DNA from: Burkholderiales bacterium
GTDB taxonomy: Bacteria > Pseudomonadota > Gammaproteobacteria > Burkholderiales > Eutrophovitaceae
Assembly: GCA_050050435.1 (NCBI GenBank)
Contig: JASFUE010000001.1
Span: forward strand, 1 to 39,780
DNA length: 39,780 nucleotides
Direction of reading: 5' to 3'
Shown here: positions 1-39,780 of the stretch, piece after piece
How positions within the stretch are numbered: position 1 is the stretch's first letter
Layout of the letters: every line of letters starts with the position of its first letter
Program-made: the position numbers and the translations under genes
The notes under the pieces: model-generated
The model's input: the letters and a program-made list of their open reading frames with translations, nothing else
Database searches by the model: none
Told to the model about the DNA's origin: nothing

Positions 1-94
1 ACTCGGCGTCGCTGTTGAGCCGCCTGGACATGCTCGGGAAATCCAATCTGGCTTCGCTGGATTGATCGCGGCGAGCTTACCGAGCATCACCAAG

Positions 95-124
95 AATAAA
101 AAACGGGAGCATGCACCTGCTCCC
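95..124 (-). terminator. Rho-independent terminator downstream of erpA
   Basis: Perfect 7-bp inverted repeat gggagca(105-111)/tgctccc(118-124) with a 6-nt loop. On the minus strand it is followed by GTTTTTTATT (complement of 95-104). It lies about 67 nt past the erpA stop. Confidence 0.6.
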
Positions 125-190
125 GCCTCCGAAAAAACGACGCCCGTGGTGCGGCACACCGCTGCAGTCAGATATTCGGGCGGCCTTTGC

Positions 191-541
191 TCACGCCGAA
201 AATGAGGAACCGCAGCCGCAGGTTGAACTCGCATTGGGGTTCTTGATGACAAACTGCGCGCCTTCGATACCCTCCTGATAGTCGATCTCCGCACCGACGA
301 GATACTGATAACTCATCGCGTCAATCAACAAGGTCACACCGTTTTTTTCCATGGTGGCATCGTCATCGTTGATTTCCTCGTCGAACGTGAATCCATACTG
401 AAAGCCCGAGCAGCCACCACCGGTTACGAACACGCGCAGCTTGAGCTCATCATTGCCCTCTTCCTCGATGAGTTCCCTGACTTTCTGCGCAGCACTGTCG
501 CTAAAAACAAGCGGTGCGGGCATCTCTGTGACTGTATTCAT
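191..541 (-). CDS. erpA: Iron-sulfur cluster insertion protein ErpA (IscA/HesB A-type carrier)
   Basis: 116 aa. [14 protein letters not shown] and the C-terminal CGCGSSF cysteine motif are typical of A-type Fe-S carriers, and the length fits. Confidence 0.93.
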
Positions 542-602
542 TACTTACTCCTGCTGGCTATTCAGCATTTCTATCGCGCATGACGCGAAATTGCAATCCT
601 GT

Positions 603-1007
603 TTACTCTTGTGCCGTCAACGGCACGACTTTCTTTCCCTTGCCTTCGTCGTCCTGGTGAACCAGACGGCCCTGCACCACTGCGCCCAGCTGGATTTCCA
701 GCGTCCGATAGTGCACATCTCCTGTGACATTCGATTTGGGCTGTAGTTCGACATACTCGGCGCCAAACACGGGTCCAATGACGGTGCCATTAATAACCGC
801 ATGCGAGACGCGGATTTCACCCTCGATCTGCGCTTTCTCGCTCAGCACCAGGGTACTTGGTTGGTCATCGGCGGTAAGCACGCTGCCGCGAACCCGTCCG
901 TCCACCCGCAGCCCGCCGGAAAAGGCGATGTTTCCTTCGACGACTGTGCCGGCTCCAACCAGGCTATCAATTCGGTTCTGTGGTTTGGTGGGTTTGTTTC
1001 TGAACAT
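603..1007 (-). CDS. Bactofilin-family (DUF583) polymer-forming cytoskeletal protein
   Basis: 134 aa. Repetitive beta-helix-like text (VEGNIAFSGGLRVDGRVRGSV...IEGEIRVSHAVINGTVIG...VTGDVHY) is characteristic of bactofilins. Confidence 0.85.
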   Translation of the reverse strand: MFRNKPTKPQNRIDSLVGAGTVVEGNIAFSGGLRVDGRVRGSVLTADDQPSTLVLSEKAQIEGEIRVSHAVINGTVIGPVFGAEYVELQPKSNVTGDVHYRTLEIQLGAVVQGRLVHQDDEGKGKKVVPLTAQE

Positions 1008-1019
1008 CGTTCCTCCAGG

Positions 1020-1769
1020 TCATGAAAGGGTAGTAGCTTGCGTGGACACTGGCGTCGGATCGCCGTCTTTCATGACGCGAACCTGGACGCCCCGAACAAT
1101 CGCTTCCGGCTGCAAGGTAAATGTGCCTTCGACGCGCTGGTAGAACTTGAAACGCAAATTATACGCCTGCTCATCATCTCCCTCCGCGGGAAATGTCTTC
1201 ACACCAGGCTCGCCATCTGCGACATAGTCGACGATCAACTGCAGTCGACCCCTGAATTCCCTGACTCTCTGCTTCGATTGCACGATCAACAAACGGTAGC
1301 GATATTCGCCGGGCAGCGCGTCGCGCTCGACCCGGAAGCGGTTGACCGTGACCCCGCCAGGATCCGCCCCCGAGGCCATCAAGGTCTGGAAAAAAGCGAG
1401 ATCTTCCTTCAGCAGCGCATTTTCCTCGGACAAGCCTCGAATCTGACCGGTCAGATTACCCTGCGCGGAAAGCTCGATCTGCAACTGTCGTTCCATTGCC
1501 ACGATTTGCCGGCGCAGTCCGGCATTCTCCTCTTGCAACTGGCCATTCAGTTCCTGCAACCGCGATTTCGTCCCTTCGGCTTCGCTGGCGTCGAAGCCGG
1601 CATAGCGCCGCCCGAGATCGTAGGCGGTCCACGCCGCAATCATCGCAACCATCAAGAACGCGACCAGCGTCAGCCAGCGCCAGTACCACGGCACGTGCGA
1701 GTGCACCGCCACACGTGGAGCCGCAATGCCGAAGCGCCTACGCAGTTTTTTGAGCCTCAGTTTCTTCAT
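1020..1769 (-). CDS. Membrane-anchored coiled-coil protein of unknown function
   Basis: 249 aa. It has a basic N-terminus (MKKLRLKKLRRR), one TM segment (WLTLVAFLMVAMIAAWTAY), a heptad-like coiled coil (LQELNGQLQEENAGLRRQIVAMERQLQIEL) and a beta-rich C-terminus. No family was recognised by eye. Confidence 0.7.
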   Translation of the reverse strand: MKKLRLKKLRRRFGIAAPRVAVHSHVPWYWRWLTLVAFLMVAMIAAWTAYDLGRRYAGFDASEAEGTKSRLQELNGQLQEENAGLRRQIVAMERQLQIELSAQGNLTGQIRGLSEENALLKEDLAFFQTLMASGADPGGVTVNRFRVERDALPGEYRYRLLIVQSKQRVREFRGRLQLIVDYVADGEPGVKTFPAEGDDEQAYNLRFKFYQRVEGTFTLQPEAIVRGVQVRVMKDGDPTPVSTQATTLS

Positions 1770-1774
1770 CTTGC

Positions 1775-2812
1775 TCAGGGCACTAGCGCGACATGATCGA
1801 GCCCGGCGGTCTCATCAAGGCCAAACATCAGATTCATGTTCTGTACGGCTTGCCCGGACGCGCCCTTCACCAGGTTATCAATGATTGCCAGGACCACGAC
1901 CGTGTCACCTTGATCCGGTCGATGCACCGCAATCCGGCAGGTATTGGCGCCGCGCACGCTGCGCGTATCCGGATGGCTGCCAGCTGGCATGACATCGACA
2001 AACGGCTCATCCTTGAAGCGTTCTTCAAACAGCGCCTGCACGTCCACGTCTGTTGTCAACCGCGCGTAAAGCGTGGCGTGGATACCGCGAATTGCCGGTG
2101 TCAGATGGGGCACGAAAATCAATCCGATCGGTCCCCCGTTCGCCTGCTCCAGCCCCTGAATCATTTCCGGATGGTGGCGATGCCCCGCAACACCGTAGGC
2201 CCGGAAGCTGTCGGATACCTCTGAAAACATGATTCCCAGATCGGCTTTTCTGCCGGCCCCACTGACACCGGACTTAGCATCCGCAACAAGGTGTGAGGGA
2301 TCCACGACCCCGGCCTCGAGCAAGGGCAAGAACCCGAGCTGTACCGCAGTTGCGTAACACCCCGGGTTACCGACAACCCGGGCAGACTTGATCTGGTTGC
2401 GGTACAGCTCCGGCAATCCGTAGACCGCCTCTGCCAGCAACGTGCTGGCAGTATGTTCCAGGTGATACCATTTATCCCACTGATCCAGATCCTGCAGTCG
2501 GAAATCTGCCGCCAAATCAATGATCTTTACGCCCTGCTCGACCAACACCGGGGCATGACTCATGGCCACACCATGGGGTGTCGCAAAGAAGACAACGTCG
2601 CACGCATTGAGGGGCGCGTCTTCGGGATCAGAAAAAACGAGATCGACCTTGCCGCGCAAACTGGGGAACATGGTCGCAACAGGTATACCGGCCTCGCTCC
2701 GGGACGTAATCGTCTGAAGCGTTACCCCCGGATGCATCGACAGCAGCCGGAGTAATTCAACTCCAGTATAGCCAGTACCCCCCACAATCCCTGCTTTTAC
2801 CATTTTATGCAA
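1775..2812 (-). CDS. argC: N-acetyl-gamma-glutamyl-phosphate reductase
   Basis: 345 aa. It has the N-terminal Rossmann motif [10 protein letters not shown] and the active-site region GNPGCYAT. The start could instead be the second Met at 2803. Confidence 0.95.
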
Positions 2813-2865
2813 TATGTTACACGCGAATTCAACGATAATACCTTAAGTCTCATGGTAGATCAGCC

Positions 2866-2898
2866 CACAAAACAAAAAAGCCGCCCGGAGGCGGCTTT
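2866..2898 (-). terminator. Rho-independent terminator downstream of rpsI
   Basis: Stem aaagccgcc(2877-2885)/ggcggcttt(2890-2898) with loop cgga. On the minus strand it is followed by TTTTGTTTTG. It lies about 20 nt past the rpsI stop. Confidence 0.75.
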
Positions 2899-2916
2899 CA
2901 TGAAAACGCAAAACAA

Positions 2917-3315
2917 TCAGCGTTTCGAGTACTGGGGACGCCGCCGCGCCTTGTGCAAGCCAACTTTCTTTCGTTCGACTTCACGGGCATCACGCGTGAT
3001 CAGCCCGGCTTTACGCAGTGCCGGCTTGAGCGAAGCATCGTAGTCGACCAGCGCTCTGGCGATGCCATGACGCACGGCACCTGCCTGCCCGGACTCGCCC
3101 CCTCCATTCACATTCACATGAATATCGAAGTTGTTCAGGGTCTCGGTCAATTCCAGCGGCTGCCTGACGAGCATCCGACCGGTTTCCCGTGAAAAGAATT
3201 CGTCTACGGGCTTGTCGTTAACGACAATTGCTCCACTGCCCGGCTTGATGTAAACGCGCGCCACGGCAGACTTGCGCCGGCCGGTACCATAATTCGCTTG
3301 TGATCCTGCAGCCAT
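2917..3315 (-). CDS. rpsI: 30S ribosomal protein S9
   Basis: 132 aa. [12 protein letters not shown] and the C-terminal [11 protein letters not shown] are diagnostic of S9. Confidence 0.97.
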
Positions 3316-3328
3316 GTTGTTCCCTGTC

Positions 3329-3757
3329 TCAGACGTTCAGTGCTTGCGGTTGCTGCGCCGCGTGCGGATGTTCGGAGTCGGCGTAAACCTTGAGCTTCTT
3401 GAGCATCGCGTAACCCAAAGGCCCCTTCGGCAGCATGCCTTTGACCGCCAGTTCCAGCGCCCGGGTCGGAAAGCGTTCCTGCATTTTGCGGAAATTTGTC
3501 TCATAAAGCCCGCCCGGATACCCACTATGGCGATAATACATCTTGTCTTGCGCCTTGTTTCCGGTCACACGGATTTTTCCGGCGTTGACCACAACAATGT
3601 AATCACCGGTATCGACATGGGGCGTATAAACGGCTTTGTGTTTCCCGCGCAATCGCCTGGCGATTTCAACAGACAGACGCCCGAGGACCTTGTCGGTCGC
3701 GTCGATCAGGAACCAGTCGCGGTGCACGTCGCTTGCTTTGGCTGTATAGGTTTTCAT
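3329..3757 (-). CDS. rplM: 50S ribosomal protein L13
   Basis: 142 aa. It begins [25 protein letters not shown], and it sits immediately upstream of rpsI in the classical rplM-rpsI operon arrangement. Confidence 0.97.
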
Positions 3758-4044
3758 AGTGACGGCTTCCGGCAGGAGCGTCCAAATGCGAAAGGCGCGA
3801 ATTCTAATCGTCAGGCACAGCCGTTGTCAAACTCTTAAAGGGGCGACAACGCCTAGATTTAATTGGCGTTTTGCGTCCCCTGTAGGCCAAGTCCAGCCAC
3901 CGGTGGGAGCAATCAACCCGAGCAATTACTTCTAACCGGGCCGATAATACGGAATAATCCGTGCTTGTGGCAGCGCCTGCCCCACTATTTTTTCATGTAG
4001 TCAGCACCTTAAATCAAATCGCCTCAACTCAGGCCCGAGTCGCA

Positions 4045-5217
4045 ATGCGCAAATTCTGGTTGGTATTTTCTCAGGCCGTGACGATCTGCCTCGCGGTCCT
4101 ATTCGTAGTGACGACGCTGCGCCCTGATCTGCTCAGCCTGGCCCCGCGATCAACTGGTGGCGAAGTTGTCACCATCCGCGAAGCTAGCGACGATCAGCAG
4201 CAAAAACAGATCGTGCTCGGCAGCCTCAAGACGGCCGCCCAAAAGGCGATGCCGGCAGTGGTCAACGTCTACACCACCAAGCAAACCAAGCTGCCGCGCC
4301 ACCCGTTCATGGATGATCCGCTGTTTCGCCGTTTCTTTGGCGATCAGTTTGACAGCGAGAGCCGCCAATCCGCCAGCCTCGGATCCGGTGTCATCGTCGG
4401 CCGCGAGGGCTTCGTATTGACCAACAATCACGTGATCGAGACCGCCGACGAGATTGAAGTGGCCTTTGCCGGGGGCAGGAAAGCAACCGCAGAGGTTGTC
4501 GGCACCGACCCGGAGACTGACCTCGCAGTACTCAGAGTAGACACGGCCGATTTGCCTGCGATTGCGTTTGGCAATCCCAACTCGCTGAGTATTGGCGACT
4601 TTGTCCTCGCCATTGGCAATCCTTTTGGCGTCGGCCAGACCGTCACGATGGGCATTGTGAGCGCCAAAGGCCGCAGCCGTCTGGGAATCAGCACGTTCGA
4701 AGACTTTATCCAGACCGACGCGGCAATCAATCCCGGAAACTCGGGGGGTGCTCTGGTCGATGCGGACGGCAATCTGGTCGGCATCAATAGCGCAATCTAT
4801 TCACGCACTGGTGGATCGCTCGGTATCGGCTTCGCCATCCCCTCGGATCTGGCGCGCCATGTCATGGAAGAGATTATCGAGCACGGCTCCGTCACCCGCG
4901 GCTGGATCGGAGTCGAAGTCCAGGATATTTCGCCCGAACTGGCTGAATCATTCCGCTTGCCGACGACCAATGGCACACTCATCGCCAGCGTTCAGCCCGG
5001 CGGTCCCGCCGAGCGCGCCGGAATCCGTCGTGGCGATATCCTGGTCGCAGTGGAATCCAAGGGATTTACCGACTCCACGGAAATGCTGAATCTGATCGCC
5101 GCACTGAAGCCCGGTGACAAGGCAACGCTCAAGATATTGCGCGACCGCCAGGAGAAGCTGGTTCAGATTCAGGTTGGCACCAGGCCTCGCCCGATTCACA
5201 GCAAGAGCCTGGAATAA
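4045..5217 (+). CDS. S1C (HtrA-family) serine endoprotease, DegS/AlgW-like, with an N-terminal membrane anchor and a single PDZ domain
   Basis: Catalytic triad contexts are TNNHVI (His), DLAVLRV (Asp) and GNSGGAL (Ser), with one PDZ-like C-terminal domain. The ATG at 4045 (MRKFWLVFSQAVTICLAVLFVV = TM anchor) is preferred over the GTG at 3961 given in the ORF track. Confidence 0.88.
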   Translation: MRKFWLVFSQAVTICLAVLFVVTTLRPDLLSLAPRSTGGEVVTIREASDDQQQKQIVLGSLKTAAQKAMPAVVNVYTTKQTKLPRHPFMDDPLFRRFFGDQFDSESRQSASLGSGVIVGREGFVLTNNHVIETADEIEVAFAGGRKATAEVVGTDPETDLAVLRVDTADLPAIAFGNPNSLSIGDFVLAIGNPFGVGQTVTMGIVSAKGRSRLGISTFEDFIQTDAAINPGNSGGALVDADGNLVGINSAIYSRTGGSLGIGFAIPSDLARHVMEEIIEHGSVTRGWIGVEVQDISPELAESFRLPTTNGTLIASVQPGGPAERAGIRRGDILVAVESKGFTDSTEMLNLIAALKPGDKATLKILRDRQEKLVQIQVGTRPRPIHSKSLE

Positions 5218-5308
5218 CCAGCAGTCAAGCCCCGGACGGAGCATAAGAACAAGCCCGGACTGACAGGCCCATTGCGGGTCGATCAGGCCGTGCGCTCGCC
5301 CTGCGCGC

Positions 5309-6064
5309 CTAGCTCGGCGGTGAATCGGACTGGGGCTGCTCGTCGTCTGACGGCGCGCCCACCCATGCGGCGACGATCAAACCGGTCTCGTAGAGAAGCC
5401 AGAGCGGAAATGCCAGCAGTAGTTGGGAGACCACGTCGGGCGGTGTGAAAATCGCCGCCAGGACAAAAGCGCCAACGATGACGTAAGGCCGGGCCTGCTT
5501 GAGCTTTTCAAGGCTCACGATGCCCATTCGCACCAGAATAACGACCGCAATCGGCGTTTCGAAAGCGACCCCGAAGGCCAGAAACAGCGTCAAAACAAAG
5601 TCGAAATATTTCTGGATGTCGGTCATCACCGCGACGCCAGTCGGTGCAAATGTGGTGATGAAGTGGAATACCACTGGAAAAACGATAAAGTAGGCAAACG
5701 CCATACCCACCAGGAAAAGCAGCGTGCTGGTAGCGATCAAGGGTAGCACCAGCTTCTTTTCGTGTAGGTACAAACCCGGCGCGACGAACGCCCAAGCCTG
5801 GTAGAGAACGTAAGGCAAGGCGATGATCAGCGCCGCGAACATGGTCACTTTCACCGGAACGAAGAACGGCGCCGCGACTTCAACCGCAATCATCTGGGTA
5901 CCCGCCGGCATTTCCGCGAGCAATGGCGCGGCCAGCAGGGTATAGATATCCCTCGCCCAGTAAAAAAGCACCCCGAATATGACCAGCAGCACGAGTACCG
6001 CCCGCAACAGGCGGTCACGCAACTCGATCAGGTGCGACATGAAGGAATCAGTTTCTTCGCTCAT
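5309..6064 (-). CDS. tatC: Twin-arginine translocase subunit TatC
   Basis: 251 aa polytopic protein. The N-terminus (SHLIELRDRLLRAVL) and six TM segments are typical of TatC, and it follows tatA-tatB. Confidence 0.95.
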   Translation of the reverse strand: MSEETDSFMSHLIELRDRLLRAVLVLLVIFGVLFYWARDIYTLLAAPLLAEMPAGTQMIAVEVAAPFFVPVKVTMFAALIIALPYVLYQAWAFVAPGLYLHEKKLVLPLIATSTLLFLVGMAFAYFIVFPVVFHFITTFAPTGVAVMTDIQKYFDFVLTLFLAFGVAFETPIAVVILVRMGIVSLEKLKQARPYVIVGAFVLAAIFTPPDVVSQLLLAFPLWLLYETGLIVAAWVGAPSDDEQPQSDSPPS

Positions 6065-6157
6065 GCCTGTTAATCCTGATCAACGCGTATTCATTGCGTG
6101 GAGAGAGTTTCGATTGCGTAGAGGAAACGGCGCCCGCTGTCATTCCCGGCCCCGGCA

Positions 6158-6697
6158 TCACGTCTGCTTGTCGCCTGAACCGGACTTCGTCGAGTCCGGA
6201 TTCGGCTCCGCCCGAGCTGTCTCAGGCATTTCCGGAGCCGCAGCCTCGCCGTCGCCGTTTTCCTGCGAGCCCTCATCGGCTTGCTTGTCCGCCTTTTCAG
6301 GCGAATCAACCGACTCCATCAGGTTTATACCGGTGGCCGGCTTGACGGCATCTTCCAGGTTCTTGCGGGTTTCGGCCTCGGCCGGCTTGACGGCATCTTC
6401 CAGGTTCTTGCGGGTTTCGGCCTCGGCCTGCTTGACCTCGTCCTCGACATAATTGACCTGCTTGGAAACGCTTTTCTCGATTTCCTCGGCCGCATCTTTC
6501 ATCGTGGACTGCAGTTGCCTAAGCTCGTCCAGCTCGACTTCTCGATTGATGTCAGCCTTGATATCGCTGACATAGCGCTGCATGCGACCGATCAGGTGAC
6601 CCAGAGTACGCGCCACCCGCGGCAGTCGCTCTGGACCGATCACGATCAGGCCGACGACGGCGATGATCATCAATTCGGAAATACCGAAATTAAACAT
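6158..6697 (-). CDS. tatB: Twin-arginine translocase subunit TatB
   Basis: 179 aa. MFNFGISELMIIAVVGLIVIGPERLP is a TatA/B-type N-terminus, followed by a long acidic C-terminal tail. It sits between tatA and tatC. Confidence 0.9.
   Translation of the reverse strand: MFNFGISELMIIAVVGLIVIGPERLPRVARTLGHLIGRMQRYVSDIKADINREVELDELRQLQSTMKDAAEEIEKSVSKQVNYVEDEVKQAEAETRKNLEDAVKPAEAETRKNLEDAVKPATGINLMESVDSPEKADKQADEGSQENGDGEAAAPEMPETARAEPNPDSTKSGSGDKQT
6336..6425. repeat. Perfect 2 x 45-bp tandem duplication inside tatB
   Basis: gccggcttgacggcatcttccaggttcttgcgggtttcggcctcg occurs at 6336-6380 and again identically at 6381-6425. It encodes AEAETRKNLEDAVKP twice in the TatB tail. Confidence 0.95.
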
Positions 6698-6725
6698 CAG
6701 TGATACCGCCCGGCCGCTGGAAGAA

Positions 6726-6959
6726 TCAGCCCTTGGACTCTTCCTTTACCTCGCCCTCGATGGTCTCGCCCTTCGCAGCGTCCGCCTGAATCTTTGCCGT
6801 GGTGGTCTCTTCTTCCTGGTCTTCCGGCTTGACTCCTTCCTTAAAACCTTTCACCGCCTTGCCAAGGTCGGACCCGAGATTACCGAGTTTCTTGGTGCCA
6901 AAAATAAGTACTACGACCACCAAGACAATCAACCAGTGCCAAATACTGAATGTTCCCAT
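6726..6959 (-). CDS. tatA: Twin-arginine translocase subunit TatA
   Basis: 77 aa. [25 protein letters not shown] is followed by an amphipathic, charged tail. Confidence 0.93.
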
Positions 6960-6982
6960 TTGCTTCGCCCCTGAAAATTCGC

Positions 6983-7342
6983 TTACTTCGACTTCTGGAT
7001 CATTCCCGCCAACGGTTTGTCGCCGCCGAGAATATGAACGTGGAGATGATAGACATCCTGGCGCCCTACCCGGCCGGTATTTACAACCGTCCGAAACCCG
7101 TCTGTCGATCCCTGTTCTTTTGCCAACCGGCCTGCCATCAGCATGATACGCCCCAGTACGTCCCGGTCCCCGTCCTGCACATCAGCAAGTGACGCGATGT
7201 GCTTTTTCGGGATGATCATGAAATGCACCGGTGCAGCCGGATTAATATCATGAAAAGCAAATATCTCATCGTCCTCATAGACCTTGCTACTGGGGATCTC
7301 GCCCCGAACGATCTTGCAAAAAATACAGTCCCGCTCACTCAT
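6983..7342 (-). CDS. Histidine triad (HIT) family nucleotide hydrolase
   Basis: It has the HIT motif HLHVHILGG and the N-terminal CIFCKI. The ATG at 7342 is preferred over the GTG at 7375 in the ORF track. Confidence 0.88.
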
Positions 7343-7395
7343 ACTTGCCTGTCCTGGAAGCGCCTGCGTCACCACCCTCAGGCACGAGGAAGAAT

Positions 7396-7725
7396 CTATC
7401 CCGCTGTGTGCCGGCTTTTCTTTTCGTCAATGCCCGACACACCTTCCCGGCGACACAGTTCGTCAAGAACCTCGTTCGGGCTGATTCCGTAATAGGAAAG
7501 CACCACCAAACAGTGAAACCACAAGTCCGCAGTTTCACGCACAAGATGCAGTTTATCACCGTCTTTCGCGGCCAGTAGCACCTCGGCAGACTCTTCAGCC
7601 ACCTTCTTGAGGATGGCATCCTGCCCTTTGCCAAACAGGCTCGCGACATAGGAACTGTCCGGATCAGAGCCCCGGCGCGCCTCAATGACTTCCGCGAGCC
7701 TTTGCAGGATTGCTGTAGTGGTCAT
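7396..7725 (-). CDS. hisE: Phosphoribosyl-ATP pyrophosphatase
   Basis: The Met at 7725 gives 109 aa starting [18 protein letters not shown], which is HisE-like. It overlaps the hisI stop by 4 bp (ATGA). The longer ORF-track start at 7830 would lie inside hisI. Confidence 0.9.
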
Positions 7726-8114
7726 GACTTTCCATAAATGCGTTTGGGGTCTTCCAGCACCGGTTGAATGATGACCCAGTTCCCCGCTTCCAGTTTCCTG
7801 AAAAAACAACTCTCGCGGCCAGTATGGCACGCAATACCGCCAGTCTGCTCGACTTTGAGCAAAATCACGTCACCATCACAGTCGAGCAGTATTTCCTTGA
7901 CACTCTGGGTGTGACCTGATTCCTCGCCCTTGCGCCAGAGCCTGGAGCGCGAGCGCGACCAGTACACTGCTCGCGACGTCTGCACCGTTTCCATCAGTGC
8001 CTCGTGGTTCATCCACGCTACCATCAGCACATGGCCACTGACGGCATCCTGCGCGATCGCTGGCACCAGACCGTTGTCGTTCCACTGGACCTGTTCAAGC
8101 CAGTCTGAGCTCAT
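7722..8114 (-). CDS. hisI: Phosphoribosyl-AMP cyclohydrolase
   Basis: 130 aa. GLVPAIAQD...MVAWMN...YWSRSR..LW.KGE.SG and ...CDGD...Q.GG.ACHTG are HisI signatures. Confidence 0.93.
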
Positions 8115-8881
8115 GTCCGCACCTCGAGTCCAGCGGCGGCAAGGCGTCTCTTGACGTCGGCAACCGTGAGTTCGCCATAGTGAAAAACACTGGCCGCCAG
8201 AAGTGCATCCGCGCCACCTTCAGTCACCCCGTCTATGAAGTCCTCAACGCTTCCGACTCCACCACTGGCGATGATCGGCACATCCAATGCATCCGAGAAA
8301 GCCCTGGTGAGTTCCAGGTCGAAGCCCGCCTTGGTCCCGTCCCGATCCATGCTGGTCAGCAATATTTCGCCTGCGCCAGCTTGCTGCATGCGCTTACCCC
8401 ACTCAACCGCATCGATACCGGTCGGTTTGCGCCCGCCATGGGTATAGACCTCCCAGCGCAACGGCGAAGAACCGGCAACCCGCCTTGCATCCACTGCCAC
8501 GACGATACATTGGGAACCAAAACGCGCCGCCGCCTCCTCGACGAATTTCGGATTCACGACCGCAGCCGTGTTGATGCTGACCTTGTCTGCCCCGGCATTG
8601 AGCAGGCTGCGCACGTCGTCCACTGTTCGTACGCCACCACCGACGGTCAGCGGAATAAATACCTGGGCCGCGACTTCCTCGATGACGTGCACGATGAGTC
8701 CTCGTTCATCACTGCTCGCAGTGATATCGAGAAAGCACAGTTCATCGGCCCCTTGCTCGTCGTAACGTCTGGCAATTTCGACCGGATCCCCCGCATCGCG
8801 CAAGTCGACGAAATTGACGCCCTTGACGACCCGCCCGCCGGTGACGTCGAGGCATGGAATCACGCGTTTGGAAAGTCCCAT
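8111..8881 (-). CDS. hisF: Imidazole glycerol phosphate synthase, cyclase subunit
   Basis: 256 aa. [15 protein letters not shown] and the (beta/alpha)8 repeats DRDGTK.G.D are typical of HisF. Confidence 0.97.
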
Positions 8882-8905
8882 GGTTTTCAGGTGCGGGCGC
8901 CGCGA

Positions 8906-9685
8906 TCAAGACGCACCGTCCGACCCGCTTTCTCCGTCCCCGGCCTGCTGTCCCAACTTCTCAACCAGTTTCTGCGCAGCTGAAAAATCGAGCTTGCCTT
9001 CATAGATGGCCCGGCCCGTAATGGCACCCATTACACCCTCGTCCTCGACACCGCACAGCTTTTCGATGTCCGTCAGCGAGTTGATGCCACCACTGGCGAT
9101 CACCGGAACTGTCAAGGCGCGCGCCAGATCGACGGTCGCGCCAATATTCACACCGGTAAGCATGCCATCACGGCCGATGTCGGTGTAAATCACCGCTTCG
9201 ATGCCGTAGTCCTGAAATTTCTGCGCCAGGTCAATAACGTCGTGCCCGGTCATTTTTGACCAACCCTCTACCGCAACCTTGCCGTCCCTTGCGTCAAGCG
9301 CAACGATGACGTGCCCCGGGAAAGCGAGACAGGCATCCTGAAGAAAACCCGGCGTCTTGACCGCAGCCGTGCCGACCACGATATAGGAGACGCCGTCGTC
9401 GATATAACGTTCGATAGTATCGAGATCGCGAATACCGCCACCAAGTTGGACAGGAATATCGTCCCCAGCAGCGGCGACCACGGCCTTGATGGCCTCCTCG
9501 TTTTTTGGCTTGCCGGCAAAAGCGCCATTAAGGTCGACAAGGTGCAGACGCTGCGCGCCCTGATCTACCCAGTGACGCGCCATTGCACCCGGGTCTTCGG
9601 AAAAAACGGTCGCATCGTTCATGTCGCCTTGTTTCAGGCGAACGCACTGCCCATCCTTCAGATCGATAGCAGGAATAATTAACAT
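8906..9685 (-). CDS. hisA: ProFAR isomerase (1-(5-phosphoribosyl)-5-[(5-phosphoribosylamino)methylideneamino]imidazole-4-carboxamide isomerase)
   Basis: 259 aa. [17 protein letters not shown] and HLVDLNGA are HisA signatures. It carries a short Gly/Ser/Asp-rich C-terminal tail. Confidence 0.95.
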
Positions 9686-9775
9686 GATCGAAAATTCTGT
9701 TTACACACTATTACAAGGTAAGGTCGGTCGCCCAAACACAACGAAACAGCCGCAAGTTCCTGGCACAGGTCGGAG

Positions 9776-10459
9776 TCAAACGTCAGCCGTTCCGATCGCC
9801 TCATCTTTTAACCTGTCCGCCGCCACGTCCCACTTGATGAAATTGGACAACAGCTTGAGCCCTGCGGCCTGACTCTTCTCCGGGTGAAATTGCACAGCAA
9901 AAATGTTATTGCGCGCCACCGCACTCGTAAAGGCGAAGGGGTAGCATGTTGTCCCCACCACCAGTTCCGGGTCCGATACTTCGACATAGTAACTGTGCAC
10001 GAAATAAAAACGGCTGCCGTCTTCGATGCCCTGCCACATGGCATGCGCGCGATTCTGGTAGACCTGGTTCCAACCCATGTGTGGGACCTTTAGCTTGTTT
10101 CCGGCCTCATCAAGCATTCGTTCTCCCGGAAAACGCGCCACATTTCCGGGCAGCAGCCCGAGTCCTTCGACATCGCCTTCTTCGCTGTGTTCGAACAGCA
10201 TTTGCAGACCAATACACAGCCCCAGGAAAGGTTTGTGTTCCGACGCGGCAATGATCGCATCGCGTAATCCGCGCGCCTCGAGCTCACGGATGCAATCGGG
10301 CATGGCACCCTGCCCCGGAAACACGATCCTGTCTGCGGCATGGATATCCTCCGGATTGTCGGTGACCATCACCTCGCACTCCGGCGCGACATGCTCGAGC
10401 GCCTTCGCGACGGAGCGAAGGTTGCCCATGCCATAGTCGACTACAGCAATCTTGGACAT
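9776..10459 (-). CDS. hisH: Imidazole glycerol phosphate synthase, glutamine amidotransferase subunit
   Basis: It has IAVVDYGMGNLRSV, the nucleophile context GLCIGLQ and the C-terminal FAVQFHPEKS. The start was taken at the third Met of the ORF (the ORF track gives 10465). Confidence 0.95.
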   Translation of the reverse strand: MSKIAVVDYGMGNLRSVAKALEHVAPECEVMVTDNPEDIHAADRIVFPGQGAMPDCIRELEARGLRDAIIAASEHKPFLGLCIGLQMLFEHSEEGDVEGLGLLPGNVARFPGERMLDEAGNKLKVPHMGWNQVYQNRAHAMWQGIEDGSRFYFVHSYYVEVSDPELVVGTTCYPFAFTSAVARNNIFAVQFHPEKSQAAGLKLLSNFIKWDVAADRLKDEAIGTADV

Positions 10460-10474
10460 AAGCAAAACGCGGAT

Positions 10475-11062
10475 CTAGAGGCTGCCCTTGGTCGATGGCA
10501 GGGCCTGGCTCGCACGCGGATCGAGTTCCGACGCCGCACGCAATGCTCGGCCAAATGCCTTGAAAATGGTTTCGGCTTGATGATGCGCGTTTTCCCCGGT
10601 CAGGTTGGCCAGGTGCAAGGTGACCTGTGCATGATTGACAAACCCCTGAAAGAACTCCCGGATCAGATCGACGTCGAATTCTCCGATCAATCCCCGAACA
10701 TACTCGACGCGATATTCCAGTCCGGGCCGACCGGACAAATCCATGACGGCACGTGATAGCGCCTCGTCGAGAGGAACAAAAGCGTGCCCGTATCTGCGAA
10801 CACCTCTCTTGTCGCCAATAGCCTTGAAGAATGCCTGCCCCAGGGTGATCCCGACGTCTTCCACCGTATGGTGTGCGTCGATGTGCAAATCGCCTTTGGC
10901 TTCGACAACCAGGTCGACCAAACCGTGTCGTGCCACCTGGTCCAGCATGTGATCAAAAAATCCGATCCCGGTCGACAGTGAGGACTGTCCGGTTCCGTCG
11001 AGATCGAGCTCGACCCTGATTTGCGTCTCCAGGGTATTACGGGTGACTTGAGCCTTGCGCAT
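10475..11062 (-). CDS. hisB: Imidazoleglycerol-phosphate dehydratase
   Basis: The Met at 11062 gives 195 aa starting [17 protein letters not shown] with the metal motifs HHTVED / HH..E. The 263-aa ORF-track version adds an Arg/Pro-rich extension that is unlikely to be real. Confidence 0.93.
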
Positions 11063-11183
11063 TGCCAATGGTTCTCTCAGCAGATTGCAATCGTAACCCA
11101 AATTAACGCTTCCGGCGCCCCGGACTTCAACAACTTGCCCGGCCATGCCGGATTCTCTCCGGCGGTCTTGATCAGGAAGCCGG

Positions 11184-12245
11184 TCATTCGAGCGCCTGGC
11201 GCGCGGCCGCGAGCAAGGCATCGCATTGCGGCTCGGTGCCGACGCTGATCCGCAACCACGGCGCAATGCGTGGCGGCTTGCGGAAGTGGCGGACCAGTAC
11301 GCCTTTCTCGCGAAGGCTGGCCGACAGCTCGGACGCTTCCCGGGCGGGATGGCGCGCCAATACGAAATTTGCGGCCGAAGGCAGCACTTCGAAACCCAGA
11401 TTTCCCAGCTCCGAGATCAGGCGGCTCCGGCTCTCCACGATCATCCGGCACCTGGATTCGGTGTATGCGACGTCCTCGATGGCGGCGATCGCCGCTTTTT
11501 GGGCAAGACGATCCAGCGGGTAGGAATTGAAGCTGTCCTTGACCCGGTCCAGACCAGCGATCAGCTCCTCATGGCCAATTGCGTAACCAATGCGCAGGCC
11601 TGCCAGCGCATGCGACTTCGACAAGGTGCGGGTCACCAGCAAATTCGGGTAATCATGCACCAGCGGCACCGCCGATTCACAGCCAAACGCAACGTACGCT
11701 TCATCGACGACAACGACCGAGTCCGTGTTCGCTTCCAGCAAACGCCGGATGTTCGAGACATCGAGCGCCAGCCCCGTTGGCGCATTGGGATTGGGAAATA
11801 TGATGCCGCCGTTCTCCTGCAAATAGTCGTCAATGTCGATTTCAAATCGCGATTTGAGCGGGATTTCCCGGTAGGGCGCGCTGAACAAATGGCAATACAC
11901 CGGGTAAAAGCTGTAAGTCACATCAGGAAACAATACCGGCGCCTGGTGCGTGAGCAAGGCACGGAACGTGTGCGCGAGCACTTCGTCCGAACCATTCCCG
12001 ACGAACACGTTTGCCTGGCTGACTCCGGATTGTTTCGCGATCGCGGCTCGCAACCCGGCGCTGACTGGATCGGGATAAAGCCGCAACGAGTCGTTGATAT
12101 TGCTGCGCAAGACCTCGAGCGCACGCGGGCTCGGGCCGTAGGGATTTTCGTTGGTGTTGAGTTTCACGACATCAGCGCGCTCGGTCTGCTCCCCCGGTAC
12201 ATACGGGGTCAGGCCATGAACCACATCGCTCCAGAAACGGCTCAT
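11184..12245 (-). CDS. hisC: Histidinol-phosphate aminotransferase
   Basis: 353 aa. It has [12 protein letters not shown], the PLP-lysine context [15 protein letters not shown], and the expected position between hisD and hisB. Confidence 0.93.
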
Positions 12246-13543
12246 CGTGAAATGCGCAAGCGCGCAGATTGCGCGTGGGCATCCAGCCCTTCGCCATCAG
12301 CGAGCTCGGCGGCGATTGCCCCCAGGCTGGCCGCGCCCTCGCGAGAGACCGAAATCAAACTGGTGCGCTTCTGAAAATCGTAGACGCCCAGGGGTGAAGA
12401 GAAGCGCGCCGTGCGCGCTGTCGGCAGCACATGGTTCGGCCCGGCGCAGTAATCGCCCAGCGCTTCCGATGCGTAGCGGCCAAGAAATATTGCACCCGCG
12501 TGCCGTATGCGATCGAGCAGGGCATCAGGGTCAGCCACGGACAATTCCAGATGCTCCGGAGCAATCCGGTTTGCTACCTCGCATGCCTCGTCAAGACCGG
12601 TGACGTGGATCAGTGCACCACGGTCGGCAAGAGACCTGGCAATCACCTCGCGGCGTGGCATTTGCGCAAGCTGGCGTTCGATGCTCGCCGCCACGCGGTC
12701 GAGGAAATCGGCGCCCGGGCTCAGCAGTATCGACTGCGCCATTTCATCGTGCTCGGCCTGAGAAAACATATCCATCGCTATCCAGTCCGGGTCGGTTTCA
12801 CCGTCACAAATGACCAGGATTTCCGATGGCCCCGCGACCATGTCGATGCCGACCACACCGAACACCCGCCGTTTGGCCGCTGCGACATATGCGTTTCCAG
12901 GGCCAACGATCTTGTCGACCTGCGGAATGCTCTCGGTGCCGTACGCAAGCGCGGCGATGGCCTGGGCTCCGCCGACCGTGATCACGCGTTCCACGCCGGC
13001 AATATGCGCTGCCGCCAATACCAGATCGTTGCGTTGTCCCGCGGGCGTGGGAACCACCATGATGACCTCGGCGACGCCGGCAACCTTGGCCGGGATCGTG
13101 TTCATCAGCACCGTAGACGGATACGCCGCCTTGCCGCCCGGCACATAGACGCCAACGCGATCCAGCGCCGTGATTTTCTGCCCCAGCCGGGTGCCGTCGG
13201 CTTCGACGAAATCCCACGACTCGGCTCGTTGTTTTTCGTGGTAGGCGCGGATGCGCGAAGCAGCCACTTCAAGCGCGTTGCGTTGTGCTTCCGGTAATCC
13301 GGCAAATGCCACCTGCAACGCCTGAGCCGGCAGGATCAAATCGCTGACACTGCCTGCTTCGAGCCTGTCGAAACGGCGGGTGTACTCGAGAAGCGCCTTG
13401 TCGCCGTCCTTGCGCACAGCGCGCAAAATCTCCGTTACTGCAGATTCGATGCCTTCGTCCTGGGATTCCTCGTAGGCCAGCAACGCGTCCAGGCGCTGCG
13501 CAAAATCGGGCTCGGCGCTCGACAATCTGTTGATCACACTCAT
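12242..13543 (-). CDS. hisD: Histidinol dehydrogenase
   Basis: 433 aa. It has [22 protein letters not shown] and the C-terminal LDAHA.SA..R. It overlaps both hisC and hisG by 4 bp. Confidence 0.96.
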
Positions 13544-14205
13544 CGCTTCGCTCCGGCCACGGCTTCGGAAAACGCTTCGAGCATCGGCTGCACCGCATGC
13601 CGTTTGAGTTTGAGCGCTGCCTGATTCACGATCAGGCGCGAACTGATCGGCATGATTTCCTCGACCGCGCGCAGATTGTTGGCCTTGAGCGTATTGCCAC
13701 TGGAGACCAGGTCCACAATCGCTTCGGCCAGCCCCGCCAGGGGGGCCAGTTCCATCGAACCGTAGAGCTTGATCAGGTCGACGTGCACGCCTTTGGCGCC
13801 GAAGTGCCCGCGCGCAATTTTCACGTACTTGGTTGCGACCCTGAGCCGCGCGCCCTGGCGCACGGCTGATTCGTAGTCGAAATCTCCCGCAACGGCCACC
13901 ATCATGCGACAGCGCGCAATATGCAGATCCAGCGGCTGATACAACCCGTCCCCACCATGCTCGAGCAGCACGTCCTTGCCCGCAATACCCATGTCAGCGG
14001 CGCCGTATTGCACATAGGTCGGCACATCTGAAGCACGCACGATGATGATTTTCACATCGGGGCGATTGGTGGTAATGACGAGCTTGCGGGATTTTTCCGG
14101 ATCGTCTGCCGGTTCGATCCCCACAGAATTGAGAAGCGGCAACGTCTCGTCAAATATGCGCCCTTTTGACAGTGCCAGCGTGATAATGCCTGTATCTCCT
14201 ACCAA
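13540..14205 (-). CDS. hisG: ATP phosphoribosyltransferase, short form (HisG-S)
   Basis: 221 aa. It has LALSKGRI and DLVSSGNTL. The length is too short to include the C-terminal regulatory domain of long HisG. Confidence 0.93.
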
Positions 14206-14332
14206 AGCAGCGTTCCTGTTCCTCTATTCATTTACAAACATGATACCGGGCGGATATGCCCGCCAAACCGTTGCCGCCAGGGTAAACGCGCCCGGTTCAG
14301 ATTGCCTCGCGCTAATCCTGAAAATGACCGGG

Positions 14333-14380
14333 CTCAGTTTGCCCGTTTGATGCGCGCACCCCACCCATAGCGCTTTTGGC
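14333..14380 (-). other. Relic copy of the murA 3' end in the murA-hisG spacer
   Basis: The minus-strand reading ggt gcg cgc atc aaa cgg gca aac tga gives GARIKRAN-stop, identical in peptide to the true murA terminus 111 bp upstream. It differs from that terminus only at four synonymous third positions. Confidence 0.6.
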
Positions 14381-14444
14381 TCCGGCCGCGGGCCAAATGA
14401 CCCGCTTGACCTGCCGCGCACGTCAGCCTTCACCGAAAGCTCAC

Positions 14445-15713
<1,269 letters not shown>

Positions 15714-15950
15714 CTAGTGTTCGGCCCACTGTTCTGGTGTGAGGGTACGCATCGAAAGCGCGTGTATTTCCTCTCGCATACGGTCGCCCAGCGCACGATA
15801 GACTATCTGGTGCTGCTGCACGCGATTCTTGTTGCGGAATTCAGGGCTGACGATCACGGCCTCGAAATGGTGGCCGTCACCCACCACCTCAACGTGATCG
15901 CAGGGGAGACTTTCCTTGATATACGACTTTACGGTCTCTGGGGTAAGCAT
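15714..15950 (-). CDS. BolA-family protein (IbaG/YrbA-like)
   Basis: 78 aa. It has GDGHHFEAVIVS.EF......V.QHQ.VY.AL and the conserved position next to murA and the mla genes. Confidence 0.88.
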   Translation of the reverse strand: MLTPETVKSYIKESLPCDHVEVVGDGHHFEAVIVSPEFRNKNRVQQHQIVYRALGDRMREEIHALSMRTLTPEQWAEH

Positions 15951-15971
15951 CTTTTTGGTTGCAGACTGGCG

Positions 15972-16727
15972 TCATGCACGCAGTTTGTAGCCGCTTCTGA
16001 TCAGCAGCAGAGTCGAGAATGATAAGGCCAAAAGGGCACCCCCCACAATCATCACGCTCGAAAACGGAGAAATATCGGACACGCCGAAGAAGCCAAAGCG
16101 AAAACCGTCGATCAGGTAGAAGAACGGGTTGAGTTTCGACACCTGCTGCCAGACTGGAGGCAAGGAGTGAATCGAATAGAACACGCCGGACAGGAAACTC
16201 AGCGGAATGATGATGAAGTTCTGAAATGCCGCTATCTGGTCAAACTTTTCAGCCCAGATGCCGGCAAGCATCCCCAGCGTCCCCAGCATCGCCGCGCCCA
16301 GCAACGCGAACGCGAACACCCACAGAGGCTGCGTCAGCGGAATCGATACAAACAAGGACGTCGCAGCCAGCACACCGGCACCCACCAGCAAACCACGTAC
16401 GCACGAGGCCAGGACGTACGCCAGGTAAATTTCGACATGCGATAATGGGGGCAGCAGTACGAACACGATATTGCCGGTAATCTTGGACTGGGCAATGCTG
16501 GACGAAGAGTTTGCAAACGAATTTTGCAGCAGCGACATCATTGCCAGACCGGGAATCAGGAAGCTGGTGTATTTCACGTCCGGGTAGACCTGCACGCGCC
16601 CTTCGAGCACGTGCGAGAAAATCAGCAGATACAGCATTGCCGTGATGATCGGCGCCGCCACGGTTTGAAAACCAACCTTCCAGAAACGCAGATTCTCCTT
16701 GTAGAACAGGGTCAAAAAGCCCGACAA
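15972..16727 (-). CDS. ABC-2-type transporter permease
   Basis: It has six TM segments and the ABC-2 N-terminal text LFYKENLRFWKV..QT. The preferred start is the TTG at 16727, which has a GGGGAG Shine-Dalgarno 6 nt upstream and sits just after the ATPase stop. The ORF track starts at a TTG at 16766, which overlaps the ATPase gene by 38 nt. Confidence 0.85.
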   Translation of the reverse strand: MSGFLTLFYKENLRFWKVGFQTVAAPIITAMLYLLIFSHVLEGRVQVYPDVKYTSFLIPGLAMMSLLQNSFANSSSSIAQSKITGNIVFVLLPPLSHVEIYLAYVLASCVRGLLVGAGVLAATSLFVSIPLTQPLWVFAFALLGAAMLGTLGMLAGIWAEKFDQIAAFQNFIIIPLSFLSGVFYSIHSLPPVWQQVSKLNPFFYLIDGFRFGFFGVSDISPFSSVMIVGGALLALSFSTLLLIRSGYKLRA

Positions 16728-16728
16728 A

Positions 16729-17631
16729 TTAATCTCCCCGCATGATCGACACAAACACTTCTTCAAGATCGGGCTGCGTCAGTTCCATTCCGGTGATTTC
16801 CTGATTGCATTTGCGAAGCTCGGACAACACCTCCTCTACCTGAGCACAATCCCTGAGCGTTAGTACCCACTCCCCGTTTCCCGGCCGTGCAGCCAGCAAG
16901 GGACGAAGCGAACCCGGAATTGAGTTGCCGCTCAATCGCAGCCGCATATTCAACCCGGACAGACGTTTGAGCAGCTTTTCGGTCGACTCCAGCACAACCA
17001 GTCGCCCCTGTTTGAGCATGCCGATGCGCGAGCAAAGCGATTCGGCCTCCTCGAGATAATGGGTTGTGAGGACGATGGTGTGCCCGTCTTCGTTGAGCTT
17101 GCGAATGAACTCCCACAAACCCTGGCGCAGATCGACGTCGACGCCGGCTGTGGGCTCATCGAGAATGATGACCGGCGGTTTGTGCACCAGCGCCTGCGCC
17201 ACCAGCACCCGCCTTTTCATGCCGCCGGAAAGTGAACGCATGTTGGCATCGGCCTTGAAAGTCAGATCAAGGCGCTCGAGTATTTCGTCGATCCATTCGT
17301 CGTTGTGCCGCAATCCGTAGTAACCCGATTGCAGACGCAGGGTCTCACGCACAGTAAAGAACGGGTCGAACACCAGTTCTTGCGGCACCACGCCGAGCGA
17401 ACGGCGCGCCTGGCGGTAATCCGCGGTTACGTCGTGCCCAGATACCCGGATCGATCCCTGGTCGATTCTCGCCAATCCGGCGATGAGGCTGATCAGCGTG
17501 GTCTTTCCGGCGCCATTTGGTCCGAGAAGACCGAAGAACTCTCCCTGGGCTACTTCGAGATCGATCCCGGACAGCGCGCGCACGGCGCCATAGGCCTTGC
17601 TCACTCCCTGGACTTCAATGGCCGGCAACAT
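16729..17631 (-). CDS. ABC transporter ATP-binding protein, partner of the ABC-2 permease
   Basis: 300 aa. It has Walker A GPNGAGKTT, signature LSGGMKRR and Walker B IILDEPTAGVD. Confidence 0.92.
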   Translation of the reverse strand: MLPAIEVQGVSKAYGAVRALSGIDLEVAQGEFFGLLGPNGAGKTTLISLIAGLARIDQGSIRVSGHDVTADYRQARRSLGVVPQELVFDPFFTVRETLRLQSGYYGLRHNDEWIDEILERLDLTFKADANMRSLSGGMKRRVLVAQALVHKPPVIILDEPTAGVDVDLRQGLWEFIRKLNEDGHTIVLTTHYLEEAESLCSRIGMLKQGRLVVLESTEKLLKRLSGLNMRLRLSGNSIPGSLRPLLAARPGNGEWVLTLRDCAQVEEVLSELRKCNQEITGMELTQPDLEEVFVSIMRGD

Positions 17632-17702
17632 AGGACGACATGTTTATTTTGATATTGATGGGCACAAGGCGCGCGCACCCGGCCCGATGCCGCCGACAAA
17701 CT

Positions 17703-17990
17703 CTAGTCGGCATCCAGAACGATCAAATCCTCTACGCCGTAGAGATCGGTCAGGCTTTTGATCGATTCGCCAAGATTGGCAAACCGTACCTCCGCGCCCT
17801 TGTCTCGCGCACGGCGCGACCATTCGAGCATAAGGCTGACCGAAGCGGAATCGATCTGGCTGGCTTCGGAAAAATCGATGACCGCCCGCGGCCCGCCAAT
17901 ATACCGATCACCTGCCTCGAGCAATTCCATCACGGTTTCCAGGGTGACCGGACCACTGACGTACAGCCGGCCTTCTGATTCACGGATCAC
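17703..17990 (-). CDS. mlaB: STAS-domain protein, MlaB-like
   Basis: 95 aa small anti-sigma-antagonist-like fold (IDFSEASQIDSASVSLMLEW). It lies at the distal end of the mlaFEDC block and overlaps mlaC by 4 bp. Confidence 0.8.
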   Translation of the reverse strand: MIRESEGRLYVSGPVTLETVMELLEAGDRYIGGPRAVIDFSEASQIDSASVSLMLEWSRRARDKGAEVRFANLGESIKSLTDLYGVEDLIVLDAD

Positions 17991-18628
17991 TTCTTGTCGG
18001 CCGCGGCAGACAATGCCTGCGCGTTTTTCTGCTTCAGGCTATTGATCAAGCCCTCGATACCGCCGCGCTGGATCTCCTGCGAGAAAACATTGCGGTAATT
18101 GATAATCATGCTGGCTCCGTCGATGCGCACATCAAAGACCTTCCATTCGCCTTTGACCAACTGCATGTCATAGTCCACGCTGACCGGCTGCGCACCGCCG
18201 GGTAGCCGTATCAGGGTATTCACGGTTGCGTCGGTGGCATCATCGCTGATGCGCAAAGGCTTGTATTCCACAACGATCGCCCGGAACATGGTAAAGGCCG
18301 ACGCGTAGGAGCGAATCAACAAGTTGCGAAACTCGGTGACAAGCTCCTGGCGTTGCGCCGGCGTGGCCTCACGCCAGGGTCGCCCGACGGCCAGCCTGGT
18401 CATGCGCGGAAAGTCAAAATGTGGAGCAATTTTCTGCTCCATGACCTCGGTGATCCTGTCCAGATCCCCTGACTGAACCTGCTCGTCAGTGCGGATGATC
18501 GTTAACACCTCATTGATGGTCTGCTTGACCAGTACGTCAGGTGGCGCCGGCGCGGCCAGCACCGGGGACATGGACATGAGCAACCCAACAATGACGAGCG
18601 CCAGACGCCTGGTTGCATACCTGTTCAT
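17987..18628 (-). CDS. mlaC: Phospholipid-binding periplasmic protein MlaC (Ttg2D family)
   Basis: 213 aa with a signal peptide (LVIVGLLMSMSPVLAAP). It has the FDF..M.R..VG..WR....QR motif and the expected position after mlaD. Confidence 0.88.
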   Translation of the reverse strand: MNRYATRRLALVIVGLLMSMSPVLAAPAPPDVLVKQTINEVLTIIRTDEQVQSGDLDRITEVMEQKIAPHFDFPRMTRLAVGRPWREATPAQRQELVTEFRNLLIRSYASAFTMFRAIVVEYKPLRISDDATDATVNTLIRLPGGAQPVSVDYDMQLVKGEWKVFDVRIDGASMIINYRNVFSQEIQRGGIEGLINSLKQKNAQALSAAADKK

Positions 18629-18671
18629 AAATGATTCTCCTAATCAGATCCGTAGCGTTGTGTCATCCCGA

Positions 18672-19142
18672 TCAGTTGCCCGTTCCGCCTTCCGCGGCCT
18701 TGCCATACAGAAACTGCCCGATCACCTTCTCGAGCACGATGGCTGATTGCGTGAGCCTGATCTTGTCACCATTCTTGAGCAGTTCGATATCACCACCACC
18801 GTCAAGGCCAATGAACTGGTCCCCCAGCAACCCGGAAGTCAGAATCGATGCAGAACTGTCTTTCGGGAATTCGTAGCGATTGGCAATGCGCAACGTCACT
18901 TTCGCACGCAGCGACTGGTTATCAAACGAAATAGCCTCGACCCGCCCAACGACCACGCCGGCGCTCTTGACCGGCGCACGCACCTTGAGCCCGCCTATGT
19001 TGCTGAACTCCGCTGTGACCGTATATCCATCAGACACGCTGACCGAACTCGCGTTCCCGACCTTGAGCGCGAGCACCATCAAGCCAATCAGGCCGGCCGT
19101 GACGAATATTCCCACCCACAAATCAACTGTCGTACGATCCAT
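18672..19142 (-). CDS. mlaD: Outer-membrane lipid asymmetry protein MlaD (MCE domain)
   Basis: The Met at 19142 gives 156 aa: MDRTTVDLWVGIFVTAGLIGLMVLAL followed by an MCE domain (GL.V.APV...GV.VG.V..I). The ORF-track start at 19202 would overlap mlaE. Confidence 0.9.
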   Translation of the reverse strand: MDRTTVDLWVGIFVTAGLIGLMVLALKVGNASSVSVSDGYTVTAEFSNIGGLKVRAPVKSAGVVVGRVEAISFDNQSLRAKVTLRIANRYEFPKDSSASILTSGLLGDQFIGLDGGGDIELLKNGDKIRLTQSAIVLEKVIGQFLYGKAAEGGTGN

Positions 19143-19146
19143 TTTT

Positions 19147-19941
19147 TCAAACTCCCGTGAACATGAAGGCGGTGAGCACAAAATCGAGCGCCAGAACCGC
19201 AAGCGCCGAAGTCACGACCGTACGCGTAACCGCGTGCGATACGCCTTCCGCCGTCGGTGGCGCATCATAGCCTTCAAACACCGCAATGGCAGTGACCGCT
19301 CCACCGAACACGATACTTTTGATCACACCATTGAAGATGTCGTCCCACAGATCGACGTTCGCCTGCATTTGTGACCAAAACGCACCAGCATCAACCCCGA
19401 TAACAACCACCGTAATCAGATAGCCGCCAAAAATGCCCATCGCGCTGAAGATCGCTGCCAGCAATGGCATCGAAATAAAGCCTCCCCAGAACATGGGTGC
19501 CACCACCCGCGCATAAGGGTCCACCGCCATCATTTCCATCGCCGACAGCTGTTCGGTCGATTTCATGATGCCGATTTCCGCCGTAATCGCCGAGCCGGCC
19601 CGGCTCGCAAACAGCAATGCGGACACGACCGGCCCGAGTTCGCGCACCAGAGACAGCGCAACAAGCGTTCCGACGGCCTCCGCCGATCCGTATCGCTTGA
19701 GGGTTTCATAGCCCTGCAGTCCCAGAACCAGGCCCACGAACAACCCGGAGACGACGATGATGATCAGCGACAATGCCCCGGCAAAATACACCTCATCGAT
19801 CAGCAGGCGCGGTCGCCGGAATGTCGTGGCAGAGCGCAGCAAAACAATGCCCATGAAACGAGTTGCCGCACCAAGACGCCATATACCGTCGACTGTCAAC
19901 CGACCAACCACTCGCAAGCCTCGTACCGGAGCCAGACTCAT
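19147..19941 (-). CDS. mlaE: Mla ABC transporter permease MlaE
   Basis: 264 aa polytopic protein. [28 protein letters not shown] is a typical MlaE motif. Confidence 0.93.
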
Positions 19942-20799
19942 TCAGCCTCCCAGCCCCAGATCCGAGTCATATTCACCGGCTGGGTAATGAAACCGCACCG
20001 GACCGTCGATTTGCCCGTCGACGAACTGCCGGACATAGGGCTCGCTGGACGCTCGCATCTGTTCCGGCGTGCCTTGCGCAACGATCTCTCCATGGGACAA
20101 AAAGCAGACATAATCGACAATCTTGAATGACTCTGCCACGTCATGGGTCACAACGATCGAGGTGGCCCCCAGCGCCGAATTCAGGCGGCGTATCAGGTTG
20201 GCGATGACCGCCATTGAAATCGGGTCGAGTCCGGTAAAAGGTTCGTCATACATGATCAAGTCCGGGTCAAGGGCAATGGCGCGAGCCAGCGCCACGCGAC
20301 GCGCCATACCGCCAGACAGCTCCGCCGGCTTGAGCGCCTGCGCGCCTCTCAATCCGACAGCATGCAGTTTCATCAGGACCAGGTCGCGCACCATTGGTTC
20401 GGGCAGGTTCAGATGCTCGCGAATCGGGAAAGCAACGTTCTCGAAAACCGACAAATCGGTAAAAAGCGCCCCGAACTGGAACAGCATACCCATACGACGC
20501 CGGGCGGCATACAAACGCCCGTGCGACATCGACCTCACGTCCTCCCCGTCAAAGCGCACAGTGCCGCTGTTCGCCCGGATCTGCCCGCCGATCAGTCGCA
20601 ACAAGGTCGTCTTGCCGGAGCCACTGCCTCCCATAATCGCGACGACCTTACCCCGCGGGAAGCTGATATTCAGATTCCGGAGTACGGTGTTCGAGCCGTA
20701 GGAAAAATCGACTCGTTCAAACTGGACTAGCGGTTCGGACTGCACTTTACCTTTGAGTTTGTGTTCTTGCGCTGGCATTCTAGCGGACATGAACGCCAA
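19942..20799 (-). CDS. mlaF: Mla ABC transporter ATP-binding protein MlaF
   Basis: It has Walker A GGSGSGKTT, signature LSGGMARRVALARA and Walker B IMYDEPFTGLDP. The exact start is uncertain, with Met codons at 20799, 20790 and 20778. Confidence 0.93.
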   Translation of the reverse strand: MAFMSARMPAQEHKLKGKVQSEPLVQFERVDFSYGSNTVLRNLNISFPRGKVVAIMGGSGSGKTTLLRLIGGQIRANSGTVRFDGEDVRSMSHGRLYAARRRMGMLFQFGALFTDLSVFENVAFPIREHLNLPEPMVRDLVLMKLHAVGLRGAQALKPAELSGGMARRVALARAIALDPDLIMYDEPFTGLDPISMAVIANLIRRLNSALGATSIVVTHDVAESFKIVDYVCFLSHGEIVAQGTPEQMRASSEPYVRQFVDGQIDGPVRFHYPAGEYDSDLGLGG

Positions 20800-20894
20800 A
20801 CGCAGTGAAACACTCTGAACTTCGCCTGGAAAATATTGGCTGTGCCACTCGCGACGTTAGCCAGAATAACGCCCCCCGCTCGTTCGCCCGTCAT

Positions 20895-21623
20895 ATGGAT
20901 GCCGTGACACCCGCGCTGGCGTTCGCATCCCTGACCAAATCCTATGGAAAGACCGAGGCGGTCCGCTCCCTGTCGCTTGAGGTGGGCGCCGGAACAACGT
21001 TTGGACTGGTCGGCGCCAACGGTGCGGGCAAAACAACGCTGCTCAAGTGCTTGCTGGATTTTTGCCGCACCGACGCCGGTATCATCAACGTTTTTGGCAT
21101 TCCCAGCACGCGTACAGACGCCCGAAGCCGGCTTGCATTCTTGCCCGAGCAATTTTTGCCCCCCTATTACCTTACAGGTAAAGACTTTCTGAAGTTCATG
21201 TCACAAATGTATGCACACGAGTACGATGAGCGCAAATGCGGCAGCATGCTCGCGGCATTGGATCTGGCGCCGGAGGTTCTTGCCCGCCCGGTAAGATTTC
21301 TCTCCAAGGGGATGACCCAGAAACTCGGGCTCGCCGGCTGCTTGCTCAGTGAACGCGAACTGCTGGTTCTGGATGAGCCGGCAAGCGGCCTGGATCCGAA
21401 GGCACGAGCACTGTTCAAGGCCGCACTACAGGCCGCCCGTTCGGCCGGGCAGACCGTATTCATGACCTCGCACGCTCTGGCAGACGTGGACGAAACCTGC
21501 GATCGGATCGGCGTCATGCATCAGGGCGAATTGCGCTATACGGGTGACCCGGCCAGCTTCAAACAGCAGTACGGTGCGGGCACACTGGAGCAGGCTTTCC
21601 TGCAATGCATTGGAGAAAAGTAA
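20895..21623 (+). CDS. ABC-2-subfamily ABC transporter ATP-binding protein with no adjacent permease gene
   Basis: The ATG at 20895 gives 242 aa with Walker A GANGAGKTT, a degenerate signature LSKGMTQKLG and Walker B LVLDEPASGLDP. It is divergent from mlaF. Confidence 0.88.
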   Translation: MDAVTPALAFASLTKSYGKTEAVRSLSLEVGAGTTFGLVGANGAGKTTLLKCLLDFCRTDAGIINVFGIPSTRTDARSRLAFLPEQFLPPYYLTGKDFLKFMSQMYAHEYDERKCGSMLAALDLAPEVLARPVRFLSKGMTQKLGLAGCLLSERELLVLDEPASGLDPKARALFKAALQAARSAGQTVFMTSHALADVDETCDRIGVMHQGELRYTGDPASFKQQYGAGTLEQAFLQCIGEK

Positions 21624-21651
21624 CGCAACTTCCTGAACCACAAAGCTTTTA

Positions 21652-21666
21652 TGGCATAATTGTTGC
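21652..21666 (+). promoter_or_regulatory. Candidate sigma-54 (-24/-12) promoter
   Basis: TGGCATAATTGTTGC matches TGGCAC-N5-TTGC with the exact GG-to-GC spacing. It lies 37 nt upstream of the GTG start of the sigma-54-dependent regulator gene. Confidence 0.55.
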
Positions 21667-21702
21667 GTCCCGTAAGATTGCGCAAAAACCATTCGTGAGA
21701 CC

Positions 21703-23142
21703 GTGAACATTCCTCCCTCAGACGACAAACCGGCACTGCTCATCGTCGATGATGATCCATTGATCACCGACACACTCGATTTCGTCCTGGGCAAGGACTA
21801 CAACGTCCACGTTGCCGAATCGCGCTCCCAGGTCAAGAGCCTCTTGCGCCAGCTCGACACCCCCCCGGAACTGGCACTGATCGACCTCGGGCTGCCGCCA
21901 GCGCCACATCGTCCTGATGAGGGCTTTCACCTGATCAGCGAATTACTTGCCGCCTCGCCTTCGATGAAGATCATTGTGCTGTCCGGGCAGACCGATGAGT
22001 CGAATGCGCGTTACGCACGCACGCTCGGCGCCATGGAATTTGTCGCCAAACCAGCCGAAACCGACCACCTCAAATCGCTACTGGCGAGTGCCCGCGAGGT
22101 TACGGTGGTCGAGCAAAAAGAGAGTGCGCCGAAGAGCGGGCTCATCGGTAACGGGCCGGCCATCAGCAAACTGCACCAACAGATCGAACAATACAGCGCA
22201 TCCAACTTTCCAGTCCTTGTGGAAGGCGCCTCGGGCAGCGGCAAGGAACTGGTTGCAAATTCACTGCACCGCCAGAGCCCTCGCAAAGACAAGCCGTTCC
22301 TGGCGCTGAACTGTGCCGCAATTTCGCCGACGCTGGTTGAGCCAACGCTGTTTGGCTATAGCAAGGGGGCGTTTACCGGTGCAACAGCGGCACGGTCGGG
22401 TTACTTCGAAGACGCCCGTGATGGCACGCTGTTTCTCGACGAAATTGGCGAACTTCCCCTGGAGCTGCAAGCCAAGCTGTTGCGCGTTCTTGAAAATGGG
22501 GAGTTTCAAAGGGTCGGCGAAACGCAAAGCCGCGTAAGCAATGCGCGGGTAATCGCGGCAACCAACCGTGACCTGCGTAGCGAGGTGAGGGAAGGCCGTT
22601 TCCGCGCCGACCTGTATCACCGGCTGTCGGTGTTTACCGTGCAGGTGCCGCCATTGCGGGATCTGGGTGAAGACAAGTTGCTCTTGCTCAAGCACTTCTC
22701 CAGGTTCTACGCACAGGAAAGCGGCGCCGAGCCGTTCACTCTCGACGAAGGGGCGACGCGACTGTGGCTTGACTACAGCTTTCCCGGCAATGTACGTGAA
22801 CTGCGCAATATCGTGATCCGGCTCTGCACCAAGTATCCGGGCAAGACCGTAGTAATGGACCAACTGGTTAACGAACTGGACTGGGAAGACACTGACGCGG
22901 TCACACCGTCGCAGCAAGCCGGCAGCGGGGCGTCCACCGAAGCCGCGCGCGAGCGCTTGCAAGCGGACAAGAATTTTCAGCTCGATCAGTTGCTCAAGGA
23001 ACTCGAGCGCAGTTACGTTGAGGCCGCACTGGAACTGACCCACGGAAACCTGAGCAAGGCGGCCAGGATGCTGGGCATACACCGAACCACGCTGTATAGC
23101 CGGATGCAAAGTTACGAGCAGGCGCCGCGGGAAGAATCCTAG
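21703..23142 (+). CDS. Sigma-54-dependent response regulator (NtrC class, PrsR-like receiver)
   Basis: 479 aa with a GTG start. The receiver carries acidic LLIVDDD and phospho-Asp in ALIDLGLPPAPHRPDEGF. The AAA+ domain has Walker A GASGSGKE and the sigma-54 contact loop GAFTGA (22366-22383). The C-terminal Fis-type HTH is LSKAARMLGIHRTTLYSRM. Confidence 0.92.
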   Translation: MNIPPSDDKPALLIVDDDPLITDTLDFVLGKDYNVHVAESRSQVKSLLRQLDTPPELALIDLGLPPAPHRPDEGFHLISELLAASPSMKIIVLSGQTDESNARYARTLGAMEFVAKPAETDHLKSLLASAREVTVVEQKESAPKSGLIGNGPAISKLHQQIEQYSASNFPVLVEGASGSGKELVANSLHRQSPRKDKPFLALNCAAISPTLVEPTLFGYSKGAFTGATAARSGYFEDARDGTLFLDEIGELPLELQAKLLRVLENGEFQRVGETQSRVSNARVIAATNRDLRSEVREGRFRADLYHRLSVFTVQVPPLRDLGEDKLLLLKHFSRFYAQESGAEPFTLDEGATRLWLDYSFPGNVRELRNIVIRLCTKYPGKTVVMDQLVNELDWEDTDAVTPSQQAGSGASTEAARERLQADKNFQLDQLLKELERSYVEAALELTHGNLSKAARMLGIHRTTLYSRMQSYEQAPREES

Positions 23143-23143
23143 G

Positions 23144-24649
23144 ATGTACTACAGCTTTTTCGGGCTGTCGCAACCGCCTTTCAAGATCACGCCCGATACC
23201 GAAATGTTCTATGACGGAGGCAACCGGGGCGCAATCCTCGAGGCTTTGATGTACGCCATCACCCATGGTGAAGGCATCATCAAGGTAACCGGCGAAGTTG
23301 GCAGCGGCAAGACCATGCTCTGCCGGATGCTGCAAACGCGGCTTCCCGAAAACGTCGAGACGATTTATCTTGCCAACCCAAGTGTTTCCCGTGACGAAAT
23401 CCTGCAGGCCATCGCGTTCGAGCTGCAGCTGCATGTGCCGAAAGACGAAAACCGCATCGAGGTGATGCGCCGGATCAACGACTATCTTCTGGAACGCCAC
23501 GCCGATGGCAAGCATGTGGTGCTTTTCGTGGAAGAGTCGCAAAGCATGCCGCTTGAGACGCTTGAAGAAATACGGCTGCTGTCCAATCTCGAAACGGGTC
23601 ATCACAAGCTGTTGCAAATCATTCTGTTCGGCCAACCGGAGCTCGACGACAATCTGCGCTTGTCCGCGATCCGCCAGTTGCGCGAACGCATTACCCACAG
23701 CTTCTCCTTGACCCCGCTCAGCGCCGACGACACTCGTCGGTATCTAACTTTTCGCCTCCGAACCGCCGGCTACCGCGGGCCGGATTTGTTCAACCAGCGC
23801 GTGGCCGAATACATCACCCGCGTCAGCGAGGGGCTGACGAGACGAATCAACATTGTCGCCGACAAGGCGCTCCTCGCCGCGTTTGCCGACGGCACGCACA
23901 ACGTCTCGCTCAAGCACGCCAGGGCCGCCGTACGCGACACGGAATTCGCCGGCACCACAGCCGGCAAGACCACGATGTCTGCATCCTCACTCGGATATAT
24001 CGTGGTCGGTTTATTTGTCGGTGGCGCCCTGGGTGTAACCGCATTGATTGCCTACCAGCATATGAATCAGGAAACGGTCGAGCGCCCGAAAACTGCTGCA
24101 GAGCAGAATTCCAGCACCAACGCATCGGCCCAGCCCGCTGACCAGGCAAAGGACCAGGATCAGCCCACGTACGGGCAAAGCAGCGCGACACCAGCCGCCA
24201 GCGTGCAAGCGTCGCCACCGCGGCAGGTTGCAGAGACACAACCCTCCGCTACCGCGGCAATGACGCCCGCGAATCCCGGCACGGGCCAGGCAGCGCGTGA
24301 TGCGCAGCAATCTCTCGATTTATTGGAACGGAGATTGCGTGAAACAGAACGATGGCTTGCCCAAACCGACAACTATCGTTTCACGATTCAGTTACTCGGC
24401 ACAAACAATGCCGAGTATCTGCGAGACGACCTGGAGACGATCGGCAATATTGTTGAGATCGACAGGGTTTTTGTGTACCGTACCTTGGCCAATGGAGAGC
24501 CTTCATACACCGTATTGTTGGGGACATACGATACGCGCTCGGAGGCACTCCGGGAACTGGACGGCTTGCCCGACTCATTAAGGGCAAACGGCCCGTATTT
24601 TCGAACAATAAGGGGCGTGAAAAACGAGATTGCCCGCAACGGCATCTGA
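23144..24649 (+). CDS. ExeA/GspA/MshM-like AAA ATPase with a TM segment and a SPOR-like C-terminal domain
   Basis: 501 aa. It has the N-terminus FFGL...PF, Walker A GEVGSGKT and Walker B VLFVEESQ, then the TM segment LGYIVVGLFVGGALGVTALIAY and a Pro/Ala/Gln-rich linker. The C-terminus (YRFTIQLLGT...YTVLLGTYDTRSEALREL) resembles a SPOR domain. Confidence 0.88.
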   Translation: MYYSFFGLSQPPFKITPDTEMFYDGGNRGAILEALMYAITHGEGIIKVTGEVGSGKTMLCRMLQTRLPENVETIYLANPSVSRDEILQAIAFELQLHVPKDENRIEVMRRINDYLLERHADGKHVVLFVEESQSMPLETLEEIRLLSNLETGHHKLLQIILFGQPELDDNLRLSAIRQLRERITHSFSLTPLSADDTRRYLTFRLRTAGYRGPDLFNQRVAEYITRVSEGLTRRINIVADKALLAAFADGTHNVSLKHARAAVRDTEFAGTTAGKTTMSASSLGYIVVGLFVGGALGVTALIAYQHMNQETVERPKTAAEQNSSTNASAQPADQAKDQDQPTYGQSSATPAASVQASPPRQVAETQPSATAAMTPANPGTGQAARDAQQSLDLLERRLRETERWLAQTDNYRFTIQLLGTNNAEYLRDDLETIGNIVEIDRVFVYRTLANGEPSYTVLLGTYDTRSEALRELDGLPDSLRANGPYFRTIRGVKNEIARNGI

Positions 24650-24739
24650 CCCTGACTCCCTCATTGGCAACGTGAATCAGCTAATTGGCCCATGATGATG
24701 CGGTGGACCTCGGAAACCAGAGAGGGAGGAAATAATCCA

Positions 24740-26545
24740 ATGGCGGTATCGGCGGCCAGAAGCCCGGCGTTTAAGCCAGTTTCGGGGGTTCACCGTTACG
24801 CAATTGCAGTCGGTGTGGCCGCAATCCTCGGGCTGTCCCTGCCCGCATGCTCGTCATACAAGCCCTCAGTGCCCCCATCGGAGGGACATCTGAGCCGCGA
24901 CACCGTACCCACGACGCCGCCCGACGAGAACATCCTTCCGCCAGTCACGGTCAGCGACTTTGTCCCGATGCCCAAGCCGCAGGCAAAGCTGCCCACTTAC
25001 AGCGTCGTCGTGACCGAGGTACCGGTGAAAGAACTGCTGTTTGCGCTGGCGCGTGACACCAAGCAAAACATCGACGTACATCCGGAGGTGAAGGGCGTTG
25101 TCAGCATCAATGCCGTGGACGAAACGTTTCCGGCAATACTCGAGCGCATTGCCAATCAGGCAAACATCCGCTACAGGACCGAAGGCAAGACCATTATCGT
25201 TGTTCCCGACACACCATATTTCAAGACCTATCGAGTCAATTACGTCAACGTCAAGCGCGATACCAAGGCCACCATTGGTGTCAGCGGCGACGTCACATCT
25301 GCCACGGTGGGCGAAAGCCAGTCAAACTCCCAGAATTCATCGCAACAGAATTCAAGCACCACCATCAACTCCCAATCGGATGTGGATTTCTGGGCAGTAC
25401 TTCGCGCAAATATCGAAAGCATCATTTCCGCCTCCAATGCGCTGAGCGAAACCGCCGATGAGAAAGCATCGCGGGCGGAAGCCAGACAACGCGCCAAGCA
25501 GGAGCGCATCGCCCAGGCTCAAGCCGTCGCCGCGGCAGGCGGCGATGCCGCGGGCTTGTTCGATACCGCGTTTGGCAGCGAACCAACCGCAGATATCGAA
25601 AGCAAGGACCAGATCATTATCAACGCGGTCGCCGGAACGGTTACGGTACTCGGTTCCGAAAAGCAACAAAAACTGGTGCAAGCCTATCTTGACGGGATTA
25701 CGTCATCGACTCAGCGCCAGGTGCTGATCGAAGCGACCATCGCAGAAGTAGAACTGTCAAACGGTTATCAAGCCGGCGTTGACTGGAGCCGCATCGCGCT
25801 CAATACCGGCTGGTCGTTCCAGCAGCAACTCACCGGAGGAAACCTGGGCTCGGCGCCGAGGATGGTGATCGGGTACTCCAATCCGGACTCCAATGGTGCA
25901 AGCATCGCTGCCTCCATAAAAATGCTTGAGCAATTCGGCAATACCCGGGTGTTATCCAGTCCCAAACTGATGGCTCTGAATAACCAGCCGGCTTTGCTGA
26001 AAGTGGTCGATAACGTGGTCTATTTCGAAGTTCAGACACAAGTCCAGACGACGACAAATGCCCCGTCGGTCACAACATTCGATACCACCGCACGCTCCGT
26101 TCCCGTTGGTCTGGTCATGTCGGTGCTACCGCAGGTATCGGACAATGGCCTGGTCAGTCTCACGGTGCGCCCGACCATCTCGAGAGTTCTCCGGTTCGTG
26201 AACGATCCCAACCCGGCGCTCGCCGAGGCCAATGTCACCAATCCGGTACCGGAAATCCAGGTGCGCGAAATGGAATCGATGCTCCAGGTCGGTAGCGGAC
26301 AGACCGTCGTGCTCGGTGGACTGATGGAGGATAACGTGCGTCGCGATCGCGACCAGGTTCCGTACGCCGGTTCGATACCGGCGGTTGGCGACGTATTCGC
26401 CTATCGCGACGAGCAAGTCAAGAAGTCGGAGCTGATCGTCTTCCTCAAGCCGACGGTCATATCGAACCCGAGCATCGACAGCGACGAGCTCAAGTTTTTC
26501 CAGCGCTTCCTGCCTTCGATCGATCCGACAGGCAAAAAGCCATGA
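24740..26545 (+). CDS. Secretin, MshL-type, probable lipoprotein
   Basis: The ATG at 24740 is preceded by GAGGGAGGA. The signal peptide ends in the lipobox-like LSLPAC (Cys codon at 24848-24850). The C-terminal secretin domain includes GNTRVLSSPKLMALNNQPA...GGLM........VP.....P..G..F and ends LIVFLKPTVI. Confidence 0.9.
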   Translation: MAVSAARSPAFKPVSGVHRYAIAVGVAAILGLSLPACSSYKPSVPPSEGHLSRDTVPTTPPDENILPPVTVSDFVPMPKPQAKLPTYSVVVTEVPVKELLFALARDTKQNIDVHPEVKGVVSINAVDETFPAILERIANQANIRYRTEGKTIIVVPDTPYFKTYRVNYVNVKRDTKATIGVSGDVTSATVGESQSNSQNSSQQNSSTTINSQSDVDFWAVLRANIESIISASNALSETADEKASRAEARQRAKQERIAQAQAVAAAGGDAAGLFDTAFGSEPTADIESKDQIIINAVAGTVTVLGSEKQQKLVQAYLDGITSSTQRQVLIEATIAEVELSNGYQAGVDWSRIALNTGWSFQQQLTGGNLGSAPRMVIGYSNPDSNGASIAASIKMLEQFGNTRVLSSPKLMALNNQPALLKVVDNVVYFEVQTQVQTTTNAPSVTTFDTTARSVPVGLVMSVLPQVSDNGLVSLTVRPTISRVLRFVNDPNPALAEANVTNPVPEIQVREMESMLQVGSGQTVVLGGLMEDNVRRDRDQVPYAGSIPAVGDVFAYRDEQVKKSELIVFLKPTVISNPSIDSDELKFFQRFLPSIDPTGKKP

Positions 26546-27924
26546 GCCTGCTTCTCCAGGCTCTTCAGAAAGCCGCCCGGAATCGCGATGACAACACGGA
26601 CAATTCATCTGTGAGCAACGACGAGCGCGATGATCTTAGCCTGGAACCGTTGGCTGAACCGCAATTGGCCGAGCAAACGCGTTCAGGAAACGAGGATAAC
26701 GGTGCACCCGTTTCCTCGCCCGACGATGCCGCTGACGTGATGCGCGCCAGCGAACCGCAGCGCTACACAGCGATTGACTGGGCACGCGATCATTACATGC
26801 TCACGTTTTTGTCAGGCGCGGCCCTGTTTGCCATCCTTTACGGTCTTTACGTCTACATACAGATTTCCAGTCCCGGTATGTTCCGCTCCACGCCGGCGCC
26901 GGCCAGCGCGCCAGTAATGGCCACAGCCATGCCAGCACCAACACAAAAAACCGACACCGAGCTGCCGCGCATTTCCGGCTTACCGGATGCGACTGCCACG
27001 GCCCCGTCCGACGACATGCAACAGGGCCAGGTCGTTCCAGATAACAGTGAAGTTGCCTCGCCGGTGAAGGAGGCGGCAACGCCAACGGCCAGGCCTGCGC
27101 GCACCAGCCCGACACCTGTCGCTGCAAGCCCAAAACCATCGTCGCCTGTCAAACGCACAACTGCAACCGCAGCACAACGGGCACCATCGAAGCCGGCTTC
27201 TGCACGTGGTATCAGCACCAAAATTGACAAAGACGGTGTGGAAGTCGTCGAAATCCCGCTTGGCCCGAGGGTCGCTGCGATTTCGGAAGGCACACAACCA
27301 CCCGCGAACGAGGGCATCGCAGTACGGGCAGAAGATCCGGTTTATTCGCGCATCGATCCGGTGCTGATGATGGCCTATGAAGCCTTGCAACGCGGCGATT
27401 ATGAGAAAGCCACGGTACTGTACAGTGAAGTGCTGTCGCGCATGCCGGAGAGCACCGATGCAATGCTCGGTCTTGGCGCAATCGCCTGGAAACAGGGTCG
27501 CCCCGGTGTCGCAAGCCAGTACTACGGCCGTGTTCTGGAAGTTGAACCACGTAACACCCACGCGCAGGCTGGCTTGATCGCAATTCTCGGCAACGCCGAT
27601 CCTGTCGCCGCGGAAACCCGCCTCAAGCAACTGATCGATCGCGAGCCATCCGGATTTCTCTATTTCACACTGGGTAACCTGTACGCTCAGCGCAATTTGT
27701 GGGCGCAAGCGCAGCAAGCTTATTTCCGGGCGTTTCAGTTGCAACCCGGCAATTCAGATTACGCCTTCAACCTCGCCGTTGGCCTTGAACATTTGGGCAA
27801 AGAGCGTCCCGCGCTCGACTACTACCGAAAGGCGCTCGACCTGTCTTTCAAGAACGGCCGTGCAAACTTCGATCAAGAGCTCGCGATCGAACGTGTCGGG
27901 CAGCTCTCGGCGCGCGTTGAGTAG
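26542..27924 (+). CDS. Bitopic membrane protein with a GspB-like N-terminus and C-terminal TPR repeats (MshN-like)
   Basis: 460 aa. The N-terminus is MSLLLQALQKAARNRD, followed by the TM segment FLSGAALFAILYGLYVYI and a long Pro/Ala/Thr/Ser linker. TPR-like repeats follow (YEKATVLYSEVL...GRPGVASQYYGRVLEVEPRN...). It overlaps the secretin stop by 4 bp (ATGA). Confidence 0.8.
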   Translation: MSLLLQALQKAARNRDDNTDNSSVSNDERDDLSLEPLAEPQLAEQTRSGNEDNGAPVSSPDDAADVMRASEPQRYTAIDWARDHYMLTFLSGAALFAILYGLYVYIQISSPGMFRSTPAPASAPVMATAMPAPTQKTDTELPRISGLPDATATAPSDDMQQGQVVPDNSEVASPVKEAATPTARPARTSPTPVAASPKPSSPVKRTTATAAQRAPSKPASARGISTKIDKDGVEVVEIPLGPRVAAISEGTQPPANEGIAVRAEDPVYSRIDPVLMMAYEALQRGDYEKATVLYSEVLSRMPESTDAMLGLGAIAWKQGRPGVASQYYGRVLEVEPRNTHAQAGLIAILGNADPVAAETRLKQLIDREPSGFLYFTLGNLYAQRNLWAQAQQAYFRAFQLQPGNSDYAFNLAVGLEHLGKERPALDYYRKALDLSFKNGRANFDQELAIERVGQLSARVE

Positions 27925-27940
27925 ATCGTAAACACAAACG

Positions 27941-29650
27941 ATGGCCGAGCAACGAAAGAAGCTCCGCCTGGGTGAGTTACTCGTCCAGCAAGGGCTGATA
28001 ACCCAGGATCAGCTGCGCATCGCGCTCACTGAGCAAAGCACGCACAAGAACGTACCGATCGGCCGGCTGCTGGTTCGGCTTGGTTTCGTCACTGAATCGG
28101 TCATTCGCGACATCATGGCGCGAACGATCGGCCAGGAGAGCATTGATCTGAATCAGGTCCTGGTCGATGCGGAAGCATTACGCCTGGTGCCTCAGGAATT
28201 CGCCCGGCGGCAGCGGTTACTGCCGATTGCCTACAACGCCGAGCAAGGCGAGCTGACCGTTGCCATCACGGAAGTCTTCAATCTGGCAGCGCTCGATCAA
28301 TTACGGGCCATGGTCGGCAGCCAGGTCCATATCAAGACGGTGCTTGCCGGCCAGGCGCAGCTGGACGATTTCATAGACCAGTTCTACGGATTCGAGCTCT
28401 CCGTTGACGGCATTCTTCAGGAGATTGAAACCGGCGAGGTTGACTACCAGAGCCTGCAACAGGACGGCGGCGACGAATACACACAGCCGATCGTACGTCT
28501 GGTTGGCGCCCTTCTGGTAGATGCCGTCAAACGCGGCGCCTCTGACGTGCACTTCGAACCGGAGTACGCCTTTTTGCGAATTCGGTACCGAATCGATGGT
28601 GTACTCGAACAAGTCCGCAGTCTGCACAAGAATTACTGGGCCGGCATTGCTGTTCGCCTCAAGGTGATCAGCGGAATGAACATCGCCGAAGCGCGGGCAC
28701 CGCAGGATGGACGCATATCGCTCAACCTGAATGGCCGTCCGGTCGACTTCCGGGTATCAACCCAACCCACTATCTGGGGAGAAAACATCGTCTTGCGCGT
28801 GCTCGACCGCGAGAAGTCGATCATGACCCTGGAGCACATGAACTTGCAGCAGGACGTCATGGCCAAGCTCAACCTGATGCTGGCCAGGCCGGAAGGCATA
28901 CTGATCATTACCGGCCCCACCGGCAGTGGTAAGACGACCACGCTGTATTCGATGCTGGCAAAGCTCAATGTCGAATCCGTAAACATCATGACGCTCGAGG
29001 ACCCGGTGGAATACCCGGTTGCCCTGATGCGCCAGACTTCGGTCAATGAGGCCGCTCGCGTTGATTTTTCCAGCGGAATTCGATCGATCATGCGCCAGGA
29101 TCCGGACATCATTCTGGTAGGCGAGGTACGTGATCAGGATACGGCCGAGATGGCGTTTCGCGCGGCAATGACAGGACACCAGGTTTTCACAACCTTGCAC
29201 ACCAATTCGGCGCTGGGAACATTCCCGCGACTTCTCGATATCGGAATTGCGCCAGACATCATGGCCGGCAATATCATCGGCATCATGGCGCAGCGTCTGG
29301 TTCGCACTTTGTGCACCGAGTGCAAGGAAGCCTATGAACCCAATGCCGAGGAGCGAGTATTGCTCGGCAACAACGACGATCCACAACTGCGGCTCTACCG
29401 CCCGGTGGGCTGCGAAAAATGCAACAACCGTGGCTACAAGGGGCGTGTCGCGGTAATGGAAATCCTGCCAATGGACTCGGACCTGGACGAGCTGGTTGCG
29501 CGGCGCGCCTCGCCGCGCGAGCTGCGTGCAGCAGCAAACGCGAAAGGCTTCCGGCCATTGGCCGATGAAGGGCTGCAGCATGTCCTTGAGGGCGTGACCA
29601 GCCTCGCGGAAGTAGCCCGTGCCATTGACCTGACTGCACGGGCCCGATGA
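27941..29650 (+). CDS. GspE/PilB-family assembly ATPase of MshE type with an N-terminal MshEN domain
   Basis: 569 aa. It has Walker A GPTGSGKTTT, Asp box, Walker B ILVGEVRD, His box and a tetracysteine (CTEC...CEKC). The N-terminal RLGELLVQQGLITQDQLRIALTEQ matches the MshEN c-di-GMP motif. Confidence 0.93.
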   Translation: MAEQRKKLRLGELLVQQGLITQDQLRIALTEQSTHKNVPIGRLLVRLGFVTESVIRDIMARTIGQESIDLNQVLVDAEALRLVPQEFARRQRLLPIAYNAEQGELTVAITEVFNLAALDQLRAMVGSQVHIKTVLAGQAQLDDFIDQFYGFELSVDGILQEIETGEVDYQSLQQDGGDEYTQPIVRLVGALLVDAVKRGASDVHFEPEYAFLRIRYRIDGVLEQVRSLHKNYWAGIAVRLKVISGMNIAEARAPQDGRISLNLNGRPVDFRVSTQPTIWGENIVLRVLDREKSIMTLEHMNLQQDVMAKLNLMLARPEGILIITGPTGSGKTTTLYSMLAKLNVESVNIMTLEDPVEYPVALMRQTSVNEAARVDFSSGIRSIMRQDPDIILVGEVRDQDTAEMAFRAAMTGHQVFTTLHTNSALGTFPRLLDIGIAPDIMAGNIIGIMAQRLVRTLCTECKEAYEPNAEERVLLGNNDDPQLRLYRPVGCEKCNNRGYKGRVAVMEILPMDSDLDELVARRASPRELRAAANAKGFRPLADEGLQHVLEGVTSLAEVARAIDLTARAR

Positions 29651-29671
29651 CGCGGCCCGGAAATCATACGC

Positions 29672-30877
29672 ATGCCATCGTTTCTGTACAAAGCCATCGA
29701 CCGTGACGGGCGCAAAGCCAGAGGTCGCCTCGACGCATTAAACGAGAGCGATCTCGAGCTGCGTCTGCGCAAGATGGGGCTCGACCTGGTCACCGCCCGC
29801 GCCCTGGCACGCAATGCCCCGGCAATGGGCACCAGCAGTATCTCCCGTCAGGACCTCATCACGTTTTGCTTCGACATGGAACAGATTACGCGCGCCGGCA
29901 TCCCTCTGGTTGAAGGATTGCGCGACCTGCGTGACGGCCTGGAAAACCCGCGATTCAGGGAAGTTCTCACATCCGCTCTCGAGGATATCGAGGGCGGCAA
30001 GACACTGTCCCAATCCCTGGCGGCATTCCCCAAGGTCTTCAACAAGGTATTTGTCAGCCTGATTCGCGCGGGGGAACTCTCCGGCCAACTCACCGAGGTA
30101 TTCGAGAATCTGGGATCGACATTGCGCTGGCAGGACGAACTCGTCGCGCAAACACGCAAACTGCTGATCTATCCCGCTCTGGTGTTCGTCGTCGTCAGCG
30201 GCGTCGTCATCTTCTTGTTACTGTACCTGGTGCCCCAGGTTGTCGGCCTGTTGAAAACCATGGGGCTCGAGCTGCCCTTGCAAACGCGCATCCTGATCGC
30301 GCTATCTGATTTCACCATTGCGTATTGGTATTTACTGCTGATCATACCGATCGTCGCGGCGATTGGCATCACCATTGCGCTGCGCTCCAGCGCGCGCGCG
30401 CGATATGCGTTCGATTACTTTCTGCTGCGCCTGCCTGTCGTTGGCCAGATTCTGCAGAAAATATTGCTGGCCCGATTCGCCAATTTCTTTGCGTTGATGT
30501 ACCGCTCCGGCATCACCGTGCTCGATGCCATTCGCACCAGTGAGGATATTGTCGCGAACGGCTACGTCGCCGACGGACTGCGTCGCGCCGGACAGCAGAT
30601 CAATTCAGGGGAGAACCTGTCGGAAGCTTTTCAGAATCTGGGTATGTTCCCGCCGCTCGTCGTGCGGATGTTGCGTGTGGGAGAAAATACCGGGGCACTG
30701 GATACGGCGCTGTTAAATATCACGTATTTTTATAATCGCGATGTCAAGGAATCCGTGGACAAAGCGCTGAAGCTGCTGGAACCGACGCTGACGCTGTTTC
30801 TGGGCATCATCCTTGCGTTGATTCTTTTTTCGGTGCTCACACCCATTTACGATATTCTCGGACAACTGGACATCTAA
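29672..30877 (+). CDS. GspF/PilC-family inner-membrane platform protein
   Basis: 401 aa. It has two GspF repeats (LS.SL..FP..F......I..GE.SG.L and ...GE..G.LD..L) and three TM segments. Confidence 0.92.
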   Translation: MPSFLYKAIDRDGRKARGRLDALNESDLELRLRKMGLDLVTARALARNAPAMGTSSISRQDLITFCFDMEQITRAGIPLVEGLRDLRDGLENPRFREVLTSALEDIEGGKTLSQSLAAFPKVFNKVFVSLIRAGELSGQLTEVFENLGSTLRWQDELVAQTRKLLIYPALVFVVVSGVVIFLLLYLVPQVVGLLKTMGLELPLQTRILIALSDFTIAYWYLLLIIPIVAAIGITIALRSSARARYAFDYFLLRLPVVGQILQKILLARFANFFALMYRSGITVLDAIRTSEDIVANGYVADGLRRAGQQINSGENLSEAFQNLGMFPPLVVRMLRVGENTGALDTALLNITYFYNRDVKESVDKALKLLEPTLTLFLGIILALILFSVLTPIYDILGQLDI

Positions 30878-30885
30878 ACACCGAC

Positions 30886-32436
30886 ATGGCGGCCAGACTT
30901 TTCGCCTGCATATCCGGGAACAACACCACCATTGCGCGGTGGCGCCGCGGACGCCTCACAGACCTGCGTCGCTTTTCCGATGACGAGCAAGGCCACGCGG
31001 GTTTCGAAGCGTACCTGCGCGCTACGCCAAAATCGACTGTCAGTATTGTTGTCGATTCGATCGACGAAGACTATCGAACCGAGACCCTTCCACATGCATC
31101 GAGTAATGACCGCGCGCACCTGATATCGCGCAAGCTGCGCCAATTGTTCAGGTCAACGCCGTACACAGCCGCCAGCTTGCAGGAACAGACCACGGCAAGG
31201 CGCCGGGAAGACCAGTATTTGTTTGCGGCAATCACGCGTCCTGAATTACTCGCGCCATGGCTGCGCACGCTCAATGCGCTGCGCATCCCAATTACCGGAA
31301 TCTATCTTCTCCCGATCGTCACGCTCTCGGTCATAGACCGGCTTGGTGTGAAGCGGCCCAATCTGCTCATCATCAGCAAGAACGAGTCGGGATTGCGTCA
31401 GACGTTTTGCAAGGACGGTAAAATTCGCGTCAGCCGGCTGACGCCGCCGCGCGAAGAAGGTGCGCAAAGTACCGATTTCTATGCCGAGGAAATCAACAGT
31501 ACCCGGATGTACCTCGATGCGCTGACGCTCACGCACGTCGACGATGTCATTACCGTACTGATTCTGGATCATGACGACTCGCTCGACTCGTTGACTCAGA
31601 CCATCAAGCGGCATCGCCCGAACGCGGAGTGTATTCGCGTTGGCCCCTCCGAGCTGGAGAGCTCGATCGGCATTAATCGATTCGACGTAAGCAGCAGTTC
31701 GGACGCGATCCACCTGTATTTGCTGGCAACCTCGCGCCCGTTGATGAACCTGGCTCCATCCACCCTCAAGGCGCGGCTGCAGGTTCATTTTGTCGGTAAT
31801 GTAATCTATGCCGCATCAGCGGCTGTTCTTGCCATCGGCGTGCTCTGGTCACTGGTAAACGCCGCGCTGATCGTGCGTGCAGGCAGTGAAGTCACCCGCC
31901 TGGAACAGCAGGCAATCACGTTCCAGACACAGTACCGCGCGGTAACGCAGCGTTTCCCCGAAACGCCCGCCAGCTCCGAGCTGCTGCGAGACAGCGTCGA
32001 AGCGGCTATGCGCATCAATGCCTTGCGGCAAACTCCGCGAGAACTCATGCTGGTACTGGGCGCTGCCCTGAACGCATCACCGGATATCGGTCTGGAACGG
32101 GTCGAGTGGATACATGGCAGCCCGGATATGGCGGAGAACGGTTTGCGTGCAGTGGATCTGTCACAGCATCTGCAAAACGGAATCGGGCAATTCGGCATCA
32201 TTGGCGCCGAGGTTCTGTCGTACAAAGGTGACCATCAGGCAGCAATGCGCAACATTCGCGCTTTTGCCCGGCAAATTTCCGATGACGATCGTGTCGCGCG
32301 CGTGGATGTCATTCGCTTGCCTCTCGATCTCGATCCCAACGCCGGCCTGAATGGCAGCACCGCCACGGAGCAGGCAACGCAATCGGCACCGTTCGAACTG
32401 GCCGTCGTGCTCAAACCGGAGCGGACACCGCAATGA
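30886..32436 (+). CDS. Bitopic assembly protein, possibly a PilM/PilN-like fusion (MshI-like position)
   Basis: 516 aa. It has a cytoplasmic N-domain of about 290 aa, one TM segment (VIYAASAAVLAIGVLWSLVNAALIV) and a periplasmic part of about 190 aa. It starts 8 nt after gspF and overlaps the next gene by 4 bp. No sharp motif was recognised, so the call rests on architecture and context. Confidence 0.5.
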   Translation: MAARLFACISGNNTTIARWRRGRLTDLRRFSDDEQGHAGFEAYLRATPKSTVSIVVDSIDEDYRTETLPHASSNDRAHLISRKLRQLFRSTPYTAASLQEQTTARRREDQYLFAAITRPELLAPWLRTLNALRIPITGIYLLPIVTLSVIDRLGVKRPNLLIISKNESGLRQTFCKDGKIRVSRLTPPREEGAQSTDFYAEEINSTRMYLDALTLTHVDDVITVLILDHDDSLDSLTQTIKRHRPNAECIRVGPSELESSIGINRFDVSSSSDAIHLYLLATSRPLMNLAPSTLKARLQVHFVGNVIYAASAAVLAIGVLWSLVNAALIVRAGSEVTRLEQQAITFQTQYRAVTQRFPETPASSELLRDSVEAAMRINALRQTPRELMLVLGAALNASPDIGLERVEWIHGSPDMAENGLRAVDLSQHLQNGIGQFGIIGAEVLSYKGDHQAAMRNIRAFARQISDDDRVARVDVIRLPLDLDPNAGLNGSTATEQATQSAPFELAVVLKPERTPQ

Positions 32437-33044
32437 AACTCGAGCGAAAAGACCTCTTGCCACTACGTCTGCCGGTCGTGGCGTTTGTTTCGGCCCTTGT
32501 CGCCAGCATTGCGCTGGTCAACTATTCCGCTGGCAAGTACTCGGTACAGCAAGACCGCGTTCGCGAAGCGACTGCCAGGGTTGAAGAGGCAAGCAAGCGT
32601 TTCCGTGACTCGGACCTGGAAAAAGCAATGATTTCCAAGTACTTGCCGGAATACCGGAAACTGGAGGCGCACGGCTTTATCGGCTCGGAAAACCGCATCA
32701 GCTGGATCGACGCCCTGCGCATCGCCGACCAGCATGCAGGTGGATTTGGCGTTCAGTACCAGTTAAGCGCCCAGGGACCATACAAGGGCTTTCTATCGGG
32801 TGATCCAATTGCCTCACGCTTGCGGCAATCGACAATGGACATCCGCTTCGGTGTCGTGCACGAAGGGCAGTTTCTTGCCTTTCTCGATTCACTCGAGGCA
32901 CAAGATGCCGGAATGTATGCGTTGCGCTCATGTTCGCTGAAACCGGTCCACAGGGACGCTCCTCAGCCCAGAACCCAGAATCTGAGCGCAAGATGCGAGA
33001 TCGACTGGCTGACACTCATCCCGCCAGGAGGTGGCTCGTCATGA
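32433..33044 (+). CDS. Bitopic assembly protein, PilO/GspM-like (MshJ-like position)
   Basis: 203 aa. It has an N-terminal TM segment (LPVVAFVSALVASIALV), a short coiled coil, then a globular domain. ATGA overlaps occur at both ends. The assignment is contextual. Confidence 0.45.
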   Translation: MKLERKDLLPLRLPVVAFVSALVASIALVNYSAGKYSVQQDRVREATARVEEASKRFRDSDLEKAMISKYLPEYRKLEAHGFIGSENRISWIDALRIADQHAGGFGVQYQLSAQGPYKGFLSGDPIASRLRQSTMDIRFGVVHEGQFLAFLDSLEAQDAGMYALRSCSLKPVHRDAPQPRTQNLSARCEIDWLTLIPPGGGSS

Positions 33045-33511
33045 AAACGCGCCTTTTCATCGTGTTCGCTTTCGGACTTTGCCAACTGGGTCACAACTTT
33101 GCGTTGGCGCAGGACGAACCGCTTGGCCGTTTGTTCTATACGCCCTCACAACGCGCGGCGCTGAATGCAAATGTGCGCACCGTGACACGCGAGGCGCCCA
33201 AACCGAAGCCGGTTCCACCTTCCATGACCCTCAATGGCGTGATCACACGAAGTGACGGGGAACGAACCGTATGGATCGACGGCCAGGTATATCACCGCGG
33301 TGAAACCGGTGACCTTCAGGTCACGATCGAACCGGATGACCCCGGCGCGGTCGAAATCAAGGTCGAGGGCGTTCCCTACCGGCGCTCCGTACGGGTCGGC
33401 CAGCGGCTCGATCCTGCATCCGGAGAGACGCTGGAAGCATTCGAAACACGGCAACCAGACAGCGGCTACTCCGGCTCGGAAACTGCTTCAGATTCAGCTT
33501 CAGGACAGTAG
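33041..33511 (+). CDS. Small exported protein (MshK/PilP-like position)
   Basis: The ATG at 33041 is preceded by CCAGGAGGTGG. The signal peptide is MKTRLFIVFAFGLCQLGHNFALA-QD, giving a mature protein of about 130 aa. The ORF-track start at 32930 lies inside the previous gene. Confidence 0.45.
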   Translation: MKTRLFIVFAFGLCQLGHNFALAQDEPLGRLFYTPSQRAALNANVRTVTREAPKPKPVPPSMTLNGVITRSDGERTVWIDGQVYHRGETGDLQVTIEPDDPGAVEIKVEGVPYRRSVRVGQRLDPASGETLEAFETRQPDSGYSGSETASDSASGQ

Positions 33512-33539
33512 CGCAGCCAAGCTTGATAGAACGATCGCG

Positions 33540-35555
33540 ATGCAGGGTTTGGTCGAGCTGCGCAACGACGGGAGCAAGGTGGCATTCAGACACAGTCACG
33601 GGAACGCTCAGGATGGCCGGCGCCCTCGTCCCGAAGATCGGTTCGCGCTGACCTTCGTAGGGAAACCGCGATTCCTTTTGCCGTCGCGTCAACCTGATGG
33701 CGATCTATGCCAGAAGCTCTCAACCGTGGCGACCTGTAAACGTCGTTCGCCGCCAGCGCCAAGTCGATACAGGCACACACAGTGCGGCGCAATCGCGCTG
33801 GCGCTCATGATCATGCTGGGCCTGGTGATTGGCCTGCTGGTCATTTCGTTCGCTCGCAACCCAGCCGGCAACGGCGCCATCAACCCGCGCACCATTCATG
33901 CCCTGGCACAAGCGCGCGAAGCTCTGCTTGGATATTCGACAACATATAGGGATACCCATCCCGGTGAAGCGTTCGGCTATTTGCCTTGCCCTGACCTGGG
34001 AAGCGGGACCGAGGGACAGGCAGCAACTGCCTGTGGCGGCACCGATGTCACGGTCATCGGCCGGTTGCCATGGAAGACTCTGGATCTTCCGCCGTTGCGC
34101 GACGCAAGCGGCGAGTGCCTGTGGTACGCAATCTCGGGCAATTACAAGAACAATCCCAAGACCAGCGACTTGCTCAACCGCGACACCAATGGGCTGATCG
34201 AAGTCATGGCAGCCGATGGCACCGGTTTCATCGCAGGCGCCGTCCCGACACAACGCGCCGTTGCCGTGGTGTTTGCACCGGGCGCCATTCTGCCGGGCCA
34301 GGACCGCAGCCTGGCGGCAACCAATCCCCCCACCGTTTGCGGCGGCAATTACGGCCCGGCGAACTATCTGGACAGCGACGCCGCCAGCAGCATCGACAAT
34401 GCCACGGCGTCGAATGTAGCCAACGCACTCACGCGCTTTATCGCCGCGCAACACTCGGACCTGACCACGGCTGCCAATGACATATTCAACGACCAGTTGA
34501 TGACAATCGCAACTGACGATGTCTTCTCGCGCCATATCGATCGGCGCGCCGATTTCGAAAGCTACCTGACCGATCCGATTACCGGCCTGATGCGCAAGAG
34601 TGCCGATTGCCTCGCCGCCTACGGGCGCAGCAATGATTCTGGCGTAACAGCCAAGGTTTTGCCGTGGACCACGCAGATGAATGTCGGCACATTCGGCAAC
34701 TCGGCCAGTTATGACGACTCTGCGGGCAGGCTCTCGGGCCATCTTCCCTGGATCGTCGACACGTCTGCCACTACGGCACCAAATACCAATTCGAATTATC
34801 CGGGCATACCAATGTTTGATGAGTCCCGCTGTGCAGGTTGGACCGGGGTCAGTGCATTCTGGGAGAACTGGAAAGATCACCTGTATTACGCAGTCGCAAG
34901 GGCACATCGGCCAGACTCCGCGGTGGCAATCGATGATGATCCGTGCATCCTGGAAGAATGTATCAGCGTGGCCGACTCGGGCGGCATCAGGAATAACATG
35001 GCGGCGGTCATCCTCTTCTCCGGCTCGCGCATGCCAACGCGCAGCAGAAACAACGATGCCAACCCGGCATATACAAGCGCCGATAAAGCCGAACCGGCGA
35101 ACTTTCTGGACGGTATTAATCTGTTCACAATTCGCACCAATCCGGGCCCGGCTGTGACTTCGGATCGGTTGTTTTCAAAGTTGTCGGGTAACGACACCAT
35201 CATGTGTCTGCGCCCCCTGCCGGTCGGCACCGGTACCGAACTGTTCGTCGACCCGACCTGCGGCGCATCCGCGAGTTGTACCGTTGATGGCAGTTTGCTG
35301 GCAGCGTACCGGACAGGTGCAACCAACAATTGCAGGGCGGGCACCAGCGGTGTTTCCGCTGCTTGCACGTCCCTGATGCGCAATATCGACATCAACAATT
35401 GCCCTGGCGATGGGACCACTTTCATTGACGGCGACCCGACCCGCCCGTATTCGTGCGAGCGCGGCGCTCGCGACTTTGTCAGTTTTGATTGCCTGGAGGG
35501 TTTTTCCACCCCCAGGTGCCAGCTCGCCTATACTGCCCTGACCAAATGCCAGTAA
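33540..35555 (+). CDS. Large Cys-rich modular pilin-like protein without Glu5
   Basis: The reading frame is open from 33252. Plausible starts are the ATG at 33540 (671 aa) or the in-frame GTG at 33726 (609 aa, basic leader MATCKRRSPPAPSRYRHTQCG). The hydrophobic helix AIALALMIMLGLVIGLLVISF and the following REALLGY...YLPCP...ACGG...LPWKTL...LWYAIS align with the adjacent prepilin. The exported part contains 18 Cys. Confidence 0.6.
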   Translation: MQGLVELRNDGSKVAFRHSHGNAQDGRRPRPEDRFALTFVGKPRFLLPSRQPDGDLCQKLSTVATCKRRSPPAPSRYRHTQCGAIALALMIMLGLVIGLLVISFARNPAGNGAINPRTIHALAQAREALLGYSTTYRDTHPGEAFGYLPCPDLGSGTEGQAATACGGTDVTVIGRLPWKTLDLPPLRDASGECLWYAISGNYKNNPKTSDLLNRDTNGLIEVMAADGTGFIAGAVPTQRAVAVVFAPGAILPGQDRSLAATNPPTVCGGNYGPANYLDSDAASSIDNATASNVANALTRFIAAQHSDLTTAANDIFNDQLMTIATDDVFSRHIDRRADFESYLTDPITGLMRKSADCLAAYGRSNDSGVTAKVLPWTTQMNVGTFGNSASYDDSAGRLSGHLPWIVDTSATTAPNTNSNYPGIPMFDESRCAGWTGVSAFWENWKDHLYYAVARAHRPDSAVAIDDDPCILEECISVADSGGIRNNMAAVILFSGSRMPTRSRNNDANPAYTSADKAEPANFLDGINLFTIRTNPGPAVTSDRLFSKLSGNDTIMCLRPLPVGTGTELFVDPTCGASASCTVDGSLLAAYRTGATNNCRAGTSGVSAACTSLMRNIDINNCPGDGTTFIDGDPTRPYSCERGARDFVSFDCLEGFSTPRCQLAYTALTKCQ

Positions 35556-35583
35556 GACGCAAAACGCGGCCCCGGGGACTGTG

Positions 35584-36318
35584 ATGACGACATCCGTGAA
35601 GAAGCCTGTACGCGGTTTTTCGCTGATCGAATTGTCGGTCGCCTTCGTCGTGATCGCGCTGCTGCTGGGCAGCTTGCTTGTCCCTCTCTCCACCCAGGTG
35701 GATCAGCGCCGCTATGCGGAAACGGAAAAGCAGCTCGAGCAGATACGGGATGCGCTGGTCGGCTTCGCACTGGCGAATCGCTATCTTCCCTGCCCTGCGG
35801 TTTCAGCAGCAGACGGCAGCGAGGACCGCGATACCGGCACCAATGCCTGCACACTGGTTAGTGGCAACCCCAAGCGTGATGGATTTATTCCCTGGGTTAC
35901 GCTCGGTGTCAGACCCCAAGATGCGTGGGATAACCTGATTCGCTACAGCGTCGACCCGGACTTTGCGCGTTCCGATCCTGCTTTCCTGTTCACTCTGAGT
36001 AGCACCGGAGACATTCAGATTCAGGGCCGCGATAACGCAGGCAATCTAGTTGACCTCACCAACGTCGAGATACCTGCGGTCATCATTTCACACGGCAAAA
36101 ATGGCTATGGCGCTATTTCTGCAACGGGTGCAAACCGGGCGACTCCCGGCTCGTGGTCCGGAGACGAAAAAGACAACACATCGAACACGACCACTTTTTA
36201 CTATCGGACGCGCTCTGAAGTCACGTCGGCAACGGGCGGCGAATTTGATGATGTCGTTGCCTGGATCCCGCTCAACCAGTTGTTTGCCAGCATGGTCGCT
36301 GGCGGGCGTTTGCCCTGA
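35584..36318 (+). CDS. Type IV prepilin / pseudopilin with a canonical N-terminal methylation motif
   Basis: The sequence MTTSVKKPVRG / FSLIELSVAFVVIALLLGSLLV shows a leader ending in Gly, Phe at +1 and Glu at +5. At 244 aa it is long for a pilin, and it has two Cys (YLPCP...NAC). Confidence 0.88.
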   Translation: MTTSVKKPVRGFSLIELSVAFVVIALLLGSLLVPLSTQVDQRRYAETEKQLEQIRDALVGFALANRYLPCPAVSAADGSEDRDTGTNACTLVSGNPKRDGFIPWVTLGVRPQDAWDNLIRYSVDPDFARSDPAFLFTLSSTGDIQIQGRDNAGNLVDLTNVEIPAVIISHGKNGYGAISATGANRATPGSWSGDEKDNTSNTTTFYYRTRSEVTSATGGEFDDVVAWIPLNQLFASMVAGGRLP

Positions 36319-36393
36319 GCCGTCGACTCAAGCGCCGGACCGCATCACGTTCGCACCGGAGAACCGTTAGGCTACCTTCCGGCACTGGTTCGC

Positions 36394-38142
36394 CTACGAT
36401 GCCTTTTCTGCAGGCGACAGTTCGAAGCAGACACGTCCCGGTGCATTCTGTGCCAGGCGCAAAACATAGTCCCGCTCCCGCGCGAAACGGCTCGCCTGAT
36501 ACAAGCCAACGCCCAGCCCGGTTTTGGACGTCGATACCGGAGAATCGAACAAGCGCGCTGCCACCTCTTCATCGACCGGCTCGCCGTCATCACACACAGT
36601 GACAATCGAGCCATTGTCATCCGACTGCAGAGTAATCGTGATCGACAATCCCGGCACCAACCGCCGCTTGTGCAATGCGTTCTGCAACAGATTGTCACTG
36701 ACACTGTCGAACAATTCCGCGTGCAACATGCCTTCGCTCTCGGGAGTGAGCCCGGTCTCCAGGAAAGTTACCGGCTCGTAGGCGTAGCGTTGTTTCAGGC
36801 TTTCCCACCAGTCAAACACTTTCGACTGTTCGCCTGCACTGCTGACTTCGCTGGCGAGTTTATCCAGGGTAATCTGCAATCGCTGGGCAATCTGCGGCAG
36901 CTGACGTCGCATCAACCACCGCACTGCCTCGGCGTCGGCTTCACCACTGGTCTCAGCCGCGTTACACAGCGATCGCAGCGACTGCAACAGGTTCTTCACG
37001 TCATGTGTAAGCCGCGAGCCAGTTTCATAAATCGCCTGCATGTAGGCATTTCGGCGCTGCTGGGCCGCACGCACCTTACTCTCGTAATAGTCGCCGAGCA
37101 GTCGCGCCAGCAATCGGATATGCAATACCAGCGCCGGGCTGGGCGCAAAACGCGTGTAGACGATGAGCCCAAGCCCGCCGAACGAGAATTCGGTGGCGTG
37201 GCGGGTCTGCTCGCCAACCTCACCGCTGCCGCCGACAGCTCTCCAGCGCACGCCGGCTACCCAGGGCAATACCGCCAGTTCATGTGCTGCCAGCACGGCG
37301 AACTTGTCGGCATCGTCAACACGCTCTGCCATGCCCGCGAGGCTGTGCATCCAGCGCTCGAATGGAATGCCAACGCTGAGAAAGTAACGCGTAACCAGTT
37401 GCCCTATCCCGACGAAACCCGCCCTCGGGTCCCACAGCAGCGACAGCACGATCAGGAACAAGGCGATGCCAAACAGCGTTTGGGTCAAGGCAACAACGTA
37501 GTTGCCATGACTGAGCTGCTTGATCACGAACGAGCCAAGCACCAATACGACCACCAGCAGGAAGAGCAGGACGCTGTAGAACAGATCCAGCGCGTACACG
37601 GTTTGACGCTCGGTCTTCTCGGTACGTATGAAAAAGATCAGGGCCGCCGGTATCACCAGGCCGTAGGCGACAATGAGTTGCACGAAACCCGGAAAGGCCT
37701 GCTCCTTGAAAAGGTGGGGTACGACCCACATGAGCAGAATCGACAGCAGGTACAAGGCGGCGAGAAAAGACCCGGCACGCTGCCGGACATTCCGTATCCC
37801 CGGCATGTTCCCGCCGATCAGGGAGAACAATATCGAAATCCACAATGCCATCAACCACCAGCTTCCGGCCACCACCAGGAAAGCGCCGGCGATCAGTATC
37901 AGCACCACCTGCCTGACCACCAGCCGCTGCTCCCCGCGCCAAAGCGGTTGCCACAACAGGAACAGCCCGAAATGCGTCGTCAACAATGCGCGAGCGAGCG
38001 GATCCGTCAGTTCGAGCACCAGCCCGCCATGCAAGGCCAGCAGCATGAGCGACAGCCAGTGTTCCTGGCGCATCGAACCAATCAACCGGGCAATTCGCCC
38101 CTTCGGGACCTGCTCGGTTACCGGGTTGATCTCAACGGACAT
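36394..38142 (-). CDS. Polytopic sensor histidine kinase (PrsK-like)
   Basis: 582 aa. It has about eight TM segments with very short loops (aa 28-237) and the H-box SRLTHDVKNLLQSL (His380, about nt 37003-37005). N, G1 and G2 box remnants are NLLQNALH, DDG and GLGVGL. It is convergent with the pilin operon. Confidence 0.9.
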   Translation of the reverse strand: MSVEINPVTEQVPKGRIARLIGSMRQEHWLSLMLLALHGGLVLELTDPLARALLTTHFGLFLLWQPLWRGEQRLVVRQVVLILIAGAFLVVAGSWWLMALWISILFSLIGGNMPGIRNVRQRAGSFLAALYLLSILLMWVVPHLFKEQAFPGFVQLIVAYGLVIPAALIFFIRTEKTERQTVYALDLFYSVLLFLLVVVLVLGSFVIKQLSHGNYVVALTQTLFGIALFLIVLSLLWDPRAGFVGIGQLVTRYFLSVGIPFERWMHSLAGMAERVDDADKFAVLAAHELAVLPWVAGVRWRAVGGSGEVGEQTRHATEFSFGGLGLIVYTRFAPSPALVLHIRLLARLLGDYYESKVRAAQQRRNAYMQAIYETGSRLTHDVKNLLQSLRSLCNAAETSGEADAEAVRWLMRRQLPQIAQRLQITLDKLASEVSSAGEQSKVFDWWESLKQRYAYEPVTFLETGLTPESEGMLHAELFDSVSDNLLQNALHKRRLVPGLSITITLQSDDNGSIVTVCDDGEPVDEEVAARLFDSPVSTSKTGLGVGLYQASRFARERDYVLRLAQNAPGRVCFELSPAEKAS

Positions 38143-38341
38143 TTCGTGACACCCTCACAATAGCGTTACTACCTGTTGTTTCGCGACCATCAACGGGAAT
38201 AGCTGGAAAATGAGACGAAAAAAACATGCCAGTGATCAACGCCGGTGCCGGCGAAGCGTACACCATTGGCGTTTGTTGTCGACGCGAGTCGCTGCGATGG
38301 CCGCGTAACCGCCTTTTCGAAACCGGCTTTCGGCACACCTT

Positions 38342-39145
38342 ATGGTCAAGTCTATTGCAAATCCCGCGCCGATGCCGCTTTGCTCGCGCATCCTGGCAAT
38401 TGCCCGTTACACCGTCCTGGAAGCATGGCGCAATCGATCCGGGCTGGTGCTCATCGGGATGGTCATTATTGTCTTTCTCACCAGCTTTTTTGTTCGTCAG
38501 CAAGCCATCACCGATTCGACGCGCGCGCAGGTAATTTTTCTCGCATCTTTTCTGCGACTCGGCGCAGTCTTCCTGATCGCTTTTTCCGTTTTGCAGGGAT
38601 CTGTGCGTGAGTTCCAGGACAAAGTGCTTGAACTGATGCTCTCGCTCGACTTGCCGCGCCCCGCTTACCTCACGGGCAAATTTATCGGCTACGCACTACT
38701 TTGCGTGATCTGCGCAGCGGCAGTATCGCTGCCCTTGCTGTTGGTAAGTGAGCCACAAGACGTTCTCAAATGGGTCTTTTCCCACACCCTCGAATTATGG
38801 GTAGTGGCTGCTCTCGCGCTGTTTTGCGTCACAACGTTCTCGCAACTTCTGCCGGCGGCCGCATTCGTGATGGCGTTCTACCTGCTGGCAAGATCGATCG
38901 CCGCGATCGAACTCATCAGCCAGTCCACACTGATCGAGCCGGGTCCGGCATCGGGTCTTGCAGCCTTTCTCGCCAAGGCAATTTCCGTCATGCTGCCGCA
39001 TCTGGACGCATTTGCCCAGACGGCATGGCTGATCGGCGCGACTGCCCAGCCGCTTTCCATTGCCAGCGCCATCCTGCAGACGCTCATTTACGTTTCGCTG
39101 TTATTGTTTGCGGCCATGTTTGATCTGAGCCGCCGCAACTTCTAG
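38342..39145 (+). CDS. ABC-2/NosY-like transporter permease with no adjacent ATPase gene
   Basis: 267 aa with six TM segments. The N-terminal ILAIARYTVLEAWRNRSGLVLI is typical of ABC-2-like permeases. The start may instead be the Met at 38372. Confidence 0.7.
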   Translation: MVKSIANPAPMPLCSRILAIARYTVLEAWRNRSGLVLIGMVIIVFLTSFFVRQQAITDSTRAQVIFLASFLRLGAVFLIAFSVLQGSVREFQDKVLELMLSLDLPRPAYLTGKFIGYALLCVICAAAVSLPLLLVSEPQDVLKWVFSHTLELWVVAALALFCVTTFSQLLPAAAFVMAFYLLARSIAAIELISQSTLIEPGPASGLAAFLAKAISVMLPHLDAFAQTAWLIGATAQPLSIASAILQTLIYVSLLLFAAMFDLSRRNF

Positions 39146-39151
39146 ACTCGA

Positions 39152-39780
39152 ATGCGATTGGCGCTCGCGAAACAACGTCCGGTTGGTGATGTCCCGGGAT
39201 GGATTCGCTGGTTATTGCCCGCCATTCTCGCGTTGCAGATTGTCTTTCGCATCGCTTCGCCGCCGCCAGCGGCGATTGCCGATCAACTTGGCTCCCCGCC
39301 CTCGTTGAACACTTTACGCCTTGCGTCACTCGGGGAACCCATCGGCCTCGCCCTCGGACTGGACCTTTACCTGCAGGCATCTGACACACAGCCCGGAGTC
39401 AGCATTCCGTTTCGCAAACTCGACTACCAGAACATTGTTCTCTGGCTCGATCGCATTATCGAACTCGATCCGGATGGCGCGTATCCGCTTCTTCTCGCCT
39501 CACAGGTGTATTCACAGGTACCCGATCACGCCAAACAGCGGCTGATGCTCGATTTCGTGTACCAGAAATTCGGTGAAGATCCGCTGCGGCGCTGGCGCTG
39601 GCTGGCGCACGCAGCCATCATCGCCAAACACCGTCTCGAAGACCCACGACTGGCGCTGACCTACGCCCGCGCCATCGCCCGCGAAGCCAATGACCCTTCG
39701 GTGCCTTCGTGGGCAAGACAAATGCATATTTTTCTGCTCGAGGATCTCGGCGAGTACAAGGCCGCCGAAGCCCTGCTCGG
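39152..39780 (+). CDS. Membrane-anchored hypothetical protein, 5' part only (runs off the window)
   Basis: The ATG lies 6 nt after the permease stop. I read 209 codons with no stop to the window end, and the ORF is absent from the ORF track because it has no stop. It has one TM segment (WIRWLLPAILALQIVF) followed by helical, TPR-like text. Confidence 0.5.
   Translation, partial: MRLALAKQRPVGDVPGWIRWLLPAILALQIVFRIASPPPAAIADQLGSPPSLNTLRLASLGEPIGLALGLDLYLQASDTQPGVSIPFRKLDYQNIVLWLDRIIELDPDGAYPLLLASQVYSQVPDHAKQRLMLDFVYQKFGEDPLRRWRWLAHAAIIAKHRLEDPRLALTYARAIAREANDPSVPSWARQMHIFLLEDLGEYKAAEALL

Follow-up and report, generated by a model that had tools for sequence, protein, structure and literature searches.

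A cluster of pilus-like genes within a 39,780-nt stretch of a Burkholderiales genome (the window) probably encodes a self-contained type IV filament (pilus) assembly system that is related to MSHA and forms a lineage of its own, and its product is probably an adhesive pilus. The core consists of eleven tightly packed genes running in one direction (21703-36318, + strand), as first described, with a histidine kinase gene (36394-38142, - strand) converging on them. The TAGGATG junction at 23140-23146 and the ATGA overlaps at 26542, 32433 and 33041 were all verified in the sequence. The secretin gene is placed at start 24692, and the 90-nt gap reported before it corresponds to an alternative start at 24740. 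The order and strand of the core genes were identical in 47 of 47 species-representative loci, a count restricted to species-level genomes with the full set of eleven core genes; because this order is kept while the 516-aa marker protein described below ranges over 28-71% identity, the gene set exceeds chance. The cluster is conserved in many uncultured Burkholderiales, and members of the locus were found in cultured Methylovorus sp. MM2 and Sulfuriferula multivorans.

The predicted parts list, comprising an MshM-like AAA+ protein, an MshL-type secretin, a TPR protein, an MshE ATPase and a GspF platform protein, was upheld by family matches and by similarity to the canonical Aeromonas MSH locus, the reference for all MSH identities given here. 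The MshM/GspA(ExeA)-like AAA+ protein (23144-24649, +; AAA_22 and SPOR) shares 44% identity over 272 aa with Aeromonas MshM (E = 1e-73) and has one transmembrane (TM) helix (residues 285-303) and a periplasmic SPOR (peptidoglycan-binding) domain, the SPOR-like C-terminus being kept in 54 of 55 loci. The secretin (24692-26545, +), with Pfam STN and Secretin_N_2 as N-terminal domains, scored 249.8 bits with the NCBIfam MshL model (cut-off 250.2), far above GspD (145) and PilQ (105), and is 25% identical to Aeromonas MshL (E = 8e-39); its LPAC lipobox suggests that it is probably a lipoprotein. The MshN-like bitopic TPR protein (26542-27924, +; TM 86-104, TPR matches at residues 274-443) resembles the Aeromonas MshN C-terminus (28% identity, E = 6e-7), and the inner-membrane platform protein of the GspF/PilC/MshG family (29672-30877, +; T2SSF) resembles Aeromonas MshG (30% identity, E = 1e-68). 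The assembly ATPase of the MshE/PilB/GspE family (27941-29650, +), with T2SSE and an N-terminal MshEN domain, is 38.7% identical to Aeromonas MshE, exceeds the cut-off of the c-di-GMP motif model NF053729 (59 versus 38 bits) and carries at residues 9-32 the strict MshEN motif RLGELLVQQGLITQDQLRIALTEQ (motif 1, as defined in PMC5013675). Since its second MshEN motif occurs only in a relaxed form (Pro at the start, Thr at the end, a 6-residue spacer), c-di-GMP binding by the ATPase is plausible rather than assured.

Three assembly proteins are encoded downstream of the platform gene. The first is a 516-aa bitopic protein (30886-32436, +) with a cytoplasmic PilM/GspL-like actin-fold domain, a TM helix at about residues 302-330 and a periplasmic alpha/beta domain. 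Its AF2 model (pLDDT 76.8) gave PilM structures as top Foldseek matches (5eoy/5eou/2ych, E = 2e-12), followed by the EpsL/GspL cytoplasmic domain (E = 3e-8), and its predicted architecture is that of the MshI/GspL type; in sequence it resembles neither MshI nor MshI2 of Aeromonas. The second, a 203-aa bitopic protein (32433-33044, +) with an N-terminal TM helix (11-29), is encoded next to the 516-aa protein in every locus, even in the one (L079) where the trio stands on its own, and from this position and its topology we infer a PilO/GspM/MshJ counterpart. The third, a 156-aa protein (33041-33511, +) exported by a signal peptide (...NFALA/QDE), would by position be the PilP/GspC/MshK counterpart and has conserved motifs LGRLFFTP and VTLNGVVxRSDGExTVW; it yielded no reproducible family match, a T2SSB hint appearing in only 1 of 42 orthologues. 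Homology of the latter two to PilO, PilP, MshJ or MshK was undetectable, and the trio and the two minor pilins matched no Pfam or NCBIfam family except for the prepilin N-terminal motif.

The last two core genes encode these minor pilins. The start of the giant ORF had been placed at 33252, whereas orthologues put its N-terminus at a GspK-like leader, RHTQCG/AIALALMIML, so the GTG at 33726 is most likely the start of a 609-aa GspK-like, non-canonical prepilin (33726-35555, +) with a large Cys-rich globular part. All of its 1695 homologues are either nameless or tagged 'PulG', and the family extends to cultured Ferrigenium kumadai and Gallionella MAGs. Its AF2 model (pLDDT 81.1, pTM 0.76) had no fold match in the PDB by Foldseek (best E = 1.0). 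It is a probable tip or priming minor pilin, and with neither Glu5 nor a Phe/Met at +1 it may escape pilin processing. The last co-directional gene encodes a true prepilin (G/FSLIE), a 245-aa minor pilin (35581-36318, +; N_methyl match, VRG/FSLIELSVAFVVIALLLG, Glu5 present) that reached 28.9 bits with the GspG model (cut-off 88.85) at its N-terminus only. The giant protein is its paralogue: hhalign identified the N-terminal globular part of the giant as a homologue of the 245-aa pilin (97.5%, E = 8.5e-12), and an A(K/R)xALxGYA...LPCP motif is common to both.

The limits first given for the locus were too narrow, and the system runs on past both sides. The core is bracketed by a split ABC pair, an ATPase upstream (20805-21623, +; Pfam ABC_tran, NCBIfam DrrA-like) and an ABC-2 family permease downstream (38342-39145, +; weak ABC2_membrane_3 match, 6-7 TM segments); both halves were present in 26 related loci, neither in nine and a single half in none. 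Next comes a conserved membrane-anchored protein of about 225-246 aa (39152-39780, +), truncated by the window end, with 75% tblastn identity to its homologue in L007 and no hit in Pfam and NCBIfam searches. An overlapping contig from the same population (L087; 1637 of 1638 overlapping bases identical) continues the window and is the only source of the major pilin gene, which encodes a 235-aa GspG/MshA-like protein (L087 2410-3117) and lies about 370 nt past the window end, behind the membrane-anchored protein gene and a sigma-54 element (L087 2363-2377). Relatives carry one to four GspG-like prepilin genes downstream, tandem and divergent. In 44 of 47 loci TGGCAY-N5-T[GC]GC stands 68-114 nt 5' of the Gly codon at the cleavage site, compared with 0.9% for shuffled sequences; no other gene is preceded by it in more than 8 of 52 loci. 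Comparison across relatives thus shows a predicted sigma-54 promoter preceding the major pilin gene; the region 5' of it yielded no conserved site for activator binding.

A candidate activator is encoded by the first cistron (21703-23142, +), a response regulator with a receiver, an AAA+ domain and a Fis-type HTH (Pfam Response_reg, Sigma54_activat, HTH_8), in which the GAFTGA motif is intact and the predicted receiver Asp motif IDLGLPPAPHRPDEGF was confirmed by inspection. The kinase has about 7-8 transmembrane helices by hydropathy, an HATPase_c match, the H-box THDVKNLL and no periplasmic domain. As originally described, its gene is convergent on the operon, and it lies downstream on the opposite strand in 41 of 43 relatives, so that the linkage of regulator and kinase to this gene set is conserved. 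The promoter-like element TGGCATAATTGTTGCG (21652-21667, +), 36 nt 5' of the regulator gene, is compatible both with a sigma-54 -24/-12 and with an extended -10 (TGnCATAAT). At this site TGGCAY-N5-TTGC is retained in the close clade only, and distant relatives keep YCTGGCACAAT without the -12 GC, a pattern that speaks for a sigma-70 extended -10.

The two regulators had been likened to PrsR/PrsK, an identity that did not hold: the regulator scored 366 bits with PrsR (cut-off 502.6) and 371 with NtrC, below the cut-off of each, and the kinase reached 43 bits with PrsK (cut-off 300) over the catalytic core alone, leaving the sensor unmatched. It is very improbable that they are PrsK/PrsR and that the pilus-like genes serve as an accessory export arm for a floc-forming exopolysaccharide/PEP-CTERM pathway with its genes elsewhere. 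Such systems are frequent in the host lineages (Thiobacillus, Nitrosomonadales), PrsK/R/T also control sigma-54 promoters before single exported-protein genes (PMC1569441), and models from this pathway were the best or near-best NCBIfam matches for four proteins (PrsR 366 bits, PrsK 43, PrsT 45, pepcterm_ATPase 220). However, all four scores fall far under the curated cut-offs, and since NCBIfam gave no MshM- or MshN-specific model for the AAA+ and TPR proteins, the PEP-CTERM models may simply be the nearest available. Moreover, the conserved sigma-54 promoter precedes a prepilin gene rather than one for a PEP-CTERM protein, and a search of the window confirmed that an exosortase, an EPS gene and any PEP-CTERM-tailed ORF are absent. 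PilS/PilR appears to be the better functional analogue of the pair.

The relation to MSH systems suggested by the original prediction was borne out, and on sequence grounds the locus is best described as a candidate distinct, previously undescribed MSH-related type IV filament subtype, a variant of a known machine. Alternatively, it could be an ordinary MSHA pilus locus whose genes have been reordered, with no claim to a separate subtype. M, L, N, E and G are five MSH-like core genes, MSH is typically organised as a single locus, as here, and the TXSScan MSH model (three mandatory genes, four in total, no prepilin peptidase expected) would probably accept this one (PMC6668835); similar Gallionellaceae clusters have already been called 'MSHA' in genome papers (PMC10734482). 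We nevertheless consider this quite unlikely. All 47 loci depart in gene order from the canonical MSH loci of Aeromonas caviae and Legionella adelaidensis, both I-J-K-L-M-N-E; MshI, J, K, F, B, C, D, O, P and Q were undetectable at the locus by comparison with Aeromonas MSH; and the secretin stays slightly below the MshL cut-off. The ATPase is equally distant from Aeromonas/Legionella MshE (38-39% identity), GspE (39%) and PilB (35-38%), whereas those two MshE proteins are 51% identical to each other; a small neighbour-joining tree places the ATPases of these loci in a clade of their own, sister to MshE at 47% bootstrap. The embedded sigma-54 two-component system, the SPOR extension of the MshM-like protein, the family-specific LPCP pilins and the ABC bracket are all absent from the Aeromonas and Legionella MSH loci. 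Three of the missing parts are less odd than was claimed: prepilin peptidase, retraction ATPase and major pilin are absent from the window, but MSH loci never carry the peptidase (PMC6668835), a retraction ATPase is missing from the canonical Aeromonas locus too, and the major pilin gene follows shortly after the window end.

Whether the machine builds a fibre or a secretion piston was at first judged undecidable from sequence; the evidence now leans to a fibre. An atypical type II secretion system would use the GspG-like pilin as a short periplasmic pseudopilus with the GspK-like giant as its cap, pushing folded exoproteins through the secretin, a reading that we regard as unlikely. On the one hand, GspF is the top model for the platform protein, GspG/GspH are the best NCBIfam matches for the major pilin (N-terminus GFTLIEIAIVLVIIGLL) and the 245-aa pilin, over the N-terminal segment only, the giant pilin leader is GspK-like and lacks Glu5, the AAA+ protein is built like ExeA/GspA, the 516-aa protein also resembles the GspL cytoplasmic domain in its fold, and the locus lacks a retraction ATPase. 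On the other hand, all equivalog thresholds were failed (GspE 520 versus 630, GspD 145 versus 351, GspF 318 versus 424, GspG 29 versus 89), no GspC, GspH, GspI or GspJ was found among NCBIfam equivalogs, the ATPase grouped with GspE in only 3% of bootstraps in the rough tree, and a conserved candidate substrate gene is absent from the locus. A fibre is favoured by this lack of GspC/H/I/J equivalogs, by the predicted c-di-GMP gating of the ATPase, by the MshL-type secretin without the GspD N1-N3 repeats, and by the duplicated, divergent major pilin genes, which would suit exposed fibres rather than a conserved pseudopilin.

In the MSHA-related pilus system that we prefer, the c-di-GMP-loaded ATPase would drive the platform protein to polymerise the major pilin, and the two minor pilins would prime or cap the filament. 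The PilM/N-, PilO- and PilP-like trio would link the inner-membrane motor with the secretin, whose assembly through the cell wall may be aided by the SPOR-bearing AAA+ protein and the TPR protein, and, as MSH systems do, it would have to rely on a prepilin peptidase encoded at another site in the genome. The polytopic kinase, which may sense the membrane pilin pool, would phosphorylate the activator and thereby switch on the major pilin promoter, for which PilS (six TM helices), PilR and sigma-54 at pilA provide a precedent (PMC6058289). The product would most likely be an adhesive surface fibre that these bacteria could use for surface attachment or aggregation.

The gene list of the original prediction was borne out by an ORF map together with Pfam and NCBIfam scans of the window, and the TAGGATG junction, the three ATGA overlaps and the receiver motif that it had read were all found in the sequence. 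On the forward strand, the locus runs from an activator with receiver, sigma-54 AAA+ and Fis-HTH domains (21703-23142) through an AAA_22 ExeA/MshM-like protein (23144-24649), a secretin (24692-26545), a TPR protein (26542-27924), a T2SSE ATPase with an MshEN domain (27941-29650) and a T2SSF platform protein (29672-30877) to three proteins without a family match, of 516, 203 and 156 aa (hereafter the trio; 30886-32436, 32433-33044 and 33041-33511), and ends with a giant ORF (33726-35555) and a 245-aa prepilin gene (35581-36318). A histidine kinase gene converges on it from the minus strand (36394-38142). An ABC ATPase gene lies 5' of the regulator gene (20805-21623), and an ABC-2 permease gene past the kinase gene (38342-39145) is followed by a conserved gene whose product has no assigned function (39152-39780, truncated by the window end). 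Positions 1-20800 are ordinary core-genome context on the minus strand, with argC, a DegP-like protease gene, tatA/B/C, hisF-A-H-B-C-D-G, murA, an ABC-2 exporter pair and mlaF-E-D-C, and one copy of a DUF6776 gene is found at 1020-1769; tRNA and Rfam scans of the window returned nothing. Two long antisense ORFs, one of 395 aa opposite the giant ORF (33720-34907, minus strand) and one of 497 aa opposite the kinase gene (36670-38163, plus strand), most likely arise as frame artefacts in GC-rich sequence.

A scan covering a single genome of each GTDB species yielded 148 relatives and 80 retained loci, against which all window proteins were searched by tblastn. All 11 co-directional genes were present in 47 loci, with identical order and strand in every one (47/47) at 28-71% identity of the marker, the 516-aa protein, and in 41 of the 43 loci of sufficient length the kinase gene followed on the opposite strand. 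Because the 11-gene order and the convergent kinase recur in this way, the linkage of regulator and kinase to this gene set, on which the original prediction hinged, is conserved. The carriers are nearly all uncultured Burkholderiales or Betaproteobacteria MAGs, together with Methylovorus sp. MM2, Sulfuriferula multivorans TTN and one Thiobacillus MAG. The window, too, derives from an uncultured Burkholderiales MAG, and an NCBI entry with locus tag PVH25_00190 has the very sequence of its 516-aa protein, which also occurs on JGI and Logan contigs; a word-index search gave 220 homologues, every one annotated as hypothetical and devoid of Pfam domains, and an exhaustive profile search extended the family to 2721 clusters at 50% identity (E <= 1e-3). 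A look-up of the clusters returned almost no taxonomy for its distant members. The family of the giant protein comprises 1695 homologues and reaches Gallionella and Ferrigenium kumadai.

The MSHA pilus locus of Vibrio and Aeromonas has the order mshIJKLMNEGF-BACDOPQ, and a reference MSH locus (L091; mshI, I2, J, K, L, M, N, E, G, F, B, A, C, D, O, P) was recovered from an Aeromonas caviae chromosome filed as a plasmid. Like MSHA, the system is gathered in a single locus, which holds neither a prepilin peptidase nor a retraction ATPase, and combines an MshM-like AAA+ protein (AAA+ domain 44% identical to A. caviae MshM over 272 aa, E 1e-73), an MshE-type ATPase with an MshEN motif (38.7%, E 4e-123), an MshG-like platform protein (30%, E 1e-68), an MshL-type secretin (25%, E 8e-39) and a TPR protein with an MshN-like C-terminus (28%, E 6e-7). 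The secretin scores 249.8 bits with the NCBIfam MshL model TIGR02519, just under its cut-off of 250.2, and MshL is its best model by about 100 bits (GspD 145, PilQ 105); for the platform protein the best NCBIfam model is GspF, under its cut-off. Residues 9-32 of the ATPase conform to the strict form of the c-di-GMP motif, RLGxx(L/V/I)(L/V/I)xxG(L/V/I)(L/V/I)xxxxLxxxLxxQ, a second copy is present in relaxed form only, and the NCBIfam c-di-GMP domain model NF053729 scores above cut-off. The AAA+ protein supplies the mshM component of the MSH definition (TXSScan; Denise et al. 2019), and as the TXSScan MSH model asks for a quorum of 3 mandatory genes and 4 in total (PMC6668835), the locus would probably reach it.

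On the other hand, the MshI/J/K set and the I-J-K-L-M-N-E-G-F order of that definition were not found here. The permuted order read from the window, M-L-N-E-G and then the trio, recurs in 47/47 loci, whereas I-J-K-L-M-N-E is the order both in L091 and in a second, Legionella locus. The latter (L092), an MSH-like locus of canonical order at 258-269 kb of the 365-kb, mobilizable plasmid 24 of Legionella adelaidensis (NZ_LR134433.1), contains genes for pilins, an MshI-like protein, a PilN-domain protein, MshJ/K-like proteins, mshL, an AAA ATPase, an MshN-like and an MshE-like protein. Unlike MSHA, the present system lacks MshF, has only two minor pilins, which are paralogous and carry an LPCP motif, includes an embedded sigma-54 two-component system and an ABC transporter bracket, and has a trio and pilins without sequence similarity to MshI/J/K/B/A/C/D/O/P. 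The AAA+ protein differs as well: Aeromonas MshM is a 295-aa protein, whereas here the AAA+ domain is followed by a TM helix, a long Pro/Ala/Ser/Thr/Gln-rich linker and a SPOR domain (24370-24649), an extension kept in 54 of 55 loci. This plan is shared with GspA/ExeA of the T2SS, in which an AAA+ domain, a single TM helix and a periplasmic peptidoglycan-binding domain are encoded next to the secretin gene; however, the wall-binding module here is SPOR instead of PG_binding_1, the AAA+ domain is nearest to MshM, and the GspB partner of GspA was not found. The 156-aa protein was considered as T2SSB/GspB and rejected, given a 13-bit hint in the window copy that appears in only 1 of 42 orthologues and an empty PDB sequence profile search.

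For the 516-aa protein, the predicted structure (pLDDT 76.8) has a cytoplasmic domain matching the fold of PilM (E 2e-12) and of the EpsL/GspL cytoplasmic domain (E 3e-8), followed by a TM helix and then by an alpha/beta domain in the periplasm, which as modelled is the MshI/GspL plan. Neither BLAST nor hhalign detected similarity to Aeromonas MshI or MshI2, and Pfam scans of eight distant members were likewise negative, so a sequence homologue of MshI/MshI2 was rejected. The same two comparisons gave no similarity of the 203-aa and 156-aa proteins to Aeromonas MshJ and MshK. The former is bitopic, the latter is exported, and their genes occupy the positions of those of PilO/GspM and PilP/GspC; on topology and gene position they are candidates for PilO/GspM- and PilP/GspC-like roles. 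In a distant Proteobacteria MAG, the trio stands alone amid housekeeping genes (L079, 10001-12566), between an upstream MltA gene and a downstream gene for a cNMP-binding rhodanese, in a locus that contains no ATPase, platform or secretin gene, an arrangement that resembles pilMNOP of multi-locus systems.

The original prediction had started the giant ORF too early. Its orthologues share a leader of the type RQRG↓VALLV, and the window copy reads RHTQCG↓AIALALMIML, which places the start most likely at GTG 33726 and gives a putative pilin of 609 aa; the automatic gene call (ATG 33807, 582 aa) removes this prepilin-like leader. The leader is GspK-like, being basic, ending in Gly and preceding a hydrophobic helix without Glu5, and, as with GspK and PilX, the protein is large and its gene adjoins another minor pilin gene. 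Unlike GspK/PilX, it is 609 aa long, with Cys and Trp at many invariant positions (about 10 Cys and several Trp), and it resembles neither GspK nor any PDB structure in sequence or fold, the best PDB match to its model (pLDDT 81.1, pTM 0.76) having E = 1.0. A further difference is that its N-terminal globular part is common to the 245-aa pilin: residues 1 to ~220 of the globular region are homologous to this canonical prepilin (hhalign 97.5%, E 8.5e-12), and both contain the motif A(K/R)xALxGYA...LPCP.

The window appeared to lack a major pilin, whose gene sits just past its end. An overlapping contig of the same population (L087), identical to the window at 1637 of the 1638 bases in which the two overlap, continues with a 260-nt gap, a 235-aa prepilin gene and a convergent Na+/H+ exchanger gene, and in relatives (including L007, L043, L047 and L050) 1-4 divergent prepilin genes in tandem, with products of about 225-245 aa, follow the gene without assigned function. 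A major pilin gene thus belongs to the system, and the window ends about 370 nt before it. The N-termini of the tandem prepilins are GspG/MshA-like (QxG↓FTLIEIAIVLVIIGLLLGGxLKGQELI), and the likeness of the major pilin on L087 to MshA/B is confined to the N-terminal helix. The ABC ATPase and ABC-2 permease genes lie 16.7 kb apart and flank the pilus core; both are present in 26 relatives' loci, neither in 9 and one alone in none. That the pilus locus had recently been inserted into an ABC operon was rejected, since the bracket persists down to 37% identity; a simple ancient insertion leaves the position of the major pilin gene, beyond the permease gene and the gene without assigned function, unexplained.

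In 44 of 47 loci, the first major-type pilin gene is preceded by a sigma-54-type element, TGGCAY-N5-T[GC]GC, at a distance of 68-114 nt from the Gly codon at the cleavage site; in shuffled sequence the frequency is 0.9%. On L087, where promoter and pilin gene span 2363-3117, the element is TGGCACGGAACTGGC and begins 47 nt 5' of the ATG. Elsewhere the pattern is rare (8 of 52 loci at the regulator gene, 0-5 loci at any other gene); sigma-54 elements at the secretin, giant pilin and 245-aa pilin genes were discarded, with at most 2 loci each. Ahead of the pilin promoter, 7-mer enrichment revealed no family-wide motif that could serve as a conserved activator-binding site. At the regulator gene, TGGCATAATTGTTGCG (21652-21667) fits a sigma-54 -24/-12 promoter, a reading that holds only within the window's clade, and YCTGGCACAAT is conserved 45-60 nt upstream of the gene in about 40 loci, at the position corresponding to this element. 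As a family-wide sigma-54 promoter the element was rejected: distant relatives have no -12 GC, and it is inseparable from an extended -10. Since they keep only YCTGGCACAAT, the conserved bases suggest an extended -10 element, with a sigma-54 promoter or a binding site as further candidate readings.

PilS/PilR control of pilA is a precedent for such a circuit (PMC6058289). This functional class is marked by a polytopic kinase, a sigma-54 activator and a major pilin gene with a sigma-54 promoter, all three of which are present, and by analogy the arrangement is that of PilS/PilR at pilA. As in Pseudomonas aeruginosa and other type IVa pilus systems, the polytopic kinase has no periplasmic domain, the NtrC-family activator contains GAFTGA, and a -24/-12 promoter stands right before the major pilin gene. 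Unlike in PilS-PilR, however, the kinase has about 7-8 predicted TM helices instead of 6, the regulator gene heads the assembly operon, and the kinase gene separates the minor pilin genes from that of the major pilin. In the proposed chain, the kinase would act on the sigma-54 activator, and this in turn on the sigma-54 pilin promoter; sensing of pilin by the kinase is suggested solely by the analogy with PilS.

The original prediction had likened regulator and kinase to PrsR and PrsK, which with PrsT form a set of kinase, sigma-54 activator and TPR protein that controls the sigma-54 promoters of genes for exported proteins (PMC1569441). Formally, the two systems do resemble each other, in that a TM kinase, a sigma-54 activator and a TPR protein are again tied to sigma-54 promoters of exported structural proteins; the target here, unlike there, is a prepilin. 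Membership did not hold, since PrsR, PrsK and PrsT all stay below their NCBIfam cut-offs by wide margins: the regulator scores 366 bits with PrsR (cut-off 502.6) and 371 with NtrC (558.6), the kinase 43 with PrsK, over the catalytic core only (300), and the TPR protein 45 with PrsT (312), while the AAA+ protein scores 220 with pepcterm_ATPase (324.5). No exosortase gene, EPS gene or PEP-CTERM tail was found in the 39.8-kb window, the flanks of which are housekeeping genes.

As to the class of the machine, the T2SS equivalog cut-offs were not reached (GspE 520 vs 630; GspD 145 vs 351; GspF 318 vs 424; GspG 29 vs 89), GspL gave a faint 15-bit match only, and GspC/H/I/J/K/M had no NCBIfam matches among the locus proteins. 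The type IVa pilus models likewise stayed below cut-off (PilB 523 vs 676; PilQ 105 vs 284), PilM was matched at fold level only, and no PilT-like gene is present in the window. Against the PDB, the ATPase is slightly closer to PilB than to GspE; its identity to MshE, GspE and PilB is 35-39% each, that to MshE (38-39%) equalling that to GspE, compared with 51% within the MshE pair, and a plasmid search for close relatives gave nothing above 39% identity. A small neighbour-joining tree that includes five reference sequences is indicative only; in it, the ATPases of this system form one clade (100% bootstrap) that lies outside the pair of Aeromonas and Legionella MshE (another clade, 100%) and joins MshE in 47% of bootstraps, PilB in 17.5% and GspE in 3%. 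We provisionally read this as an MSH-related but separate lineage; a distinct subtype is also suggested by the order permuted in 47/47 loci and by a trio without similarity to MshI/J/K.

Regarding the output, we lean towards a surface pilus, because the major pilin genes have been duplicated and have diverged, the ATPase is predicted from its motif to be c-di-GMP-gated, the secretin is of MshL type, and GspC/H/I/J and conserved substrate genes are absent. A T2SS-like role in secretion, to which the signatures resembling GspK and GspG and the GspA-like plan of the AAA+ protein would point, is quite unlikely given that every T2SS equivalog threshold failed. Beyond a surface pilus, the locus could represent a separate type IV filament class, in which the LPCP pilin domain and a ~340-residue Cys-rich extension without known fold would form a tip or priming complex, the ABC transporter and the membrane protein without assigned function would be working parts (e.g., modifying or loading the fibre), and the kinase would gauge the pilin stock and set sigma-54-dependent pilin synthesis; with all its parts taken jointly, this proposal is tentative and somewhat improbable.

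A literature search found no paper describing this arrangement, and similar Gallionellaceae clusters are labelled just 'MSHA' in genome papers (PMC10734482). The machine principle is familiar, and the locus varies a well-understood machine without introducing a new principle; unfamiliar are the accessory proteins, the minor pilin without a PDB fold match, the built-in PilSR-like circuit and the unexplained ABC bracket. Type IV filament machines fall into a handful of classes, with hundreds of 'generic' systems unassigned (PMC6668835), and the locus defines one such group precisely by a fixed 11-gene core with a dedicated sigma-54 two-component system. It also provides marker proteins without a family model, a protein whose predicted fold is unmatched and which is likely to sit at the fibre tip, a testable regulatory circuit predicted to lead from the kinase via the activator to the sigma-54 promoter of the pilin gene, and a puzzling association of a pilus machine with an ABC transporter. 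Some carriers are cultured, and genetics is therefore possible. If the system is indeed a separate class, it would be one widespread in uncultured soil and sediment Burkholderiales and their iron-, sulfur- and methanol-oxidising relatives. Many carriers come from soil, sediment and groundwater metagenomes, with relatives that oxidise iron, sulfur or methanol, and for such bacteria attachment to minerals, roots or flocs is important.

Follow-up and report, generated by a model that had tools for sequence, protein, structure and literature searches.

A modular pilin-like protein without Glu5, encoded in an MSHA-like type IV filament locus, as a candidate tip subunit

The gene at 33726-35555 of the DNA analyzed here, a window of 39,780 nucleotides from a Burkholderiales bacterium (GCA_050050435.1 JASFUE010000001.1:1-39780), is best explained as encoding a modular minor pilin that would start and cap the filament built by an MSHA-like type IV machine, a reading to which we assign a probability of roughly 0.6. 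A preliminary description of this DNA had taken the product for a tip or cap subunit or an adhesin rather than a secreted substrate, and this view gains support from the family-wide loss of Glu5, the homology to a pilin and the variable tail. Its location at the tip, as well as its cleavage, incorporation into the filament, initiator role and adhesion, we infer from sequence. The features of the gene and of its downstream neighbor are as follows.

33726-35555, + strand: gene of the Glu5-less modular pilin-like protein, 609 aa, likely start GTG 33726, stop 35553-35555 (ORF list and translation)
33726-33788, + strand: basic leader of 20 residues and Gly21 (33786-33788), with a putative prepilin-peptidase site Q-x-G / A-I-A-L-A
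33789-33851, + strand: hydrophobic alpha1N helix, residues 22-42 (AF2 helix 21-42; hydrophobic in all homologues)
33885-33956, + strand: alpha1C helix, residues 54-77, carrying the conserved ALAQAKEALIGYA motif (AF2 secondary structure and pLDDT)
33957-34541, + strand: pilin head copy 1, residues 78-272, with C88/C103 and the motifs GRLPW, ECLWYA, AVAVVFAPG, GQDR, ANYLD and FND
34542-35213, + strand: middle region, residues 273-496, family-specific, a helical connector followed by a second, helix-less pilin head
35214-35552, + strand: variable C-terminal tail, residues 497-609, with 9 Cys and a tenth, C494, just upstream
35581-36318, + strand: prepilin-1, canonical, 245 aa, Gly at 35614-35616 in G/FSLIE (Pfam N_methyl and TIGR02532 matched)

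The N-terminal module and its relation to prepilin-1

The open frame extends from 33252 to 35555, and its initial ~260 nt overlap the upstream gene for a 156-aa protein (33041-33511) in another frame. All peptide strings quoted in the preliminary description lie in frame, while its term "giant ORF" holds in a relative sense, the likely protein being 609 aa long. The proposal of GTG 33726 as the start of a protein with a long and basic leader seems correct, since the N-termini of homologues P0005-P0007 (M-x-x-C-[IV]-A-[KR]-R) match the counterpart here (V-A-T-C-K-R-R); the resulting 20-residue leader, VATCKRRSPPAPSRYRHTQC, has five Lys/Arg and one His. The leader is 15-18 residues long in related loci L006, L016, L019 and L025, where an upstream stop codon permits one start only. 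The JGI gene call for the protein (P0001, 582 aa) begins at Met28, inside the hydrophobic helix, and the conserved Gly is therefore removed from it; existing gene calls either cut the protein short inside the helix in this way or name it hypothetical. At least 1695 homologues were found among 8000 candidates scored, none with a relevant Pfam domain, and relatives were seen in 471 stretches from GTDB species genomes.

The codon at 33786-33788 encodes Gly and is followed by A-I-A-L-A, so that the reading of Ala at both +1 and +5 is confirmed at the level of codons. The Gly at -1 is present in 85 of 85 homologues and Gln stands at -2 in 60 of them (in the family alignment Q19 is conserved at 90% or more and G21 is invariant). 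The +1 residue in the same 85 is mostly Ala, Val or Ile, with A, V, I, Q, S and G as the six commonest and Phe absent from those six, and the counts at +5 are A 35, V 29, L 11, I 7, T 1 and F 1, with Glu not among the residues tallied. Of the G-A-x-x-x-A junction that the preliminary description proposed to check in orthologues, the Gly is thus invariant, with mainly A/V/I at +1 and A/V/L/I at +5. Most homologues have a spacing of 42 between this Gly and the AKEAL motif. Judged from these alignments, the loss of Glu5 combined with an invariant -1 Gly is a trait of the whole family, beyond any single sequence.

The alpha1N helix would cross the membrane before assembly and become a filament-core helix afterwards. 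It is separated from alpha1C by a low-confidence loop of 11 residues (43-53) in the AF2 model, and an alpha1 broken in two by a disordered loop, which is unusual in a pilin, counts against a tip pilin. We likewise count against it the long leader (15-20 residues) and the small residues close to where the hydrophobic segment ends, which could permit cleavage by signal peptidase I as well.

The proposed paralogy between the N-terminal module and the neighboring prepilin proves to be well above chance. BLASTP aligns residues 55-167 with residues 47-154 of prepilin-1 (E = 1e-6, 26% identity), and hhalign between profiles of 67 and 60 sequences gives a probability of 99.3% and E = 3.6e-20 over 230 columns (609-aa protein 9-271, prepilin 2-239), a span that covers the leader, Gly, hydrophobic helix, Cys pair and head. 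Reversed or column-shuffled alignments used as controls reach scores of 8-20 and probabilities of at most 1.4%. The heads alone (78-272 against 67-245 of prepilin-1) remain similar at 98.2% and E = 3.4e-14, and the helix parts alone at 96.3% and E = 1.5e-9. From this evidence prepilin-1 is a paralogue of the N-terminal module. The similarity after the Gly, for which the preliminary description had suggested an HMM-HMM comparison, thus extends over the entire prepilin, and the hydrophobic segment is seen to be pilin-derived, rather than an unrelated signal anchor, because the profile similarity spans the leader, Gly and helix of prepilin-1 and the helix parts match by themselves.

The details of the earlier alignment are also reproduced. 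Profile-profile comparison recovers the quoted pairs RAVAVVFAPGA / IPAVIISHGKN and IFNDQLMTIATDDVFS / EFDDVVAWIPLNQLFAS, and the ALAQAKEALIGYA motif of alpha1C aligns with EKQLEQIRDALVGFA of the prepilin by both BLASTP and hhalign. The Cys pair said to be common to the two proteins is indeed so: C88 and C103 are invariant in the family of the 609-aa protein and align with C71 (invariant) and C90 (90% or more) of the prepilin family. Prepilin-1 itself belongs to a family with the motif G/F-[ST]-L-[IV]-E in 112 of the 112 homologues where the motif was found, and its NCBIfam matches are restricted to the N-terminus and far below cut-offs.

Predicted fold, internal repeat and tail

Scans of the 609-aa protein against Pfam and NCBIfam yield no family at E ≤ 0.1, N_methyl and TIGR02532 included, and Pfam matches among 67 aligned members are scattered chance matches, none of them to N_methyl, PilX_N, T2SSK or vWA. 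The family profile finds nothing meaningful among PDB sequences, the best match being a GH16 protein at E = 0.56. The AF2 model of the protein (pLDDT 89.1, pTM 0.86) has an alpha1 split into 21-42 and 54-77, then strands, and a C-terminus predicted to be helical (596-606); Foldseek finds no match to this model at E ≤ 0.001 in PDB or BFVD. The prepilin-1 model (pLDDT 90.3) has a continuous alpha1 (15-66) plus a sheet, and in fold it comes closest to the type IVb pilin CofA (9iuf_A; marginal, with E = 0.075, probability 0.95 and TM 0.35-0.41). Since the larger protein has no match in the PDB, support for its pilin fold comes by the single route of homology to prepilin-1, whose own match to CofA is marginal.

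The middle region contains a repeat of the protein's own head, with a core at residues 386-495 (nt 34881-35210). This core matches residues 132-261 of head 1 by hhalign at 95.9% and E = 5.7e-9, with a score of 62 vs. 8-20 for shuffled and reversed controls. The repeat is detectable only against head 1 of the same protein, as comparison of the middle region with the prepilin-1 head is not significant (E = 0.4). A phmmer search with the middle region against 1.84 billion representatives gives 218 matches, and in full-length phmmer matches the region lies mostly at ~250-500 within proteins of 450-620 aa; by this measure the middle domain is confined to the present architecture.

The tail shows no significant similarity to other parts of the protein and is a candidate ligand-binding or display module. 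It is missing in Gallionella-type homologues of 455-475 aa, while P0079 and P0091 have in its place ~290 aa that give legume-lectin-like Pfam matches. A tail that is absent, Cys-rich or lectin-like from one homologue to another agrees with an adhesin module on display. Of 18 Cys in the mature part, 10 are invariant, which suits an extracytoplasmic, disulfide-stabilized protein.

The locus and its comparison with known filament systems

The surrounding genes include those of the assembly machinery, as listed here.

21703-23142, + strand: sigma-54-dependent response regulator (NtrC / PrsR-like), head of the cluster (Pfam Sigma54_activat, Response_reg, HTH_8)
23144-24649, + strand: MshM/ExeA-like protein, AAA_22 plus SPOR (Pfam, NCBIfam)
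24692-26545, + strand: secretin (TIGR02519, MshL, score 249.8 vs. a cut-off of 250.2)
26542-27924, + strand: TPR protein (Pfam, NCBIfam)
27941-29650, + strand: MshE-type ATPase with a c-di-GMP-binding N-domain (MshEN of Pfam and NF053729 above cut-offs)
29672-30877, + strand: GspF/PilC platform (Pfam, NCBIfam)
30886-32436, 32433-33044 and 33041-33511, + strand: three proteins of 516, 203 and 156 aa without a confident family (Pfam, NCBIfam)
36394-38142, - strand: multi-pass membrane histidine kinase, convergent with the prepilin gene (Pfam HATPase_c; weak PrsK similarity)
38342-39145, + strand: 267-aa ABC-2-like membrane protein, 72% identity to 12603-13406 of related locus L001 (tblastn)
39164-39778, + strand: 242-aa protein, truncated by the contig end to its first 205 aa, 75% identity to L001 13428-14156 (tblastn)

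The gene order of the machinery recurs across 80 related loci, in nearly all of which the order secretin, 609-aa-type gene, prepilin is conserved, and prepilin-1 lies directly 3' of the larger gene in nearly every related locus with enough DNA. The histidine kinase, kept downstream of prepilin-1 in many loci, is likely the partner of the response regulator, which itself matches the NCBIfam models ntrC and PEP_resp_reg below cut-off. Membership in a PEP-CTERM/exosortase system was considered and rejected, with scores for the XrtA-associated ATPase, PrsK and PrsR all far under cut-offs. The 516-aa upstream protein has chance matches only among PDB sequences.

In the closest genomes the genes for the 267-aa and 242-aa proteins precede a further canonical prepilin gene, pil2 (at approximately 14414-15106 in L001), and by analogy pil2 of the present genome would sit just past the end of the window. 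Of 42 related loci spanning 15 kb or more, 26 have genes of this kind downstream; on this ground a closed two-pilin system was considered and rejected, and the 609-aa protein and prepilin-1 are left as a minor-pilin pair. Because of these further prepilins, prepilin-1 is probably a minor-pilin partner bearing Glu5 and not the major pilin. It is the single Glu5 prepilin in the window, where we recognize no GspI/J-like partners and find no prepilin peptidase gene. A search for sigma-54 promoters (TGGCAC-N5-TTGCW, up to 2 mismatches) gives 30 matches vs. 25 expected and none in the 214-nt gap before the GTG, a sigma-70 scan of 33300-36600 gives no match, terminator-like matches number 7 vs. 3.8 expected with no convincing site, and Rfam has no family within the window.

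The machinery resembles the MSHA cluster of Vibrio cholerae (mshHIJKLMNEGF / mshBACDOPQ), with which it shares an MshM-like ATPase, an MshL-like secretin, an MshN-like TPR protein, an MshE-type ATPase and a GspF platform. Its gene order is rearranged, none of the models for MshI/J/K and MshA-Q is matched at the locus (Pfam, NCBIfam), and its pilin set consists of a Glu5-less modular pilin and its paralogue (plus pil2) in place of MshB/A/C/D/O/P/Q. Rearranged MSH-like clusters of unknown function have been described in Gallionellaceae genomes (PMC3770913; PMC10734482).

Similarity to the Glu5-less minor pilins GspK/XcpX and PilK/PilX/MshP begins with a cleavage-site Gly and, after it, a hydrophobic helix that has no Glu at +5. 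As in the GspK/PilK group, the gene sits with machinery and minor-pilin genes away from the major pilin, the protein is larger than other pilins through extra elements, and a place as first and topmost subunit is predicted for it (PMC13533445). The label "GspK-type" is nevertheless useful as an analogy only: the T2SSK, PilX_N and NCBIfam minor-pilin models are unmatched by 67 members of the family, as is N_methyl, and Foldseek finds no match to 3CI0, GspK, XcpX or any other solved pilin chain. The extra mass here is a tandem repeat of the protein's own head plus a tail, whereas in GspK it is an alpha-domain inserted in the sheet, and GspK has GspH/I/J-type partners where the 609-aa protein has one adjacent partner, its own paralogue. 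CpaL, a TadG-type adhesin, is likewise a protein of ~600 residues with an N-terminal pilin-like module fused to large domains, but it contains a vWA/MIDAS domain, which Pfam does not detect in the 609-aa protein, and it belongs to a Tad machine rather than one with an MSHA/T2SS-like ATPase, platform and secretin. The C-terminus of the 609-aa protein is predicted to be helical, where CpaL has a terminal beta-strand that folds back onto its pilin sheet. CpaL has been described as a pilin-like protein with an adhesin domain, and a position at the tip has been proposed for it, from which it would take part in initiation and in contact with surfaces (bioRxiv 10.1101/2025.02.12.637803; PMC13533445). 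By this comparison the 609-aa protein is best read as acting like GspK or CpaL while being a member of neither family.

PilB and PilC of Streptococcus sanguinis also combine a pilin carrier with C-terminal functional modules, in the case of PilC a lectin-type module, and some homologues of the 609-aa protein are similarly lectin-like. They differ in that PilB/PilC keep the IPR012902 / N_methyl signature, which is lost in the present family, and in that the first grafted module here is a duplicate pilin head. With a pilin module (1-272) followed by a head repeat and a variable tail, the protein has the makeup by which modular pilins are defined in PMC8179133, without matching the operational IPR012902 signature of that survey; surveys based on signatures miss modular pilins with a decayed N-terminal motif such as these. 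The tip location of PilB/PilC-type modular pilins has been deduced from their bulk (PMC8179133).

TcpB and CofB (~500 aa) are also large minor pilins with a pilin domain and C-terminal domains, encoded in clusters with few pilin genes. A long leader is shared as well, and it is a type IVb pilin, CofA, that prepilin-1 matches best in fold. Their structures have no sequence or Foldseek similarity to the 609-aa protein, however, TcpB retains Glu5, and their machinery is type IVb rather than MSHA-like (MshL/M/N/E-type). Both initiate assembly and are located at the tip (PMC8179133; PMC13533445).

A putative role at the filament tip

The role we favor would begin with insertion of the 609-aa protein into the inner membrane, the basic leader lying on the cytoplasmic side, after which a prepilin peptidase, encoded outside the window, would cut after Gly21. 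The mature protein would carry a hydrophobic alpha1N without Glu5. Contact of Glu5 with the N-terminus of a subunit above would thus be impossible for it, which would leave the topmost position as the only suitable one. This is in line with GspK/PilK homologues, which are invariably without Glu5 and apical (PMC13533445), and with modular pilins, which are most probably located at the tip (PMC8179133). Prepilin-1, bearing Glu5, would dock underneath. Subunits of the major pilin, probably the product of pil2 a short way beyond the window, would next be added by the c-di-GMP-responsive MshE-type ATPase and the GspF platform, and their addition would push the cap through the MshL-like secretin. 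On display at the tip would be two pilin heads and a tail that differs between lineages (Cys-rich, lectin-like or absent) and may bind the target surface. The MshEN / c-di-GMP domain on the ATPase, as in adhesive MSHA pili, counts in favor of a tip pilin, and the globular mass of ~60 kDa that would have to pass the secretin counts against it. Also against it are a window with neither a prepilin peptidase gene nor recognizable GspI/J-like partners, the models N_methyl, TIGR02532, PilX_N and T2SSK matched by none of 67 family members, and a confident AF2 model that finds no PDB match at E ≤ 0.001.

Some of the same evidence could be taken to mean that the protein never enters a filament and is an uncleaved, pilin-derived bitopic protein of the inner membrane, held by a permanent signal anchor and serving as a periplasmic scaffold, secretin plug or stator. 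The lack of Glu5 and Phe1, the unmatched class-III signal-peptide models, the long leader, an alpha1 predicted to be broken by a flexible loop, and an unorthodox machine whose 516-, 203- and 156-aa upstream proteins have no recognizable PilMNOP/GspLM domains would all agree with this. We nonetheless consider it unlikely, as an invariant Gly and a near-invariant Gln stand before the helix exactly at the prepilin-peptidase cut site, a variable lectin-like or Cys-rich end fits surface display better than a structural role in the periplasm, and cleavage and an apical position are known for the Glu5-less pilins GspK/PilK (PMC13533445).

If the protein is cleaved and assembled, it might also sit sporadically along the shaft as a minor pilin, or decorate the filament body as an adaptor, instead of initiating at the apex. 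Modular pilins in the filament body are conceivable given a flexible linker (PMC8179133), and loop 43-53 is predicted to be flexible, but a subunit without Glu5 would have no contact for docking under an earlier one (PMC13533445) and ~570 residues of rigid globular mass (pTM 0.86) would clash with neighboring subunits, which makes this placement quite improbable. Least credible is a pilin-derived exoprotein whose long Sec signal is cut by signal peptidase I (near ISFA/R) and which is released as a soluble substrate of a type-II-secretion-like machine. Positions +20 to +23 after the Gly, where the hydrophobic segment ends, are often occupied by small residues, the machinery has GspE/F/D-type components, and the mature part is Cys-rich like many secreted proteins. 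On the other side, the hydrophobic stretch of ~21 residues has transmembrane length and exceeds a typical Sec h-region, a position-specific Q-x-G conserved in the n-region is foreign to Sec signals, and the segment shares its ancestry with alpha1N of a true prepilin.

A tip pilin of this kind would bear on the initiation and tip composition of type IV filaments, which is an active question. Known solutions to starting a filament are a GspIJK-type heterotrimer with or without PilY1, CpaL in Tad pili, and TcpB/CofB trimers. The present family would add another, in which a cap arises from pilin duplication, both as a separate gene and inside the cap protein. The MSHA-like pilus to which the protein would belong is most likely an uncharacterized one found in many Betaproteobacteria, and several hundred species genomes from iron- and sulfur-cycling Betaproteobacteria of environmental importance conserve the system, in which bacteria the variable lectin-like or Cys-rich tail is a concrete candidate determinant of attachment to surfaces or minerals.

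A bolder and decidedly tentative extension, for which we see somewhat poor odds, is that the locus represents an unrecognized, MSHA-derived subclass of type IV filaments. The usual priming complex consists of four to five proteins (GspH-K, or PilVWX plus PilY1), and its place would be taken here by two paralogues whose head fold has no PDB counterpart. A tandem two-headed pilin without Glu5 and a one-headed pilin with Glu5 would together contribute three homologous heads and could form a pseudo-trimeric cap, which would resemble GspIJK or the TcpB/CofB homotrimer and would also present a swappable adhesin module. Such a subclass would be distributed over Gallionellaceae, Sulfuricellaceae, Rhodocyclales-like and other Betaproteobacteria.

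A pilin module shared by adjacent genes

The gene at 35581–36318 (+), next to that of the 609-aa pilin-like protein referred to here as the giant protein (33726–35555, +), encodes a canonical prepilin, prepilin-1 (G|FSLIE; Pfam N_methyl, TIGR02532). The preliminary description had read the N-terminal module of the giant protein as paralogous to this prepilin and had called for a profile–profile comparison. In a direct BLASTP comparison the two proteins match at E = 1e-6 (giant 55–167 against prepilin-1 47–154). When family alignments built from database homologues (A1, 67 giant sequences; A2, 60 prepilin-1 sequences) were compared with hhalign, they matched over 230 columns (99.3% probability, E = 3.6e-20); giant residues 9–271 pair with residues 2–239 of prepilin-1, so that the match takes in the whole prepilin with its leader, Gly and hydrophobic helix. 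With the alignments split, the heads alone give 98.2% and E = 3.4e-14 and the helix regions alone 96.3% and E = 1.5e-9, while reversed or column-shuffled control alignments score 8–20. The paralogy is thus borne out, as is the shared Cys pair (C88/C103 in the giant protein, C71/C90 in prepilin-1), which is conserved across both families, and the proposed module end at 34541 (residue 272) coincides with the end of the prepilin-1 homology.

The region after the pilin module is not foreign. Giant residues 386–495 (34881–35210; head 2) match the beta-domain of head 1, residues 132–261 (34119–34508), with an hhalign probability of 95.9%, E = 5.7e-9 and a score of 62 (shuffled controls, 8–20), so that the beta-domain of the pilin head is duplicated in tandem within the giant protein. 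Together with prepilin-1, this makes three homologous heads in two adjacent genes.

Corresponding motifs in the two heads of the giant protein (head 1; head 2)
LWYAVSG; LFYAVA
AVAVIFAPG; AAVVIFAG
GQDR; GQxR
ANYLD; ANYLE
FNDRL; GNDxxM

The AF2 model of the giant protein is confident (pLDDT 89.1, pTM 0.86) and predicts alpha1 as two helices, 21–42 and 54–77, linked by a low-confidence loop; alpha1 of prepilin-1 is predicted as a single helix, 15–66. The middle region is found in 218 representative clusters among 1.84 billion proteins, is almost confined to the giant architecture and lies mostly at about 250–500 in full-length matches of 450–620 aa. The last ~110 residues (35214–35552) form a tail with 9 Cys, a tenth, C494, lying just upstream. 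Comparison of the homologues P0079, P0091, P0092 (from Ferrigenium kumadai) and P0109 indicates that this Cys-rich tail is lineage-variable: it is missing from the 455–475-aa Gallionella/Ferrigenium versions, and in P0079 and P0091 (~800 aa) it is replaced by ~290 residues with legume-lectin-like Pfam matches (PF00139, PF18483). No part of the giant protein itself has a Pfam or NCBIfam family match, its family has no PDB sequence match, and a Foldseek search with the model found nothing at E ≤ 0.001 in PDB or BFVD.

Reading frame, start and junction

The giant reading frame is open from 33252 to 35555, and its 5' part overlaps, in another frame, a 156-aa gene ending at 33511.

In-frame start candidates of the giant gene downstream of the 156-aa gene (codon, position, leader length)
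ATG, 33540, 82
TTG, 33549, 79
GTG, 33579, 69
TTG, 33678, 36
GTG, 33726, 20

The N-termini of the closest giant homologues, M-x-x-C-[IV]-A-[KR]-R, line up with V-A-T-C-K-R-R at 33726, and the leader is 15–18 residues long in the related loci where a stop codon permits one start (L006, L016, L019 and L025), the single start of L016 being preceded by an AGGAGG Shine-Dalgarno sequence. Based on these N-termini and leader lengths, GTG 33726 is taken as the likely start, corresponding to a 609-aa protein. Its Shine-Dalgarno-like sequence is weak, and the 214-nt gap upstream yielded no promoter, terminator or Rfam match when these were sought. The public JGI gene call for this protein (P0001, 582 aa) begins at Met28 (33807), within the hydrophobic helix, dropping the conserved Q-x-G junction, and is probably wrong.

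Among 85 giant homologues with an intact N-terminus, the junction consensus is R-Q-[RS]-G | [AVI]-A-L-L-[AVLI]. All 85 carry the cleavage-site Gly, and nearly all have an aliphatic residue at +5, with no Glu among the residues tallied there, which upholds the claim that the giant protein lacks Glu5; Phe at +1 falls outside the six commonest residues, and the spacing from the Gly to AKEAL is 42 residues in most. In the prepilin-1 family, in contrast, the motif was located in 112 homologues and reads G|F-[ST]-L-[IV]-E in every one. This family-wide difference marks loss of Glu5 with retention of the cleavage-site Gly as an old, selected property of the giant family.

Gene cluster, distribution and a further pilin

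Features of the cluster (coordinates, strand, description)
21703–23142, +, sigma-54 response regulator
23144–24649, +, MshM/ExeA-like ATPase
24692–26545, +, secretin (MshL equivalog model 249.8 bits, cut-off 250.2)
26542–27924, +, TPR protein
27941–29650, +, MshE-type ATPase (MshEN domain; c-di-GMP motif NF053729 59 bits, cut-off 38)
29672–30877, +, GspF/PilC platform
30886–32436, +, 516-aa protein (p516), no confident family
32433–33044, +, 203-aa protein (p203), no confident family
33041–33511, +, 156-aa protein (p156), no confident family
36394–38142, −, multi-pass histidine kinase, convergent with the prepilin-1 gene

By its model score, the secretin is MSHA-like but just outside the curated MshL family. 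The MshEN domain and MshE-related c-di-GMP-binding motif of the assembly ATPase suggest that filament assembly is c-di-GMP-gated. The proteins p516, p203 and p156 gave only weak GspL-C and T2SSB hints and no confident Pfam, NCBIfam or PDB-sequence match; their genes sit where an alignment subcomplex (PilMNOP, GspLM or MshIJK) would be encoded, and their order is conserved across nearly all related loci. The response regulator and histidine kinase, which bracket the cluster, match the PEP-CTERM regulators PrsR and PrsK below threshold. In several loci of Gallionella type (L031, L033, L035, L042) the gene after prepilin-1 encodes a response-regulator-like protein instead of the kinase, which indicates that the regulatory module has been rearranged between lineages. 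Positions 1–21623 are housekeeping and unrelated to the pilus cluster (semialdehyde dehydrogenase, DegP-like protease, TatC, histidine biosynthesis genes, a MurA/EPSP-synthase-family gene, ABC-2 transporter genes and an MlaC/D/E plus ATPase set), and the window contains no prepilin peptidase gene.

Among GTDB species genomes, 471 stretches encode a relative, with named carriers including Gallionella, Sideroxydans, Sulfuricellaceae, Sterolibacterium and Azovibrio restrictus DSM 23866. Across 80 related loci the genes keep the order secretin, TPR, ATPase, GspF, p516, p203, p156, giant, prepilin-1, prepilin-1 directly following the giant gene in nearly every one with enough downstream DNA. MSH-like clusters that are rearranged and have no known function are mentioned in Gallionellaceae genome papers (PMC3770913; PMC10734482); we found no literature on the giant protein.

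When the related loci were scanned for further G-xxxx-E prepilins, a third pilin type of ~215–230 aa emerged (pil2), with a short leader and the start G|FTL[IV]E[IL]AIVLVIIGLLLG. In 26 of the 42 loci that span at least 15 kb, this canonical prepilin is encoded 1–6 kb downstream, beyond the two-component genes or sometimes immediately 3' of prepilin-1, and often in two copies; examples with G|FTL[IV]E[IL]AIVLV... are at 14414–15106 in L001 and at 12164–12838 and 12975–13646 in L031. The closest genomes have giant, prepilin-1, histidine kinase (−), 267-aa protein, 242-aa protein and pil2 in this order. Past prepilin-1, the window holds the kinase gene and the 267-aa gene and then ends with the contig after 205 codons of the 242-aa gene (39164–39778), and thus a pil2 orthologue would be expected a few hundred bases beyond. 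This corrects the picture of prepilin-1: for the major pilin, pil2, likely just outside the window, is the better candidate. The giant protein and prepilin-1 therefore look like a minor-pilin pair accompanying the machinery genes.

Proposed place of the giant protein in the filament

Neither a simple signal anchor nor a Sec signal peptide would be expected to carry a position-specific Q-x-G ahead of a membrane helix, and mainly for this reason we infer that the giant protein is still a prepilin-peptidase substrate. We consider it unlikely that the protein is an uncleaved membrane scaffold, and highly improbable that it is a Sec-cleaved exoprotein. Instead it would be synthesised as a bitopic prepilin, with cleavage after Gly21. 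Contact with subunits incorporated earlier is mediated by Glu5, a residue that the apical PilK/GspK homologues invariably lack (PMC13533445); without Glu5, the giant protein could thus serve only as the first subunit. A minor pilin could also decorate the shaft, a role that we consider quite doubtful for a protein restricted in this way. As first subunit, the giant protein would be joined by prepilin-1, which has Glu5 and would dock beneath it, with pil2 polymerising below, so that the two-headed cap with its variable tail would end at the filament tip as an adhesin; the c-di-GMP-binding ATPase suggests control linked to a surface lifestyle. The data directly show homology, conservation, architecture and synteny, from which processing, position and function are inferred. 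We assign a probability of roughly 60% to this reading of a first or tip subunit acting as cap and adhesin.

The giant protein resembles GspK/PilK/MshP in its probable function as a Glu5-less apical pilin, CpaL and modular pilins in combining a pilin carrier with an adhesin module, and TcpB/CofB as one large initiator minor pilin. By the tests applied it is not a member of any of these families, as there is no family HMM or fold match. The preliminary tip, cap or adhesin reading is supported, with "GspK-type" holding only as an analogy. Unlike CpaL, the giant protein has no vWA domain, and unlike GspK it shows neither an inserted alpha-domain nor GspI/J partners. What sets it apart is that one and the same pilin head was duplicated to give both the partner protein and the first additional domain; this head fold has no confident PDB counterpart. 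Tip pilins without Glu5 are already an established idea. The giant family has not been described before, nor have its internal duplication of the head, its wide occurrence in environmental Betaproteobacteria and its unorthodox machine.

The best structure match of the prepilin-1 model is the type IVb pilin CofA (E = 0.075, probability 0.95, TM 0.35–0.41), a marginal likeness that is suggestive only, although prepilin-1 shares Phe at +1 with type IVa pilins. Prepilin-1 is unusually large (mature ~233 aa), has Pro at +23, and carries its only two Cys in the alpha-beta loop rather than the C-terminal D-region. Its start is ambiguous, GTG 35581 giving an 11-residue leader and the NCBI call (240 aa) one of 6.

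What the first reader, a model, noticed from the sequence alone, without database searches (positions are those of the whole stretch)
34116..35555. Internal duplication of the pilin globular module plus a Cys-dense C-terminal domain in the giant ORF
Seen in sequence, a block recurs about 740 nt downstream of its first copy:
- First copy, from about 34116: CLWYAISGNY...GLIEVMAADGTG...RAVAVVFAPGAILPGQDRS...YGPANYLDS.
- Second copy, from about 34857: FWENWKDHLYYAVARAH...CILEECISVADSGG...MAAVILFSGSRMPTRSRN...AEPANFLDG.
- The DNA at the PANYLDS/PANFLDG sites is 18/21 identical (ccggcgaactatctggacagc versus ccggcgaactttctggacggt).
- The same W-x-D/N-x-L-x-Y-S/A-V signature occurs once in the prepilin (DAWDNLIRYSV, 35920-35952).
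- The last 120 or so residues carry 10 of the 18 cysteines (CGASASC, NNC, AAC, NNC, YSC, FDC, PRC, TKC), consistent with a disulfide-knotted extracellular domain.
- I recognised no known adhesin, enzyme or PEP-CTERM motif.
Basis: seen in the sequence. Interest (0 to 1): 0.6.

Follow-up and report, generated by a model that had tools for sequence, protein, structure and literature searches.

The report
Two-headed pilus tip protein
This gene encodes a large, uncharacterised pilin-like protein of a type IV filament machine, made of two tandem copies of a pilin head plus a small cysteine-rich end domain. It most likely caps the filament and carries a swappable binding module.

Summary

- **The gene.** It is about 609 aa (33726-35555), not the 767-aa open frame.
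- **The duplication.** It covers a whole pilin head of about 220 aa: residues 52-268 versus 282-508 (33879-34529 and 34569-35249). Family-profile hhalign gives probability 97% and E about 1e-10; reversed-profile controls give E about 0.4.
- **The first copy.** Together with the N-terminal helix, it is a full paralogue of the adjacent prepilin (hhalign E 1.9e-24).
- **The N-terminus.** It reads Q-x-G then a hydrophobic stretch and never has Glu5 (0 of 89 homologues). This is the hallmark of apical GspK/PilK-type minor pilins.
- **The cysteines.** All 18 mature cysteines are conserved.
- **The C-terminal domain.** The last 97 residues (35262-35552, 8 Cys) fold confidently as a small helical domain. 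It has no Pfam, NCBIfam or PDB match by sequence or Foldseek.
- **It is an autonomous module.** It is absent in Gallionella-type homologues and replaced by L-type lectin domains in others. It also occurs behind poly-Pro or Asp/Gly linkers on single-head relatives.

Best reading: a tip-located modular minor pilin of an MSHA-like filament. The family is large (at least 1,695 proteins, at least 574 species) and unannotated. It is a new variant of a known kind. Tip location and function are inferred.

The parts
33726..35555 (+). Whole gene: a 609-aa GspK-like modular minor pilin. The likely start is GTG 33726, and the stop codon is at 35553-35555.
   Evidence: Homologues have a 14-27 aa leader before the conserved Gly, and GTG 33726 lies 20 aa before it. 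The gene caller's ATG 33807 (P0003, 582 aa) cuts off the Q-x-G signal. The frame upstream of 33726 back to 33252 is merely open and overlaps the end of the 193-aa ORF.
33726..33788 (+). Leader peptide ending in Q-C-G, with the putative prepilin-peptidase cleavage site after Gly21.
   Evidence: Q-[R/S/H/T..]-G followed by a hydrophobic stretch was found in 89 of the 119 homologues scanned by pattern. The residue at +5 is A, V, L or I (87), T or F (1 each), never Glu. An A24 prepilin peptidase gene lies at G000:C74:3252-3581.
33789..33851 (+). Hydrophobic alpha1-N helix without Glu5.
   Evidence: Helix 21-42 in the AF2 model. It aligns with alpha1 of the neighbouring prepilin family.
33879..34529 (+). 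Pilin head copy 1 (residues 52-268): an alpha1-C helix, then a beta-sheet with CLWYAIS, LIEV, AVAVVFAPG, PANYLD and FNDQLMTI.
   Evidence: hhalign against the prepilin family gives E 1.9e-24 over residues 24-272. Model pLDDT is mostly above 90.
34569..35249 (+). Pilin head copy 2 (residues 282-508): a helix, then WENWKDHLYYAV, CISVA, AAVILFSG, PANFLD and GNDTIMCL.
   Evidence: hhalign copy 1 against copy 2: probability 96.9-97.4%, E 1.8e-10 to 4e-11, 190-200 columns. Controls give E 0.36-0.61. It also gives a weak match in the same register to the prepilin (E 0.014).
35205..35261 (+). End of the conserved core, C652 to C670 (the L-F-V-D-P-T-C strand). Tail-less homologues stop here.
   Evidence: The alignment shows Gallionella-type proteins ending L-x-V-x-P-C-P. 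The core holds 10 invariant Cys.
35262..35552 (+). C-terminal Cys-rich helical domain (97 aa, 8 Cys), an autonomous module of unknown fold family.
   Evidence: Cys conservation is 86-100%. AF2 pLDDT is 94-97 in the full model and 86.9 when folded alone. A profile search of 1.84 billion representatives finds 26 proteins, including a single-head plus linker plus CTD family. Pfam, PDB sequence search and Foldseek find no match.
35581..36318 (+). Adjacent canonical prepilin (G|FSLIE, with Glu5), a paralogue of copy 1.
   Evidence: PF07963 hit. Profile homology. It lies directly downstream in 76 of 80 related loci, and the other 4 are cut by contig ends.

Best explanation
The gene encodes the apical (GspK/PilK-type) minor pilin of an MSHA-like type IV filament machine.

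**Proposed steps**
1. The precursor enters the inner membrane through its hydrophobic alpha1-N helix.
2. The genome's A24 prepilin peptidase probably cleaves it after the Q-C-G motif.
3. Because it lacks Glu5, it can only occupy the first, topmost position of the filament. There it primes assembly with the neighbouring paralogous pilin and caps the fibre.

**Build of the body**
- It has two tandem copies of a pilin head of about 220 aa, from an ancient duplication, braced by five conserved disulfides' worth of cysteines.
- The second head has no membrane helix. It stacks on the first and extends the tip outward.
- On top sits a 97-aa helical domain with 8 Cys. This is an exchangeable functional module: relatives lack it or carry L-type lectin domains in its place. 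It is most likely the ligand-binding (adhesive) end of the filament.

**Shown versus inferred**
- Shown: the domain architecture, the paralogy, the duplication, the Cys conservation, the modularity of the tail and the operon context.
- Inferred: cleavage, tip position, disulfide formation and binding function.
For: **Context**
- The operon holds an MshL-type secretin, an MshE-type ATPase with an MshEN domain, a GspF/PilC platform and an ExeA/MshM-like ATPase.
- The order ATPase, platform, three assembly ORFs, this gene, prepilin is kept in essentially all 80 related genome loci.

**Pilin nature**
- The prepilin family profile matches residues 24-272 at E 1.9e-24.
- tblastn cross-hits between the two genes reach E 1e-6 to 4e-8.

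**Apical signature**
- The N-terminus is Q-x-G then hydrophobic, and none of 89 homologues has Glu at +5.
- GspK/PilK-family pilins are larger than their partners, lack Glu5 and for that reason are placed only at the tip (PMC5207764; PMC13533445).
- A prepilin peptidase is present in the genome.

**Duplication**.

**Rigid multi-domain body**: AF2 gives pLDDT 90.2 and pTM 0.87.

**Modular tail**
- The tail is present in 78 of 119 homologues and absent in 35. One has a truncated tail. Five carry larger tails, three of them with L-type lectin Pfam hits.
- The same CTD sits behind poly-Pro or Asp/Gly linkers on single-head Q-R-G pilins.
- Modular pilins with grafted adhesion modules, including lectins, are an established design (PMC8179133, PMC9934059).
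Against: - No experiment bears on this family.
- No HMM for GspK, PilX_N, MshP/Q or PilY1 matches.
- Foldseek finds no PDB neighbour, not even a pilin or the GspK structure. The link to GspK therefore rests on the N-terminal signature and on analogy.
- The window's own motif is Q-C-G, not the commoner Q-R-G, and cleavage is untested.
- The CTD has no recognisable binding site or known fold, so 'adhesin' is argued only from position and from lectin-bearing relatives.
- The locus lacks recognisable GspI/J-type partners. How a tip complex would form is unclear.
Confidence: 0.6

Rival explanations
1. It caps a short periplasmic pseudopilus of a secretion machine (T2SS-like use of the MSHA-like apparatus). 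As proposed for GspK, the bulky two-head body and the CTD would stall or gate growth at the secretin or engage cargo. It would not be a surface adhesin.
For: - It has the GspK-like signature: large size and no Glu5 (PMC5207764).
- The platform protein and the ATPase score about as well against T2SS models as against pilus models.
- No retraction ATPase lies in the locus.
- The confident inter-domain model (pTM 0.87) suggests a rigid body, as argued for GspK.
Against: - The secretin is closest to MshL, and the ATPase carries the c-di-GMP-binding MshEN domain typical of MSHA pili.
- Relatives carry lectin domains at the same position, which fits external ligand binding better than cargo pushing.
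- No obvious exoprotein genes lie in the locus.
Confidence: 0.2
2. It is not a filament subunit. It would be an uncleaved bitopic inner-membrane protein whose pilin-like periplasmic domains act as an assembly scaffold or sensor for the machine.
For: - No Glu5 and no PF07963 hit.
- Predicted leaders are long and variable.
- The model shows a break between the TM helix and the next helix, with pLDDT below 50 at residues 43-49.
Against: - It is homologous to a canonical prepilin over the entire mature length, including alpha1.
- A conserved Gly precedes the hydrophobic helix exactly as in class III signals.
- Swappable distal modules, including lectins, make little sense in the periplasm.
Confidence: 0.12
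3. The internal similarity is chance, or convergence of short beta-strand motifs, and not a true duplication.
For: - Pairwise identity is only about 20%.
- The single-sequence score is reached by 3 of 500 shuffles.
- DNA similarity is limited to one 18-nt stretch.
Against: - Profile-profile alignment is collinear over 190-200 columns at E about 1e-10, while reversed profiles give E about 0.4.
- The same order of helix, four strands and motifs recurs in both copies and in the neighbouring pilin.
Confidence: 0.03

Closest known systems
GspK / PilK / PilX / MshP family of apical minor (pseudo)pilins
   Same: - A class-III-like leader ending in Gly, with a hydrophobic residue instead of Glu at +5.
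- Much larger than the partner pilins.
- Encoded in the filament operon.
- Expected to be the first, tip-most subunit (PMC5207764, PMC13533445).
   Different: - No sequence or Foldseek match to GspK, PilX_N or MshP.
- The extra mass is a second pilin head plus a Cys-rich domain appended C-terminally, not an alpha-domain inserted in the beta-sheet.
- No GspI/J-type partners are recognisable in the locus.
Clostridioides difficile PilJ (dual-pilin fold)
   Same: One polypeptide carries two pilin-like head domains. The N-terminal one is thought to be built into the filament and the second to project from it (PMC9556784).
   Different: - PilJ comes from a Gram-positive organism and is much smaller.
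- No detectable sequence or structural match here.
- This protein lacks Glu5 and has a third, Cys-rich module.
Modular pilins: Streptococcus sanguinis PilB (vWA) and PilC (lectin); ETEC CofB / Vibrio cholerae TcpB; Caulobacter CpaL
   Same: - An N-terminal pilin module carries grafted C-terminal modules displayed at the tip.
- Relatives of this protein carry L-type lectin domains, as PilC carries a lectin module.
- CpaL is likewise about 600 aa: a pilin-like domain plus an adhesin part acting as the GspK equivalent (PMC8179133, PMC9934059, PMC13533445).
   Different: - The grafted parts here are a duplicated pilin head and a domain with no database signature.
- CofB and TcpB have Glu5 and form homotrimers.
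- I could not test whether the C-terminus returns to the first head as in CpaL or GspK, because no coordinates were available.
MshQ / PilY1 tip adhesins
   Same: A large distal protein of MSHA or T4a pili, encoded next to the minor pilins and presumed to bind surfaces.
   Different: MshQ and PilY1 are not pilins. They have no alpha1 helix and dock by beta-strand addition (PMC13533445). No HMM match here.

Membership tests
Type IV pilin (class III signal peptide, IPR012902 / PF07963) | Short leader ending in Gly, followed by a hydrophobic alpha1-N helix of about 20 residues | tested here: met
   Q-C-G then AIALALMIMLGLVIGLLVISF in the window. The Gly and the hydrophobic run are conserved in 89 homologues, and the model shows a helix at 21-42.
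Type IV pilin (class III signal peptide, IPR012902 / PF07963) | Glu at mature position 5 and a match to the N_methyl HMM | tested here: not met
   The +5 residue is A, V, L or I (87), T or F (1 each) in 89 of 89, never Glu. No PF07963 or TIGR02532 hit.
Type IV pilin (class III signal peptide, IPR012902 / PF07963) | Homology of the head domain to a bona fide pilin | tested here: met
   hhalign against the neighbouring prepilin family: probability 99.6%, E 1.9e-24, 216 columns.
GspK family (Pfam T2SSK; NCBIfam GspK/XcpX) | Match to the family HMMs or to the GspK structure | tested here: not met
   No Pfam or NCBIfam hit for the window protein or for 22 homologues. No PDB sequence-profile hit to a pilin. 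Foldseek gives no hit at E below 1.
GspK family (Pfam T2SSK; NCBIfam GspK/XcpX) | Larger than the partner pilins and hydrophobic at +5 | tested here: met
   588 aa mature against 233 aa for the neighbour. No Glu5.
GspK family (Pfam T2SSK; NCBIfam GspK/XcpX) | Alpha-helical domain inserted between strands of the pilin beta-sheet | tested here: inconclusive
   DSSP of the model shows the extra mass C-terminal to head 1, not an inserted alpha-domain. I could not inspect the topology because no coordinates were available.
Modular pilins (sense of Raynaud et al. 2021, PMC8179133) | N-terminal pilin module plus an extra module that also exists independently of that pilin | tested here: met
   The CTD is found on a different, single-head scaffold behind flexible linkers. 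The tail is absent or replaced by lectin domains in relatives.
Modular pilins (sense of Raynaud et al. 2021, PMC8179133) | The extra module is a defined functional domain with a database signature | tested here: not met
   The CTD has no Pfam, NCBIfam or PDB match. Only the lectin-tailed relatives meet this feature.
PilJ-type dual-pilin fold | Two pilin-like head domains in one chain | tested here: met
   Head 1 against head 2: E about 1e-10 over 190-200 columns.
PilJ-type dual-pilin fold | Detectable relationship to PilJ itself | tested here: not met
   No PDB hit by profile or by Foldseek.
MshQ / PilY1 tip adhesins | Match to the family models (PilY1 beta-propeller, MshQ) | tested here: not met
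   No Pfam or NCBIfam hits.
PEP-CTERM proteins | C-terminal P-E-P motif, then a TM helix and a basic tail | tested here: not met
   The protein ends ...ALTKCQ with no C-terminal hydrophobic helix.

The most novel reading that the evidence does not exclude
The two pilin heads in one chain form a built-in tip-initiation complex. By duplicating its own head, the apical pilin would supply in cis the surfaces that GspI/J/K-type trimers supply in trans. An MSHA-like filament could then be primed by a single Glu5-less subunit plus one paralogous pilin. The CTD would be a previously unseen disulfide-stapled helical ligand-binding fold, swapped among lineages like a cartridge.
Probability: 0.2. Interest if true: 0.7.

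Novelty: new variant of a known kind. Interest (0 to 1): 0.45.

Why it matters
How type IV filaments start and what sits on their tip is an active question. Recent work (PMC13533445) argues that every filament class uses a Glu5-less apical pilin completed by an extra element.

This family offers a widespread, unannotated and confidently foldable case:
- It has at least 1,695 proteins and occurs in at least 574 species genomes.
- It was found in about 10% of the sampled genomes of its class.
- It is common in iron- and sulfur-oxidising Betaproteobacteria such as Gallionella, Sideroxydans, Ferrigenium and Azovibrio.

In this family the apical pilin has duplicated its own head and carries exchangeable distal modules: none, a Cys-rich helical domain, or an L-type lectin. 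That makes it a natural experiment on tip architecture. It may also help explain what these environmental bacteria attach to. The Cys-rich domain and the head domain would both merit new family definitions in the databases.

Tried and rejected
**Searches that found nothing**
- Pfam and NCBIfam scans of the full ORF, of each part and of 22 homologues. The only hits were lectin domains in three long-tailed relatives.
- PDB sequence-profile searches with the family and with the CTD.
- The neighbouring prepilin against the PDB: only E about 0.4 to a narrow-pilus PilA5.
- Foldseek against the PDB: best E 1.9 for the full model (RuvA, GPCRs; noise) and 7 for the CTD model.

**Readings rejected**
- A kringle-repeat protein (P0128) and an Ig/BNR protein (P0138) appeared in the CTD profile search. 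The scores come from many tiny stretches of Cys-rich repeats, so I rejected them as spurious.
- A recent DNA-level duplication: only one 18-nt stretch is similar.
- The 767-aa reading of the ORF and the caller's 582-aa start.

**Searches that missed their aim**
- I searched 401 genomes of the class with a single-head plus CTD protein, hoping to see its gene context. Only N-terminal matches to other family members came back, so that context remains unknown.

I could not check disulfide pairing, superposition of the two heads, or the path of the C-terminal strand.
Full report
**1. What is at the coordinates**

The frame 33252-35555 (+) is open for 767 codons. Only its last 609 codons look like a gene.
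- The preceding 193-aa ORF ends at 33511.
- Homologues carry a leader of only 14-27 residues before a conserved Gly. In the window, GTG 33726 lies 20 residues before that Gly.
- The gene caller's start on record (ATG 33807, 582 aa, P0003) cuts into the hydrophobic helix and removes the signal.

I number residues from 33726, so window coordinate = 33726 + 3(n-1).

**2. Checking the observation**

- The two copies lie 741 and 738 nt apart.
- The two 21-nt sites are 18/21 identical.
- The prepilin motif is at 35920-35952.
- Ten of the 18 cysteines downstream of the caller's start lie in the last 120 residues.

On the single sequence the internal similarity is only suggestive. The local score is 59, against 37.6 +/- 5.9 for shuffles, and 3 of 500 shuffles reach it.

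With profiles built from 119 homologues it becomes clear.

| Comparison | Probability | E-value | Columns |
|---|---|---|---|
| Whole halves, residues 52-268 vs 282-508 | 96.9-97.4% | 1.8e-10 to 4e-11 | 190-200 |
| Reversed profiles (control) | - | 0.36-0.43 | - |
| Heads against the Cys-rich tail (control) | - | 0.56-0.61 | - |

The repeat is therefore real and longer than described. It includes a helix and then the strands carrying these motifs:

| Copy 1 | Copy 2 |
|---|---|
| CLWYAIS | HLYYAVA |
| LIEV | CISV |
| AVAVVFAPG | AAVILFSG |
| PANYLD | PANFLD |
| FNDQLMTI | GNDTIMCL |

At DNA level nothing but one 18-nt stretch is similar, so the duplication is old. All listed homologues share it.

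**3. What the repeated unit is**

- The gene directly downstream (35581-36318) is a canonical prepilin: G|FSLIE, with a PF07963 hit.
- I collected its orthologues from 67 related genome loci and compared the two family profiles.
- The mature prepilin (positions 6-228) aligns with residues 24-272 of the large protein at probability 99.6%, E 1.9e-24.
- tblastn cross-hits between the two genes in other genomes reach E 1e-6 to 4e-8.

Copy 1 together with the N-terminal helix is therefore a complete pilin, paralogous to its neighbour. Copy 2 is a second pilin head without a membrane helix.

**4. The N-terminus**

- Homologues read Q-[R/S/H/T...]-G followed by a hydrophobic run of about 21 residues. 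The window has Q-C-G.
- The residue at +5 is A, V, L or I in 87 of 89 sequences where the motif could be located, T or F in the other two, and never Glu.
- Published work places Glu5-less, oversized pilins (the GspK/PilK/PilX/MshP family) only at the very tip, as the first subunit of a nascent filament (PMC5207764, PMC13533445).
- An A24 prepilin peptidase gene is present elsewhere in the genome.

**5. Structure**

- AlphaFold2 on a 97-sequence alignment gave mean pLDDT 90.2 and pTM 0.87.
- In order, the model has: helix 21-42; a low-confidence break; helix 54-77; a sheet (head 1); helix 288-301; a second sheet (head 2); a hairpin at 490-509; and a helical end domain.
- Foldseek against the PDB returned nothing below E = 1.9.
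- The end domain folded alone has pLDDT 86.9 and five helices. It also found nothing, with best E = 7.
I could not test head-on-head superposition or disulfide pairing.

**6. Cysteines and the tail**

- The core has ten Cys at 96-100% conservation. The last of them is C670 of the long frame, in L-F-V-D-P-T-C. Tail-less homologues end exactly there.
- The tail proper (35262-35552) has eight Cys, each conserved in 86-100% of tail-bearing homologues.
- The even numbers, 10 and 8, fit five plus four disulfides. This is an inference.

Tail types among the 119 listed homologues:

| Tail type | Number |
|---|---|
| This Cys-rich tail | 78 |
| None (mostly Gallionella and relatives) | 35 |
| Truncated | 1 |
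| Larger tails (three with L-type lectin Pfam hits) | 5 |

- On a tree of the core, the tail-bearing sequences form one clade. Four changes of tail class suffice to explain the pattern.
- A profile of the tail searched against 1.84 billion representative proteins found only 26.
- Besides this family, these include proteins of 270-350 aa. They consist of one Q-R-G pilin head, then a poly-Pro or Asp/Gly linker, then the same domain.
- The tail is therefore an autonomous, transferable module.
- A kringle-repeat hit and an Ig-repeat hit are compositional noise.

**7. Context and distribution**

Upstream genes, in order:
- a sigma-54 response regulator;
- an ExeA/MshM-like ATPase with a SPOR domain;
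- an MshL-type secretin;
- a TPR protein;
- an MshE-type ATPase with the c-di-GMP-binding MshEN domain;
- a GspF/PilC platform protein;
- three assembly ORFs.

The order ATPase, platform, three ORFs, this gene, prepilin is kept in essentially all 80 related loci. The prepilin follows in 76 of 80, and the other four are cut by contig ends.

The family is large.
- At least 1,695 proteins matched at E <= 0.001.
- Relatives were found in at least 574 species genomes of Beta- and Gammaproteobacteria. These include Gallionella, Sideroxydans, Ferrigenium, Sulfuricellaceae, Azovibrio restrictus and Chromatiaceae.
- 40 of 401 sampled genomes of the class have a head-1-type protein, with open frames of 284-1,136 aa.
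- All named entries are 'hypothetical' or loosely labelled 'PulG'.

**8. How it most likely works**

- Shown: a Glu5-less pilin paralogue with a duplicated head and an exchangeable distal module, fixed next to a canonical pilin in an MSHA-like operon.
- Inferred: it is cleaved after Gly21 and seeds the filament as its top subunit. Head 2 and the Cys-rich domain then project from the tip, where the domain binds a ligand.

I put this at about 0.6. The rivals are:

| Rival | Confidence |
|---|---|
| GspK-like cap of a secretion pseudopilus | 0.2 |
| Uncleaved inner-membrane scaffold | 0.12 |
| Chance similarity | 0.03 |

**9. Comparison with known systems**

- It works like the GspK/PilK family but fails that family's HMM and structure tests.
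- It resembles C. difficile PilJ in having two pilin heads (PMC9556784), without detectable relationship.
- It fits the concept of modular pilins (PMC8179133, PMC9934059) and of large GspK-equivalents such as CpaL (PMC13533445).

Verdict: a new variant of a known kind, in a large unannotated family with no solved structural neighbour.

**10. Limits**

- No multimer modelling or coordinate access was possible.
- All functional statements are inferences.

Noticed in passing
G000:C2:36582-37265 (-), locus L094; compare L001:12435-13100: A third pilin gene (N-terminus G|FTLIEIAIVLVII, about 222 aa) is 80% identical to the pilin lying about 4.6 kb downstream of the pair in the closest relative (L001). 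In this genome it sits on another contig (C2), not in the window. Similar pilins lie 1-5 kb downstream in over half of the long related loci. The filament locus may extend beyond the window, and this may be the major pilin.
   Followed up: partly
P0133-P0137, P0139-P0142: A separate family of 270-350 aa proteins has one Q-R-G pilin head, then a poly-Pro or Asp/Gly-rich linker, then the same Cys-rich helical domain. I could not retrieve its gene context.
   Followed up: partly
P0081, P0093, P0103 (homologues, about 785-803 aa): These homologues carry an L-type (legume-like) lectin domain of about 280-300 aa in place of the Cys-rich tail. P0087 and P0090 carry a different, unidentified tail of about 175 aa with 5 Cys.
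   Followed up: partly
window 33807 (caller's ATG) versus 33726 (GTG): The gene call on record for this protein (582 aa) starts inside the hydrophobic helix and removes the Q-x-G signal. That would hide its pilin-like nature from signature-based annotation.
   Followed up: yes
G000:C74:3252-3581 (-), locus L081: The genome's A24 prepilin peptidase is encoded away from this locus. The genome holds 14 N_methyl-type pilin genes in several clusters (C14, C53, C47 and others), so several type IV filament systems coexist.
   Followed up: no
window 33512-33725: About 215 nt lie between the end of the 193-aa ORF and the likely start. This stretch is open in the gene's frame and has no clear Shine-Dalgarno sequence before any candidate start. 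It is the only sizeable gap in an otherwise tightly coupled operon, and I found no explanation for it.
   Followed up: partly
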